A stretch of 64,000 nt of DNA from Chiloscyllium plagiosum (taxonomy: Eukaryota). Position numbers and translations under genes: made by a program. Every line of letters starts with the position of its first letter. Within the stretch, counting starts at the first letter, position 1. Positions 1 through 64,000 of this stretch are shown here, in pieces. Below the pieces are notes generated by a model. It did not search any database. It saw only the letters and a program-made list of their open reading frames with translations, and was not told the DNA's origin. Location: the NCBI RefSeq assembly GCF_004010195.1, contig NC_057718.1, forward strand, positions 22,860,952-22,924,951. The letters are read 5' to 3'.

Positions 1-345
1 AGAATTCGCCTTTATACTTTGTCCCAGCTCTGTCTGGTTGTGTTTTACCTCTGTCCAGTCTCTGTCGGACATCTCTCCTACATTTGCCCCATATGTACAG
101 AAAATCATCAACCTTTATACACATCCAGTATTTACATTTCACTTTTGTACAATAAACAGAAATGTTCCATCCTAGGTCTTTCTCTTATCCTGTTTACAGG
201 AATCTGTTTGTACTCTAGCTTGTTCTGAACGTTAAGCCAGGTCTTTGGGTGTTCAAGGTTCCTCTGCAGCCGCTTCTGCTAATGTATACCCATAGGGTGT
301 TCAAGGTTTATTCCTGTATGAGCTTGTCTTATTCCTGTTGGAACA
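1..345 (-). mobile_element. Possible LTR U3 region (ERV/LTR retrotransposon), cut by the window edge
   Basis: Minus strand begins TG at 345. Internal direct repeats gggtgttcaaggtt (247-260, 295-308) and cctttatac (9-17, 112-120). TATAAA-like motif on the minus strand near 11-16. Confidence 0.3.
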
Positions 346-354
346 TCTTATAAT

Positions 355-425
355 GAAATGTCGATTCTCCTGCTCCTTGGATGCTGCCTGACCTGCTGCG
401 CTTTTCCAGCAACACATTTTCAGCA
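355..425 (+). mobile_element. Short PLE terminal fragment (family A), truncated within the hammerhead
   Basis: gaaatgtcgattctcctgctccttggatgctgcctgacctgctgcgcttttccagcaacacattttcagc matches the copy at 44898-45016. Confidence 0.8.
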
Positions 426-462
426 ACACCCTCCACCTCCCCCCAACGCGGTAACTCTGACT

Positions 463-767
463 TTAGATTAGATTAGATTACTTACAGTGTGGAAACAGGC
501 CCTTCAAGGGGCCCAACAAGTCCACACCGACCCACTGAAGCGTAACTCACCCATTCCCCTACATTTACCCCTTTTCCTAACACTACGGGCAATTTAGCAT
601 GGCACATCTTTGGACTGTGGGAGGAAACCGGAGCACCCGGAGGAAACCCACGCAGACACGGGGAGAATGTGCAAACTCCACACAGTCAGTCGCCTGAGTC
701 GGGAATTGAACCCAGGTCTCTGGCGCTGTGAGGCAGCAGTGCTAACCACTGTGCCACCGTGCTGCCC
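463..767 (-). mobile_element. HE1-type tRNA-derived SINE
   Basis: Minus-strand A box TGGCACAGTGG and B box GGTTCAATTCC, conserved core, CR1-like 3' end and (TCTAA)n tail. Confidence 0.92.
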
Positions 768-2397
768 ACACTTCTTGCACATTAATTTCAATAATGTTTT
801 TACTGGCTACTCTGCCTTTAAGGCTAAGCCCTGAGCTGTAGAATTCCCTCCCTAAATGTTTCTCTCTCTTGCTGTACTGCTCCTTGATGCCTACAGCTTT
901 AAACAATACTTCAGTCACTTGTTTTCATGCTCCTTTGATGTGGCCCGATGTAACATTTGACGTATAATAGCTCCTATTTAGCCCCTATGAACACCTTACC
1001 ATCTTCAAGGTATTGGGTAAATGTCAACCACAGGCAGAAAGTTGAGAATAACAAATGAAGCAAGAATGGTGGAATTTTACTCCTTTCAGTCAATGGTAAA
1101 TACTCAATGAATCATATGCTTGACTGTCTCAGTCTTCTGAGGGATAATGATTTCAGGTCAGATCACAGCATTACTGTCATGCTTTACATCAAATGTCCAA
1201 TTCAGGAGAAATAAGCATGATATACACAATCTGAGCTGACTTGACCAACTTCATGGTGAGTGAGCAGAAATTTTATCGGAACAGTATTTTGATGCAAAAT
1301 GAAGGTCTATGTGAAACAGCCAGAGGTGCAATAAAACCTCTGGTACATACAGCTCTTGAAGTGCACAGTTGGTAAAGTGTGTTATTCCAATATACTAAAC
1401 TAAGGGGCAAAACATTCTGTCAAGTGCACCACATGACAGAATTCACTGAAACCATGACAGTGCCAGTAGCAGATTAAAAAAAGAAAGAAATCTGGTATCA
1501 CTAGTTTTGAGAATGTTGAAAAACGCAAATGTTGGCAGCTGAGTGTGGGAGAAGGAGAAAGATAGGATATTCCAGCTGTTGATGTGGGAATTGGATAGGG
1601 CTACACAAGGAAAAGAGATTGTGAAAACCAGAAAAAAATGGAAGTTCTATCAAAAAAAAGAGGTAAATTAAAAGAGTATCAGATAAGACGTTCCTAATTC
1701 CAAAAACAGAAGTAAAATCAAATATCACAATGCAGTCCGAAATAATTCTGAAGAAAAAGCAATTTTCTGAATCATTTTTTCCAGAAATGTTGCCAAACAC
1801 GTTGCATGCTTTTGCTATATTTTTAAAATCTTGATTCTGTTCAATTAATTGTTTTTATTCAGTTATTTTTCAGGCAAAGGTAGCAGTTATTTCACATGAT
1901 ACAGCGATGACTAGTTCGTCTACTTGTGCAGTATTCGTGTCGTATGTAACACTGGGAGAACACACTTAATTCAGTCACATGCACTTTATCAAGATTCTAT
2001 AAGATCAGAGCAAGCATACTGCATCGACTTAATGTCTTAGCTAAAGAATGGCATCTCTAGCAATACTTCCAAATACTCTTCTGCAGGCACAATTTGAATT
2101 GGAAATTAACCAGCAAGTGACCCATTAAAAATATCAAGTGGTTGAAGATTAACAGTGTTCATTGAGGATGTCATAAAGGTAAATTAAGAGACACTTAAAG
2201 AGCCTCAAAGAAAAGTCACCCAGGAGATGCATTGAAACTAAGATCAAATGACGCCAATCAGTTAAACTATCACAGAACATCATAAATCGACAACTGAATC
2301 AGAAAGTGCTGGGAATGTTCAGCAGGTCCAGCAGTATCTGTGGAGAGTGAAAAACAGAATAAATGTTTTATGAATTTTCATAACACATTAATGTAAA

Positions 2398-4030
2398 AGG
2401 AATAACAGGGGATGCTGGAAATCTGAAATGAAAACAGAAATTGCTGGAGAAATGCAGCAGGTCTTGCAGTGTCTGTGCAGTAAAATCAAAGTTAACATTT
2501 CGCATCCAGTAACCCTCCTTCAGAACTGTTAGTAGCTAGGAAAAGGTAGCTTGTATGCTGGAGACAGGGGGATTGGGAAGGGGGTAAATATGTGAGCAAA
2601 TAGGTGGAGATGGAGACAGAAGGATGCATCTCAGTCAGCCAAAGAGAATGAAAAGGTGAAAATAGGGAGCTTAAACAGGTGGAAATGGGTTGGTTGTGCT
2701 GAAAACGGTCTATGCCATGATAAACCTGGGGTGTAAGGGTGGTAAAGGACTTAGAGGAAGGCATTCTGCTTCTAAAATTATTGACCTTGATACTGAGTCC
2801 TGAAGGCTGCAGGGTCCCCAAGTGGAAATTGAGATGCTGTTGTTCCAGGTTGGACTGAGACTCGCTGGAGTACTGCAGCAAGTACTGCAGTGAGACAGAA
2901 ATGTAGGTGTTCTGCAAAGCAGTCACCAAGTCTGCATTTTATCTCCCCAGTGTAGTGGAGACCAGATTGTGAGCAGCGAATACAGTAGATTAGATTGAAT
3001 GAAGTGCAGGTAAATCGCTATTTCACCTGGAAGATGTGTCTGGAGCCTTGGATACTGAGAAGGGAGGAAGTAAATAGGCAATTGTTATACCTTCTATGAT
3101 TGTATGGGAAGGTGATGTATGGGAATGGGAGATATTGAGAATGGAGGAGGGTTGATGCCCTGGAGGGAATGGTTCCTGTGAAATGCTGACAAGAGAGGAG
3201 AGAAGAATATGTGTCTGATGCTGTCATCCTCCTGGAAGTGGCAGAAATCCCGGCTTATGATTCTTTGGATGTTAATGCTGGTGGGGTGGTAAGTGAGCAC
3301 CAAGGGAACAATTGCAATGTTGTGGAGGGAAGAGAAGGGGTGAAGGCAGAAGTGCAGGAGATGGGTCAGGCATGGCTAAGGGCCCTGTGGGGATTCCTTG
3401 GTTGAGAAAAAGGATGGACATTTCTGAGGCTGTCTGGCAGGAGGTGGCATCATCAGAACAGATGTGATGGAGTCAAAGAAACTGGGAGAATTGAATGGAG
3501 TCTTTACAGGAGGTAGGGTGTGAGGATGCATAGTCAAGATAAGTGTGGGAGTTGGTAGGCTTGTAATGGATATCGGTGGCCAGCCTAGCACCAGAAATGG
3601 AAACAGAGATGTCAAAGAAGGGAAGATAAGAGTCAGAAAGGGACGAGGTGAAGGTGAGGGCAGGTTGAAAATTAAAAGTGCAATGGATAATTTTTTTCAG
3701 TTCTGAACCAAGGAGGGAAGCAGCACCAATGATGTCATCGATGCACCAGAGAAAGAATTGTGGGGACAGAATGAATGGGATTGGAGCAAAGGATGTTCCA
3801 TGTACCCCACAAAGAGACAGGTATAACTGGGGCCATTGCAGGTACACATGGCCACATCTTTGATCTGAAGTAAGCGAAAAGAATTAAAGGAGATATTGGT
3901 GATGGATGGGGACAGTTCAGATCTGCTTTCCAAGTAGATGGGAAAAACCCTGAGACTATTCTGATGGAGTGAATGAGTAGAGTGCTGGATCTTGATATTG
4001 ATTTCCAGCATCTGCAATGTTCTTTTATAA
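2398..4030 (-). mobile_element. Degenerate Penelope-like element (RT + GIY-YIG endonuclease + terminal repeat with hammerhead motif, family B)
   Basis: ORF 3473-3847 has RT-like WCIDDI, LPFFDISV and DIHYKPTNSHTYLDYASSHP. About 2940-3015 reads FTCTSFNLIYCIRCSQSGLHYTG (GIY-YIG). Terminus 2400-2527 reads on the minus strand agtt-ctgaagg-a-gggtt-actg-gatgc-gaaa-tgtt-aact. A short inverted tail lies near 4000-4025. Confidence 0.88.
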
Positions 4031-4050
4031 TCTATAGTGAGTATACTATG

Positions 4051-4830
4051 GTGCCAATGATGCAAGATGGCGGCGGAGTAGGACCCTCCAGCCAGAGTTT
4101 GCCTGGTTTGCCCTTCTTCTTCTTTTCTTCTTTTTTTCTTCCTCTTAGTGATTTTCTTTGTTCCTCTCCTCCTCCTTTTTGTTCTCTTTGATTCCTGGCC
4201 TCCAGCAATGATTCCCAGCCTCTGGTGACAATTCCTGACCCCAGTGAGTGACAATTCCCAGCCTCTGTGGATGATTCCTGGCCTCAGGCGATGATTCCCA
4301 GCCTCCCCTGGTGCAGTGGCCTCCCATTGCAGCCTCCTGGCCTGACATAGCCAACCTTCTGGTCACCCATTCTGGCCTCCTGTGTTGGCATGGTGACCTC
4401 TCAATCTGGCTCTGTGGCAACTTTCCGTAGGGCCCTCTTTCTCTGATGCATCAAAGACATCATTGGTGCTATTTCTCTCCTTGGTCCAGAATTGAAAAAC
4501 ATTATCCATTGCACTTTCAATTTTCACTCTGGCCTCACCTTCACCTGTTGTATGATAACCTCCTGGCCTGGCCTCCCATTGTATTCCCAGCATGGTGTGG
4601 AGCCAGGGCAAGTGTGGGCTGGAAGCTCAGTGCCAGTGTGGTCTGCTGTACTGAACTTTTAATTCTGTAATGATGGACCTTTTATTTCTGTATTGTCTAA
4701 GTCACGTAATTAAAAAACCTGTGCCTAGGTACTTTTGTATCTAAGGGTTGGCATTGTAATTAGCAACATATACACTCTTCACTTTACTCATTGAGTATAT
4801 GTGACAATAGAGGCATTCTATTCTATTCTA
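4051..4830 (+). mobile_element. Non-autonomous LINE-derived element, possibly Rex1/Babar-type
   Basis: 5' caagatggcggc motif, pyrimidine tract, internal ~20-bp tandem repeats (4195-4310), 3' gtgacaatagaggc followed by (attct)n. No RT ORF. Confidence 0.45.
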
Positions 4831-5952
4831 TGAGCAGCATTAACACCAATACTAATTTGAGAAAGCAAGTAGATTTGGGCTATGGTTATCCTGGGATTTG
4901 ATTATAAATAAAACTGATTAATAAGGAGTTTAGGAAAGGTTTTAAAAATGTAGAAATAAATGTGACTGTAGTGAGGGAAAGAACACAAGTTAATACAATT
5001 CTGTTAAGTGGATTAGAAGTACAACATTTCTCAGCCAGAAGCTCCTTGACATTTTGAAGAAATTTTGATTAAAATAGTGGTCAGAGGAATGTCTTACATC
5101 CATTTTCTGCATCTTTCCAATAATTTCTCCAATGTAATTTTCACCATCAAGAATGATATTGTTTTATCAATCTTGTAATTTTGACTACATTTGTGATTCG
5201 GGGCTAATGATTCAGAGATTGCAATTGTAAAAAAGATGGGATCTGGTAAAACATTTTTGCGAGAGATGGTATTGGGGCAGATGGGCGTATGTGTGCTGTT
5301 ATTGAAAAGACACAGAAAAGACCAGTACACACCAAAAGCAAAAGCAATATAATTAAAAGAGAAGAATTGCCAAAGGGCTTCAAATGCAGCTAAAATGAAA
5401 TCTTTGTTCTAGGCGTAACTGTGTACATTGATTTTAATAACTATTGACCATAGCTACATCCACTATTCTCTTCTCAGTACTTGCTGTTAATGATGTGAGA
5501 ATGCCCTGTCACTGGTTAGCGTGATGTTTGGTTCAGAAATCTTTTATCAGGATGAAGATTGGTGTTTGGATTTTTAGTTTAAAGCAATTCTTCTTTTCTT
5601 CTTGAAATTGATATATTGACTCAGTGTTACTTACATTTTCTAATTGCATTTACTTTCTGCCGTATGTGCAGTTTTTAAAGAAAGATAGTAACAATTATGC
5701 TTTTGTTTCACATGAAATTTTTCATTTGTCTTTTCATCCCCTCCTCACTGTTTGCACTTCCTTTTATCTTTTCCACAATGTTTGCATTTTACTGAAGCTC
5801 TTTGTATTGTTTGTTTTCTAGTTAAGGGTTTGCATTTATCAATGTTGAAGACTATCTTACTGCATATTCCCTAATTTTGAAAAATGAGAAAAACTCCATT
5901 TATTTGAGTTAAATTCCAGAGTCACGTATACATTTCAAAGCATAAATTTTGC

Positions 5953-6168
5953 AAAATAAAAACCAAAAGAACTGCAGATGCTGTATATCAGAAACAAAAA
6001 CAGAATTTGCTGGAAAAGCTCAGCAGGTATAGCAGCATCTATGAAGAGAAATCAGAGTTAACGCTTCGGGTCTGGAGGAAAGGTCATCGGACCCAAACAT
6101 TAACTCTGATTTCTCTTCACTGACGCTGCCAGATCTGCTGAGCATTTCCAGCAAATTCTGTTTTTGTT
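5953..6168. mobile_element. Inverted pair of PLE termini (family B), palindromic insertion
   Basis: 5993-6070 is the reverse complement of 6092-6168. The left arm has an extra ~40-nt extension. Flanks cataaattt at 5941-5949 and 6169-6177. Confidence 0.85.
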
Positions 6169-6185
6169 CATAAATTTAGTGATCT

Positions 6186-6494
6186 AGATTAAATTACTTA
6201 CAGTGTGGAAACAGGCCCTTCGGCCCAACAAGTCCACACCAACCTGCAACCCACCCAGACCCATTCTCTTACATTTATCCCTTCAGCTAACACTACGGGC
6301 AATTTAGCATGGCCAATTCACCTAAACTGCACATTTTTGGATTGTGGGAGGAAACCGGAGCACCCGGAGGAAACCCACGCAGACACGGGGAGAATGTGCA
6401 AACTCCACACAGAGAGTCGCCTGAGGTGGGAATCGAACCCCGGTCTCTGGCGCTGTGAGGCAGCGGTGCTAACCACTGTGCCACCGTGCCGCCC
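6186..6494 (-). mobile_element. HE1-type SINE
   Basis: Near-identical to 463-767, with A/B boxes and tail. Confidence 0.93.
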
Positions 6495-7712
6495 ACTACT
6501 CTCATTCCAAATGATTGATCTTAATGCTGAAAAATAATAGTTTGAAGAAATATCCCTCACATCTTCACTCCCATGGCTTACTACAAGTTCAGAGATATTT
6601 TCCTATTTAGTATAATTTCTGACCATTTGTGTAATCTTTCTCATAGCTGACCCTATGGTGTCTTCCCAAAAGGCTTTCTGAAAATTAAGATCTGCAACAT
6701 CTAATAGAATGGAATATTCTTCCACTTTGTTCATTTCCTCAAAACAGTTCAATCAGGTTAGTTATACAGAACTCCTTAATGCTGGTTAAGCCCTACAAGT
6801 GACCAGAAATCTAATATTTTGACCTTTAACTAGAATCTAATGGGAATTTTGCCCTCTTTCATTTCTTGGCCTAAAACTTTGAGATCATGTGAACTTCTGA
6901 CCTATGTAAGCTCAAAATGCTATTAAAAGTTAGACAATGCATTTCATCACGCATTTTTTTTTCAATAGTCTGAGTCAAATGGTGTCAGCAGATTGGTCGG
7001 CCTGCAGTGTCTTAATCTGAGATGACCATCCATGATGAGACCTTGTTAGCATAATATCTTCACAGACCATTTTCCCCCTTGAAGAATATTTGGGAAATGT
7101 TAAGAATCACTGGCTTATGAACCTGTTGAATGAGATCATGAATACTCCTTCTGTGACCATCGAGTGTTGGATTGGGACTGGAACTTGGAGGCTCCATTTT
7201 GGAGGCAATAGCAGTGCTGACTGAGTCATGAAAATCTTCATTGTGAGACCTGGCTGGAGCACTTCAATATTTAACAAGTTTCATTCTCTCTGCCAATACT
7301 TCCCAGCAATCAAGGTTCAGCTTGGAAGGCAAAGGTAAATCCCAGATTTCTTTCTCCACAATTGCGCGTCAGAAAAATAAGGTTTGCACGTGCCCTGGTG
7401 CCTGTGGAATGGAAGTACTGACTTTGATGAGCTTTTTGATAAACTGTGCACTGAAAGCAGGAAGGAGGTCTGGTAGTGCCAATGGCAGCACCAGGAGACT
7501 GGCACAGAATGACGTGGCTTTAATGGAACTCTTCCTCCTTTACTGGGTATGAGTGAAAGTGGAAAACATGTCATGCATGAAGCCTAGGACTCTCAGCAAC
7601 GTACATAACCTTTAAGTGAATACTGTTGGAATGCACTTATGATCCAACCAGGAGACCTGGGTTCAAATCCCACAGTTCCAGAGATGTGTAGCAACATCTC
7701 TGAACAGGTTGA

Positions 7713-8036
7713 TTAGATTAGATTAGATTACTTCCAGTGTGGAAACAGGCCCTTCGGCCCAACAAGTCCACACTGACCCTCCGAAGAGCAACCCACCCAG
7801 ACACATTCCCCTACATTTACCCCTGCACTGAACATTGCAGGCAATTTAGCATGGCCAATTCACCTAACCTGTACATTTATGGACTGTGGGAGGAAACCGG
7901 AGCACCCGGAGGAAACCCACGCAGACACGGAGAGAATGTGCAAACTCCACACAGACAGTTGCCTGAGGCGGGAATTGAACCCGGGTCTCTGGTGCTGTGA
8001 GGCAGCAGTGCTAACTACTGTGCCACCGTGCCGCCC
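7713..8036 (-). mobile_element. HE1-type SINE
   Basis: Full length, with (tagat)n tail at 7713-7730 on the plus strand. Confidence 0.93.
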
Positions 8037-8044
8037 AATTATGG

Positions 8045-8425
8045 AGAGTCATCAAGCTGTACAGCACGGAAACAGACCCTTTGGTCCAACTCATCCATGC
8101 TGACCAGAAATCCCACATTAATCTAATCCCATTTACCAGCATTTGGCCCATATCTCTCTAACCCTTTCCTATTCATATACCCATCCAGTTACCTTCCAAA
8201 TGTTAATTGTACCAGCATCCACGACTTTCTCTGGCATCTTATTCCTTACACACACCACCTTCTGCGTGAAAAAGTTGCCCCATTTCAATCTTTTCTCTCT
8301 CTCCTTAATTCTATGCCCTTTAGTTTTGGATTCCCCTATCCTGGGGAAAAACCTTGGAAACTTATCCTATCCATGCCCCTGATGATTTTGTAAACTTAAT
8401 ATAAGTTCATCCCTCGACCTCCTGC
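8045..8425 (-). mobile_element. CR1/HER1 LINE 3' fragment
   Basis: Reverse complement of the CR1 ORF2 end and 3'UTR seen at 20100-20439. Confidence 0.85.
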
Positions 8426-9167
8426 AGAAAATGTCTCCAAGCATCAGCATGGTCATCAATACGATGCAGTGGTGCACTTCTGGCTGCTTATTTGTGTACT
8501 CGTGCTGCCTGCTGTTTTACGGGCCCAGTTTGTACAGTGACTGAAATATAGGTACGATGCTGCCTGGTTTTGAAGTCACATGTTGCCGTTTTTACAACAG
8601 CAGTAATTCGTGGGGCACTTAAAGCTTAATTTCTTGAAATCCATCTTCATGTGACAGGTTTGACTGATGGCTTCGTGCTCAGTGTAGTTTCTCAGGGGAG
8701 TGATCCACAAAGTATGTTTTATCCTGATTGAGATAAAAGAAATGAGCTTTTTATTACCGTGACAACTCACATTTTTAGAATAATGTTTGGCAGCAGGTTC
8801 TTCTGAACTCTTTAATCTGATTAGTCGTAATTAGAGCGCCTAATCCTGATTTATCTTTTCTTTTCTATAATCATGCATGTGGAGACAAAGGCACAATCCA
8901 GAGGTGCAGAGAGCACTCCAGAGCCACGGACAAGTGACCAGAGTTGATCAGATCTATAGGCTGAAAATCATCTGGGTTATCAGAGCCAGGACTGGTTATG
9001 TCTTCAAGCTTTCTGTAAGGGTCACTGGAGAACTCATTATCTCTTCCTCATTTCAGGGCACTACTGCAGTCCTGAACCACATCCTGTCGAAACTACACTG
9101 ATTCAGGCCTGGTCCAAGGATTGAATTGGAATTCACCTTGAACTGTACAACTCAACAAGCTTCAAGA

Positions 9168-9990
9168 CCATAAGAAATAGAAACAGGAATTGGCTGTTCT
9201 GGCCCCTGAGTCTCCTCCACCATTCAATAGAGTCATTGCTGATCTGACACCCCTTACGTCCACTTTCTTCACCATAACCTTTGATTCCCCTCCTGATTAA
9301 AATCTTTCTATCTCAGCCTTAAATACACACTCAGAACATGCCCTTACAGCTCTCTGTGCAAAGAGTTCCAACGACTCGCAATTTTCTGAGAGACAAAATT
9401 CCTCCTCATCTCAGTTTTAAAATTGAGGCCCGTTTATTCTAAGATGATACCCTCTGGTCTTAGACTCTCCCATGAGGAGAAACATCCTCTCAGCATTCAC
9501 CCTGTCAAGCCCCTGAAGAATCCTATGATTCAAAGACAGCATGGTGGCTCAGTGGTTAGCATTGCTTCCTCACAATGCCAGGAATGCAGGTTTGATTCCA
9601 AACTCGGGTGCCTGTCTGCTTGCACATTCTGCCTGTGTCTGTGTGGGTTTCCTTCCACAATCCAAAGATGCGCAGGTTAGGTGAATTGGCCATGCTAAAT
9701 TGCCCATAGTGTTAGGTATGTTAGTCAGGTGTAAATGTAGGGGAATGGGTCTGGGTAAGTTACTCTTCAGAGGGTCGGTGCAGACTTGTTGGGCTGAAGG
9801 ACATGTTTCCACTCTGTAGGGAATCTAATCTAAAAAAAGCAATCACCTTTCATCTGAATTCCAATTAGTACAGTTGCAAACTGTTCAACTTGCATTCATG
9901 AGACGATCCTTCAATACTAGGGATCATCCTGGTGAATCTTCTCTCAACTGCCTCCAATGAAACAATGTTCTTTTTTAAATAAGGGACCCA
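9168..9990 (-). mobile_element. CR1-type LINE 3' fragment (second family) split by a SINE
   Basis: ataagaaatagaaacagg-type tail and decayed ORF2 end. Interrupted at 9535-9832. Confidence 0.75.
9535..9832 (+). mobile_element. HE1-type SINE (older, internally deleted)
   Basis: A box tggctcagtgg, core ccaaagatgcgcaggttagg, tail aatctaatcta. Confidence 0.88.
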
Positions 9991-10028
9991 GCTATTAACC
10001 AGGGTGACAAAACCACCAGACTAACTGC

Positions 10029-10378
10029 AGGGTAGCATGTTGGCTCAATGGTTAGCACTGCTAACTCACAGCACCAGGGGTGCAGGGTTCAATTCTAGCC
10101 TCAGGTATCTGTCTGTGTAGAGTTTGTACATTCTCCCCATGTCTATGTGAGTTTTCTCCGGGTGCTCTGGTTTCCTTCCACAGTCCAAAGAAGGGCAGGT
10201 TAGCTGGATTGGCTGTGTAGTGTTCAAGGATGTGTTGGCTAGTTGGATCAGTTATGCAAAATGCAGGGTCACAGGGGTAAAGTAGGGGGGGGGTCTCAGT
10301 GGGATACTCTTCAGAGGGTCAGTGTGGTCTCAATGGGCTGAATGGCCTGCTCCCACACTGTTGGGATTGTACGATTCT
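10029..10378 (+). mobile_element. HE1-related SINE variant
   Basis: tRNA-like head, same core, CR1-like end gggctgaatggcctgct. Confidence 0.85.
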
Positions 10379-10379
10379 A

Positions 10380-10522
10380 AGAACCCAGCAAAACGCAGCA
10401 GATGGCAGAAATCTGACATGGAAGCAGAAAATGCCTGGAGTGGGGGGGGGGTGCCTCAGCAAGTCTGTGAGATCTGTGGAGAGTGAAATGCAGCTAATAT
10501 TTCAGGTCTTCCATCAGAATTG
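10380..10522 (-). mobile_element. Decayed solo PLE terminus
   Basis: gcagatggcagaaatctga...ctcagcaagtctg...atctgtggagag...tttcaggtcttccatcagaa resembles the family B terminus. Confidence 0.6.
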
Positions 10523-11539
10523 AGCATAACGCATTTCTGGAAACATTCTTATCAGAATCAACTATAATCAACTACGTGAGGCATAAACCATTTTCAAACT
10601 ATTCATTTCATCTCCTTGCCGGAAGCACTGACTCATGTCACTCCCCATCCACTATTGGTATTTTGGTGGAAGGTCTGTGTGCTAGGGACTGTTTTTATTG
10701 TTTTTTTTGTTGTATTATTTATAAACAGCTAGGAGCTCATTGTTATGCGAGTATATATCCATTAGGCATGCTTACATTTCAATCCTGTGTTGACTAACAA
10801 TGTTCTGTATCAGTAACAACCAAGCCATCAGTGACCAGGGAAACCAAATGAAATATACATAATAAAGCTACCATATTTTGAGTCTAAAATGTGGTTATTT
10901 CTAATTTACAAGAATCAGGTGAAATAAAATTGTGATAGTGTGCATGTGTAAGTAAAACCCAAACACCTTAATTTAATGATGAATTACATTGGAGGAAAAA
11001 TCAACACAAATTAGTCCCAGAGAAAAAAAAAACTGAATGTATCATATGAAAAGGAAATGCTCAATGAAGCACTGAATGCACAGCTCCAGTATATAATGGG
11101 CTGCTGATGTCCTAGAGACATTTAAAAAGTTAAAACAAAAATGTATCCTAATATTTAGGAGCTTTCTGAAAGACAACGAAGAAGGAAGTGTCAGCTATTT
11201 CCTTTTGTGGACGAGGTTACATTGGTTTAATGTCTGCAGGGGAATGATTGAAGACCAAGCTGAAGCCCAGACAAAATTTCTGAACACCCCACTCATTTCC
11301 AGACAAAGTTAAATCATCAAAGCTATTAATATGAGAATCAAGGTCTGAGGCAGAAATTAGGTGCACCTGTTGAGAATTTCCTAACGTAACAAGTTGGGAA
11401 AATTTAGCCATAAGATGTAATTTCATGGACGTGTAAAAGGTTGCTAGGTTTGCTCACCTGAGGCTACACACACTCCAGTGAGCAAACAAAGTTGGAAATT
11501 GTTATCACCGTTCATCATGGTGTAAGATTAAATCTGGTG

Positions 11540-12760
11540 TTTTTTATTCATTTGTGGGATCTGGCTGGCCAGCATTTATTGCACAGCCCTAGTTGTTCTT
11601 GAGAAGGTGGTGGTGAGCTGCCTTCTTGAATCGCTACAGTCCACCTGCTGTGGGTAGACCACAATGCCATTCGGGGGTCGTTGCAGGATTTTGACCAAGC
11701 ACCATGGAAGGAACAGTGATATATGTCTAAGTCAGGCTGCTGAGAAGCTTGATGGGGAACTTGAAGGTAGTGGTGTTCTCATGTATCTGCTGCCCTTGTC
11801 CTTCTTGATGGAAGTGCTCGTAGGTTTAGAAGAGCTGTCTGAGGATTTTTGGTGAATTTCAGCAGTTCATCTTGTAGGGAGTACACACTGCTGCTACTGA
11901 GTGTTGGTGGTGGAGGGAGTGGTTGCATATGGGCGGCATGGTGGCTGGGAGGTTAGCACTGCTGCCTCACACCGCCAAGGACCAAGGTTCGATTCCAGCC
12001 CAGGTGACTGTCCGTGTGGAGTTTGCACATGCTTCCCATGTCTGTGTGGGTTTGCTCCAGGTGCTCCGGTCTCCTTCCACAACGTAAAGATGTGCAGGTT
12101 AGGTGAATTGGCCATGCTAAATTGCCCCTAGTGTTCTGGGTTGTTTAGGTTAGGTGCATTAGTCAGGGGTAAATATAGGATTATAGGGTAGGGGAATGGG
12201 TCTGGGTGGGTTACCCTTCAGAAGATTGGTGTGGATTTGTTGGGCTGAAGGGCCTGTTTCCACACTGTAGGGATTCTATTCTATTCTATGGCTGTGGTGC
12301 TATTCAAATGGGTTGCTTTATCTTGGATGATATCAAGCTTCTTGAGTGTTGTTGGAGCTGTACCCATCCAGATACTCCATCACACTCCTGATGTATCGTG
12401 GGGAGGGTGGACGGGTTTTGAGGAGTCAGGAGGTGAGTTACTTGCCACAGTATTCCTAGCCTCTGACCTGCTCTTGTAGCCACTTTTTATGTGGTGAATC
12501 CAGTTGAGTTTCTGGTTAATGATAACCCTTCAGGATGTTGACAGTGGAGGATTCAGTGATGGTAACACCATTAAATGTCAAGAGGCAGTGGTAAGATTGT
12601 CTCTTACTGGTGATAGTCATAGGCTGGCATTTATATGGTATGAATGCTACTTACCATCTGTCATCCCAAGACTGGATATTCTCCAGATCTTGTTGCATTT
12701 GGACATGGTCTGCTTCAATATCTGACAAGTTGTGAATGGTGCTGAACATTGTCCAATCAT
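11540..12760 (-). mobile_element. CR1/L2-group LINE ORF2 C-terminal part and 3' end, split by a SINE
   Basis: Minus strand translates to ATRAGQRLGILWQVTHLLTPQ...RSVMEY...APTTLKKLDIIQDKA and RFKKAAHHHLLK, then aataaatgctggcc. Confidence 0.78.
11931..12289 (+). mobile_element. HE1-type SINE inserted in the LINE
   Basis: Head gggcggcatggtggc, B box ggttcgattcc, (ttcta)n tail. Confidence 0.92.
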
Positions 12761-13199
12761 GCTGCTATCATCCTCTTTCCTCATTGCGATCTACATAGCT
12801 TGGTGGATCTACTCTGGTAAAGGACAACTGCCTGGTACCCTTACAAAAAGAGACTCATGTCCTCAATAAGATTGGTTTATTATATGATAGCAACTATGAA
12901 CAGGTCACATAGGTGTGATAGATATTGTGATTGAGACTATGAGAGAGATTACAATTTTAGATCTTAAATCCATTGAAATCATATCAGGCAATGTTTAATG
13001 CATGCCTCAGCAGTAACCATTTCAGGCTCATGTCCTTTTAGACAACAAAGCCTACAGGCTGTAGACACTACTGGAGTACCTAAAGCCTTAGGTTGACAGG
13101 TAAAGTTGCTGAGTATCCAACTGGTCAACTTTCAACTTAGTTTAGTATACTTCAAATCTTTGAACAATGGCCTGGATGTTTTTTACTGGCCAGACAGTC

Positions 13200-13700
13200 A
13201 TGATTCCAGCATAAATGGGAGCTGTACATAGGAAGCCTGTGGAATCCTCTTCACGCATGCTCTGAAAGAATTGTCGAGGATATTGAAATCTTCCCTTCCC
13301 TGGGCAATTCCCTTACACTTGGAAACCTTTGGAAGTCTCCATTTAAATTAGAGAATTCAAAGAATCTGGTGAAATTAAGGAAAATGGTTTCTCAGGAAAT
13401 GTTACATCACTAAATACATAGTCTAACTCCTGGTCAACTGATCTTCAACTGATTTTATACTTAGCTCACATATATCTAACCATATCTAAACCACCCCAAA
13501 CCCTGACCTGACAACCTCTTAGGACCTGATTCCCAATACTCTGGTCCTCCCTCAACCTCTCTACACCGGGTGCCAGATTTAACACAGCCCTCTTTGCCCC
13601 AGACACCCCTTCCCTTGTGCTGGACCCTACTCTACCCACCTTCCCATGGCTTCCGTACGCAACCAAACCCATCTCATGCCCTCACACCTCATCGGTTCTA
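13200..13700. repeat. Unclassified decayed interspersed repeat, with an inverted homologue near 21990-22510
   Basis: Reverse complement of 13380-13440 (ccaggagttagact...taacatttcctg) resembles 22247-22290 (ccaggaattaggct...taacatttcctg). Confidence 0.45.
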
Positions 13701-15750
13701 AGGTAAAAAAGGCATGTTTTACCTTCCCTGTCAATTCTGTACCAGGAAAGAATTGTCAGAATGGGAGTACGGCTTCACATTTCTGATGAATGCAGACTGG
13801 AATCCCCTCCCAGAAATACAGAGCTCCCTCAAACTGCACAAGATTGCTGCTCCTCAGGATGTCCAGCCACATGGCGAGGAACTAGCCAAATTTGGTGGTG
13901 TTCTGTGTGTTGCTAACGTATTCCCACATCCTGCCACAGAGCAGGACATTGGCTTGTGGACATGCTTTCTCATTTAGACAATTACTAACCAAGATCAAGT
14001 TGTCAGAGAAAGCTGTATAATTATATTGTCTTCTCCAATTCCCTGATAGAAAATTATTTCATGGAGTTCCATAAAGCACTGTACAAAGTAAAATGGGATT
14101 AATAACATACATATCATATTATGCAGTGATTTTTTGGATAGAATCAGCTGTGTTCTGTCCGTACTCAGTGTCCAATAGTGCATTACTATATTCTGTGTAT
14201 ATTATATCCTATATTGTATATATTTAAACATAATGAAAGCTGTGGCATGTACATGTTGGGGGATGATTGATTGTAAGTGTCTTTCATTACCATCTATAGA
14301 AATCCTGTGTATTTGGATTCTGATGTTTTTTTAGAAGTTGAAGTATAATTTTGAGTTTGAACAATTGCATTTGTGTCCCTGCTTTGATCACTCTGGAGGG
14401 GAACAGGAAATGAATCAATGAACTTCAGCAACTTTGTTCCTGTGGATGCACTTGATTCCTTACAGTTATCTTTGTTCTACTGCCAAGCAAATCTCGAGGT
14501 CCACTGGACCAGTATAAGTACTTCTGCAAAGAATTTCAGTAGATTTCAGAGGGATTGCTTATTGAGTTTGTGCCATGCTAAGATTTCATTACAGCTTTTG
14601 CATTCTTCAATTGAACATCTAAAGTTGGTCTTCCCAAACAGCAGAACCCTCAATAGGGTCACCAACCACAATTTACCCCTGTCCTTGCATCTGTTCATCT
14701 CTGGGTGTTGAATCAGCAATGACCACTCCTGAAATTCACTTTATACAGTTTGAGAGCTATTGATTTTTGAGCTGATGTCTACATTGGTGGGCGAGACTAA
14801 TAATATATCCTCCTGATGCTCCCTTCTCTCTTCTCTATTTGCAGTTGGGACCTTGACTTATAGGGCCTGACAGGAAGAGGCAATGGATAGAGGTTAGGAG
14901 TTAATGGCATGCATACACGCTGGCAGGTGGGTAGCAACTCTGAACAGCAGCAGATTGTCAGGCAGAGTTTTCAAGGGAATTCAGTCTTAGGAAGATTGAA
15001 GAGAGGATGGCCAAACACCCTACGGAATGTTTCCTCCAGCCTTACCATCTGCCACACCTTCTCTGGGAAGGAATCCAATTTGAGAAATTATGAATGCTTC
15101 CTCAATGCGGCTAAACAATCCAGCTACCTCTCTGACTGAAGGCAGGAAGATGCTGTTTAATTAGCTGTTATACAGAGACTCATCTGTCAGTCCACATCAT
15201 GTGTTGGAGACAAAAGCATATTTTTCTTGCAACATTTTCTACTCAGTAACTGGGAGATGTAGCAAGATCATTTTAATTATGTGTGGGTGTTAAGGTTGGA
15301 GGGAACTTTGCTGAAAATTTTTATGCAAAAGTTGTGTGAATAAATGACAGCTAAATCACAGCAGCCACTTTTTTTTAACTTTGAAATCCTGAAAATGATG
15401 ACATGGAAACAAGCTGTCGAACCAAATTAGTTACTGTCACAAAAGTCTAGTTATATTGTTAAACCCTTTAAAGGCAGATTATCTTTCTTCACGAACAGTC
15501 CCCAGGTGCCTTACAAAATGACCCCAACACCGACAAGACCTCTTTGGTAGATTGACCTGCAGCCAAAAGCAGACAATGAGTTTGCATTATCTTAAGAGGC
15601 AACATCAAAAAAGCAACCACAAATGGCCAGTAAATAATTCAAGACGCCCAGCAACATCCATTGAACCCTCAAAAGGGTTCTGGAGCATTGACCAGGAGAT
15701 ATGAGGGACATCTGTGAATCCACCTGTGACAGTGACCTCCATCTATACAG

Positions 15751-16842
15751 GTGGCACAGTGGCTCAGTGGTTAGCACAGCTGCCTCATAGCACCAGGGAT
15801 CCGAGTTTGATTCCAGCCTCAATCAACTGTCTGTGTGGAGTTTACACATTTTCCCCATGTTTGCAAGGGTTTCCTCCATGTGCTCCAGTTTCGTCCCTCA
15901 GTCCAAATGACATGCAGGTTAGGTGGATTACATCGCACAGTACAGGCCCTTCGGCCTTCGATGTTGCACCAACCTGTGGAACTAATCTGAAGCCCATCTA
16001 TCCTACACTATTCCATTATCATCCATATGTTTATACAATGACCATTTAAAAGCCCTTAAAGTTGGTAAGTCTACTACTGTTGCAGGCAGGGTGTTCCATG
16101 CCCTTACTACTCTCTGAGTAAAGAATTTACCTCTGACATCTTTCCTATGCCTACCACCTCTCAATTTAAAGTGATGTCCCCTCATGCTAGCCATCACCAT
16201 CTGAGGAAAAAGGCTTTCATTGTCCACCCTACCTAATCCTCTGATCATGTATGTACCTATTCAGTCACCTCTCAACCTTCTTCTCTCTGATGGAAACAGC
16301 CTCAAGTCCCTCAGCCTTTCCTCATAAGATCTTCCCTCCTTACTGGGCAACATCCTGGTAAAGCTCCTATGCACCCTTTCCAATGCTTCTACATCCTTCC
16401 TATAATGCAGCGACCAGAACTGTACGCAATGCTCCAAATGTGGCCACACCAGAGTTTTGTACAGCTGCAACATGACCTCATGGCACTGAAACTCAATCTG
16501 TCTACCAATAAAAACTAACACACTCTATGCCTTCTTAACAACCTATCAATCTGGGTAGCAGCTTTCAGCGATTTATGCATGTAAACACCGAGATCTCTCT
16601 GCTCATCCACACTACCAAGAATCTTACCATTAAACCAGTACTCTGTATTACACCATGCAAAATTGCCCATAGTGTCCAGGGATGTGCAGGCTAGGGGGGT
16701 TGACCATGGGAAATGTAGGGTTACAGGGATAGGTTAGAGGGGAGGTGTTGAGAGGGTGGGAAGCTCTTCAGAAGGTTGATGTGGACTCCATGGGCTGAAT
16801 ACCTGCTTCCACACTGGAGGGAGTCTATGATGATTCTATTCT
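15751..16842 (+). mobile_element. HE1-related SINE split by a CR1 insertion
   Basis: Head at 15751-15930. Core resumes at 16653 (ccatgcaaaattgcccatag) and ends in a ttcta tail. Confidence 0.85.
15933..16646 (-). mobile_element. CR1 LINE ORF2 3' fragment
   Basis: ORFs 16261-16521 (LYKTLVWPHLEHCVQFWS...ALERVHRSFTRM) and 16003-16248 (FFTQRVVRAWNTLP). Confidence 0.92.
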
Positions 16843-17531
16843 ACGAAACCATCACAGTTGCTGAATCTAATTTCAAGTTTTCAGCCCTTTCACTTTAAAA
16901 AGAAGATCTTCAAACAAGCCAGACCAGCGGTGATAATGGAGACTGATTAATTTTCATCTACATTCATAATTTTTAACTTGTTTACTTCTAATCTTTATAA
17001 CGGTACTTTAGCTAATAACTTTATCAGTTTTTACTAAAATAACTTCTAGAAAAAACGGTGTAATAAATTCGCTTTTCACCTTGTTTAAAACATAATGCTG
17101 TTCTGTTGTTATTTTTAATTTGAAACATTAGAGAACTAAAAGGGGGCTACATAAAAGCTTTCACAGATTCTCAGTTAATAAGCTAGTCTAAGGACATGCC
17201 AAGTGTGATTGTGGCAGTTACGGTATCCCTTCTACATAAACAGTTGTCCTAATCCTGAGCTTCAATGTTCTTCGCACATCTCCTCATTTCCCTTTCTCTT
17301 CCACCACAGTTTTAATCTATTCTTAAATATGAGTGTAATCTCAGTTTCATTCATTTAAATTCTATGAGTGAATTCCACAGCCCCAAGACCCTTTGTGTTG
17401 AAACATTTTCTGTTGTTCTGTTTTCTGTCTCTAACATGCAGTTTTATTTCCCTGCCTCCCCATTTCTAAATACTTCAGTCACTGGGAAAAGGGAGAGCTG
17501 AACCTTTGTTCTGGAGCTGCTGCTCATTTGT

Positions 17532-17839
17532 GGGTGGCACAGTGGCACAGTGGTTAGCACTGCTGCCTCACAGCGCCAGAGACCCGGGTTCAATTCCCAC
17601 CTCAGGCGACTGACTGTGTGGAGTTTGCACATTCTCCCCGTGTCTGCGTGGGTCCCCTCCGGGTGCTCCGGTTTCCTCCCACAGTCCAAAGATGTGCTGG
17701 TCAGGTGAATTGGCCATGCTAAATTGCCCGTAGTGTTAGGTAAAGGGGGTATGGGTGGGTTGCGCTTCGGTGGGGCGGTGTGGACTTGTTGGGCCGAAGG
17801 GCCTGTTTCCACACTGTAAGTAATCTAATCTAATCTAAT
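17532..17839 (+). mobile_element. Young HE1-type SINE
   Basis: CpG-rich full-length copy with intact A/B boxes and (taatc)n tail. Confidence 0.94.
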
Positions 17840-18619
17840 TTCCAGATACAGATCCCATGTCATGCTGGCAGATATTTAGTGGCTGCGGTCTGCATTCCCC
17901 TTGAAAATAAGAGCGGACTATGGTCTCCAAAGACTGGAGGGCTAACAGAAGCTGTCCAACAGTGACACATCGACAGTCCCACTCTGTGAGTGGTGAGCGA
18001 GGTAGGAGAGAAAGAGAGTAGGCACTTAACAACCTTACAACATAAAGAGACCAGAGCTTCCATGCAGTCATCCTTCAAACATATGTCTCTCAAGGGCAGG
18101 CTGTGACCACAGCTATGGATATCTAGCACAGATGGTACCATGGAGGAGTGTGGGAGGCAATTAAAATGATAAATGGAGGAAAGGAGCATACCCCCTCCCC
18201 CCAAGTCTATTGCCAGGAGCCTGCTTCAATTCATTGACCAGATATTACTGATGGAGAGGGGGCAGTGATAACGCTGACTGGGGAGTGACCTTAACAGGAC
18301 TTAAAGAGTCAATCAGCAGGTAGCTGTCTCCACCCCGATCTCCTGCCCAGTGAGCTTCAAACTATCCCGGGGGCATAAATGTGTTGGCAAATCACTGGTT
18401 CACCAGACAGCGCTGGCATCTTGAAGCCAGGCAACATCCACTGCCTTCCTCACAACTGTGTAAAGAATACAGGCCTTAATTGTGCTTCAATTTCCTTTCT
18501 CCTGACCTTTTTTAATTTAAAGCACTTATCAAATCAACCTGTAACAAAAAATTATACACATTTAACAAGAGATTATTTGTATTTCTGTATGCCAGGCAGT
18601 ACCTTAGTGAATCTGTGTA

Positions 18620-20439
18620 TGGCCATTTCTGAAGGGAGAAGACAGAGGGTGGCGGTGGTGGAGGGTTGCTTTTCAGACTGGAGGCCTGTGACCAGCGCTG
18701 TGCTACAAGGGTCAGTGCTGGGTCCACTGCTTTTTGTTATTTACATAAATGATTTGGATGTGAATATAGGAGATTATGTTAATGAGTTTGCAGATGACAC
18801 CAAAATTGAAGGTTTAATGGACAGTGAAAAAGGTTACCTCATCTGCCAAGGAGTGGTAGATGGAGTTTAATTTAGATGAGTGTGAAGTGCTACATTTTGG
18901 AAAGGCAAATCAACCTGTAACCTAACTTATGCACTTAATGGTATTGTCCTGGGGAGTGTTGCTGAACAAAGAGACCTTGGTGTGCAGCTTCATAGTTGCT
19001 TGAAAGTGGATTGACAGGTAGATAGGATAGTGTGGTTTGGTATGCTTTCCTTTATTGGTCAGGGCTCTAAGTATTGGAGTTGGGAGGTCATGTTGCGACT
19101 GTAAATGTGAGGTGATGCACTTTGGGAAGAATAACAGGAAGGCAGAGTACTAGGTCGATGGAAAGATTCTTGGTAGTGTGGATGTGCAGAGGGATCTTGG
19201 AGTCCATGTACATAGATCCTGAAAGTTGCCACCCAGATTGATAGTGCTGTTAAGAAGGCATACGGTGTATTAGGTTTCATTCGTAGAGGGATTGAGTTCC
19301 GGAACTGCAATATCATGCTGTATCTATACAAAATGCTGGTGTAGCCACACTTGGAATATTCTGTACAGTTCTGGTCCCCATATTTCGGGAATGATGTGGA
19401 AGCATTGGAAAAGGTGCAGAGGAGATTTACCAGGATGTTGCCTGTTCTGGAGGGAAGGTTTTATGAGGAAAGGCTGAGAGACTTGGGTCTGTTCTCATTG
19501 GCAAGAAGAAGGCTAAGAGGGGATTTGATAGAGACATACAGATGACCAGAGGATTAGATAGGGCAGACAGTGAAAGTCTTTTTCCTAGGATGATGACGTC
19601 AGTGTGTACGAGGGGGCATAACTATAAATTGAGGGGTGATAGACATAAGACAGATATCAGAGGCAGGTTCTTTATGTAGAGAGTGGTACGGGCGTGGAAT
19701 GCCCTACCTGCCAATGTAGTCAACTCAGCCACATTAGGGAGATTTAAACAATCTTTAGATAAACACATGGATGATTTTGGAATAGTGTAGGGGGACGAGC
19801 TGAGAATAGTTCACAGGTCAGCACAACATCGAGGGCGGAAGGGCCTGTTCTGCATTGTATTGTTCTATGTTCTATGTTCTATGACATTGGCTAAGCCACT
19901 TCTGGAAGATTGTGTTCAGTCCTGATTGCTCTGCTATAGGAAGGATATTTTGAAACTTGAAAAGGTTCAGAAAAGACTTACAAGGACGCAGACAGGGTTG
20001 GAGGACTTGAGCTATAGGGAGAGGCTGAATAGGCTGGGGTTATTTTCCCGGGAGCAATGGAAGCTGAGGGGTGACCTTATAGAAGTTTATAAAATCATGA
20101 GGGTCATGGATAGCCAAGGTTTTTTTCCTGGAGTGGGGAAGTCTAAAATTGGAGGTCATAGTTTTAAAGTGAAAGGGGATAGATATAAAAAGAGACCCAA
20201 GGGTGACATTTTCATGCAGAGGGTAGTGCGTGTATGGAATGAGCTGCCAGAGGAAGTGGTGGAGGCTGATACAATTACAACATTTAAAAGGGGACTGGAT
20301 GGGTATATGAATAGGATGGTTTTAGAGGGATGTGGGTCAGATGCTGACAAATGGGTCTAGATTTATTTAGGATATCTGGTCAGCATGGATGAGTTGGACT
20401 GAAGGGTCTGTTTCTGTGCTGTACATCTCTATGACTCTA
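18620..20439 (+). mobile_element. CR1/HER1 LINE RT and 3' end (outer element)
   Basis: QGSVLGPLLFVIYINDLD...FADDTK, then LEKVQKRLTR...RVVRVWNELP. Ends ctctatgactcta. Confidence 0.93.
19105..19881 (+). mobile_element. Nested CR1 of another family
   Basis: Second copy of the ORF2 C-terminus (EYSVQFWSP...[12 protein letters not shown]) with its own (ttctatg)n tail. Same family as 15933-16646. Confidence 0.9.
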
Positions 20440-23400
20440 AATGAAAGGCACAGCCGACAGTGCATTTTTATCTGGCTTCATAGTTTGAGGTATATTTGGC
20501 TTCTCGACAAAGTTCTGAGTTTGAAGGGAATGTTATAGATGTCATTTTTTATCAAACCTGTTTAGACTTAAAAGTGTTTTTAATACTTTTGTTTAAATGG
20601 CTGCCATCCCATTTTGTTTTTTTTTCATTTCGCATGTCTTGGCTGTCACCTCCCTCTCAGACCCACAATGTAGGGCTAAGGAAGAAAATGAGCACTTGGT
20701 TAATCCTGATGAATTATATTTGCAACGGTCCAGCAGTGTTGAATAACAGGAAGAAAAGGCAATAATGGAAAGTATTCTTTCAATGAAAAAAGCTTCAAGT
20801 GCTGTTGTCTTTCATTCCTGTGCCACACAATATTAGCTGACTCCTCTGGGGTGCTTTGCTATAAACTGTTTCTGAAGATTTAATAGCTCATCATTATCCA
20901 TCAGCTGCAGGCAGCCATTAATGGCGCTGTTATAAGTGGCATTTTCTGCTGAACAATGGGGGTTTGGAAGGATTACCACTGCTGGAGATGGGGAAATGAA
21001 TTCAGTCTTGCCTTAGATGACAGTGTTCAATGATGAAGAATAAAGCACATTACTAACTAGCAATAATAAAACCTCTACTAAGCAATTAAACCTGAACATC
21101 AATCTGTTAAGAAAGTTTGATCTGAATTGAATGGGGGAGAATAAAACTGTTGGCCTCAAAAGTAGGACCAGGGATCACAACCTTGGATTAAACTGTGTCC
21201 ATTGTATCCACAGCAAGGATCATGACTGCCAATTAACAGGTACGCTTCATGTAGCTGGTGCTAATGGCATTATTAATCCGGCTGCAAGCCATAGGCTGAG
21301 GCTGCAAATCCTGAGAAGCTGGCATTGGTTAAAGCTAGCCTGCACTACTGAAAGGGGAGGCACATTAATCACACTATCATAGAGCTGTTACTTTGCAGAA
21401 GAAGGCCATTCGGTCCACTGTGCCTGTCCCAACTTGTTAAATGAGCATCATTGCTCTGTAGAAATCTTCTGATTTTCCCCCATACCCTTGCACATTATAT
21501 TTGTTGCAATAATTGTCCAATGCCGTTGTCAATGTTTCACTTGGCTGATGACAGATTTCAGTGAGGAGTTCCTCAGTGATCACACACATTAACCTGAATC
21601 TTCTAGGAGCAGCAATCACTGTCAGATTGTTACTCCCCCTCCTAGAGTTTTCAACCATAACTGGAATCTACTAGGTCTTCCAAAACTGACTACTTCCGAA
21701 AAGTGATGTGTACCTGACATTGGAATCTTGCTTTCTTCATAGTGGAGGATCATGGGTGAAAGCTAAGACATTCCTGCTTTTTATGGCACTGGGTGCTGTA
21801 GTTTGGTAAAGTTTCATTCACAGGCACCCACAAAAGACACAAAAAATGTGAACAGCTTATCAGTGAGCTAGTAAAGTGGGTATGAATGAGGGCAGGCTGG
21901 ACAGTGGTAGAGTCACTTGATGCCAAATGGACAGGGTGACAGGATGGATGTTGTACCAGGCTTGTAGATTAATAAGGTTGTCTTGAGGTGGGATGGGGCT
22001 TATTAAGACCAGCATCATGGAAGTGTCACGGGTGTTCAGGGAGTGGTAGAACATTGGGGGAATGCTTGATGGGTTAGAGGGGATGGAGAATCAGATAGAG
22101 CAGTTGCACAGTCGGGAGCATGGAGTGATGAGGGGTTCAGTGGTGATTCAGAGGGTCAGGCGGGAGTAAGAGGGTTAGGGAAGGCAAGTGGAGGGTCAGG
22201 TGAGTCAATGGGGGAGATCAGTAGAGACTGTCAATTGTACAGTGAGCCAGGAATTAGGCTTGGTTTTAATCTGTCTAACATTTCCTGGATAAGTATCGAG
22301 ATAAGTAAGTCAGATCTCTTTCAAATATCCAACTCCAACTCATAGCTAGAGACATTACACAGGATCTCAGAGAGATAAAGAATTGCCCAGCGGAAGTTTA
22401 AACTTCCCAGACAGATCCCATGGAGTCAGTGCACCAAGGCTTCTGAGGATGTCAGATGAGCTTCTTTGGAGACATGTCTTATCTCCAGCTACTAGGAGAT
22501 TGAAAGTTTTGACCCAAGCCCCTGTTGAGCATCAGGTAGGAAAATTGCTCCATTGGCTCTGTATTCAGAAATGGTCACTTCCTGCTTCCGGTAGTGTATC
22601 CTGCTTTGTGTTACCTCTGTTCATTCTCCCTGTCATGTTGTATTTTGGAGGGTTCGCCTATGACTGGACACATATTTGGGGCAATCATTTCGTGAGGATG
22701 ACTTGAAGTCATCAAAAAAGCCCTGCAACCCCTGTTTTCAATTTCGCTGTAATCTTGCAAATGTTTAAAGAACACTAGAAAACCACCAAACTCGAGTAAT
22801 TATTGTCTAATCAACCTGAGTGCCAGAGAGCAGGGATCAATCAGCAACTAATGTGCAAGTTATTAATGACTCCTTTAGTTAGACTGAGTTATGGGTGAGA
22901 TCCTTCCAGATGTTGAATAGCCATCCAGCTGCGTGAGATTGAGAGAGGTCATTAGATGTGAAGCTCCATGATGGCAGTACTAGTGTCATGATGATTGATG
23001 CCACAATCTGCCCAGTCTTCTGACCTACATTGAAATCTACCATCCTTGCGGCTCGATATGGGGTCTGGGGTGATTGACAATGGAGGTGTGGATGTGTCCT
23101 GCAGAAGCAGTTTTGGTTCTCTAAGGTCACTTGTAGTGCCCATAATGCTGCACATCAAAATGATTGTGGGTAATTGACTTGCTGTGCTTCCTTTGTGATG
23201 AGACTGTAGAAGCAGGGATTTACTTTGTCGCCTGAAGTAAGCCTTCAAGAAATTATTTCACTGCGAGACTCAACAATAACTGCATAAAGTTGCTGCTGGG
23301 ACTTAAGTACCAAATCTGTTGAGATGAAAGACAGCTGTCTTTATTGCTCAGGGAAAAATAGGAAACCAGCAGGAATATTACAAATCTAAAATGAAAGCAG

Positions 23401-23759
23401 TTCAACTGACAAGCTGTACATTTGCAAATTCCTTTATTGATGTCTTAATTTTTTTTATTTCTAAGTTATTTAATATTGATGGATTGACTAGAGTAGTGTT
23501 CGACGATAATTATATGATCACAATTCTCTATAATGTTATTGGCGCTATATTGACAATGATAATTATCCTCTGTAATATATTACGCTGATAGTATTGTCAT
23601 CTTGAAGGGATTGTATATCTTCAAAGGGATGAAATCCTTTCATGGCTATATCCTATCGTAGTAGAAACCTATTATTGAAAATGATACTCTACTCTTCCTG
23701 TCTACAACTTTTCCTTTATCCAAGTTACACATCAGACAGAAAAAAACACACACTTTCCA

Positions 23760-24045
23760 TAGTGGAGTTTTCCCTGGAACAGGTAACCAGCAATGCTCTT
23801 CCAATGGATCAGCCATTACCAGAGAGATGAGGAAGAACTTCCTCTTACAGAGGGCAGTGAACCTACGGAATTCTTTACTGCAGAGGACTGTTGAGGTTAG
23901 GTCATTAAATAAATGTAAGACTGAGATAGATAGATAGATAGATAGACTAGAGTTGAAGATTATCAGATCAGCCACAATTTCATTGAATATTGGGGTAATT
24001 TTGATGGGCTGAATGGTCTACTTCTGCTCCTATGTCTTGTGGTCT
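23760..24045 (+). mobile_element. CR1 3' fragment containing a (GATA)n run
   Basis: gaggaagaacttcctcttacagagggcagtgaacc...gggctgaatggtctacttctgctcctatg. (GATA)n at about 23924-23944. Confidence 0.75.
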
Positions 24046-25862
24046 AAGCATGGTTGACCGGAGATGGTCCCACTTTTACCACCAGCCATAGGTATCTCAG
24101 AAGAAATTAGAGGTTGATAATCAAGCTGTTTGGCCATCTTATAAGAACTAGGAGCAGGAGGGGCATTTCAGCCCCACGAGTCTTGCTGAATGCTTCTTCT
24201 GTGACCATCATGCCTGGAGCTGCAGTTCACCCGAGAGACTCTGGCTCAAAGGTGGAGATGCTACTAATTGTGCCACAAGATGTCCTTCCCTTTCTATGCA
24301 CACTGACTCATCCATTGGCCTTTTTATGTTCCATTTGTTCAGTTGTTTAGTTTCTAGTACGAATGCATAAAAATTGTGCAGTAGTTAGTTATTATAAATC
24401 AGTGAAGTAACTGATGATTTAACCAGCTGTAAGCAGATCAATCAGAGAAATGAGGCTGCGATGGAGACGGACAGAGAAGTAACACCCTGTACTAGACTGT
24501 ATACAGAGAAGGTATTACACTGAAGGTATACAGTGTAAACAAAGGGTTGGAGTTACTTTACCATCCCTAAATCCAGGTTAATTTTAGAGAACAGTTAAGG
24601 AGAACCAATTGGTTCAACATGAGGGGGACTGGGTCAAATCAAGCTTTCTATTAAGATCTACATTCCATGACTACTGGTTTTCCAGATTAAAATTGACAGC
24701 CTTTCTCCTGTTTCTGGCAGATGGGCTTATCACCATTTTCTGGAAATTCCAGCAGCTGGGATTTGGGTGGCAACCAACATTTGAGGTGGTCTGACTGAGA
24801 CAGGGAAAAGAAATTTCACTTTAATAGAGAGCTGCGGTTCTCAATTGTTCGGATTCATTGAAGGTAGAGATTGATAATTTGTTTTGGAAACTGGAGGAAT
24901 TGAGCTAAATGCGGTTAGTGTAGAAAAGTGGAGTTTAGGTTAAATATCAGCCTTGATCAAATTGCATTGCAGAGCAGGCTGGATCAGTGGGAAGGTATGC
25001 ACTAATTTCTCAAGTTGGATTGATTTGAAAGTGAACTGTTTTCTTGACTGTAAGGTGATTACAGCTGTCACTTGCTTATTGAGAAGTTATATAACAATAT
25101 GTATATGCATGTTTTAGAATCATCCTTCATAAATCCTATGATTAAAGACAATGATGGCCCACATCTTGCTCACCCTGTCCACATATAGTAAGGAGGCTTC
25201 AAAGCTGAATGACTAAAATCAAGTTAATTATTAGGCTTTGAATTATTAATAGAATTAGACTTATCTGCAATGAAGAAAAGCAGATTAAAGGGATCATAAA
25301 TTTAATCTTGGAAACATTAAGTGGCAACAGAACATGCTGCTTGAGCAAAGAATTCATGAAATCTTTTGATACATTTGAGACTGCTAAGAAAAGAGATAAA
25401 TATTCATAGAATAATGGATATATAAACCAGACTGTTGATTAAAGTGTCTAAAAATCAGTTCAATAAATTATGCTTTTAAGGCAGAATTGATGGAGATAAC
25501 AGCAATTTTGGATAAAGACGATAAAACATTATATTGAACATGAATGTCTTGTCAGTTGTTAGTACCATGTATATATCCTAACATGGACTACAACTTTATA
25601 TTAGGAGATAAGAAAGCTCATGGGTAGAGTGGAAATTTCCTTTGCTTGTGACATGACAAGGATATTGTAAGCATAGTAGGAAGACTTCCTTTGTTTGCTA
25701 TTTCTAACAAAAGGGATCTCAGTCCTTTACATAAAATTTGTGATTTAGTTAGAATAATTAGCTGAGGAAGGAGAAAGTGAGGTCTGCAGATGCTGGAGAT
25801 CAAAGTTGAAACTTTATTGCTGGAACAGCACAGCAGGTCAGGCAACATCCAGGGAACAGGAG

Positions 25863-25898
25863 ATTCGACGTTTCGGGCACAGGCCCTTCTTCAGGAAT
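25863..25898 (-). ncRNA. Minimal type I hammerhead ribozyme motif (mirror copy)
   Basis: Exact reverse complement of 25904-25939. Confidence 0.8.
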
Positions 25899-25903
25899 GG
25901 GCC

Positions 25904-25939
25904 ATTCCTGAAGAAGGGCCTGTGCCCGAAACGTCGAAT
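25904..25939 (+). ncRNA. Minimal type I hammerhead ribozyme motif (intact core)
   Basis: AUUC-CUGAAGA-A-GGGC-CUGU-GCCC-GAAA-C-GUC/GAAU. Stem I AUUC:GAAU, stem II GGGC:GCCC, palindromic loopless stem III ACGU, GUC triplet. Confidence 0.8.
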
Positions 25940-26295
25940 CTCCTGTTCCCTGGATGCTGCCTGACCTGCTGTGCTGTTCCAGCAATAAAGTTTCAACTAA
26001 TTAGCTGAGGAAGCCTTCCCATTTTCAATGATATTGATACGTCACAGTGCTTCTTGGCATTATTTCAGAAAAGTGATGCACTTTGTCAGTTTTCCATTTG
26101 CTTTCATCAGGACAGGTCAAAAGTAGGGAAGTAATACAAAACAGCATTTTTAATAGATGAGAGGAGAGTACTGATTGCTTGGCAAATGGACTGATGATAT
26201 TCTGTTGTGCGATGTTAATAATTTGTACATTTGTCTGAAACTTCACCCTTTCCACTTTTGTTGAAGTATCTTTTTTTTAAATAAACGACATCATC

Positions 26296-27547
26296 TTAAA
26301 TTAGAGGAATTAGGAATGCACAACTTCTCTTTATGCGTTGGAAATCACTTCTCACCAACTTGAGTTTTTTGAAGAGGTAACAAAGAGGATTGATGAGGCC
26401 AGAGCAGTGGACGTGATCTATATGGACTTCAGTAAGACACTTGACAAGGTTCGTCATGGGAGAGTGGACAGCAAGGTTAGAGCACACGGAATAGAAGGAA
26501 AACTATCCATTTGAATATAGAACTGGCTCAAAGGTAGAAGACAGAGGGTTGTGGTGGAGGGTTGCTTTTCAGACTGGAGGCCCGTGACCAGTGCCACAAG
26601 GATTGGTGCTGGGTCCACTACTTTTCGTCATTTATATAAATGGTTAATAAGTTTGCAAATGACATCAAAATTTGAAGTGTAGAGGACAGCGAAGAAGGTT
26701 ACACCAGATTCCAGTGAGATATTGATCAGATGAGCTGAGGAGTGGCAGATGGAGTTTATGTTAGATACATGTAAGTTGCTGCATTTTGGAAAGGCAAATC
26801 AGGGCAGGACATAAACACTTAATGGTAAGGTCCTGGGGAGTGTTGCTGAACAAAGAGACCTTGGAGTGCAGGTTCATAACTCCTTGAAAGTGGAGTCGCA
26901 GGTAGATAGGATAGTGAAGAAGGTGTTTGGTATGCTTTCCTTTATTGGTCAGACCATTGAGTATTGACATTGGGAGATCATGTTGCAGCTGTACAGGTCA
27001 TTGGTTAGACCACTTTTGAAATATTGTGTGCAATTCTGGCCTCCCTGCTATGGGAAGGGTGTTGTGAAACTGGAAAAGCTTCAGAAACGATTTACAAGGA
27101 TGTTGCCAGGGTTAGAGGATTTGAACTATAGCGAGAGCCTGAATAGGCTGGGGCTGTTTTCCTGGAGCGTTGGAGGCTGAGAGGTGACCTTATAGAGGTT
27201 TGTAAAATCATGAGGGGCATGGATAGAGTGAATGGACAAGGTGTTTTCTCTAAGGTGGATGAGTCCAGAATTAGAGGGCATAGGTTTAAGGCGAGAAGGG
27301 AACATTTACAAGGGACCGAAGAGGCAGAATGTGGTCCGTGTATGGGATGAGCTGCCAGAGGATGTGATGGAAGCTGGTACAATTACAACACTCAAAAGCC
27401 ATCTGGATAGGTCCATGAATAGGAAGGGTTTAGAGGGATGTGGACCAAATTCTGGCCAATGGGACTTGATTAGGTTAAGGTCTCTGGTTGGCATGGATGA
27501 GTTGGACCGAAAGGTCTGTTCTATGCTGTATATCCCTATGACTCTAA
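26296..27547 (+). mobile_element. CR1/HER1 LINE RT and 3' end
   Basis: AVDVIYMDFSK, VLGPLLFVIY, LYRSLVRPLLKYCVQFW and VRVWDELP motifs. Ends ctatgactcta. Confidence 0.93.
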
Positions 27548-28152
27548 GAGAGTGCTAAAAGAAAAATCCAGATAATTATACAAACAGATAATCAGGATCA
27601 GGCCAGTGGACCCCTCTATTCTGTTCCACTGTGCTCTCAGGTCGAGGCTGATCTAGATCTCAACTTCATTTATTCTTTGATCCACATCACTTGATTCCGT
27701 TGCCTAATAAACATCCAGCCATCACAGCCTTGGAAATTTTAATTGATCCAGCAACTACAGGGAGGCAATGGTCTCATAGCAGTATTACTTGCTTTCCTGA
27801 CAGACCAAAGTATTGTCTATCTCAGGCTTAGAAATATTTAGTGATGGGGTACCCACAACTCTCTGGCCTAGAGCCTTAGTAAGATTTACAATTCTTTGAA
27901 TTACAAAATCTAAACTAATTTCAGTCCAAGGTGATCAGCGCATTATCCTCAAATTCCATGTTCTCGGCTTCCATAATCAGACCATAAGGCATAATAGAAA
28001 AAAGTAGGCCATTCATCCTGCTTGAGTCTACTCTGCCATTCAGTGAGATCACGATTACTCTGATAATACACAACTCCACTTTCTTACCTTTTACCTATAA
28101 CCCTTGATTCCCTTACTGATTAAAATTTTGTCTGTCTCAGCCTTGAATATAC

Positions 28153-28669
28153 TTAAAAATCACACAACACCAGGTTATAGTCCAACAGGTTTATTTGGAA
28201 GCACTAGCTTTTGGAGTGCTCCCCTTCATCAGGAGGTTGTGGAGTATAAGATCACAAGACACAGAATTTATAGTAGAAGATTACAGTGTCATATAGAGAT
28301 ATATTGAACAAACCTGGATTGTTAAATCTTTCATCTTTTAGAATGGGTTGCAAATTTCGATTCATTAATATGTAAATCCCAGAACTTCACCTTCTTGAGA
28401 TAACTTAAGACTTTATAACAGAAGGTGAGATCTCAGCTCAGACAATGCACTAAAGGTGTGAGGTCAGAGTCTGTCTTTATCCCAATCTTGAGTCAGACTG
28501 GTTCTATTTCCAAAGTGGAATTTACAAAATATTACATGGATTGACTGCCTGCATTGACTGCCAGCAGAGCGTGTATTTTTTGTGCAAAATATAATGTATC
28601 TGCCAATATAATTCTGTAAATACAAATTCACCCCATATATTTATATGTGCGTGAGTATGCATGGCAAAC

Positions 28670-28700
<31 letters not shown>

Positions 28701-29857
28701 GTATTCATGTGAGTGTGTGCATGTGACTGTGAGTACACATGGGAGAGTGTGTGTTTCATGTCTGTGAAAGCTTGGTAAAGTGTGTATGTGTGGGTGTTAT
28801 GCAGTATAAATCTGTGAGAGGGTGCGCGTGGGTGTGAGTGTGGGGCCTGTATGTATTTGCATGTGTTTATGAGAGGGTCTGTGTAAGTGTGTGTGTATGT
28901 AAGTGTGTGTGTGTATGTGTGCTTGTGTGTGTGTGTGAGAGCGTGTATAGTGTAGTGGAGTCACCTATAGTGTGACATGAACCCAAAATCCCGTTTGAGG
29001 CCATCCTCATGGGTATCGATATGACTAACAGGCTCCACTCAGCCACTTTGCGCTGTTGCCTGTCCCGAAGTCCGCCTTGGAGGACGGTCAACCGAAGATC
29101 CGAGGCTGAATGTCCCGGACTGCTGAAGTGTTCCCTGACTGGGAGGGAACACCCCGGCCTGGTGATTGTTGTGCGGTGTCCATTCATCCGTTATCGTAGG
29201 CTCTGCTTAGTCTCACCAATGTACCATGCTTCAGGGTATCCTTGCCTGCAGTGTATGAAATAGACAATGTTGTCTGAGTCACATGATTATCTGCTGCGTA
29301 AATAGTGGTTGTGTCCCCACAGGTATCCGTGTCGACACCCTGACATGACTTGCAGTGGTTGACATGACAGGGTTGTGTGGTGTTGTGGTTGATGTTGTCC
29401 TGAAGACTGGGCAGTTTGCTGCAAACAATTGCCTGTTTAAGGTTTGGTGGTTGTTTAAAGGCAAGAAGGGGAGGCATAGGGAAGGTCTTAGTGAGGCCTT
29501 CTCACACCTTTAATGCATTGTTTGAGCTGAGATATCACCTTTTGTTCTAAAACCTTAAGTTATCTCAAGAAGGTGACTTAAAAGAAATTCTGGGGTTTAC
29601 GTATTAATGAACCAAAGCTTGCAATCCATTCTAAAAGATGAAAGACTTTACAATCCAGATTTGTTCAATACATCATTGTATGACACTGTAATCTTCTACT
29701 ATAAATTGTGTGTCTTATGATCTTATACTCCACAGCTACTTGATGAAGGAGCAGTGCTCCAAAAGCTAGTGCTTCCAAATAAACCTGTTGGACTATAACC
29801 TGGTGTTGTATGATTTTTAACTTTGTCCACCCCAATCCAACACTGGCTCCTCCACAT
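28153..29857 (-). mobile_element. 5'-truncated Penelope-like element (family C) with GIY-YIG domain and inverted terminal repeats
   Basis: Minus strand gives PPLLAFKQPPNLKQ, NIVYFIHCRQGYPEAWYIGET and MNGHRTTI...VREHFSSPGHSASDL. 28153-28462 is inverted at about 29500-29820. GA/GT-rich tract at 28668-28945. Flanks cttgaatatacttaa (28142-28156) and cttgaatagatttaa (29858-29872). Confidence 0.92.
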
Positions 29858-29899
29858 CTTGAATAGATTTAATAACCCAACCTGCCGATTGCAGGTTAC

Positions 29900-30385
29900 A
29901 TTCCTCAGACTGCTTCACTGAGTAGCCGAATGCAAGATTTTTTCTGGTACTGTTTCACTGAAATATGACTAGTTAGACTTCCCAGAGTATTTCACTGTGA
30001 TACTGCCTGTAGGACACTCTTCCCAGAGTGCTTCACTGCAATACTGCCTACAGGACACTCTTCCCAGAGTGCTTCACTGCGATACTGCTGACAGGACACT
30101 CTTCTCAGAGTGCTTCACTGTGATACTGCCTGCAGGACACTCTTCCCAGAGTGCTTCACTGCAATACTACCTACAGGACACTCTTCCCAGAGTGCTTCAC
30201 TGCGATACTACCTACAGGACACTCTTTCCAGAGTGCTTCACTGCGATACTGCCGACAGGACACTCTTCCCAGAGTGCTTCACTGCGATATTGCCGACAGG
30301 ACACTCTTTTCAGACTGTTCCACTATGAAGGTGACTGCTGAGCACTCTTTTGTAGCGTCTTTACTGTGATGGTGCTGCAGAGCAT
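29900..30385. repeat. 41-bp minisatellite
   Basis: Unit cttcccagagtgcttcactgcgatactgcctacaggacact starts at 29978, 30019, 30060, 30101, 30142, 30183, 30224, 30265 and 30306, with decayed units on both flanks. Confidence 0.95.
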
Positions 30386-30825
30386 AATTTGCAACTATTG
30401 TTTTTTCTGGTAAGCGGATAAATCCTTATTGAAATCCCAGTTTAAATAATTGAGCGATGAGAAGTGCTCAGTGTGTCTGTCAGTTCAATAGCAAACAGGG
30501 AACAATCAAAAACATACTGTTGGAATGTCCCCAAAATTCCATTTCATAATTTCAGGCATTACGTACCACCTAACAGAACTTCATCTGTTTAGACAGTGTT
30601 TAGAACTGAGTTATCCACGTTTGTGTATATCCAATACAGAGAACCAAACCATTAAGATTGCTTAGCAGTTGGGGTCTACACAAACATGACACATCAGCAT
30701 TGACAGCGAAGGAGCTAAAGGTTCTCCAAAATATATGGACAAAAGATATTAAAAGATCAATCCAGAGTGAGATTAAATTTCTATATTAATCAACTAGAAC
30801 ACATGTCTTTTAAACACAAGCCGAC

Positions 30826-31051
30826 TGTAGTGATTGGAAATGTGGCCAGGTGGATCCCATTGACTATGAGATTCTTGATTGGGGTTGTTAGTCTGTGGCA
30901 ATCAGGGAGCCCTGGCTGACAGATATAAACAGAAGATTCAGATGGTTTCCTTACTCTAGGGACTAGCTTGGAGCTGGTTGGTCAGAGCCCATGCACATGT
31001 AAATGAAGGGTGACTTGGTGATGGGATACTGGTCTCTGTGCAGTTATTTCA
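30826..31051 (+). mobile_element. Solo LTR (~226 bp, probably Gypsy-type)
   Basis: TG...CA ends, inverted CCAAT (gattgg), TATA-like gatataaa. Homologous to 52465-53169 and 58880-59082. Confidence 0.75.
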
Positions 31052-31094
31052 GTGCTGACAAGATAAATCAATAGATGCCTGAAGGAAGGGTGGG

Positions 31095-32144
31095 CACCAA
31101 AATTGGTGATGTAGTAGATAGTGAAGAAGGTTATCTAAGATTACAAAGATATTTTCGTCAATTATGCCAGTGAGCCGAGGATTAGCAAATGGAGCTTATC
31201 TTCATTACTCAAACCATTGAATACAAGAGTTGGGATGTCGTGTTGATGTTGTGCTGGATGTTGGTGAGGCCTCTTCTGGAGTACTGTTTTCTGTTCTGGT
31301 CATTCTGTTATAGGAGGGATATCATTAAAATGGAATGGGTTCAGAAAAGATTTACCAGGATGTTGCTGGGAATGGAGGGTTTGACATATAAGAATATACT
31401 GAAAAGACTAGGACTTTTTTCACTGGAGTGTAGGTGGTTGAGAGGTGACCTTATAGAGGTTTATAAAATCATGAGGGGGATAAATAAGGTGAATAGCAAA
31501 GGTTTTTTTTTCCCCTAGGTAGGGGAGTTCAAAACTAGAGGGCATAATTTTAGGGTGAAAGACCTAAAATGGGCCTGAGGGACACCATTTTCACACAGAG
31601 GATGGTTCACATAGATATAGAATCCCTACAGTGTGGAAGCAGGCCCTCCGGCCAAACAAGTCCACACCAATCCTCTAAAGAGTAACACGCCCAGACACAT
31701 TCCCCGACATTTACCCCAGACTAATACACCTAACCTACACATCCCTGAACAACTTAGCATGGCCAATTCACCTAACCTGCACATCTTTGGATTGTGGAAG
31801 GAAACCAGAGCACCTGGAGAAAACCCACGCAGACACAGGGAGAACATGCAAACACCACACAGACAGTTGCCCAAGGCTGGAATTGAACCTAGGTCCCTGG
31901 CGATGTGAGGCAACAGTGCTAACCACTGAGCTACCCCGCCACCTCATATGTGGGATGCTCAACCAGAGGAAGTGGTAGATTAAGGTAAAATTACAACATT
32001 TAAAAACATTTTGACAGTATATGAATAGGAAAAGCTTGGAGGGATAAAACAGGCAAATGGAACTAGTTTAGTTTGGAAAAACTGGTCAGCATTGACGAGT
32101 TTGATCGAAACATCTGTCACTGTGCTGCCTGACTCTATGACTCT
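31095..32144 (+). mobile_element. CR1/HER1 LINE fragment split by a SINE
   Basis: ORF 31189-31518 (LVRPLLEYC...VQKRFTRML...LRGDLIEVYKIM). Tail gactctatgactcta. Confidence 0.9.
31612..31940 (-). mobile_element. HE1-type SINE
   Basis: Reverse-strand head, core and tail as in other copies. Confidence 0.92.
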
Positions 32145-33185
32145 AGGAAAGAGAAAGAATATGCACAGAATGCACCATAAGTTCTATATTATTGAAAGAT
32201 TACTAGTTGCAGGAAAATCTGGAGAAGCTCACTGACAAAACAGATCAAGTTCAGTAGGAGCGGTTATAGAGACATTAGCTTGAGCTCAAAGAAAGGCTGG
32301 AGAAAATGACAGACCTGCAAACACAGGTGGAGATGCACAGTGCACACAATGAGGAATCGCAAAGCAATCATGAGACAGACCTCTCAGCAATAAACACCAG
32401 TAATGATAATCTACTGGAGGAACTTAGCAGGACATAAAGAAAGGCCAAATAACCACCAAAGTAAAATGTGGAAGAGGCCCAGGCTTCTGAAAAAACAATA
32501 ATAAAAAGAAGTTAAGAGGCTGGCTGGAAGATCAGATTATGAAGGAGAAAATATGTTGGACCAGTTGAAGGATAAAACTTCTGAAAGAGTTAGGATGTAA
32601 AACCAAAAGGTTTAAATTGAACTGGAAGCTCCTTTGAAACAAAACAATAACAACAAGAAGATTTGAACTACTCGATACAGCTTGATGAGCAAGATCAGTC
32701 AGTAGCTAGTCAAAAAAGAAACTTGCTTGTCATGTGTCAGAATTATCAGTATCTGGAATACGAGCTGCAGTTCCTGCCAAAGGAAATTGGCAACAAACAG
32801 GAACAACAGACAGTATCTCTGATGTCTGGAAATTGATAGCATCTCCGAGATAAAACCATAGTTATGAGATGTGGATATATCAGCAAATTACCTAAATGTT
32901 ATAGACACTCTAGACTCACTTGCTATTGTAAATAGTTAATCTTTCTGTTGTCTGGAAGGGGAATGTTTTGTGTATACCTTTTCTTTGGAGAGTTCACATT
33001 TAAAGTGCTGTCTGTGTACACAGTTATTACTCTGCCTGGTTGTTAGGCTTTGGGTTTGCAAGCTGTGCACACCGAAATCAATTGCTATGTGCTCATGTCT
33101 GATTCATAACGTATTTACAGATTTAAGTAAACAAAGCCAGGGAGTTAAATCATCCCTGACTAGCAATTGGCTATGAGACCATTTA

Positions 33186-33290
33186 GAGTCTAGATTAGAG
33201 TGGTGCTGGAAAAGCACAGCAGGTCAGGCAGCATCTGAGGAGCAGGAAAATCGACGTTGGGGGCAAAAGCCCTTCATCAGGCCCTTCACC
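33186..33290 (-). mobile_element. Solo PLE terminus (family A-like) with 10-bp TSD
   Basis: TSD agaccattta at 33176-33185 and 33291-33300. Minus strand ctgatga-a-gggc-tttt-gccc-ccaa-cgtc (GAAA mutated). Confidence 0.85.
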
Positions 33291-34584
33291 AGACCATTTA
33301 CATTATTATTACAAGCTGTGCCTCCTCTAATGCTCAGTTAGGCTTCCTTATGTATAGAGACCAAAACTGTACAAAGTTCATTACATGTGGTCTCATCATA
33401 GCCTTGTGCAATTTCTTGCTGTAACTGCACATTAACCTTCTGCGTTCCTTATAGGAATATACCCAAATCCCTTTGAACATTAATATTTGCAAGTTTCATG
33501 CCTTTTAAAGAGTATTCTACTTTTCTGTTTTCATGACCAAAGTGAATAACTTCATATTTCTTTAACTTTCATGAAAGTCAGGTCGCTAACCAATTACTGT
33601 TCCTAATTACTTGCTACTAACTCTATTGTGACAAGATTTCTTTGAGAGTTTGTTAGCTATTGTTGCACACCATCAGTCCATGGTCCCAATTACTGGAGCA
33701 ATCCTTCCCCATGGCATTTCAAAGGATAACTATGATTTTTTAAAAATTGCCAAAGTTGAAACAATCACCCCAAGTTCAGTAGATGACGTCTCTTAAGAGA
33801 AGTTTTGTTTTTGACACAGTACAGAAAAGCTCAAATTTAGGAATAGTGAGAACGTTTTTACTCTGACCTCAAGCTTTGAGGAGATTAAGAAGAGATTATA
33901 GAAGATTTGCAGTCTCTGTGTTTACAAACCCAAGAAAGATGATAAACAACTCAACTTTATAGCACTTCAGCAAGAAACTGGGAGTTGAATTCCTCAAAAC
34001 CAAACTACACAGGCCACACAAAATATAAATTCACATGCCTAAACAACGGATACTGCACCTTTTCAGGAAGTAATTGAGCAAAGAACAATGAGAGAATTTG
34101 TGGCATTTATAAGTGTGAAGATGAAAGATAGCATTCCTTCTACTGACACATAATGACATTGAATTTTGTAAGCAGGCCTTTTAATATAAATATTTACCCA
34201 CACACACACCCTACTTTTGGGAATCCTCTTCATTACAAAAGACCAAAGGAACCAAACAATCCCTAATTTGTATTTTCACATGTGCACAAAGTGCTCATGA
34301 AAAATAGAGCCAATTTCCTGAGGACACGTATACATAGCAAGTTCTCATCTGATCTTGCTTGCGCTCAGCAGATTCAAATGGCGAGAAAAAGATTCAGACA
34401 CACACTACAGGCCATGTATAATTGCTCAATAGGTGTTACTTCTGCACAGCAATGTGGGCAACTCTTAATTGCCTTCTGGGAAATTAGGGATGGGCAATAA
34501 ATTGCTGGCTTAGCCAGCAATGCCTTTATCCTATGAAATGATTTTTTTTTTAAATTAAAAGTAACTGAGCAAAGTTAGCAAGGG

Positions 34585-35305
34585 AGATCAATGCGAATTT
34601 TGAGAAGATTTGTAGCTCAGGTTGAGGTTCAGGTTGTAAGTTTGCTCGCTGACCCGGTAGGTTTGTTCTCAGGTGTTTCATCACCACGCTAAGTAACATC
34701 ATCAGTGAGCTTCTGGTGAAGTGCTGGTGCTCTGTCCCACTTTCTATTCATGTGTCTTAGTCTGGTAAGGTGGGTGATATCATTTCCGGTTCTTTTTCTC
34801 AGACGTTGGTAAATAGAGTCCAAATCAATGTGTTTATTGATGGAATTCTGGTTTGAATGCCAGGTTTCGAGGAATTCCTGTGTGTGTCTCTATTTAGCCT
34901 GTCCTAGAATGGATGTGTTGTCCCAGTCAAAGTGGTCTCCTTCTTCTTCTGTGTGTAAGGATACTAGTGAGATCTGGCCATGTCTTTTGGTGGCTAGTTT
35001 CCTGCCTGTCTGTCCAATATAGTGTTTGTTGCAGTCTTTGCAGGGTATTTTGTAAATGACATTCATTTTGCTGGTTGTTGGTATAGGGTCCTTTAGGCTT
35101 ATCAGTAGCTGTTTCAGTGTGTTGGTAGGTCTGTGGGCTACCATGATGCCAAGAGCTCAGAGTACTCTGGAAGTCACCCCCCGAAATGTCTTTGATGTAT
35201 GGTAGTGTGGCTAGAACCTCTGGACATGTTGTGTCTTCTTGTTTGGGTTTGTTGTTTAAGAATCAGTGGGCTGTGTTCATCCGGTACTCATTGTTCTTAA
35301 ATATA
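34585..35305 (-). mobile_element. Penelope/Poseidon-type PLE 3' part (family D) with GIY-YIG and hammerhead motif
   Basis: ORF 34890-35144 has NVIYKIPCKDCNKHYIGQTGRKLATK. Minus strand 34668-34709 reads ctca-ctgatga-t-gttact-tagcgt-ggtgat-gaaa-cacc-tgag. Confidence 0.88.
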
Positions 35306-35309
35306 CTAA

Positions 35310-35551
35310 GGGTCTGGAGTCACATGCAGGCCAGACCAGCTAAGGGTTGTAGTTTCCCTCTCTAAAGGACATTAGTGCACCAGATGGGTTTTTCCAACAT
35401 TCAGCAATGGATTTGGGGTCATCATTAAACTCTTCATTCAAAGTTTATACTGAATTCAAATTTCACCATTTGCCATGGCAAGATTTAAACCTGGATCCCC
35501 AAAACATTACTTGGGTCTCTGCATTAACAGTCTACTAAGCTGTAGCCTCCC
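35310..35551 (-). mobile_element. tRNA-derived SINE, second family
   Basis: Minus strand ggggaggc...ccaggtttaaatc...aaaaacccatctggtgcactaatgtcctttag...catgtgactccagaccc. A more decayed copy lies at about 35955-36365. Confidence 0.7.
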
Positions 35552-36036
35552 CATTTTAATGTTTTACCTGAAAGTCCTCAGGCCCCTATCCCTTGTGAAA
35601 ACATGACTTCTTCTTGTTCATCTTAATGGCTAATGTCTCCAGTGTGCATCATTAAAACTGCCTCTTCCCTGCCCTGGTCTTCTATTCCCATTGTAATGAA
35701 TGGCAATAATTGCATCCTGCAATAGTCTCCTACAATTCAGGGTAGATTCTGTTTAAGAAGAATAGACTACTTTTAACGGCAGCAGGCTGGCTATAACCAA
35801 CGCTCGGCTTGCACACAAGTAGGCGCCTACTGAATAGGCGGCTAGCCAGCGTGTCATCGATATTGAAATTATGGAAATGAGTGTCAGTGTGCAGTTTGTT
35901 TGATGAGTTTTTAATTCTTCCATAAGATACAAGCTTTACTTTCAGGACTAGAATCTGTTGCCCATCAATAATTGTCCCTGAACTGAGTAGATCGGTAAGC
36001 CATTTCAGAGGGCAGATAAGAGTTGATCACATTACG

Positions 36037-36140
36037 GTAAAAACAATGACTGCAGATGCTGGAAACCAGATTCTGGATTAGTGGTGCTGGAAGAGCACAG
36101 CAATTCAGGCAGCATCGAGGAGCTTCAGCAAGCTTTATTC
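36037..36140 (-). mobile_element. Short PLE-terminus insertion with 14-bp TSD
   Basis: TSD ttgatcacattacg at 36023-36036 and 36141-36154. Contains ctgcagatgctgg...gtgctggaagagcacagc. Confidence 0.85.
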
Positions 36141-36481
36141 TTGATCACATTACGATGAGTCTGGAGTTATATTTGGGCAGATGGGGTGGAGCTGACTGAT
36201 TTTCTTCCCTGAAGAATATGGTGAGCTTTTTTGATGATACCGTTACTGAGACATGCTCTATAGCTGAAATTGCTTCACTGAGTTTAAATTCCATCAGCTT
36301 TTGTGGATATAGTCCACAAAATATTAACCCCTGCTGATCCAGGGATATTACCACTGCACCACCAATAGAGCAGAATGCGTTTCTCAAGCTATTCCCGAGC
36401 TTGCAAGTTGAGGTTTGGCAGATAAAGCTGACCATCCCATTTTCATTTATAGGGATTGCAGATGGGACAGTTGATAGTTAC

Positions 36482-36613
36482 AAGGAGAAAGTGAGGACTG
36501 CAGATGCTGGAGGTCAGAGTCGAAGAATGAGGTACTGGAAAAGCATAGCCGGTCATGCAGCATTCGAGGAGCAGGAGAGTTGATGCCTTGAGCATAAGCC
36601 CTTCATCAGAAAT
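36482..36613 (-). mobile_element. Solo PLE terminus (family A) with decayed 14-bp TSD
   Basis: aggagaaagtgaggactgcagatgctgg...gcataagcccttcatcag. Flanks cagttgatagttac and cagctgatacttac. Confidence 0.85.
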
Positions 36614-37296
36614 CAGCTGATACTTACTGTCCTGATCTCTACTGTAAAGATTCAGTTATGCATTGGATTGGCACACCTTCACTTTTCAGAGCAGAGATTT
36701 TCATTGACAGATTTTAACTCCAGCCAGGTTGAATGTGATTGTGATGTGCACTCAATGTAATTCAGAAGGTGTTAATCAATATCATTTGGAAACATATTAT
36801 GAATTGAACATGTGTTGTGTTGAACTCAGAAGCACAGGGTGTCAAACAATGGGAAAAGTAAATTATCCATTCATTAACATTTACCTTAATGAGCATAACT
36901 AATTTACCCTTGATATCTCCTCCCAAAAACATTCCTTATCTGGAGCACTGGGCAACAGCCAAAATCCATCAGAATTGAATCTTCAAAAGTTTGGTAATCA
37001 TAAGCATTTTAGATTAAAATTGCAGATCACCTCAAATAATACCAATTCTCGGATAATACCAGAACATTTTTTATCTTGGAGTTATAGGAGATCTAATAAA
37101 ACTGAAGAAGATACTAGGGTGAATACAATAAATGTTCCTTTTAAGAGTAGAGAATTCATAAGATGCAGTCAGCATGAGTTCAGAACCATTAAGCAATGTC
37201 TTGTAAATCTACTGAAACACTGAGGAAGTGATTGAAGGTATTCAGCCACTTCAATACTCTGTGAAAGTAAGATTGGTAATTGTTTCCATGACTACG

Positions 37297-37528
37297 GGGT
37301 GGCATGGTAACACAATGGTTAGCACTGCTGCCTCCCATCACCAGGAACCTGGGTTTGATTCCAGGTTTGGGCAATGGTGTGGGTTTCCTCTGCGTTTTCT
37401 CCCACAGTCCAAAGATGTGCGGGCTCGGTGGATTAGCCATGGGAAATGTGAGGCTGAGTGGTAAAATCTTTGGAGTGGTCAGTGTGGGCTTGATGGGCTG
37501 AATGGCCTGCTACCACCCTGTAGGGATT
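37297..37528 (+). mobile_element. HE1-related SINE (deleted)
   Basis: Head, core cccacagtccaaagatgtgc and tail are recognisable. Confidence 0.8.
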
Positions 37529-37692
37529 TTATAACTAAATGTACAAATAACACTATAATTACCAAATGGCAATAATTTCTCATTATATTTGCAGCCTGGT
37601 TAAAAAAAAAGTTCCAGTAGTTAGTATTAATGTCATTCTGCATCAATGAAGACAGGGCAGTTTTATTTATCGGCGCATCTCTCTTGCACATT

Positions 37693-38215
37693 GGCAGAGA
37701 GCAGAGTTAACATTTCTAGTCCAGTTGTCCTTCATCAGAACTGATAGCGGCCAGGAAAAAGTGGTATTTATGCTGAAGACAAAGTTGGGGGAGGGGTGGG
37801 GGAAAGGGAGAGGTGAGAGGGTAGGTGGAGATGGAGCCCAGAAAGAGAAAAGGGTAGGTCAATGAGGGGATAAGGGATGACATGACTAGACATCAAATCC
37901 TAGACTCTGCAGGGACCCCAAATAGAACACGTGTTGCTGTCCCCTCATTTTCCTATCCCTTCCATTTCTCTCTCTCTGCCTGGACTCCATCTCTACCTTT
38001 CCACTCACTTCTCCTTCCCCCCGCCCTTCCCCAACATTGTCTCAATAAATAGCATAAATATCACTTTTTTTGTATCTGCTATCAGTTCTGATGAAGAATC
38101 ATTAGATTTGAAACATTAACTCTGCTTTTCCACAGATTCAACCAAACCTGTTGAACCTTGCCAGCAATTTCTGTTTTTGTTTCAGACCTCCAACATCTGC
38201 AGTTCTTTGCTTTAT
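37693..38215. mobile_element. Inverted pair of PLE 3' ends (family B), each with a hammerhead motif
   Basis: Minus 37705-37742 reads agtt-ctgatga...gaaa-tgtt-aact. Plus 38084-38121 reads agtt-ctgatga-a-gaatc-atta-gattt-gaaa-catt-aact. Confidence 0.82.
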
Positions 38216-38629
38216 TGTCTTGAGAATGAAGATTTGCATTGGTGCACTTGGTATTAATCATTGCGCATAATGTTATGCAGTGTGCCAAAAACTATTCAAC
38301 TGTGGAAGGAAGTCTCATGCCCTCAGCCAATCACTCCATCGATTCACCTTCTGCACAAGTTGATTTATTGCAGCTAACAGCAGGAAGAATGACTATTATG
38401 GTTTTGCTCGTCTTGTTCAAAATTTCAATTTATAGTGACACATGCTCTTGGCAAGAATATTAACAAATGGATACCCACAGAGATAACATTAAACTGAGGC
38501 AAAATTATAAAAGTAGTTGATACGAGAGTAATTCTGATGCTGTATTTAAGTTTTGGTCTTCTCATGGCAATATGTGTCAGGCTTGTTTCATCTTGTAGCA
38601 TTCTGGCCATTGTTCATTGTTCATGCTCC

Positions 38630-38974
38630 ATTGAGTAGACCTATGCACCAAAATCTAGGCTGATGCTCCACGACAGTACTGAGGGAGTGCTGCACTTTCA
38701 GCAGGATCTTCTTTTCAATGATATATTAAACTGAGCCCACATCTGTCCTCTCAGGTACATGAAAGATCTCTTGGCACTTTTTTGAAGGAAATAGTCCCAA
38801 CCAATGTTTAATCATCAACCAATATTACTAAAAGAGATTATCTTGTTTGTGCTCATATGACGTTCTGTGGGATCTTGCTGTGCTGATTACACTTCAGAAA
38901 GCACTTTGTCAGTTGTGAAGTGCTTCGGGATGTCCTGCATGATGATAGGCCCTCTATAGCTGCAAGTTCTTTCT
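38630..38974 (+). mobile_element. Deu-domain SINE (SacSINE1/AmnSINE1-related)
   Basis: cagtactgagggagtgctgcac...ctctcagg...aaagatc...ggcact...tcaaccaa...agattatct...tgtgggatcttgctgtgc and 3' end gtgcttcgggatgtcctg...tgcaagttctttct, recognised as Deu-SINE-like. Confidence 0.72.
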
Positions 38975-40214
38975 CACTGTCTAAATCTCTTCAGTCAAAC
39001 TGCCCTGCAATGACTAATATTTACAATGATCAGCATTATTTTTGAATTTCGCTACGCTATCCTGTAGTTCACATAATCCATCATCTTAAATGTTTACGCT
39101 TGTCAAAGTAAATGAGGTGCAATGGTATTACTATTATGCGTCACACACATTATTGAGTCAATGCTAAACAATTTTTATCGGAGTTTCCAAAAATACAGAT
39201 TTGGCATTTGGAATGTAGTAGGTAGACAGTGAAGGTATAATTGATTTCTGTTTTGCCTGGCCCATTATCAAAATCAGTTTTTTTTGTGTGTGAAATGTTT
39301 TCTACTAATTTATAAAGGTCAATAAATAAAATACTTGTGTTCCAAGGTTCACACAGATTTGTTCGGATTTGTCACAAGATTTTGAATGTAAGAAGTTGGA
39401 CAAAAGTAAGTGTGTAACTGGCACTAAATTATCCTCCTGCATTTTACATGAGGGCTCATGCTCATTGCCCTTTAAATTAAGTGTGACCGCTACTTGTAAG
39501 GGAAAGAATGTGAGCAGTGAGCATGCAGTTACTGAAAGCTCAGAACAGTAGCATTTGAGAAATTTCACAGTATAACCAATCCACAGAAAGGAAAATCTGC
39601 TCAAAATGCAATCAAAATCTTGAGAAAAAGCCCACTGGAAAACTAATGGAGTTAACGTGCTTCATTCACTGGTTTAAGACCAACATAACATGATGAGTTT
39701 AATAGTGATCCACTTTGTAATACTGACTTTGCATCAATCTCAGGACAAAGAAATTAGGCAAAATTGCTGAGAAGCAAGTGCTGGAGACCTCAAGCATTGA
39801 AGTTCACAAGATCTTGGGGTGGGGGAAGTGGGGGGTGGGGTTGGGGGTGGTATCCAAGTTCACTGAGATTCATTCTCTGACATCAGCTCACTAAGGTAGC
39901 TGCAGTTTGGGGTTCATGGGCAGAGGGGAAGAAGGAGAACACCAGGATCAGCTGGTTTCAGCTTCCTCCGCACTGGCAGCAGTATTATCAGCATTGTCTT
40001 GGTCATTGGGCTCACTTGAAGCCTCTCTCCTCCCCTTTATCTCCCATCATACCTGGGCTGGAGGAAGAAAAGATTTGAATGCTATCATGTCTGACACTGA
40101 TCCTGCCTGGCAGCAGCTCCCCTTCCCTCTCAGCAAACCCAAGCCAGACACCGATCTGATGAGGCATTGGGGATAAACTCAGGCCAAGACTCTAAATGCT
40201 CAACACCAATCCAC

Positions 40215-40340
40215 AAGAACTGCAGATGCTGGAAATTGTTGACAAAATCTGAAATTGCTGGAAAACTCAGCAGGCCTGACAGCGTCTGTGGAGAGAACTC
40301 AGAATTAACATTTTGGGTCCAGTGACTCTTCTTCAGAACT
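40215..40340 (-). mobile_element. Solo PLE terminus (family B)
   Basis: Minus strand agtt-ctgaaga-a-gagtc-actg-gaccc-aaaa-tgtt-aatt followed by the conserved tail. Confidence 0.82.
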
Positions 40341-41859
40341 AAATTCCCATCCGGATATCCCACAGGGCATTCCAAACCCACCATCTGGGAAATTCTGGGT
40401 TGGAATGTGGAACTCACGATCACAAGGTGACAGTGGAGATGATGAACATAGACACATTTAAGGAGAGGCTAGATAAATGCATGAAAGGGGGAAAGTAGAA
40501 GGATAGAGTTCAATAAATCTATGCTAGAAACTGTGCTTATGAAACATGGGCACTGGTATGTGCTACTGGGGGAGGGAATTGTCTCATTTTGGGCTGGGCA
40601 TTCCATGTAATTATTTGTTATAAATTAGACCTATAGTTCCAGCTGCATGTCCAAAACTGGGAAACTGAAATAAAAGCAAACTAAAGGGAAAATAAGTAAA
40701 ATTACAGAAATCTTGGTTCTGTATGATTAAGTTAATTAAAAAGTATAATTATTATATGTTAAAAGATGATGTTTTTTAACCAGTACTATTAAGTTTATTA
40801 CAAACTATCAAAGTGGAACTGTTCAGAAAGTTACCATGAGTGTAGAAAATCACCAGAGCCTTGGGCCCAGACTGGGAATAAAGATCGATGTTATCGGGAA
40901 GGTGAGAAGCAGCTGGCCTGGGAGTTAAGATTGAAATGTTGTGAACCACAGAGTCAATGGCTTTTGATGAACTGTGAAATTGAGGGAGTGCAGCAGGGCT
41001 TATGGGATTCTCTGCAGCCGCTGTGGTACTCCATCAGGGAGAGATGGGATCAGCTCATCAATTTAAAACTCGTCATTGCCAGAAAGTATTCCTGGGTGAA
41101 AAGAAGAGTTGGAGTGTACCGGGGTGTCCAATCCATAATTGCTTGCAACCGAGAGAATCCATCCATTTGTAAACATCAGAACATTCAACTTCTGCTGTCC
41201 GCTCCAGCCATTTCCTTTGATTTTGTGGAAATATTTTTCGCCGTCATCAACAACAATAACCTGCAGTGATGTACCACCTTCAAAGTATTAGGATGTGCTG
41301 AGATGCTGCATGGGTTTGCATTTTCATCATGGATGTCCTGCCCCATGATGGAAATATTTATGATATTTTTCACTGAACAACAGTATTAAGTACTTCCTGG
41401 GCAGATTCAGCATGGAGATAATTTTAAAACTAAGAATGTACAAGTTAGGAGCAGGAGGCCATTTGGTTCCTTTGGTCTGCTTGCCATTTAATAAAGTCAA
41501 ACTCAATGCACATTCCTGCCTACTCTCATAACCCTGAACTCTGTTGTTTGCCAACAATCTATCCAACACTGCCTTAAATACATCAAAGGACTGATTCTAT
41601 CATTTTTTGAGGAAGTGAGCTCCAAGATGGAAGGGAGGGGAGATCTCAGAAGGACTAGAAGGCAAACGAGAATGCAGATAAATAAACAACTCGCTGGAGA
41701 AGGAGGTGCTACAAATCTCCCCAGTTTCAGTAATGGGAGAGTCAAGTATGTCAGTGCACAAGACAAGGTTCAATCTGATTCAACCATTTTCAGTGCAGAG
41801 TGAATGATCTTTCTTGGTCTCTCCCTGAGAGCCCCCAGCAACAGAGCTGCTGGTTTACA

Positions 41860-42020
41860 ACCAATTTTATTCAGTGCACATGACATCAAGAAAGGACTGA
41901 ATGCACCAGACAATGTCCCTGCAATGCTCCTAAAAGGTTATGCTCCTAACCAAGCTGCTCCAGTACAGTCACAGTACTGGCATTGATCCAACAATCTGCA
42001 AGATTGTCAGATATGTTCTG
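41860..42020 (+). mobile_element. CR1/L2-group LINE ORF2 fragment
   Basis: DIKKGLNAPDNVPAMLLK followed by LTKLLQYSHSTGI, resembling the pre-RT region. Confidence 0.55.
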
Positions 42021-42554
42021 TTAGATGTTCTGGTACTAACCACTGGTGTTTAATAGTTGTGGTGGTGTGCTAAAGCACTTTGTGGTTTCCTATCTGTTAA
42101 CATACCACAGAGAGTTGGGTTCTTTTTGAGAAAGCTGTCTTGATGTTTGTTAGCAATACCACTATTAACATGGTTCCAATATCACAGATTTAATCTGGGT
42201 TCAGTGGTTACTCATGTTAGTGTACATCACGTACTATAAATGACTGCAAGATTCCATGATACAGAGACAGTGATTGAAGGTTAGGCAGATACCTTTATAC
42301 TGGAATGTCTCATATTATGATCTCATATAATTATCTTACTGACAAATCAGAAGCAGGAGAAAGGCATTCAGTTCTTCGAGCCTGCACTGTCCTTTAATAA
42401 GATCATGGCTGATCTGATTGTAATGTCAAATCCGCATTCTCATCTACTGCTGACATGCTTCCAACCTTGGCCTTTCTAGAATCTATTCTATAATACAACA
42501 AATGTGCCAATCCACCTTTCTGATCTTGTTAATAAATGTTGAATCACAAAGTGC

Positions 42555-42945
42555 TAATATTCAAGTTCAGCGGGAAATAGGGAAGACAAATGGAATGCCG
42601 GCCTTTATTTCAGAGGATATAAAAGTAGTTTTACTAAAATTATATGTTGCACTAGTCAGAAGACAGCTGGAATAATGTGAATAGTTATGGGCCACTTATC
42701 TAAGGTAGTATGTACTGGTATTGGAGCCAGTCCAGAGAAGGTTCTCTTGGCTGATACAGGTATGGAGGGATTGTCTTAGGAGGCAACTTTGTGTAGAATG
42801 GGCCTGTACTTGTTGGAATTTAAGGCAGAATTAGAGGCAACAGTATTAAAACGTACAAGATTCTTAGAGGATCAGGCATTGAGGAAAGGTTAATTCCCCT
42901 GTGGGAGAATCTAGGATCAGAGGATATAATCTTAGAATGAGGGTT
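42555..42945 (+). mobile_element. Decayed CR1 ORF2 fragment
   Basis: LLKLYVALVRRQLE and ALEPVQRRF-like segments. Confidence 0.75.
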
Positions 42946-43677
42946 ATCTTTCCTTAATACCTGACATTCTACCGATCTAGCATCCTACCATCGTAGCACC
43001 CTAACTTACATATAACTTGCTCTCTTACCTTTTGTAGGAGCCGTGAAAGTAGCTGTGTTTCCTGATATTTAAATCACAAAACACAGAAACCACTGCTGTG
43101 AAACGGTGGGTGTAGTTTGACATCTCCTGACTGTTCTGCACTGTGAGGGACCTATCAGCTTTCAGGTATGCTCCATATTTCTGAAGGAGTCCAGGTCAGA
43201 ATCTTGTGTCAGAAACACAGAATTTTTTCTTAAAGTTGAAATGAAGGAGTGGAGTGGCAAATTGAGTGTGATTGCCACTCTTGGAATATCCAGTCCATTG
43301 TGACTGCTGCCAAGGTGAGGCAGCCTTGGCCACATCATGAGTGTGTGATCAGGGAGTGGAAGCCCTTGCATCTCCTGATTGAGAAGGGGTGCTCGCTGCA
43401 CCGTGTGTCTGTATTTGATGACTCGTTTCAGCAGGACAGAAATCCGTTACCCTGGCAAAGCCACATGCCCAATCCTTCTGCTTTTCTCAGCAAAGATAGA
43501 AGACAATGAAGTCCCATCTTGGTAGGTGCGTGCCCTCAGTAACTTCCTGTATGAAGCATTGAATTACAATCTCAGAAAGATCAGGAACATTGCTGGTTGC
43601 AGCTTGGAAGAATCCTGAGATATTGAAATTAAGGGTCCTGTGACTGATTGTCACTGTTGACATTAGAGTTTTTAACA

Positions 43678-44490
43678 GCACAGAAAGAGGACGTTTGGTC
43701 CATCGTATCAGTGCCCATCATCAACTTTCATCTGCTGGAATCCCATTTCCCATTACTTGGCCATAGCTTTCAATACTATGGCTTTTCAAGTGCTCATTTA
43801 AATAATTATTAAATCTCTTCAGGGTTCCTGCTTCAACCATTCTTTCACACAGCGAATTCCAGAAACTTACAACTCTCCGGCTGAGACAATTTCCCTCAAA
43901 TTTCCGCTCAACTTCCTATTCCTTATCATAAATCTATACCCCTGGTTTTTGACCCCTCTACTAAAGGGAGAAGTTTCTCCTTATTTATCCTATCTATGGT
44001 CCTTAGAATTTCTGTGTGCTTCAAGCAGATCCCCCTTCAGCCTTCTCTGCTCTAAGGAAAACAATCCCAGCTTATCTAGTGTCTCTTCATAGTTGAATTG
44101 CACTGCCTGGTGAATCTCCTCTGCACCTTCTCTAGTGCAGTCACAAAACTGCAAGCAGTACTCCTGCTTTGGCCTGACTAATAATATATGCAGCTCCAAC
44201 ATAACCTCCTTGCTCTTCGATTCATTGCCCTGACAAAGGAAGACAAGCATCCCATATGCATTCTTAACCACCTTGTGTATCTGTCCTCTGCTTTCAAGGA
44301 TCTGTGGACAAGTACAGCAAAGTCCCTCCGAATCTCAGTGCTTCCTAGTGTCCAGCCATTCAAAATGCTCTCCTTTGCCTTGTTAGTCATCCAAAAATGC
44401 ATCATCTCAGACATTTCAGGATTAAATTCCACTGTTGAACCAACTGACCACTCCGTCGGGACCATCCTGCAGTCTAAAGCTATTTACCAC
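43678..44490 (-). mobile_element. CR1 LINE fragment
   Basis: ORFs 44178-44465 (VEFNPEMSEMMHF) and 43990-44271 (KEVMLELHILLVRP...LGLFSLEQRRLKGDL). Confidence 0.88.
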
Positions 44491-44897
44491 ACTTTGCTAG
44501 CTCTGCAGTTGTAGATCTGATCCAAGGAAGTGGATGGTTAACTGACCAGCAGCTTTGTGGCGTGTGGCTACTGTAGACACTCCTCATTGTGATATGAAGG
44601 TAAGAGAAGTGCTCTCTGTATATCTTAAGGATTGAGACGTCTATGGAGAGCCTTCTTCCTCCTCCTCCTCACTCTGCCAGAGGTTTCTCCTTCATGTTGT
44701 TTCTGCTCCATCTCTCTGTTATGCTTCAAGAAGAGCAGAATCTTCAGTCACCATTACTTTCTGCCTAGGGGCCTTATCCTTGCAATGGTCCAGCACCGTT
44801 CACCCTGAGCTGCAGAAGGCAATAGTATGAAGCCTTCCTGTATCACAGTGTGCATAAATGTGCAGTAATTGGACCGTCCCTTGCCTCAATGTAAAGA

Positions 44898-45016
44898 AGA
44901 AGGGCTTATGCCCGAAACGTCGATTCTCCTGTTCCCTGGATGCTGCCTGACCTGCTGTGCTTTTCCAGCAACACATTTTCAGCTCTGATCTCCAGCATCT
45001 GCAGACCTCACTTTCT
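44898..45016 (+). mobile_element. Young solo PLE terminus (family A) with perfect 14-bp TSD
   Basis: TSD cctcaatgtaaaga at 44884-44897 and 45017-45030. Begins aga-a-gggc-ttat-gccc-gaaa-cgtc, so the CUG of the core is lost. Confidence 0.92.
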
Positions 45017-45076
45017 CCTCAATGTAAAGATAGTCCAGTCACAGACTATAATAACAAGACGATAGTGTTTTAGTGA

Positions 45077-45079
<3 letters not shown>

Positions 45080-45113
<34 letters not shown>
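45080..45113. repeat. (TA)17 microsatellite
   Basis: Direct reading. Confidence 0.95.
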
Positions 45114-45116
<3 letters not shown>

Positions 45117-45504
45117 ATATTTTTATGAATGAAACATGGTTTTGAAATAAAAATACACTGCACCGTAATTGGAAGCATCTTGCAAAAGGAAGTCTGAAGC
45201 AGCTCACCCGTAAGTCAAATGGTGATGCTTTTGAATTATATGGGGAGAGATGTAAGAGTCCATGCTCAATTGTGAATGTTTAAGACAGCCCCAAAATGGC
45301 TCTTGTCTCACTGATATCCACTAAAATCGTAATTTAATTCAAATAAAATGCTGTGAAATTGTTGTTACTAATTCTGCCAGAAGAACATTTTTTCTGCTAC
45401 AAGGAGCAGAGAGAATCTTCCTCTCGATATGACTTAGTACAGTAAGGCTTGGTTTCGTGACCTGGACTTGTTCTCGCTGTCAATTCAGCTGAGGCTGTCT
45501 TATT

Positions 45505-45845
45505 AGAACACACAAACCAGGAGCAGGAGTAGGCCATCTGGCCCCTTGAGCCTGTTCCACCATTCAATAAGATCATGGCTGATCTTTTCATGGACTTAAC
45601 ACGCCTGCTCACCATATCCCTTAACTCCTTACTGTTCAAACAACTATCTATCTCTGCCTTAAAAATATTCTGTGAGATAGCCTCAAAACTGCTTCACTGG
45701 GCAGGGAATGCCACAGATTCAGGTGAAGAAGTTCCTCCTCAGCTAAAGTCCTAAATCTGCTCCCCCTTATTTTGAGGCTATGCCTTCTAGTCCTAGATTT
45801 ACCCCTCAATGGAAACAGCCTCCCTGCTTCTATCTTATCTATTCA
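45505..45845 (-). mobile_element. CR1 3' end
   Basis: ggagcaggagtaggccat...ccattcaataagatcatggctgatc, a minus-strand CR1 3'UTR. Confidence 0.8.
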
Positions 45846-46717
45846 ACTCATTCTGTGCAGAATGACTGCAACCAAGAGAGCAAGGAGTTTTTATCCCATC
45901 AATCTGGGTGGATTCACATGAATTGTGAGAGAACAGTGCAATAAATCTACTCCATTATCAAGTCCCATCTGTTCTGCCATATGCTTAAATCAACTATGTT
46001 CTCGAGGTAAAAGTTGTAAGCTATTTTTCCTTATTTATGAACAGAGGAGAGCAATGGGACACAATCTGATCATGTGTGCACATCTGTCAAATCTGTTTCA
46101 TTAAATTTCTATTTGAATAAATAGAAAAATAGCTTCAAAATGTAGCCAGTGAGAATGGCTGGTCTTCAGACAAGCACAGCTAAATTCAATTTCTTCAAAC
46201 ATTTTATTGAAGGCACCATATAGTTGCACTTCTTACAACATTGAAGAAGTGTTCTATTTTCAAAAAAAAGCCTGTGAACATGCCTCTTCTCAGCATGTCC
46301 TGTTAATATTCAATCGATTTTCATTTTAGTGAATCTTATAAAGTATGTTCCTCTCAGATGCCGTAGCTTGGTTCTATAAAATGTTTCAAGAGCATTGAAA
46401 CTAATGAGACCCTGGAGTTTGGAAAAAAATGGTTGGGATGGGAAACAAGTTGGTTTGAAGATATTAGATTTACAATAATGAGAAGGACTTAAACTCTTGC
46501 TATGGATTGATTAATCATGCCTCTCTTGGGCAATTTCATGCAATCATGAATTAATAGAGAACAGAGCAAACTGAGGAGAGGATGTCATTATTAGTCAAAC
46601 ATTCAATAAATAAATAGAAGATGGTTATTGACATTTGAGTAGATAATTTTGGATGTGTTGTGTTTCTATTGCATCAGGTAAGGTTAAGAGTGAACTTCTC
46701 ACAAACAGGCTGAAAGA

Positions 46718-46977
46718 AGATTAGATTCCCTATAGTGTGGAAACAGGCCCTTCAGTCCAACAAGTCCACACTGACCCTCTGAAGAGTAACCCACCCAGAC
46801 TCATTTCCCTCTGACTAATGCACCTAACACTATCGGCAATTTAGCACAGCCAATTCACCTGGCAACCCGCACAGACACAGGGAGAATGTACAAACTCCAC
46901 ACAGACAGCTGGAATTGAATCTGGGTCCCTGGCACTGTGAGGCAGCAGTGCTAACCATTGAGCCACTGTGCTGCCCA
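46718..46977 (-). mobile_element. HE1-type SINE with internal deletions
   Basis: Tail, partial core and head are present. Confidence 0.9.
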
Positions 46978-47831
46978 GCATGGTGATTTGAGGGGTAAAT
47001 TCACTCTCATGCATTTTGAATACCCCAATACATAATAGAATTGGCAGGGATGTTAAAGCAAGATTTTAGCCTTCAGAATGCTTCCATGTTTCTAGGATTA
47101 AATCTAAATCTTAGACAGTGAAAACGAAAACAAATTGACATTTTAAAAAGTTCTGGTCTTTTTGAATTTCCACAGTTTTTTTCTCTATTTGCTTTTCACA
47201 TTTCAAGAATTTACAACTATTTGAAACATAGTTTCTCTGCATAGTCTTGTAGCAGAGTCCAATCTCTCAGATTCAATCAAGATATAGAAAACAAAGGGCA
47301 GGAATAGGCCCAAAGTAGTTCATTTACGACACGCAGGGGCAGAGAGGAGAAAGCTTCACCAGTTCATTATCCTGCTCACTGTAGATTACCTGTGCAAATG
47401 ATCTATTTTCTTTAGAGTAGACCTCTTACTCAGTAGTGGCCTCTGCCCAATACAGATCCTCTACCTATCGTATATCTCAAAAGACACACTTGCCTTAATA
47501 GCGCAGAGACTATGGAAAAGGATAGTTGCAGGTTAAATCAGGGAGCCATAGTGTTATAATTTCCATCTACAAAAATTGTACAGGTACCAAAGATTTATTT
47601 CTATGAATAAAGTATATTTTGAAATAAAAAAAATCTAACCAAATACACCATTCAGGCTATCACATCTGTACACATTGCAACTCATCTTCTAAGATTTCTA
47701 CTAAACGTTCCTCTCTCTCTCTTGCTTCATGTAGCAGAGGTTTGATCAACTGAAAAATGTTCTCTTTAATTTCTCACAGTTCACTACAGAATTGTTGATC
47801 CTTACAGGAGACAGAACATGGATTATGGCCA

Positions 47832-47934
47832 CAAACAAAAACAGAAATTGCTGGAATAACTCAGAAGGTCTGGCAGCATCTGTGGAGAGAAATCAGAGTT
47901 AACATTCCAGGTCCAGTGACTCTTGTTCAGAACT
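47832..47934 (-). mobile_element. Solo PLE terminus (family B)
   Basis: aaaacagaaattgctgg...gcagcatctgtggagagaaatcagagttaac...ggtccagtgactcttgttcagaact. Confidence 0.82.
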
Positions 47935-49330
47935 GATCACGGCTCCATTTTACACAACACAAGTACAGTTCAGAGTCCATTCCTCTGTTGAACTCTAAGA
48001 AAAGTTTTGTATATTTGTGAGCTCTCACATTTTTGTAACAACGTATCTTAAGCTTATTTCCCTCAGTCTATTTTACAAACAGGTGTTTGCTTCTGCTAAA
48101 CTTTCTGTGTCTCTTCAATTAACGTGAAAAGCCTCCGTGTCCCAGAAATTACATTTCCTAGAAATACCACCCTCTTAAATTTTTCTGACTCTCCTCTGGT
48201 CTCTCATTTGCTCTTCTTTTCTTGGTTGCAGACAATGACTAGCATTTTTTCGGAAACACTTGTTTATAGAATCTCATAATGTGACGAAATTGGACTGTCC
48301 TGTTTGAATAAGTACCTTGTTCATGTTGTTAGAGTTCCCTTCTTCAACCATATCCCTAGTCTGCTGTTTCCGTTGAATTATTTATATTCTTTAGAAGTTC
48401 CATGGTTTGCTTGAATCTAATCCTCTTATCACCATTTTTGAGTCAATATGACTCAGTGACCTATTGTAGTATGTTGAGAAGCAATGGATGAACCTAAAAT
48501 TAAGACAGGAAGTATTGGAGAAACTCAGGAGATCTCGCATCATCTAACAGAGTTAATGTTTCGAGTCCAATGTTATTGTTTTTTGGAACACTGGGTGACC
48601 CTCATTGGCAACATGAATTCCTTCTGTTCTCAGACTTCGGCGGATTATCAAATGCTCCACTTGTTTTCAACTGACCCAAGCCATGTTGCAGTTGAACCAA
48701 AGTAAATTGGTTACTACCTCCTGGAATTTCTCAGGCACAATTATGCGAATATCATGTGTCAAATGGTTTACTTTTGCATAACTTGCTTTTTTTTCCCACT
48801 ATTAATCATCGGGCCTACATTTTTGCTGATATTGTTGATGTTCCATTGCTCAAGTCTTCCCATGTCATGTTCCACTGTGTCTCCAACCAAAGTGGAGGCT
48901 GCTTTTCCCACTATCCAAAATATTGCAGTCGTGACCATTCAGGGCAATGTCACAGGATTTGCCGAACAAGAACGTTAAATCACAGGGTTGACCGAATGCA
49001 CGTTGACATTATCCGATCTTCAATGCCATCCTGTTCTGACTCTCAGTCTTCCTTTTGATATGATTGTACCCTATGTGTAGGCTTAAAAGGAATAGTTGGT
49101 AAAGGCACCAAATTGTTTGCCCTGCAACCCATGTGCAAACATAGTGTTTATAGTATCTGCTGTACTCAGCATTTCTTGCTCAATCTGTTAGAAAACAGAA
49201 ACTTGCCTTTATTTTAATCTCTTCCACCTCTCCTCACAATGGAACTGCTTTTATACTCCATTGGTTTCAGATGAATGTGAAGCAGGCTGCCCACTCACTA
49301 TCAGTTTATTTTGTTTCCTCTATGCGGAGG

Positions 49331-49443
49331 TGGGTACTGCAGATGCTGGAGACTAGAGCCAAGATTAGAGTGATGCTGGAAAAGCACAGCAGGTCAGGCA
49401 GCATTCCAGTAGCAGGAAAATTGACGTTTCGGGCAAAAGCCCT
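49331..49443 (-). mobile_element. Solo PLE terminus (family A-like)
   Basis: ctgcagatgctggag...gacgtttcgggcaaaagccct, truncated at stem II of the hammerhead. Confidence 0.82.
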
Positions 49444-49837
49444 GATGCATGAGGAACCTACCCAGGCTTATATCCATTCCCAGAGTGAGGTTTTACCTGT
49501 AACAGGTCAATGTATCTGCTTCCAGCGGCTATAGCTTGTGCCCTCCATCAGCTACTCCATGTTAAACACGGCTGAGCAGGAGACCCTCCTGCACTTACTG
49601 TCTGCCATTGGTGTATCGGAAAGATTCATAGGTTGAACTGAAGCTACTTTTACACTCTTTGCACTGCTAATACTCTCTTTGTAGTCATCGAATCCTGGAT
49701 TCACCCTTGAACCTGAGCTTGTGGCTTTGAGACAAGGAAGCCATTATTTTGCCACAGAACTTCCTTATATTTTGTGTTATCACAATTGACGAATTTCACC
49801 CTCTATTTTGGGTAATTTCCGCAGATTTTGAACCCAG

Positions 49838-50320
49838 AATCACAGAATTGTTACTGTACAGAAGGAGGCCATTCAGTGCATTATATCTGTGCTGACTCTC
49901 TGAATGGGCACCTCATGACATTATCCCACCTTCTCCGTGTAACCCTGCACACAGTTCCTTTTCAAATAACCACCTGTCTCCATTTTGAAAGTCCTCATTC
50001 AACTGACCGCATTCTCAGCCAATGCATTCCAGACCCGAGGCACTCATTAAAAAGGATTTGCCACATATCAGTTTTGTTAATTTTACAAATTACATTAAAT
50101 CTGTTCCTTCTCATTCTCAATCATTTCTGATAGGGAACAGTTTCTCCCCAACTTCTCTGTCCAGGCCTCTCGTGATTTTGAATTTTTCTGTCAGGTCTCT
50201 TCTCAGCCTTATCTTCCTTGCCAATTTATCTAAAGAAGTGAAATTCCTCATCCCTAAAACCATCCTCTCAAACCTCTTCTGCACTCTCTCCAATAATTTC
50301 ACATCCTTCCTGAAGGATGC
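49838..50320 (-). mobile_element. Decayed CR1 3' fragment
   Basis: ORF 50117-50350 has FRKDVKLLERVQKRFERM...RLRRDLTEKFKI. Confidence 0.8.
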
Positions 50321-51247
50321 TTTATTACCAATAGTAATATGATAATCCAATTACATTGTTCACAACAGAAACAATAAAAAGGTTAAATGAACAGAATGAT
50401 CAAAAATCCAAACAATAGTTATGATGTGATGCATCCTTTCACATGTGGATCTTATTTTTAAAGTAATGATAATCTGACCCAGCTACATGCTTTAAAAAGC
50501 TCTGTAAGACACATAGAATAAAGCAATTAAAATTTTTGATTCACATCCTATGTCCCATTCTTATTTCCTTGAATATTTTGTGATGAAGAAGTGTTCGTGA
50601 ATCCTTTATTCTTTCATGCCTGGGAGTATAATGAATTCCACAGGACCAAAAAGTCTGACTGCAAGTTTCTAAATAATTGTAAACCAATTATTCACTCCAT
50701 TAAAGTGAATCTAAAAAAAAACCCACAAAATGATAGGTTGTTAAATTTAAATATGGATAAGAAAAAAGACAAAGACACAAGGAAAATTCATATAGCATTG
50801 AAGAAAATTACTTTCTGAATCAATGCAAAGAAGTTATTGGGTTGAAGAAGTCTACATGGAGAACAGAAAGGATCATTTGGGAAATGCTAAACTCAAAGTT
50901 TAATCATTTCCTGATAAAGCTCAGTAGTTAAGCCTCTTGGCTAAGCAGAGTGTCCCTGCCAAATTTCACTGGAAACCTATTTGCAGATGCTTTTATGCAC
51001 TTGTTCAAAATCGCTCAATATTTGTATATTCAGTCAAGCTGTTCAACTACCATCAAATGATCAGCTATGTACTTTGAATATAATTGCACATCATGTTCTA
51101 CAGGGACAAGCCCTGGGGTATGTTTCAGATGTATTGACACTGTGTTTGCTGAGCAAGATGTTATCAACTGGAACCTGGAGAATATAGCTACGATTTAATC
51201 TATTGCAAAGGTTGTGAAGATAAACTCCAACACTGCATCAACCTGAG

Positions 51248-51400
51248 AGAATGCTGGACAACATCAGCAGGTCTGAGGCCTCTATGGAGACAAAGCAGAG
51301 TTAATGTACCGAGTCCGGTATGACGCTTGTTCAGAACCAAATTCCTCCAGCACTCTCTGTGTTTGTTTCAGAGTTCCCGCATCAGCAGTATTTTGTTTTA
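51248..51400. mobile_element. Decayed inverted PLE termini (family B)
   Basis: tgctggacaacatcagcaggtctg...cagagttaatg...ttcagaac followed by the inverted tail ctccagca...gtttcagagttcccgcatcagcag. Confidence 0.65.
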
Positions 51401-51559
51401 ATTTGAGCTCCGACACAGCAGTCAGAATACTTGCAAAACAAGGCTTTTTCAAATAATAATGCTTTCTCTCCACTTCCCGTTCATTACCTGCTTCCTTTTG
51501 AAATGTAGGCATGTTTCCTATCTCCAAGACATTACTAACATTAACATTTCTAACATTTG

Positions 51560-51853
51560 GGGGTGGCACAGTGGCACTGCTGCCTCACAGCACCAAGGTC
51601 CCAGGTTTGAGCCCAGCCTTGGTGACTGTCTGTGTGGAGTTTGTATATTCTCCCTCTGTCTGTGTAGGTTTGTTCTGGGCTCCTCCCACAGTCCAAAGAT
51701 GTGCAGGTCAGGTGAATTGACCATGCTAAATTGCCCATAGTGTTAGGTGCATTAGTCAGAGAGAAATGAGTCTGGGTGGGTTACTCTTTGGAGGGTTGGT
51801 GTGGATTTGTTGGGCTGAAGGACCTGTTTCCACACTGTAGGCAATCTAATCTA
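51560..51853 (+). mobile_element. HE1-type SINE
   Basis: Head, core and aatctaatcta tail. Confidence 0.9.
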
Positions 51854-52464
51854 AAAAAAAAAATTACTCTTCATGTAGTCAAGATAATATGCACATAAGA
51901 CAAAAAAGTAGTCAAGGGTTACTCTCCTTTTTGGTAACCTGGCATACACTTTGACATTTACCTGTCTCAAAAGTCAAAGTACAATTCCTTGTGACAGAAT
52001 GTAGTATGCATTTCCAGCTCAGATTTGATTAATTTGTGTATGAATTCTCAAAAACATTATGCAGCTGAACATTAAGTTTTATTTTACTGATGCATGTATC
52101 ATTTTAAATTAGAGAGTTAAACACACGTTCCTGGATTTGCAAGTTAGCAGAGAGTTGCACAAATTAGGCACTAATCCATAAAGAAGGTGCCATCTGATGT
52201 CAAGAAAAATCACAAGTTCCTTTAAGGCAGGGCAAGTTGATATTGGCTTGCTTAACATTTTCTTAGAAAGTGACAGTTCACATCATGTGACAGATTGCTT
52301 TCACGTTTTAAATGAAAGGTATAACAGAATATTAGTTGATTGCGACTTCTCATTTAAAGTTCAATATGCAAACAGAACTGAGTTGGAACATAACTTTATT
52401 CAGGCTAACGCACAGGTAAACAGGCGGAGGCATGCATTGCTTAATTCATTTTGCAAGTTGTCTT

Positions 52465-53169
52465 TGAAATAATTCCACAAAGGTTGGTATCCCATCACCA
52501 AGTCACCCTTTATTTATACGTGGAAAATCCTTGACACTGATCCAGCTTGTTCAGATCCACCACCTGTTTACTTTTGACAGACCTTTTTTTTTATCCCCCC
52601 ACTACCGCCTAACTGCGGTAGTGCTTATTTTTCCCTAGCACCCATGTTGTGTGTGTGTGCAGGTGTGAGACACAATGAGAGACACAAGGTGCACGAATCT
52701 TTATTCAATTTCCACCACCGGGAAGAAAAGAAACAACCAAGTGGCCAATGAGAAACAGTGCCCTTGACATCAAAGGTCAATGCTGTGTGATCAAACAGTG
52801 AAGGGGAGGGCAGGGGTTAAATCAAAATAAAATTGCTCGGGGAAATAATACACCCAACTCCCTGTGGTGCCCACCTCTCCCTGAACAACTCCAAGGTGTT
52901 GGTGGATACCACATGCTCCTTCTCCAGAGACACCCAGGCGCTAATGTAACAGCGGAAGAGGGGCAGGCAGTTGGCCCTAACGACCCCCTCTAAGGCCCAC
53001 TGCCTGGACCTGTTTATGGCCAGTTTGGCCAGGCCCAGGAGCAGACCCACGAACACCTCCTGTTTGTATGTGTCAGCCAGGGCTCCCTGATTGAACCAGG
53101 TTAACAGCCCCAATCAGGGAACTCATATTCTATGTACTCCACCTGCCTGACCTCGCTACAATCACTATA
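52465..53169 (-). mobile_element. Solo LTR with 5-bp TSD, interrupted by a LINE
   Basis: Homologous to 30826-31051 in reverse. gtctt at 52460-52464 and 53170-53174. AATAAA on the minus strand near 52509-52514. Confidence 0.78.
52570..53053 (-). mobile_element. Tx1/L1-clade LINE 3' end
   Basis: ORF end LLLGLAKLAINRSRQ...CLPLFRCYI...VSLEKEH...LELFRERWAPQGV, then 3'UTR and poly(A) (T-run near 52584-52592). Flanks caccacctgttt and cacctcctgttt. Confidence 0.8.
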
Positions 53170-55054
53170 GTCTTTAACATTTTACTTTTGTTAAATTGAT
53201 CCTTCATGAAGCTGCCAATTCATTAATTAGTTTAATTCATCAATTACTTTATCAACAGAGTACGTACAATTGTGACCTATTGTGATCAGTGGGTATAGGA
53301 GGAGACTGGACAGCGCCTTCTCCACCCAAAATGACATTTTAGTTGATTCAGATCACTCTGCTTTGGAAGTTTTGTATTTTGTATTATAACACTGCTCCAA
53401 GAGATTTTAAATCAACTAATTAGTTTGATTTTAGATTGTTTTAGAAGAGTATAAAGATTGAAACTGAGACGGTGAGATGGACAATTGGACTATTTCACTC
53501 TGCGCACAATTCTAAACTAAAATTGAGCCTTGGTCTCCTTTTTAAATGGCTGTTCAGTTGTTACAGGGTTCACAACCATCGGGTAGTGAAGCTGAAATGT
53601 GTGGAACCTTTGATACCTGCAAAACATCCAGTTAGTCAGATTCTTCAGGTTTTCAAATAAAACTATAAATCACAAAAATAAAAAAAAGTCAAAATAATAT
53701 CCATATTATCAACACTTTGCATTGACTGTAAAGTGCTTTGGGAATGATCATAAAAGGTTCGAAATAAATGCAAGACCTCTTCTTGGACTAAGCGCTGACT
53801 GCGATTTTAAACAAGGAAGAATATTTCCTGTTGACAATTTGCTGGAGAAATAACTGCTCGAGCAGTTTATTGCCTTTCAACAGTGAGATCTGATATTATT
53901 TATATTCATACCATGTTCGCAATGTTTTTACAACAAATTTAATAATACAATTATAAACATGCTGATGTGCACAAGTGATTCATTTTCCGTGACTGAAATA
54001 AGCTGATCAGCTGTCCTATACAGTTCAAACGTGTTCACTAAAAGGTTCAATTTATGATGTTACTGCTGTGAGATTACTGGCAGACAGCAATGCTTTTCCA
54101 CATCTCAATTTAGAAAAAGCAGCCTTCCATTTGAGAAAACATTTTTTTTACTTTGCACAAGAGCAGAAGAAAAGAGGGAAAGTGCTTCAGTTGTAATAAA
54201 TTTCTCCCTTTCTTGGAGCTGAACCTCCTCTGCTCTTTCAAATAAATTGGCATTCCCTCGACACATTCTCGAATCAGGATACACTTTCCATGTGAGATCT
54301 AATAATTGTTCTCTGAGTGAATAAACTTGTCACCTTAAAACCTTCTTGGGGCAGAATCCTTGGGGACAATGGGTTTTTCAGTGGTGAGGTAGGAAGTGTA
54401 TAACACTTTGCTTGAGAGAGAGATGGCAAACTATATGCAGTCACATGTGCGTGTGTGTATGTGTGAGGAGGGCAGCCAATCGTGTGATTGGGCACCATTA
54501 CCTCATGGGGTGAAATGTCCAGGCGCCCTATTTAAAGACCACCCAGCCAGATATTCATTCCTCACCAGTAGGAGCATTACCTAGCATCAGGTACATTCTG
54601 GCCTCCATCATCCTGTTGTGAACAATTCCATCCTGGAGAATAGCTGCTCAGATAACATCTTGTTGAACATGTGGGTACTGGAGCAGTGAACCTGACAATG
54701 GAAGTCATAACCATGCATCCTTCCCCATTTGCCATTGAGCTTCCCTCCATCTAAAGCCTCAGTCCATCATCCTTGCCCTGCTTTCAGATAAGTTCCACCC
54801 ACCCCATTGACAGCTATGACCAGCTTTCAGGGAACATTGAGGAGTCTTCCCAACCCTTATCTTCATAAATGTTAACCCACCATTCACTCTCCTGGGCACT
54901 TACACTATCATCCACAGTCACCGGTTGTGGATTTGGGAATCACCTTCCTAATATAACTCTCGTTCTCATCACAGCCATTCTTCCAAGATTGAAATTCCCT
55001 GCCTGGTCTAATATTCCCCCCTCTGTCCTACATGAAAGACCATAAAGCTCTCAC

Positions 55055-55355
55055 TCCCCTCTCATCAGAGCTGATGTGAAGTGTGGAGTATGTAATAGTG
55101 GGGTGGGGAAGGTGGTGGGTTGTTGGGGGAGAAAGGGTACTGATAGTACAGAATAAGTGATTGGAATATGAGAATGGCAGAGCAATGATGTGTCTAACTG
55201 TCAAACTGGATAAAACAGATGGTCCCACTTGAATGGGGTGGGGGAGCGGAGAGAGGACATGGTGTTGAAAAATGCAACAACTAAAGCTAAAAGAAAGGGA
55301 AGGAATGGAGTGAGTGCACAATCTAAAGGTGTTGAACTCAATATTAAGAGTGTGA
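55055..55355 (-). mobile_element. PLE 3' region remnant
   Basis: Ends LNIEFNTFRL as in the PLE at about 2770-2800. Minus-strand agct-ctgatga near 55062-55072. Confidence 0.6.
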
Positions 55356-55801
55356 CTATGGAGACAAGGACACATTGATCATAGTTATCATCGATTTACC
55401 TCACAATTATCAGGGTGTCCCTTTACTTCACCAACAGTCCTCACCTTCAACTCCACCCACCCCTAAACAACCCTCCTCCTGTTTCAAATGATCACACTTT
55501 CAGAGACATTGTTTTTGCGAGCAACAGTTTAAACAGCAAAGAGCAAGAGATTCCAAGTTCATTTTTGCACTTTCAATCCTTTCCTCATATCCACAAATCT
55601 CCTACATTATCATTGCCCCACCCAATATAACTATACCTCTCCCCTCTGTTACCATTGAATCTTCCCACATTACCCTTGATCCTAAAGCCATCATTCTCTA
55701 CATGTCTTCTTTTGTCACTAGACCCATTACTGTCACTATGCACATCCCAATTTTAACCATTCCAGTTATCCACTATATCTGAACTGTTCAACCCACTTGA
55801 A

Positions 55802-56156
55802 TGGCATAGCAGCTCAGTGGTTAGCACAACAGCCTCACAGCTCTAGGGACCTGGGCTTGATTCCAACCTTGGGTGCCTGTCTGTGTGGAGTTTGCTCATT
55901 CTCCACATGTCTGTGTGGATTTCCTCTGGGTGTTTTGGTTTCCTCCCACAGTCCAATCATGTGTATGTTAGGTGGATTGGCCATGCCAAATTGTCCATAG
56001 AGTGCAATTAGGTGGGGTATCCATGGTAAATGTGGGGTAATGGGGACAGAGTGAGGGGGGATTGGGTCTTGTGAGCTCCTCTTTGGAGGGTCGGTACAGA
56101 ATCAATGGGCTGAATAGCCCCTTTCTGCAATGTAGGGCTTTTTAAATTCTATTCTA
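55802..56156 (+). mobile_element. HE1-related SINE variant
   Basis: tRNA-like head, core and ttctattcta tail. Confidence 0.85.
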
Positions 56157-56496
56157 TACAATCTCACAATCCTACTCCTTCCATGAGACCATCTGATACT
56201 CGTACCTGAAAGTTGAACCAAAGCGCATCCCTCTTCCCACTTGGGCTGCGACTGTTTGATCCTCTTTCAGTTCAGTCTCCAAATTCCATCATTGACTGCA
56301 CTAACCCAATCTTTATAGGACCACTTCCATCAAACTAAGCCTGTCCGGAAATCTCATACGCCATCCGAAACAGGATCACAACATTCATGACACTTGGTCC
56401 TAACTTGCCGAATTAGACAATGTCCCTCCATGGCTCTCTCCCTGCATCAGATAATCTCCCTCCATATCTCAGACAGTCTCCTTCCCTCCCTGTCTC

Positions 56497-56790
56497 TGTG
56501 GTGGTGGTGACTGCCTTCTTGAGCTGCTGCTGTCCACACAGGTCAGCCAGGTACCCCCACAATGCTGTTAAGGAAGATGCTCCAGGATTTCGACTCAGCG
56601 ACAATGAAGGAACAGTGATCCATTTCCAAGTCAGAATGTTGAGTGGCTTGGAGGAGAACTTGCAGGTGTTGATGGTGTTCCCAAGTGTTTCCTGTCCTAA
56701 TTTTTCAAAGTTTGAGGCGATGGGTTTTGAAGGTGTTAGCAAAGGAACCTTGGAGAGTTATTGCTGTGTGGAGCTTGGGCCTGCCCTGAG
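56497..56790 (-). mobile_element. CR1/L2-group LINE 3' fragment
   Basis: GNTINTCKFSSKPLNILTWK...QQLKKAVTT, same family as 11540-12760. Confidence 0.72.
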
Positions 56791-56799
56791 GGAGAGAAC

Positions 56800-57022
56800 A
56801 TTGTGAATCAATGGAATCCTTTACATAGAGGTTTTTGAGACTGTGTGGTTGAATGTATTCACGGCTGAAACAGACAGATAACTCATAAAGAAATCCAGGA
56901 GTTTGGGGAGAAGGCAAGAAAGGAGTTGAGGAATATCAGATTTGCCATGGTCTAATAAACCATGAAGCAGACTTAATGGGCCAATAAACCTACTTCTGCA
57001 CCTATGCTTTATGGTCTTATGG
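56800..57022 (+). mobile_element. CR1 3' end
   Basis: gtgaatcaatggaatcctttac...cctacttctgcacctatgctttatggtcttatgg. Confidence 0.72.
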
Positions 57023-57557
57023 ACTAGCTCCTTTAGTTCCCAGAAGAAGAAAAAAAAACAGTAAAACTTGCAGATGTCAACCTCATCTTGTGTACCTTAA
57101 TGAGGGGCTCCAGTATGACCAGGACCTTCATTTTGAGGTATTTCTGTCCTTCTCGGTGATACCCTGTGGCTGAGATGGTTGACCTCCAATCGCCACAGCC
57201 ATGATTTTAACCAGCAGACCATCTCCAGCATTCCCTTCTCTTCCCGCAAATCTCAGTAACTGAAGTTTAGCTAGTAATCATTAATGCTATGCCCTGACAA
57301 ATGTTGTCTTTTTGCCAAGTGCAGTTGCCCTCACCTACTTTGTTGAGTTCAGCCTTTTTTGTCCATGTTTATAACAAGGCAGTAATAAGGTCAGGAGCTG
57401 GGTGGCCTGGGCAGAAGGCAGACTGATCATCAGTGAGCAGGTTATTGTTGAGTAAGTGCCACTTGACAGCACATGCAATGACACATCCCATCACTTTGTG
57501 AATGAGCATTGATGCTGTTCATTGTGACTATTCCACGCAGTAGTAATTTCTGTGTAG

Positions 57558-57684
57558 GCAGAAGCCGGTACTGCAGATGCTGGAGATTAGAGTCAAGATT
57601 AGAGTGGTGCTGGAAAAGCACAGCAGATCAGGCAGCATCCGAGGAGCAGGAGAATTGACATTTCAGGCAAAAGCCCTTCATCAG
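57558..57684 (-). mobile_element. Solo PLE terminus (family A-like) with decayed TSD
   Basis: Minus strand starts exactly at ctgatga-a-gggc-tttt-gcct-gaaa-tgtc. Flanks agtaatttctgt and agtaacttctgt. Confidence 0.85.
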
Positions 57685-58879
57685 TAACTTCTGTATGCTT
57701 ACCTCACTTTGAGTGAGAAAACTTCATCAGAATCCTGGATTTGTCATTAGTTACTATGTTGTCTCGACATTGATACCTGTCTACTCAATGGAAATGTGCC
57801 TCAATGCCATGGGCATGTCTATCTGTGCATACAAGTGGCTCAGTAATGCAAATCCTTACAATTAATATAATACCCTGGTGTTTCCATTTCATTCCTGATG
57901 GTTGGTAAGGGATTATACGGTGCTTGGTCACCTCAGAAATTATCCTCATGTCAATAAATAAATTGGGTGGATTATGCGACTGTCCAATTTTCGTGCTTAT
58001 TCAATATTTTTGAATGCTCTTACTTTGAAATTCACAACAGGAGACTGAATATTTCTGCTGCATTCAGAGAAGTAAATCTATTTAATCCCTGCGCAGGGAT
58101 ATTTGTCAATTGAAATACAAATCAAAACTGGCTTGTGATTTATTACTAAATTAATGTAAGGACACATTCAATTGTCCAAACCATCAAATATTGATGCTAC
58201 ATACATTAATGATTTCCTTCATTGTATGCAAGCACAAAATTAGATTTGGAAGTCGTATCTTCTGCAAAATAACTAAACAACCAAACAGCATCATAACATT
58301 ATGTTGGAAAGAAAAATGGCTTTTACCTCAAAATGCCTGTTTATTATATATTGATTTAACCATGTTTAAACATGTTCTATCAATGGCCTTTCATTCGAAG
58401 GGTAAATTATAGGTTTGCAGAGGCAAGCAGAAATTGTAACAAGATCAAGTGGTAGAAATTTGTGTGGATGTTTCAGATTGGCTTGAAATTGGGTTTAAAA
58501 GTAAAGTCACCATTGTCCTGGGGATATGTCCCCTGCTGTCCTTCAAATGGGATTGCTTACATCTCCCTGAGAGGGTAGATGGAGCTTTGGTTCAACAGCT
58601 TACCCAATCTTGACAGCGCTCTGTTCTCCATTGAGGAGTCAGTCTAGATTTTGTTTGCACTAATCACCTTGTGATGCTGAATTTTACTTTGCTTTAGGCT
58701 CGAAAGATCATTTCAACAAAATACAATGTGCTCTTTATGAAGTTCTCACTATCCAGAATCAACAATGTTTCTTACTCTTAAATAACCTATGGTCTTTGAA
58801 GGATGATCTTAACATCACCTCTTTTAATCGACTGATCTGCAATTTCTCACAGTTGGATAACATGCGCCATGATTGCAAT

Positions 58880-59082
58880 TGAAATAACTCCATGAAGGCC
58901 GATATCATGTCACCAAGTCACCCTTTATTTACACAATGCATAGTCCTAGAGTGAACAGAATCCCTGACATTCCTGTTTCTATCTGTCAGCCAGGGCTCCC
59001 TGATTGGACCAGATTAACAGCCCCAATCAGGAAACTCGTAGTGTGTGAGGTCCATCTGGCTGACCGCATTCCATTCACTACA
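58880..59082 (-). mobile_element. Solo LTR (third copy)
   Basis: tgaaataac...caccaagtcaccctttattt...tgtcagccagggctccctgattgg...tcactaca. Confidence 0.75.
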
Positions 59083-59619
59083 ATGATCACAACAAACTCT
59101 CTCTTAGCTTTACTAAAGCAGCTTAACAACCATCCAGTGCAGATCGACAAAGAGATAGCCTATCGTAACTCAGAGTTCAGTTGTTCGCCTCTTCATTGGG
59201 TGGCCATGGTTAGATCTCATTACTACCCTGTGATAGGAAGAAAGCGTAATTAAAATGAAAGAATCTGTAAAGCCCTTAAAGTAAGGTAAATTTTTGGCTG
59301 TTTAAAACCAAACTTGTGGGGAGAGCAATTTGGACTCTTATGGCTAAGGAGCCAGCAAAGTTCTGGGCTGCTGAACTTAACAACACACTGGCTAAAGTAA
59401 ACAGCTCTCTGAGTTAATTGCTTCCACTAGGGTGACAATCTTGCCAGCAACCCATCAGGTGAATTATAAGTTGTTTTCACAATCTATCATAGCTGTCGAG
59501 TGTTAATCAGCAAAGCCGAGACTTGCTAACCAGTCCTCTCTGCATTTACACAGAACAAGGGAGCTGTGCAGTTCACTACAATAAAACCTTGAAGCCACAT
59601 CCTGTCAATAAAATTAAAT

Positions 59620-59836
59620 TTTAAACCACAGAAAGACAGCTGGGTTTCCAAGTGCAGAGAGCGAGCGAGGGGGTGATACTTTTCTCTGGCTGGGGTGGTG
59701 GTGGAATGGCTGGTGATAGTGCAGAGAAACAATTGCAGTACAAGAAAACCAGAAGGAAGAGAGGGTGCCTGAAAAAGGGGGAGGCAAATTGAACTCGAGG
59801 AAGCTTGGAATGATAATTACCTTGTGGTAAGTAAGT
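59620..59836 (+). promoter_or_regulatory. Candidate first exon (5'UTR) with splice donor, gene unidentified
   Basis: Non-repetitive purine-rich leader ending TG|GTAAGT at 59826/59827. ATG at 59810 (MIITL + 2 nt). Lies in a repeat-poor zone. Confidence 0.35.
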
Positions 59837-62800
59837 CTCCAATTGAATTTATTCTTGACCTTCTGTCTGCGCTTGTAAAGTAAGAGAAATCAACTGGGTA
59901 ACCTGGACTGATGTCTAACAGGGGATATATTGTACTTTATGGTGGCGAGAATACTTAGTAAGAAGATGACATAGATCTTATTTCTCACGTTAAATGAGTG
60001 GAGGAAGTAAAGCCTTCTCACAGCTTCTGCATGCAGGTGGCATTTGCATATGTACCAGTTGATGGCAGGAAATAGCAGCCCTCTGCTGTTGGACATTGTG
60101 TCAAGAATTTTTTCCCTTCTTACTTTGTCTATCACACTGTTTCACAATGCAGATGGTTCACAGTGTGAATGTGTTTTTTTAATTATGGGAAAGACAATCT
60201 GACTTCCACTGTAAATTTCTGAGAATTGTGTTCATTCTGAATAAAGTGTTCTGTGGTGCCACCATTTTGGATTCAAATTCCCCGGGTGATCTGCAGAGTG
60301 AGGAGGGTGCAGAGGGGGAGGCTTCAGTGGGAGCTGGAGGAGGGGATCTGAAATTAATTTTGCAGAAGTTTCCAAAATGCTACACTTCAAGGAAACTTAT
60401 CTCCGTATCAACTCTTGTGAAATGCTAATATCTCTGTACAAAAATCACAAATAATACATGAAGTACATCTGAACCTATTTGAATGTTGCTCCCCATCATT
60501 ACGTAGGGTGCAGTCAAAAGTATTCTGTATTCGATTGAAATCTGTTTACTTATCAGTAGAACACACACGGTAAATCTGGATTTTATTGTGGAGGAATAAC
60601 ATTGATGATTGTTCTAAGATATCAGTTTAATGGGATTTGTAATGATCTGTACTCGTAGAACCATACAACATTAGAACAGGCCATTTGGTCCAAGGACTTT
60701 TGAGGAGCTTTCCAATTAGACTCACTGCTTTGCTTTTGTCTGATAGCTGCACAATACATTCCTCTTGCAGCATGAAATAATGAACTGTAACATGATGCAT
60801 TTTGGAAGAAAAATTAGGGAGAGGTAAAACTTGGTTAATAGTCCAACTATAATGAGGTTGCAGGAAGATGTATGCAGGCAAATAAGCCAAGCAGGCTAAG
60901 CATTTATGAACAGAAGCACAGTATACAATAGCAAATAAGTTACACTAACTCCTTATATTTACTTACAAAAATAGTACCTTTCTTACAGGTAACGTAGGAT
61001 TCCAACTAAATTGTAGTTGGGCAGCTAAATTGTAGTTTAGCTTGTAGTTTACAAGCTAAACTAAATCTCAGGTGAACTTGTAACAATAGATTTTTTAACA
61101 TGTTTTATTTGAAATTCCTTGAAAAAAAAAATCAAAGTACTAAAATCTAAGGGAACCTCTTTCTTTAATAACTTATCCTGTGAGCAACTCTTGAAGTCTT
61201 CCTTGTCAGAGTGGTGAGTGTAGGTTGACTGTTGCAGCAGGTTTCGTTGATTAGTTAATTACTGTAGACAGCCCTGCCTGAGCTAACATGCTGGTGAATG
61301 TTTAATAGAAATGCTGGGACTTTGGTGTGTGAAGGCTGTGATACACATGTGAGAAGCTGTTATGTGTTTAATCTTTCGATGTGCGTTAATAATTGATAAA
61401 GAGAGTGCGGCAAAGGGGATGCTCACTCCCGAGAGACTTTGCCATGTGATTTTCTTTTGCTGCATTTCCCCTTCGTGCTCCAAGCCATGAAGAAATTGTT
61501 GATTGTGATGATTTCCCATTTCTGAAGTTGTGGGTATGAGAGGAATGTCTAAATATTGCTGATGATGTTGACTGCCTTCAATCTTGAACTCAAAACTGAT
61601 TTCTTTTATATGCATATAACAGCTAGCTTTCAAAGAGATGGGACGGAGGTTGAATCATTTCAGTAAAAGCTTTCTTCAACATCTTTCGTCACTGAGCAAA
61701 GGTTGCAGCCTGTGTTTTTAACCTGCGTAACTTAGAAGATGCCTGAAGTTTGCCAGTAAACCAATTCATCAAACAGCATTGTGGTTTCAGCACAATGATA
61801 CTGGCATCCACTGAGAAACCTTCAGTTAATTGAACATGGAGGCAGAATAGTTTCACCACAATGTACAAAACACATGTTGTTGGCAAGACTTATATCTGGC
61901 TATCTAAGAGAAGCAATGCCTCTTGTTGTTAAGTACCATTCATCACCCTCCGTAAACCTATTCATTTCTCTTAGTTAGAAGCTCATTTTCTCCCCCTCAG
62001 TCTGAAGTAATGAGTTGCTGTCAGGCTCAGAAATACTATGCAATTAATCTCATAATACTTGTTGATTGAGTTAAAGAAAATAATTGTTTGTTTTTAAATT
62101 GATTTGTGCTTTATCCTTTTAATCAAATTTTCTGCCTCATCCTGTCAAAAGAATTCATTTCTGGATGTTGTCAGTAACTATTACGATGGGCTAACTTTGT
62201 TTCATGTGCAATGACAGTTACTTTCCACTGCTGAAATGCAAGTGTCAAAATTATGCCCAATTTATCCCCTGGATTTATTTAACTGGAATCCTGATTCACT
62301 CACTTCAAAAAGACAAATGCAACATAAAGCATGGCTGATCATAAACCCCGAATCTGGAAATGAATTATGCATTCTGTGTTGCAAACCTCATCTTCCTGGT
62401 TTCACTGTGTGAGATTGTACAACAAACCCTTTGCTGGAGGCTGGCTGTGGCAGCCATTAAATAGTATTTTGGACCCCCATCAGGAAGAGAATACACTCTA
62501 GTCTTTATTGAATACATAACACGAAATTGAGAGAGGGTGACTGACTTTAAAACGCTTTTGGGCAATTTATAATTCTTTTGAGTTTCACCTTTGTGGTTTA
62601 AAGCAGTACTGCCACCATCTCCCATCTGAGTTAAGACTCATCAAATATTCCCTGCCAATGTTCAATTCCTCTGTCACCCAGCTTCCAAAGTACCAAAGGT
62701 CATGGAAGTTCCATTCTTAGTTTCTCTCTTGAATCAGTTTTCTGTCAAATCTGTGTACAGGAATCTTTTGCAAAGTCATGTTCCGAACAATGAGCTTCAT

Positions 62801-63379
62801 GCATCGGGAAGGTGGTGCCAAGGGCGAGGGGTGACTAACAACATCTTGATTAGGAACAACAAACCCCACAGGAGACTTGGTTGATGCAACTTGACTAATG
62901 AAGGACAGCAATGCATTTGCGGTGACATGAGGATGTGTTTGTTTTTCAAAATCCCCATCTCATGTCATTCCATATTGATTTCTATCATCCTCTCCTAAAG
63001 ACCCCGTCCCCATTCCTCGGACTCATGCTATCCCTCTCCCCTGTTTCGTACTTCCGATCCATTTCCCCCACACCTCCCCTTCAATACTGTACTTCCCCAA
63101 GCCATGTCCTATCCCAGGCCATTATCCTTCCATTCCCTGCCTAGAAGAGTACTGTATGGTTGGTGATGTTGTTCTGCAATTTGCATTCCTTGGATGACTA
63201 TTTGATAATGAAACGTTAAAACTGGACTTTAACATTCAGGTACAGAATGAACCATCATGCCATCAATCATTTAAATCTACTAACAGATGCATGCTTCGAA
63301 TTGACAAGTCAAAATTGTCCAGAAAAGGCAAAAGTTATATTGTTATTTTTACAGATGGAGAGAAAATCCCACAGATGTC

Positions 63380-63570
63380 TTGTGGTGGAGTGGGAGTGTC
63401 TCTACCTCTGAGCCAGAGGCACCAGGTTCAGGATTCACCCGAACACTTATTGATGGCCAAACAGGTTGGGTGTCAACTTCCAATTGACACTAATGTCAGG
63501 CAGTAAGAATTGGAGAGATTCCTGGATAGCCATCTGATGAAAACAAATTGGAGTCTTTACTATCGCTACT
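63380..63570 (+). mobile_element. Decayed tRNA-derived SINE (third type)
   Basis: ggtggagtgg...cctctgagccagaggcaccaggttcagg tRNA-like head. Confidence 0.45.
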
Positions 63571-64000
63571 TATATTTTCAGGCAGATGAAAATGTATGTT
63601 GGTTCACCAATTCACACCTCCACAGGGCACTGATTGGCTTGGTTTTCTGGATAATCACTTGGGATCGGGTAGGTGTCAATAGAAAATGGGTTGATCCCGA
63701 TGGGGGCTGGGCGGAATTTGGGTGCTGTTCCTTTGCCCGAGATGGAGATCATGATACTGTGGGTCAGAAATAACTCACAAAGTAGAAGAACATCAGCTGT
63801 GACCCAAACCCCTGATAGATGCCCCTTACCAGGGGAGTTCTGAACCCGGGGAAAGAACTTGAAAGAAGTCAAATTTGGATTATCACCCAATTTTAAAGCC
63901 TTTTTGGCCCTGTATGTGTTTGAATGGCAGTGATGAACTGTAAAAACTGTTCCAAATAGATTTTATTACTGACAGAACGCTGTTGAGCTTCATGTCACAT

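Follow-up and report, generated by a model that had tools for sequence, protein, structure and literature searches.

We found that a 64,000-nucleotide stretch of the genome of the shark Chiloscyllium plagiosum (the window) carries motifs that, judged from their sequence, are almost certainly minimal hammerheads of type I, situated in pseudo-LTRs of Penelope-like elements (PLEs). Hammerheads with an extra base and covarying stems are a PLE feature already described in 2014 and are not new; the anatomy contributed by this analysis consists of the mapping of the copy ends, a rule by which these ends are paired, and the target duplications. The best explanation overall is probably that minimal hammerheads occur in at least three PLE lineages and that the numerous short stubs arise from internal priming at two sites and run-off on uncut RNA. 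Of its two parts, twin priming at two internal start sites is very likely, while run-off from the transcription start site is slightly favored.

Hammerhead Families and Consensus Structures

The preliminary description of this DNA distinguished four families, A to D. Families A and B aligned with each other (69% over 118 nt, E 4e-13) and are thus homologous, so that three independent lineages exist rather than four; between C, D, and the other families, no alignment was better than E 0.4. The family consensuses that it had proposed were built by homology downstream of the motif, and cores and stems proved intact in all families. The consensus of A, B, C, and D retained the CUGANGA and GAAA core and the NUH cut triplet, with type-I topology, stems I and II, and G-C at 10.1–11.1. 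After A9, an extra A was present in families A, B, and C, and an extra U in D. At the palindromic positions 15.2–16.2, family C had GC, and CG stood in A, in D, and in a portion of B, the largest B cluster having TG there (CpG decay). The stem II consensus of family B was GGGTC:GACCT/C.

Among homologous D subfamilies, one stem I pair was swapped on both sides (UA in 6, GC in 5, and CG in 2 of 13). In 13 hand-picked D copies, 89% of 130 cells were paired, compared with 28–50% when the partners were slid. The covariation score was 0.344, and 0 of 500 shuffles were as high; both sides changed in 2 of 10 pairs, and the rows had been chosen by a pairing descriptor. The covariation comes from few events, and selection appears to be visible between subfamily masters, not within copies. 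The earlier claim that the fold is selected appears to hold between lineages and subfamily masters, given the intact consensuses and the stem I pair swap, but not for individual copies, which are decaying passengers. When six pieces were folded, the hammerhead was not the lowest-energy fold in five, and none beat its shuffles (z −1.3 to +1.6). The computed energy of a double hammerhead was −13.3 kcal/mol against −14.4 kcal/mol for two monomers, which is uninformative on a dimer, and an Rfam scan gave no hammerhead family match up to E 5.

With a strict descriptor, the window yielded 3 sites, and every one of 100 block shuffles yielded 0. The system had also been called very abundant, and this was borne out genome-wide: exact motifs numbered 8,970 and 16,616 for family A, 1,040 for B, 7,947 for C, and 7,877 for the D3 subfamily, with 0 for the reversed controls. 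A rough abundance of ~270 ends per Mb was obtained; there are hundreds of thousands of ends in this genome, and copies with 100% identity occur.

Copies in the Window

Two intact copies form a head-to-head pair of family A. Its short arm (25904–25998, plus strand) extends to the nearer of the two 3′ ends and carries an intact minimal hammerhead at 25904–25939 (core 25908, cut triplet GTC) with the previously reported stems (ATTC:GAAT in stem I, GGGC:GCCC in stem II, and the ACGT palindrome). The preliminary description had missed its mirror image on the opposite, minus strand (core 25894), which belongs to the long arm (25768–25898), with a second intact hammerhead and a 36-nt tail. The pair is flanked by a 16-bp target site duplication (25755–25770 and 25998–26013). 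A solo long arm of family A (44896–45019, plus) has a 14-bp target duplication (44884–44897, 45017–45030). The other arms are an older one broken off within the motif (355–422, plus), another older one with a decayed GAAA (33204–33281, minus), an A-like arm without a hammerhead (36050–36120, minus), a decayed older long arm (36482–36613, minus), an older arm without a core (49330–49443, minus), and an older one that retained the core while its stem III decayed (57571–57687, minus).

Family B is represented by a pseudo-LTR end with a decayed hammerhead (2387–2527, minus), an arm broken off within the motif (2284–2368, minus), and three head-to-head pairs. The first (5955–6168) joins a long minus arm to a short plus arm within an 11-bp duplication with one mismatch; the second (37696–38216; cores 37738, minus, and 38088, plus) includes 3′ UTR in both arms; and the third (51246–51404) is decayed. 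For the copy at 38084, stems I and II were present as reported, but stem III had decayed from CG to CA. The copy reported at 40303–40340 lies on the minus strand in a solo arm that begins at stem I (40212–40340); its stem II, GAGTC:GACCC, contains an A-C mismatch, and its GAAA is now AAAA. A short solo arm (47830–47937, minus) and a weak arm with 67% identity (48497–48572, minus) complete the family.

In family C, a pseudo-LTR with a short 3′ end (28144–28403, minus; core 28232) lies downstream of a GIY-YIG remnant, and the copy at 29740 is its inverted partner, a pseudo-LTR with a long 3′ end (29560–29862, plus) and a TATAAA at 29700. The reported stem II and AGCT of this partner were found, but its core is decayed, T replacing the first C and AAAA replacing GAAA. 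The pseudo-LTR end of family D (34591–34709, minus; motif at 34705) has the reported stems I and II, but its cut triplet is broken and its extra base is T instead of A, so that A9, the extra U, and G10.1 read ATG. The statement that the core is kept did not hold for the copies, because every catalytic feature was present in just 2 of the 17 arms in the window.

Coding Remnants

The reported coding links were confirmed, since RT and/or GIY-YIG remnants lie upstream of B, C, and D in the window, and the hammerheads are thus located in pseudo-LTRs of elements with RT and GIY-YIG. A broken RT and GIY-YIG remnant (2904–4050, minus) precedes the B copy at 2523, and a GIY-YIG remnant (29080–29310, minus) precedes C 28232. 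In family D, a broken C-terminal coding remnant (34830–35262, minus) carries a GIY-YIG motif, which was read directly at 35060–34983; it was unmatched by A/B protein queries. For family A, RT and GIY-YIG lie upstream at loci outside the window, with Pfam matches to GIY-YIG (E 0.0045) and RVT_1 (E 0.0053) that are both under the cut-off. The order of RT followed by GIY-YIG was seen in broken copies, including one locus linked to family A (L106), and no full-length, unbroken element was recovered among the long copies, which hold runs of N. In the window, Pfam left the PLE remnants unmatched and gave as its sole match a CR1/L2-type RT at 18379–18867; a PDB search with the RT piece gave no match. 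A zinc-finger-like Cys-x4-Cys-x2-Cys motif within the RT–endonuclease linker, a Neptune/Nematis trait, occurred at L106 and upstream of the C remnant (ORF 29184–29501), and was decayed in the B remnant of the window. In the D1 and D3 consensuses, the ATG at A9-U-G opens a conserved 36-codon frame, which is a Penelope/Poseidon-like trait. Families A, B, and C are candidates for the Neptune or Nematis clade, and D is one for the Penelope/Poseidon clade, whose members lack the Cys linker.

3′ Ends and Head-to-Head Pairs

Each family had two preferred 3′ ends, 35–38 nt apart; in family A, 31 of 82 arms ended at each of the two peaks. In classifiable head-to-head pairs, a long 3′ end was almost always combined with a short one (A 22/22, D 29/29, C 25/27, and B 8/9). 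Counted over all pairs, this arrangement was found in 22 of 25 for family A, 29 of 34 for D3 (one pair counted twice), 25 of 38 for C, and 8 of 17 for B, while 11 of 38 C pairs and 8 of 17 B pairs were impossible to class. Pairs of the same type numbered 3 in all, and family A had none, either long with long or short with short. Target duplications of 12–17 bp were observed in 22 of the 25 A pairs. The copies thus combine an inverted pseudo-LTR, a 30–40-nt tail at one end, and a target duplication. Arms in the window were solo or head to head, and head-to-tail tandem hammerhead units, which define retrozymes, were absent from it; one tandem A locus was found outside the window (L222, deleted units spaced 223 and 320 nt).

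5′ Ends and a TATA-Like Box

Stubs of 90–135 bases formed the majority of copies in three of the four families. Of 82 family A arms, 35 had a 5′ end no more than 2 nt away from the base with which stem I begins, and 12 had one >20 nt upstream. Family B ends fell between −8 and +1 of the core in 18 of 30 arms. In family C, 41 of 76 short arms ended at −10 to −5 (stem I base at −3) and 24 of 76 at −4 to 0; these ends are the best match among 64 long copies, so that over-extension by a few bases is possible. Long arms made up 40 of 116 in this family. D3 showed no pile-up: ~3 of 80 arms ended near the predicted start, and 65 of 80 ran ≥44 nt upstream.

A TATA-like box was found at a fixed place in long copies of B (10/21, −35 to −33), C (44/60, −40/−38), D1 (17/39, −47), and D3 (55/63, −53), which places the B ends 29–31 nt and the C ends ~32 nt behind it. 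A canonical TATA was found in 0 of 21 long copies of family A, and TTTATC stood at the matching place in 21 of 21. As 5′ ends lie ~30 bases behind a TATA-like box, the stubs likely copy the very start of the uncut RNA. Against run-off, family A has the sharpest pile-up yet no canonical TATA, and D3 has the best TATA yet few ends near the start.

In an RNA run, read depth rose ~3.5-fold across the pile-up spot, a step that may simply reflect genomic copies contained in host transcripts. Poly(A) single-cell reads showed no pile-up of read starts and no start or end peak, and sequencing run X20 gave 8 and 0 reads. An extra G at stub ends, sought by eye as a trace of the cap, was confounded by target and partner bases.

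Three other sources of the 5′ ends were rejected. Hammerhead cleavage accounted for 0 of 82 A arms, none ending at the cut site. A splice acceptor AG was present in B and absent from A, and the stubs have no common leader. A distinct mini-family, characterized by a 5′ end of its own, was apparent in the first 20 loci and was an artifact of the first bases of the query.

Origin of the Stubs

The mechanism that we propose has five steps. First, the endonuclease would make a staggered cut of ~14–15 bp, and both 3′ ends would prime, one at each start site. Then, in families A, B, and C, transcription would begin at stem I or slightly ahead of it, ~30 nt behind the TATA-like box; with priming 90–135 nt downstream of such a start, the run-off cDNAs would be tiny yet complete. 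The two cDNAs would be joined at short matches to give fold-backs, or one would be lost, leaving solo stubs. These stubs would be devoid of the TATA-like box and would subsequently decay. Finally, the fold would be kept only in active masters, with cleavage that may be slow and may occur as a dimer or with the protein of the element.

We weighed several alternatives. The stubs might be ordinary 5′-truncated copies, left where RT stalls at a folded, dimerized, or protein-bound hammerhead. According to the parts covered of Craig et al. (2021; PMC8557442), PLE copies are as a rule 5′-truncated; the pile-up of A and B falls on the base of stem I, and D3 looks like plain truncation. Nevertheless, the whole motif has been copied before the enzyme stops, C ends lie mostly 2–7 nt past stem I, and D3, whose fold is the same and whose stem II is longer, shows no pile-up; the TATA-like box 29–32 nt upstream in B and C also speaks against stalling, which we consider unlikely. 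Less likely still, the RNA may start farther upstream and be trimmed by a 5′-to-3′ exonuclease to the protected hammerhead base before being copied to its end. Trimming predicts A and B ends at stem I with a scatter of a few bases and makes a TATA unnecessary, as in A, but it leaves unexplained the TATA spacing of B and C, the offset in C, and the absence of a pile-up in D3. A further reading, in which the stubs form a family of their own, SINE-like or retrozyme-like, that copies itself by means of PLE proteins, is very improbable. The very large number of copies and their 100% identical members, the tandem A units of L222, and inversion junctions identical at separate D3 loci would suit such a family; yet young A copies have the same sequence whether they are short or long, fold-back centers vary from copy to copy, the stub starts downstream of the TATA-like box, and the seemingly special 5′ end of the first 20 loci was the query artifact described above. 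The idea that the motifs match by chance, or are dead sequence whose fold is unselected, deserves almost no credence: the few intact arms, the folding against shuffles, and the Rfam scan agree with it, but the descriptor control, the intact consensus cores of all families, and the two-sided changes between homologous subfamilies contradict it for the masters, and it holds only for individual copies.

Returning to two-site priming and run-off, we tentatively suggest, leaning slightly toward doubt, that most of the hammerhead stubs are the integrated PLE counterpart of retroviral strong-stop DNA: the mRNA of A, B, and C would begin with the ribozyme, ~30 nt behind a TATA-like box, and a protein dimer would always prime one target strand at each start site and copy uncut RNA to its capped end.

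Comparison with Known Systems

Minimal hammerheads in metazoan PLE pseudo-LTRs were reported by Cervera and de la Peña (2014; PMC4209133), who named fishes, coelacanth, Xenopus, and reptiles and gave 4,000–9,000 motifs per genome. In the parts of that paper covered, they share with ours the type-I topology, the short stem I, the single base between A9 and 10.1, G-C at 10.1–11.1, the palindromic 15.2–16.2, many families per genome with compensatory changes, and an occurrence mostly as single motifs and close opposite-strand pairs. In contrast, the present genome is that of a shark, a group unnamed in those parts, and holds hundreds of thousands of ends; moreover, single motifs are taken there as truncated copies without mapping of the 5′ ends, which were mapped here. 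Two internal start sites were shown in vitro for PAc, a Poseidon element from the green anole (Frangieh et al. 2024; PMC11167929). As in our families, these sites bound a 30–40-nt tail; as is likely in them, both target strands are cut and extended, and uncut RNA is the substrate. Like that of PAc, the D ORF starts at stem II, with the ATG 28 nt before the cut site in D and 26 nt in PAc, whereas A, B, and C lack a start codon at this place. The PAc study found no strand difference in start site and makes no mention of strict one-long-one-short pairing or of a fixed 5′ end; here, both the pairing and, in A, B, and C, clustered 5′ ends were found.

The insertion units left by endonuclease-bearing PLEs (Arkhipova et al. 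2013, PMC3846280; Craig et al. 2021), as far as these sources were covered, likewise have an adjacent inverted 5′-truncated copy, a tail at one end only, and target duplications, and TATA- and initiator-like motifs were seen in a pseudo-LTR. Their duplications are 8–10 bp, compared with 12–17 bp here, and their solo repeats were ascribed to recombination or deletion, whereas ours have duplications and a common 5′ end. Non-LTR retrozymes (Li, Clavereau, and Pollet 2026, preprint 10.64898/2026.07.22.740005) are, in the parts covered, present in the one chondrichthyan genome sampled; they are also noncoding type-I hammerhead units related to PLE pseudo-LTRs, but form head-to-tail tandem arrays, unlike the solo or head-to-head copies of the window. 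Literature searches outside subscription journals, Repbase, Dfam, and supplements (the PMC4209133 and PMC11167929 supplements may be relevant here) returned nothing on shark PLE hammerheads, a fixed 5′ end at the hammerhead, or twin priming in PLEs. In the parts covered, the role of the PLE hammerhead and the resolution of insertions are stated as open questions (PMC8557442, PMC11167929).

The motif finding thus repeats the 2014 result in a shark genome with a far higher copy number; what makes it valuable is the anatomy. The young copies, nearly identical and present in thousands, supply exact coordinates for the two priming sites, the cut stagger, and the likely 5′ end of the RNA, and two clades within one genome differ in a directly testable way. 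If the comparison with strong-stop DNA is true, fossil read-outs of the start site of the element would number in the hundreds of thousands in this genome, and the conserved fold would act on the 5′ end of the RNA or its pairing, not on the cutting of the copied template.

Hammerhead Motifs and Element Families

The stems quoted in the preliminary description for four hammerhead families (A to D) of Penelope-like elements (PLEs) were all found in the window where it had placed them, and a strict hammerhead descriptor gave three matches there against none in each of 100 shuffles. The Rfam scan of the window returned no hammerhead match, and single motifs folded no better than shuffles. By homology, ends of 23 elements were located in the window, nine in family A, 11 in B, two in C and one in D, and 17 of them still span the motif. 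Two of these 17 were fully intact, with the core, stems I and II, the stem III palindrome and the cut triplet all kept; both belong to family A (25908, plus strand, and 25894, minus strand). In most of the remaining arms (element ends), the stem III CG or the G in GAAA is gone. The cited copies B 40336, C 29740 and D 34705 were each damaged at a catalytic position. That the core is kept holds for the family consensuses and was not confirmed for the window copies. Nor are the four families all distinct: A and B share 69% identity in a 118-nt alignment and therefore form a single lineage, and C and D have no DNA-level relationship.

The coding link proposed for B, C and D was borne out by RT/GIY-YIG remnants upstream of B 2523, C 28232 and D 34705. 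Family A had no coding remnant in the window; elsewhere its motifs follow such ORFs at many loci (with weak Pfam support), and the nearest named relatives of its endonuclease piece were bamboo, whale and zebra shark and skate proteins, which places the genome among the cartilaginous fishes. In A and C elements a Cys linker precedes the endonuclease, a feature that PMC8557442 gives as a mark of Neptune and Nematis. In D, the triplet of A9, the extra U and G10.1 is an ATG opening a 36-codon frame, whose peptide is conserved between subfamilies D1 and D3; the arrangement is the same as that reported for the anole Poseidon element (PMC11167929). Its place in this ATG explains why D carries U as the extra base where the other families carry A. 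Named by such motifs rather than from a tree, A and C would fall to Neptune/Nematis and D to Penelope/Poseidon.

The families were described as very abundant, and the whole genome (3.56 Gb) agrees: exact motifs numbered 8,970 and 16,616 for A, 1,040 for B, 7,947 for C and 7,877 for D3, while reversed control motifs had no occurrence. Thirteen other stretches (11 arbitrary picks and two flanking the window; 125,732 bases) held 34 ends, about 270 per Mb, which by rough extrapolation gives close to a million ends in the genome.

The window is composed mainly of repeats, and a Pfam scan of 14 further long frames recognised no host gene exon. SINE-like repeats, 250-350 nt long and abundant (519-768, 6246-6495, 7788-8037, 17535-17853, 31696-31945, 55802-56143 and others), form a family that resembles shark tRNA-derived SINEs; ARAGORN found no tRNA in it. 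LINE remnants of CR1/L2 type lie at 18379-18867 (Pfam RVT_1, E 0.00026), 19887-20412, 27001-27520, 31186-31518 and 43990-44514, and a tandem array of a 41-nt unit (29937-30387) directly adjoins a family C element.

Selection on the Fold

Consensus cores and stems were intact in all families, the copies having been collected by sequence downstream of the motif. Among 13 D copies from three subfamilies, 89% of 130 cells were paired, compared with 28-50% after sliding the partners; these rows were hand-picked from a pairing descriptor and count as support, not as a significance test. One D stem I pair was UA in six copies, GC in five and CG in two, and double-sided changes occurred in only two of the ten pairs. 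Between A and B, two stem I pairs were altered on both sides. Intact consensuses and paired changes thus argue that the fold is selected, as had been proposed, in master lineages, and not in individual copies, which decay. An extra base and a palindrome, as well as families rich in compensatory changes, are already listed in PMC4209133. Four B copies (L326, L328, L336 and L337), all short, start with AATT instead of AGTT and have lost one stem I pair.

Insertion Anatomy

Copies were retrieved through motifs lying 3' of the cut site, and the sample consists of the first listed places on contig 1. The 82 young A arms showed two 3' ends (long and short) 36 nt apart, with 31 arms in each peak. Among 25 head-to-head A pairs (two arms in fold-back order), 22 joined long with short, three long with an odd end and none two alike; 22 of 22 long-short pairings has a chance probability of 2e-7. 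Target duplications of 12-17 bp flanked 22 of the 25, and 16 bp are duplicated at the A pair in the window. The same long-short rule held in the other families, with 29 of 34 pairs in D3 (none alike; one pair counted twice), 25 of 38 in C (two alike) and 8 of 17 in B (one alike), the others being unclassable. The short A 3' end (window 25768-25810, minus strand) lies inside a predicted stem-loop, as start sites do in the anole element.

In that element both strands are cut and extended, two internal start sites bound the tail, and the RNA is uncut (PMC11167929). Each event here would place one primer at each of two internal start sites, and the pair rule probably reflects this.

Several loci showed further arrangements. 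Identical inversion junctions recur at separate D3 loci (L253 and L269; L260, L345 and L368), indicating strong hot spots for joining or else a self-spreading fold-back form. At L222:2797-3434 (minus strand), three A ends stand head-to-tail, 320 and 223 nt apart, connected by a piece of likely ORF start plus 3' UTR and lying within a short-period tandem repeat, a retrozyme-like tandem of deleted units. One A insertion has identical flanks at L127/L128 and L135, 3.5 Mb apart on contig 1, through either segmental duplication or assembly duplicate.

Origin of the 5' Ends

Young A 5' ends lay at most 2 nt from the start of stem I in 35 of 82 arms, 3-13 nt downstream in 26 (mainly fold-back joints) and further downstream in 7; two lay at -7 and -9, 12 more than 20 nt upstream and none at the cut site. 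In B, 18 of 30 ended between -8 and +1 of the core and one further upstream. Of 116 C arms with a whole core, 40 were long; the 76 short ones ended at -10 to -5 (41), -4 to 0 (24) or further upstream (11), positions possibly over-extended by a few bases.

Long copies carried a TATA-like box at a fixed position in B (10/21, -35 to -33), C (44/60, -40 or -38), D1 (17/39, -47) and D3 (55/63, -53); A had only TTTATC, at -35 in 21/21. The box precedes the pile-up of ends by 29-31 nt in B and about 32 nt in C, and a TATA box usually lies about 30 nt from its start site. A and B ends also match the initiator pattern YYANWYY. With the likely RNA start only 90-135 nt away from the priming sites, the first repeat would be copied into tiny complete cDNAs, an origin of the ends that we consider somewhat favoured. 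Against a start site stand the non-canonical A box, the possible over-extension of C ends, and D3, in which hardly any ends fall where its box, the best of all, would predict them, and 65 of the 80 arms listed (two listed twice) reach at least 44 nt upstream. Reverse transcription might instead stall where the 3' repeat carries the motif; this would fit the clustering of A ends at stem I, but we regard it as unlikely, the C pile-up being displaced from stem I in the direction that the box predicts. Exonuclease trimming of the RNA back to the motif is more doubtful still, given the same displacement.

In one RNA run, depth rose about 3.5-fold across the A boundary with no read-start peak there; the rise may reflect mere genomic copies inside host transcripts. 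PLE promoters are located in the pseudo-LTR according to PMC2377424 and PMC3846280. The motif class (PMC4209133) and the inverted repeat with one-sided tail (PMC3846280, PMC8557442) are likewise described, and two start sites are published (PMC11167929); in the openly accessible literature, we found no report of a fixed 5' end at a hammerhead or of strict long-short pairing. The hammerhead finding is real and of an ordinary kind, with an unusual abundance, and the testable addition to known PLE hammerheads is the reading of the 5' ends as start sites.

What the first reader, a model, noticed from the sequence alone, without database searches (positions are those of the whole stretch)
25755..26013. 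Young 97-bp palindromic mini-retroelement with an intact hammerhead ribozyme core on each strand
Seen: arms 25804-25900 and 25902-25998 differ at one base around a 1-nt centre, flanked by a perfect 16-bp TSD. Each strand reads AUUC CUGAAGA A GGGC CUGU GCCC GAAA C GUC GAAU. Established: Penelope-like elements carry minimal type I hammerheads whose short palindromic stem III is thought to need dimerisation, and an extra A after the core is a tolerated variant. Inference: this is a very recent, ORF-less PLE-mobilised insertion. Any read-through transcript would contain the ribozyme plus its own antisense and fold into a long hairpin, a possible Dicer/ADAR substrate against the family.
Basis: partly seen in the sequence, partly recalled or inferred. 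Interest (0 to 1): 0.8.

Follow-up and report, generated by a model that had tools for sequence, protein, structure and literature searches.

The report
Back-to-back ends of a Penelope retroelement
This 227-base mirror-image insert is real and young, but it is one of likely thousands of stub landings of an ordinary Penelope-type jumping gene in this genome; its lopsided ends suggest the element likely copies its RNA from both sides of the DNA cut at once.

Summary
The palindrome, both minimal hammerhead cores and the 16-bp TSD are real. A related species has the empty site. It is not an independent mini-element. Each arm is the pLTR of an abundant RT + GIY-YIG Penelope-like element (17,371 exact arm matches). 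In an unbiased sample, 32 of 76 insertions were head-to-head. Of these, 27 pair a tailed with a tail-less arm, and centres differ from site to site. Of 100 arms, 51 start at the hammerhead's first bases, often after an extra G, as the parent's ORF-start copies do. Best reading (0.7): two cDNAs, primed at the two tail boundaries from two nicks, run to the RNA's capped 5' end and join. In a read-through RNA the ribozymes cannot fold, and no RNA from this locus was seen, so the Dicer/ADAR idea is untested. The structure is in print; the twin-priming reading was not found in my searches. This scan noted the same class before on other DNA (82 notes).

The parts
25755..25770 (.). left target-site duplication (16 bp)
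   Evidence: present once at the empty site of organism B
25771..25997 (.). whole insert, 227 bp: tailed antisense pLTR arm + centre + tail-less sense pLTR arm
   Evidence: the 30 best genome matches share these ends to within 3 nt, with 8-18-bp TSDs
25771..25803 (-). 33-nt PLE 'tail', on this arm only; its two edges are the inferred RT start sites
   Evidence: 3' ends of 100 arms are bimodal, 36 tail-less and 56 tailed
25804..25898 (-). left pLTR arm; begins at A(-4) = 25898, the inferred RNA start
25863..25898 (-). minimal type I hammerhead, minus strand (C3 at 25894; predicted cut after 25867)
   Evidence: cleavage not tested
25899..25903 (.). centre GGGCC: not the parent's upstream sequence; matches stem II, likely a template-jump filler
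   Evidence: parent upstream differs; 28 of 30 GGCC-centre matches sit at inverted junctions
25904..25939 (+). minimal type I hammerhead, plus strand: stem I 25904-07/25936-39, core 25908-14, extra A 25915, stem II 25916-27, GAAA 25928-31, loopless stem III, predicted cut after 25935
   Evidence: cleavage not tested
25904..25997 (+). right pLTR arm, tail-less
25998..26013 (.). right target-site duplication (16 bp)

Best explanation
The insert is two copies of the hammerhead-bearing end (pLTR) of an abundant Penelope-like retroelement, joined head to head between a 16-bp target duplication, and it was likely made in one landing by twin priming. [quoted passage not shown] Inferred: its RNA starts, capped, at the first base of hammerhead stem I. 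Inferred: the protein, probably a dimer, nicks both target strands about 15 bp apart. One nick primes cDNA at the far edge of the tail and the other at the near edge, 33-35 nt further in. When priming falls on the 5' pLTR, both cDNAs run only 95-130 nt to the RNA's 5' end, may jump once more (the GGGCC filler), and are joined end to end. The result is a lopsided palindrome, likely inert. The hammerhead is inherited cargo kept under selection in the parent; it is uncut in these copies.
For: Parent: L211 and L216 carry RVT_1 + GIY-YIG ORFs followed by this pLTR at 98-99%. In 5 of 30 ORF-start loci the pLTR stands intact before the ATG; 3 of these begin at -4/-5 and 2 are tandem (output partly cut). 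Two start sites: 36 and 56 of 100 arms end at the two tail edges. Coordination: 27 of 28 complete inverted pairs are tailed + tail-less against 48% expected, p=4.5e-8. Independent copying: the tail-less arm reaches further 5' in 17 of 29 pairs (one of the 17 is an alignment artefact), so neither arm can be a copy of the other; 26 of 29 centres differ. RNA start: 51 of 100 arms begin in a 7-nt bin at stem I against 4 and 15 in the neighbouring bins. The base before A(-4), where the TSD does not explain it, is G in 14 of 18 against 11 of 33 at other starts, p=0.003. In vitro, a related PLE cuts and extends both strands and starts RT at the two tail edges, with hammerhead cleavage dispensable (PMC11167929).
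Against: No biochemical test on this family. Some palindromes were recopied whole with 64 to about 1000 nt of shared flank (L131/L234/L235; L064/L065/L140/L158 and others). In one such lineage the centres also vary, so variable centres alone do not prove de novo assembly. One other locus (L002) has exactly this centre. The G test is small (n=18), and RNA reads showed no pile-up of starts (a PolyA single-cell library, not a 5'-end one). Short arms could also come from transcripts of solo pLTRs rather than the full mRNA. The published explanation for head-to-head junctions is different (self-priming on an antisense template, PMC3846280).
Confidence: 0.7

Rival explanations
1. A palindromic master was transcribed through, copied whole as a SINE-like unit and trimmed at the tail edge.
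For: Palindromes recopied with their flank exist in this family. L002 has the same centre. The 30 closest copies share both ends.
Against: Recopied cases carry shared flank and lack an abutting TSD; this one has a direct 16-bp TSD and an empty site. 26 of 29 centres differ. The arm mismatch is a rare point change (35 matches, none listed as a close opposite-strand pair). 18 of 44 solo copies end at the same tail-less edge with no palindrome.
Confidence: 0.12
2. One cDNA folds back on itself (or an antisense RNA self-primes) and copies itself to make the second arm.
For: Proposed in print for head-to-head junctions (PMC3846280). Many junctions have 1-3 nt overlaps. Both arms share variants in 8 of 119 pairs.
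Against: Each arm often holds sequence the other lacks: the tail on one, up to about 100 nt more 5' sequence on the other (L156, L179, L185, L204, L207). It does not explain the fixed stop at the tail-less edge.
Confidence: 0.1
3. Same twin priming, but the shared 5' end is an RT stop, or a nuclease or exonuclease boundary at the ribozyme fold, not a capped start.
For: The boundary coincides with the end of stem I. A related PLE nuclease prefers ATT (PMC11167929), the letters found here. 11 of 33 control junctions also show G.
Against: G excess is specific to A(-4). The site reads like an initiator (recalled consensus YYANWYY). Stem I is barely formed in the longer RNA (p<=0.03).
Confidence: 0.07
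4. Assembly or library artefact.
For: Short-read assembly with many gaps in longer copies; no listed contig spans the whole palindrome.
Against: Both junctions occur in contigs of two samples, and the empty site with one TSD occurs in a related species. Other copies have their own TSDs.
Confidence: 0.01

Closest known systems
EN+ PLE insertions with inverted 5' pLTR, one-sided tail and TSD (Pen2a_Av, PMC3846280; overview PMC8557442; D. virilis Penelope, PMC2377424)
   Same: Head-to-head pLTRs, a 30-40-nt tail on one arm only, a TSD of similar size, 5' truncation, partial tandems in sister copies.
   Different: No ORF at all between the arms; both arms stop at the hammerhead's first bases; thousands of such stubs. 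The data here favour twin priming over the published self-priming.
PAc (Poseidon of Anolis), PMC11167929
   Same: Two RT start sites at the tail edges, both strands extended, hammerhead in the 5' pLTR and left uncut in inserts.
   Different: PAc is Poseidon clade with its ATG inside the hammerhead; here the ATG lies about 160 nt downstream and the linker is Neptune-like. The passages I read do not derive inverted arms from the two sites.
Minimal type I hammerheads of metazoan PLEs (PMC4209133)
   Same: Full core, extra base after A9, G10.1-C11.1, 4-bp helix I, palindromic loopless helix III. Opposite-strand pairs 100-700 bp apart were already noted there.
   Different: Helix II is 4 bp rather than 7-8; the two copies here are about 10 nt apart.
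Non-LTR retrozymes (bioRxiv 10.64898/2026.07.22.740005)
   Same: ORF-less, PLE-pLTR-derived, type I hammerhead; this family also has 224-bp tandem units.
   Different: Retrozymes are head-to-tail tandems able to release a monomer; this is head-to-head and cannot.
LINE-1 twin priming (recalled)
   Same: Two nicks, two cDNAs, inverted join with microhomology.
   Different: In L1 the second primer lands at variable upstream sites and the pieces do not overlap; here both start at fixed sites 33-35 nt apart and copy the same stretch.

Membership tests
EN+ Penelope-like element insertion | Parent ORF with RT and C-terminal GIY-YIG | tested here: met
   RVT_1 E 1.2e-8 (above cut-off) in L211, 2.7e-6 in L216; GIY-YIG above cut-off in L061, just below in L058, L211 and L216; pLTR 98-99% identical follows the ORF
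EN+ Penelope-like element insertion | pLTR at both ends of the ORF (partial tandem) | tested here: met
   after the ORF and before the ATG, shown on different loci; no gap-free full-length copy was found
EN+ Penelope-like element insertion | 30-40-nt tail at one end only | tested here: met
   33 nt at 25771-25803; 27 of 28 complete pairs are one-sided
EN+ Penelope-like element insertion | Inverted 5'-truncated copy and TSD | tested here: met
Neptune/Nematis clade | CX2-5CxxC linker between RT and EN | tested here: met
   C-x4-C-x2-C precedes the GIY-YIG motif; definition from PMC8557442
Neptune/Nematis clade | RT phylogeny (Neptune versus Nematis) | not tested
   no tree was built and no reference set was on hand
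PLE minimal hammerhead | Core, extra nt, helices I and II, palindromic helix III | tested here: met
   in 83 copies of other subfamilies the frequent changes fall on N7, loop 2, one stem-I base and CpG sites
PLE minimal hammerhead | Self-cleavage | not testable with these tools
   no read starts or ends piled up at the site
Rfam hammerhead families | Covariance-model match | tested here: not met
   none at E<=10
Non-LTR retrozyme | Two or more head-to-tail units each with a hammerhead | tested here: not met
   units are head-to-head
Independent non-autonomous mobile family | Copies descend from one palindromic master | tested here: not met
   26 of 29 centres differ; exceptions are lineages with shared flank

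The most novel reading that the evidence does not exclude
The long-noted inverted pLTR plus one-sided tail of Penelope-like elements is the direct footprint of a dimeric RT-nuclease that primes from both nicks at two fixed sites of a capped RNA whose first bases are the hammerhead. These stubs are then 'strong-stop' products of the parent's own 5' end. Each leaves two internal promoters facing outward that can fire into flanking DNA and occasionally remobilise it.
Probability: 0.5. Interest if true: 0.6.

Novelty: new member of a known kind. Interest (0 to 1): 0.33.

Why it matters
The locus itself is one stub among thousands and probably does nothing. The set matters as a natural record of how Penelope-like elements integrate, which the papers read describe as unresolved. 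It makes three cheap predictions: one tailed and one tail-less cDNA per target, a capped start at hammerhead stem I, and no need for ribozyme cleavage or an antisense template. Thousands of near-perfect 190-bp hairpins could also feed double-strand RNA pathways where they lie in transcribed DNA; that was not shown here.

Tried and rejected
Rfam found only miRNA-like hairpin scores below their cut-offs. The idea that the arm mismatch marks two different template RNAs was dropped: the variant occurs 35 times, about 0.3%, like a point mutation. The idea of a master RNA beginning with GGCC was dropped: 147 matches, 28 of 30 examined at inverted junctions. Run search: no RNA holder listed. RNA run X22 laid no reads, so it is no test; X15 contigs did not cover the flanks. 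A genome-wide direct count of palindromes was not obtained; the numbers are extrapolated from 100 consecutive matches on one contig. No host gene was identified: 18 of 32 long frames of the window were scanned and gave one RT fragment and two weak hits; short exons were not searched. The dimeric hammerhead fold could not be scored by a nested model. Look-ups by sequence and by place in the scan's notes were empty. No tree and no structure prediction were run.

Full report
Observation. The inverted repeat (97 nt, 99%, 1-nt gap) and the 16-bp direct repeat are at the stated places; the one mismatch is 25845/25957. A descriptor for a minimal type I hammerhead hits once per arm and nowhere else in the window, with 0 hits in 20 shuffles. 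The isolated 44-mer folds into stems I and II. Rfam does not recognise it.

Reality and age. In DNA runs X1 and X4 (two samples, one study; X1 may be the assembly's source) single contigs run from unique flank into each end. X5, from another study, shows the left junction. X9, a different organism label, has one contig joining 25754 to 25998: the empty site with one TSD. Its flanks differ at 18 of 947 bases. No empty allele appeared among the listed pieces of the three host-species runs, though contigs drop rare variants and the table was cut. So the insert postdates the species split; polymorphism is not shown.

Family. The genome is 3.56 Gb. I take it for a shark from recalled repeat resemblance and from the scan's unchecked notes; this was not tested. 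Exact 39-mers of the arm occur 11,385 times (hammerhead part) and 17,371 times (3' part). Upstream of longer copies lies a 3' UTR and an ORF with RT and GIY-YIG domains and a C-x4-C-x2-C linker, which fits the Neptune/Nematis description (PMC8557442, passages). Sequence downstream of the tail, found 354 times, leads to an ATG and a long reading frame. Five of 30 ORF-start loci keep the pLTR intact in front; three of them begin at -4/-5 of the hammerhead and two are tandem (part of the output cut). No gap-free full-length copy was found.

Anatomy of insertions. I took the first 100 consecutive matches (contig C1, 0-19.7 Mb). Their 3' ends are bimodal: 36 tail-less, 56 tailed, 8 other. Their 5' ends pile up: 51 in the bin -6..0, against 4 and 15 in the bins beside it. 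Grouped into 76 insertions (L061, 4 arms, left out), 32 are inverted. Of these, 27 are tailed + tail-less, 4 tailed + short fragment, and 1 was scored tailed/tailed although one search shows it tail-less; none is tail-less/tail-less. 27 of the 32 have a TSD of 8 bp or more, and 18 have both arms starting at the hammerhead like this one. Extrapolated: about 3,100 such stubs (1,900-4,700), about 800 with two exact hammerhead 39-mers.

Mechanism. Mixed pairs at 27 of 28 against 48% expected (p=4.5e-8) mean the two ends are coordinated. In 29 scorable pairs the tail-less arm reaches further 5' in 17 (one an alignment artefact), the tailed arm in 7, and 5 tie. Since the tailed arm alone has the tail, neither is a copy of the other, which argues against snap-back or the self-priming proposed in PMC3846280 (parts 2-3 of 5 and passages). 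A purified related PLE nicks and extends both strands, starts at the two tail edges, is predicted dimeric and does not need hammerhead cleavage (PMC11167929, parts 1-2 of 4). Twin priming joins these facts; it is my inference. For the shared 5' end: 2,328 arms start exactly at A(-4) after a non-parental base. Among 32 solo copies, 18 had a preceding base not explained by the TSD, and 14 of these were G, against 11 of 33 at other starts (p=0.003). An untemplated G is read as a cap signature for L1 (PMC9341517, passages), and D. virilis Penelope has an internal promoter (PMC2377424, passages). The initiator-like reading of the site is recalled. Here both arms start at -4/-5 around a GGGCC filler that matches stem II, not the parent's upstream bases.

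Against this reading. Some palindromes were recopied with their flank: L131, L234 and L235 share centre and 285 or more nt of flank but have different tail-side targets, and a larger group around L064/L065/L140/L158 shares 64 to about 1000 nt of flank while its centres vary. So palindromic templates can move, and centre variety alone is not proof. L002 has this locus's exact centre. Both arms share variants in 8 of 119 pairs, and 66 pairs have no difference between the arms, which fits one RNA source but also arm-to-arm copying.

Ribozyme. The motif meets every feature of the PLE min-hammerhead, which showed no monomer cleavage and weak dimer cleavage in vitro (PMC4209133, parts 1-2 of 4). Across 83 copies of other subfamilies the frequent changes fall on N7, loop 2, one stem-I base and CpG sites, which suggests selection in the parent. 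A read-through RNA folds into a -212 kcal/mol hairpin (z -26.7) in which both hammerhead stems have probability near 0. Only an RNA starting at the centre could fold stem II. RNA run X21 (about 2% read) laid 1,053 reads on the arms, 99% running on into other sequence, none on the unique flanks, with no pile-up of starts or ends. The family is present in RNA; this locus was not seen there.

Known or new. The inverted-pLTR, tail and TSD structure and opposite-strand hammerhead pairs are in print. Retrozymes differ in being head-to-tail (bioRxiv 10.64898/2026.07.22.740005, part 1 of 5 and passages). Searches for Penelope with twin priming, palindromic TSD inserts, shark hammerheads (PMC6155905 passages) and related terms gave no paper stating the twin-priming or cap reading. 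The library lacks most subscription journals, and I read no supplements; those of PMC11167929 and PMC4209133 may bear on this. The scan's own notes hold 82 similar findings in at least 11 genomes; my reading was written down before I saw them, and they are not independent support.

Verdict. Real, young, ordinary as a locus; a new member of a known kind. Interest 0.33, carried by the mechanistic test that the family allows.

Noticed in passing
window 44884-45030: Solo tailed copy of a sister subfamily (92% to the arm) starting inside the hammerhead core, with a 14-bp TSD at 44884 and 45017.
   Followed up: partly
window 5993-6168: Older inverted repeat (83%) made of a more distant pLTR relative; no TSD found.
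   Followed up: partly
window 37700-38126: Decayed long inverted repeat (69%) with CTGATGAAG-like motifs in the arms; perhaps an old head-to-head PLE insert.
   Followed up: no
window 26330-26600: Broken LINE-type RT fragment about 320 bp right of the insert (family label recalled).
   Followed up: no
L062, L249-L252, L266-L268, L272-L273: Head-to-tail tandem units of about 205-224 bp (pLTR + tail + ORF start), retrozyme-like derivatives of the same family.
   Followed up: partly
L064, L065, L105, L107, L108, L110, L111, L114, L140, L158: At least ten loci on one contig share a captured flank beside an inverted arm, with varying centres: a very active palindromic source lineage.
   Followed up: partly
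loci scanned: Other PLE-type hammerhead families with covarying stem II and an AGCU instead of ACGU palindromic stem III.
   Followed up: no
L199: Two arms face outward around about 150 bp of unrelated DNA, both starting at A(-4): possible capture between twin cDNAs.
   Followed up: no
L101:1300-1500 (approx.): A cadherin-like exon appears to lie between two oppositely oriented arms (label recalled, not tested).
   Followed up: no
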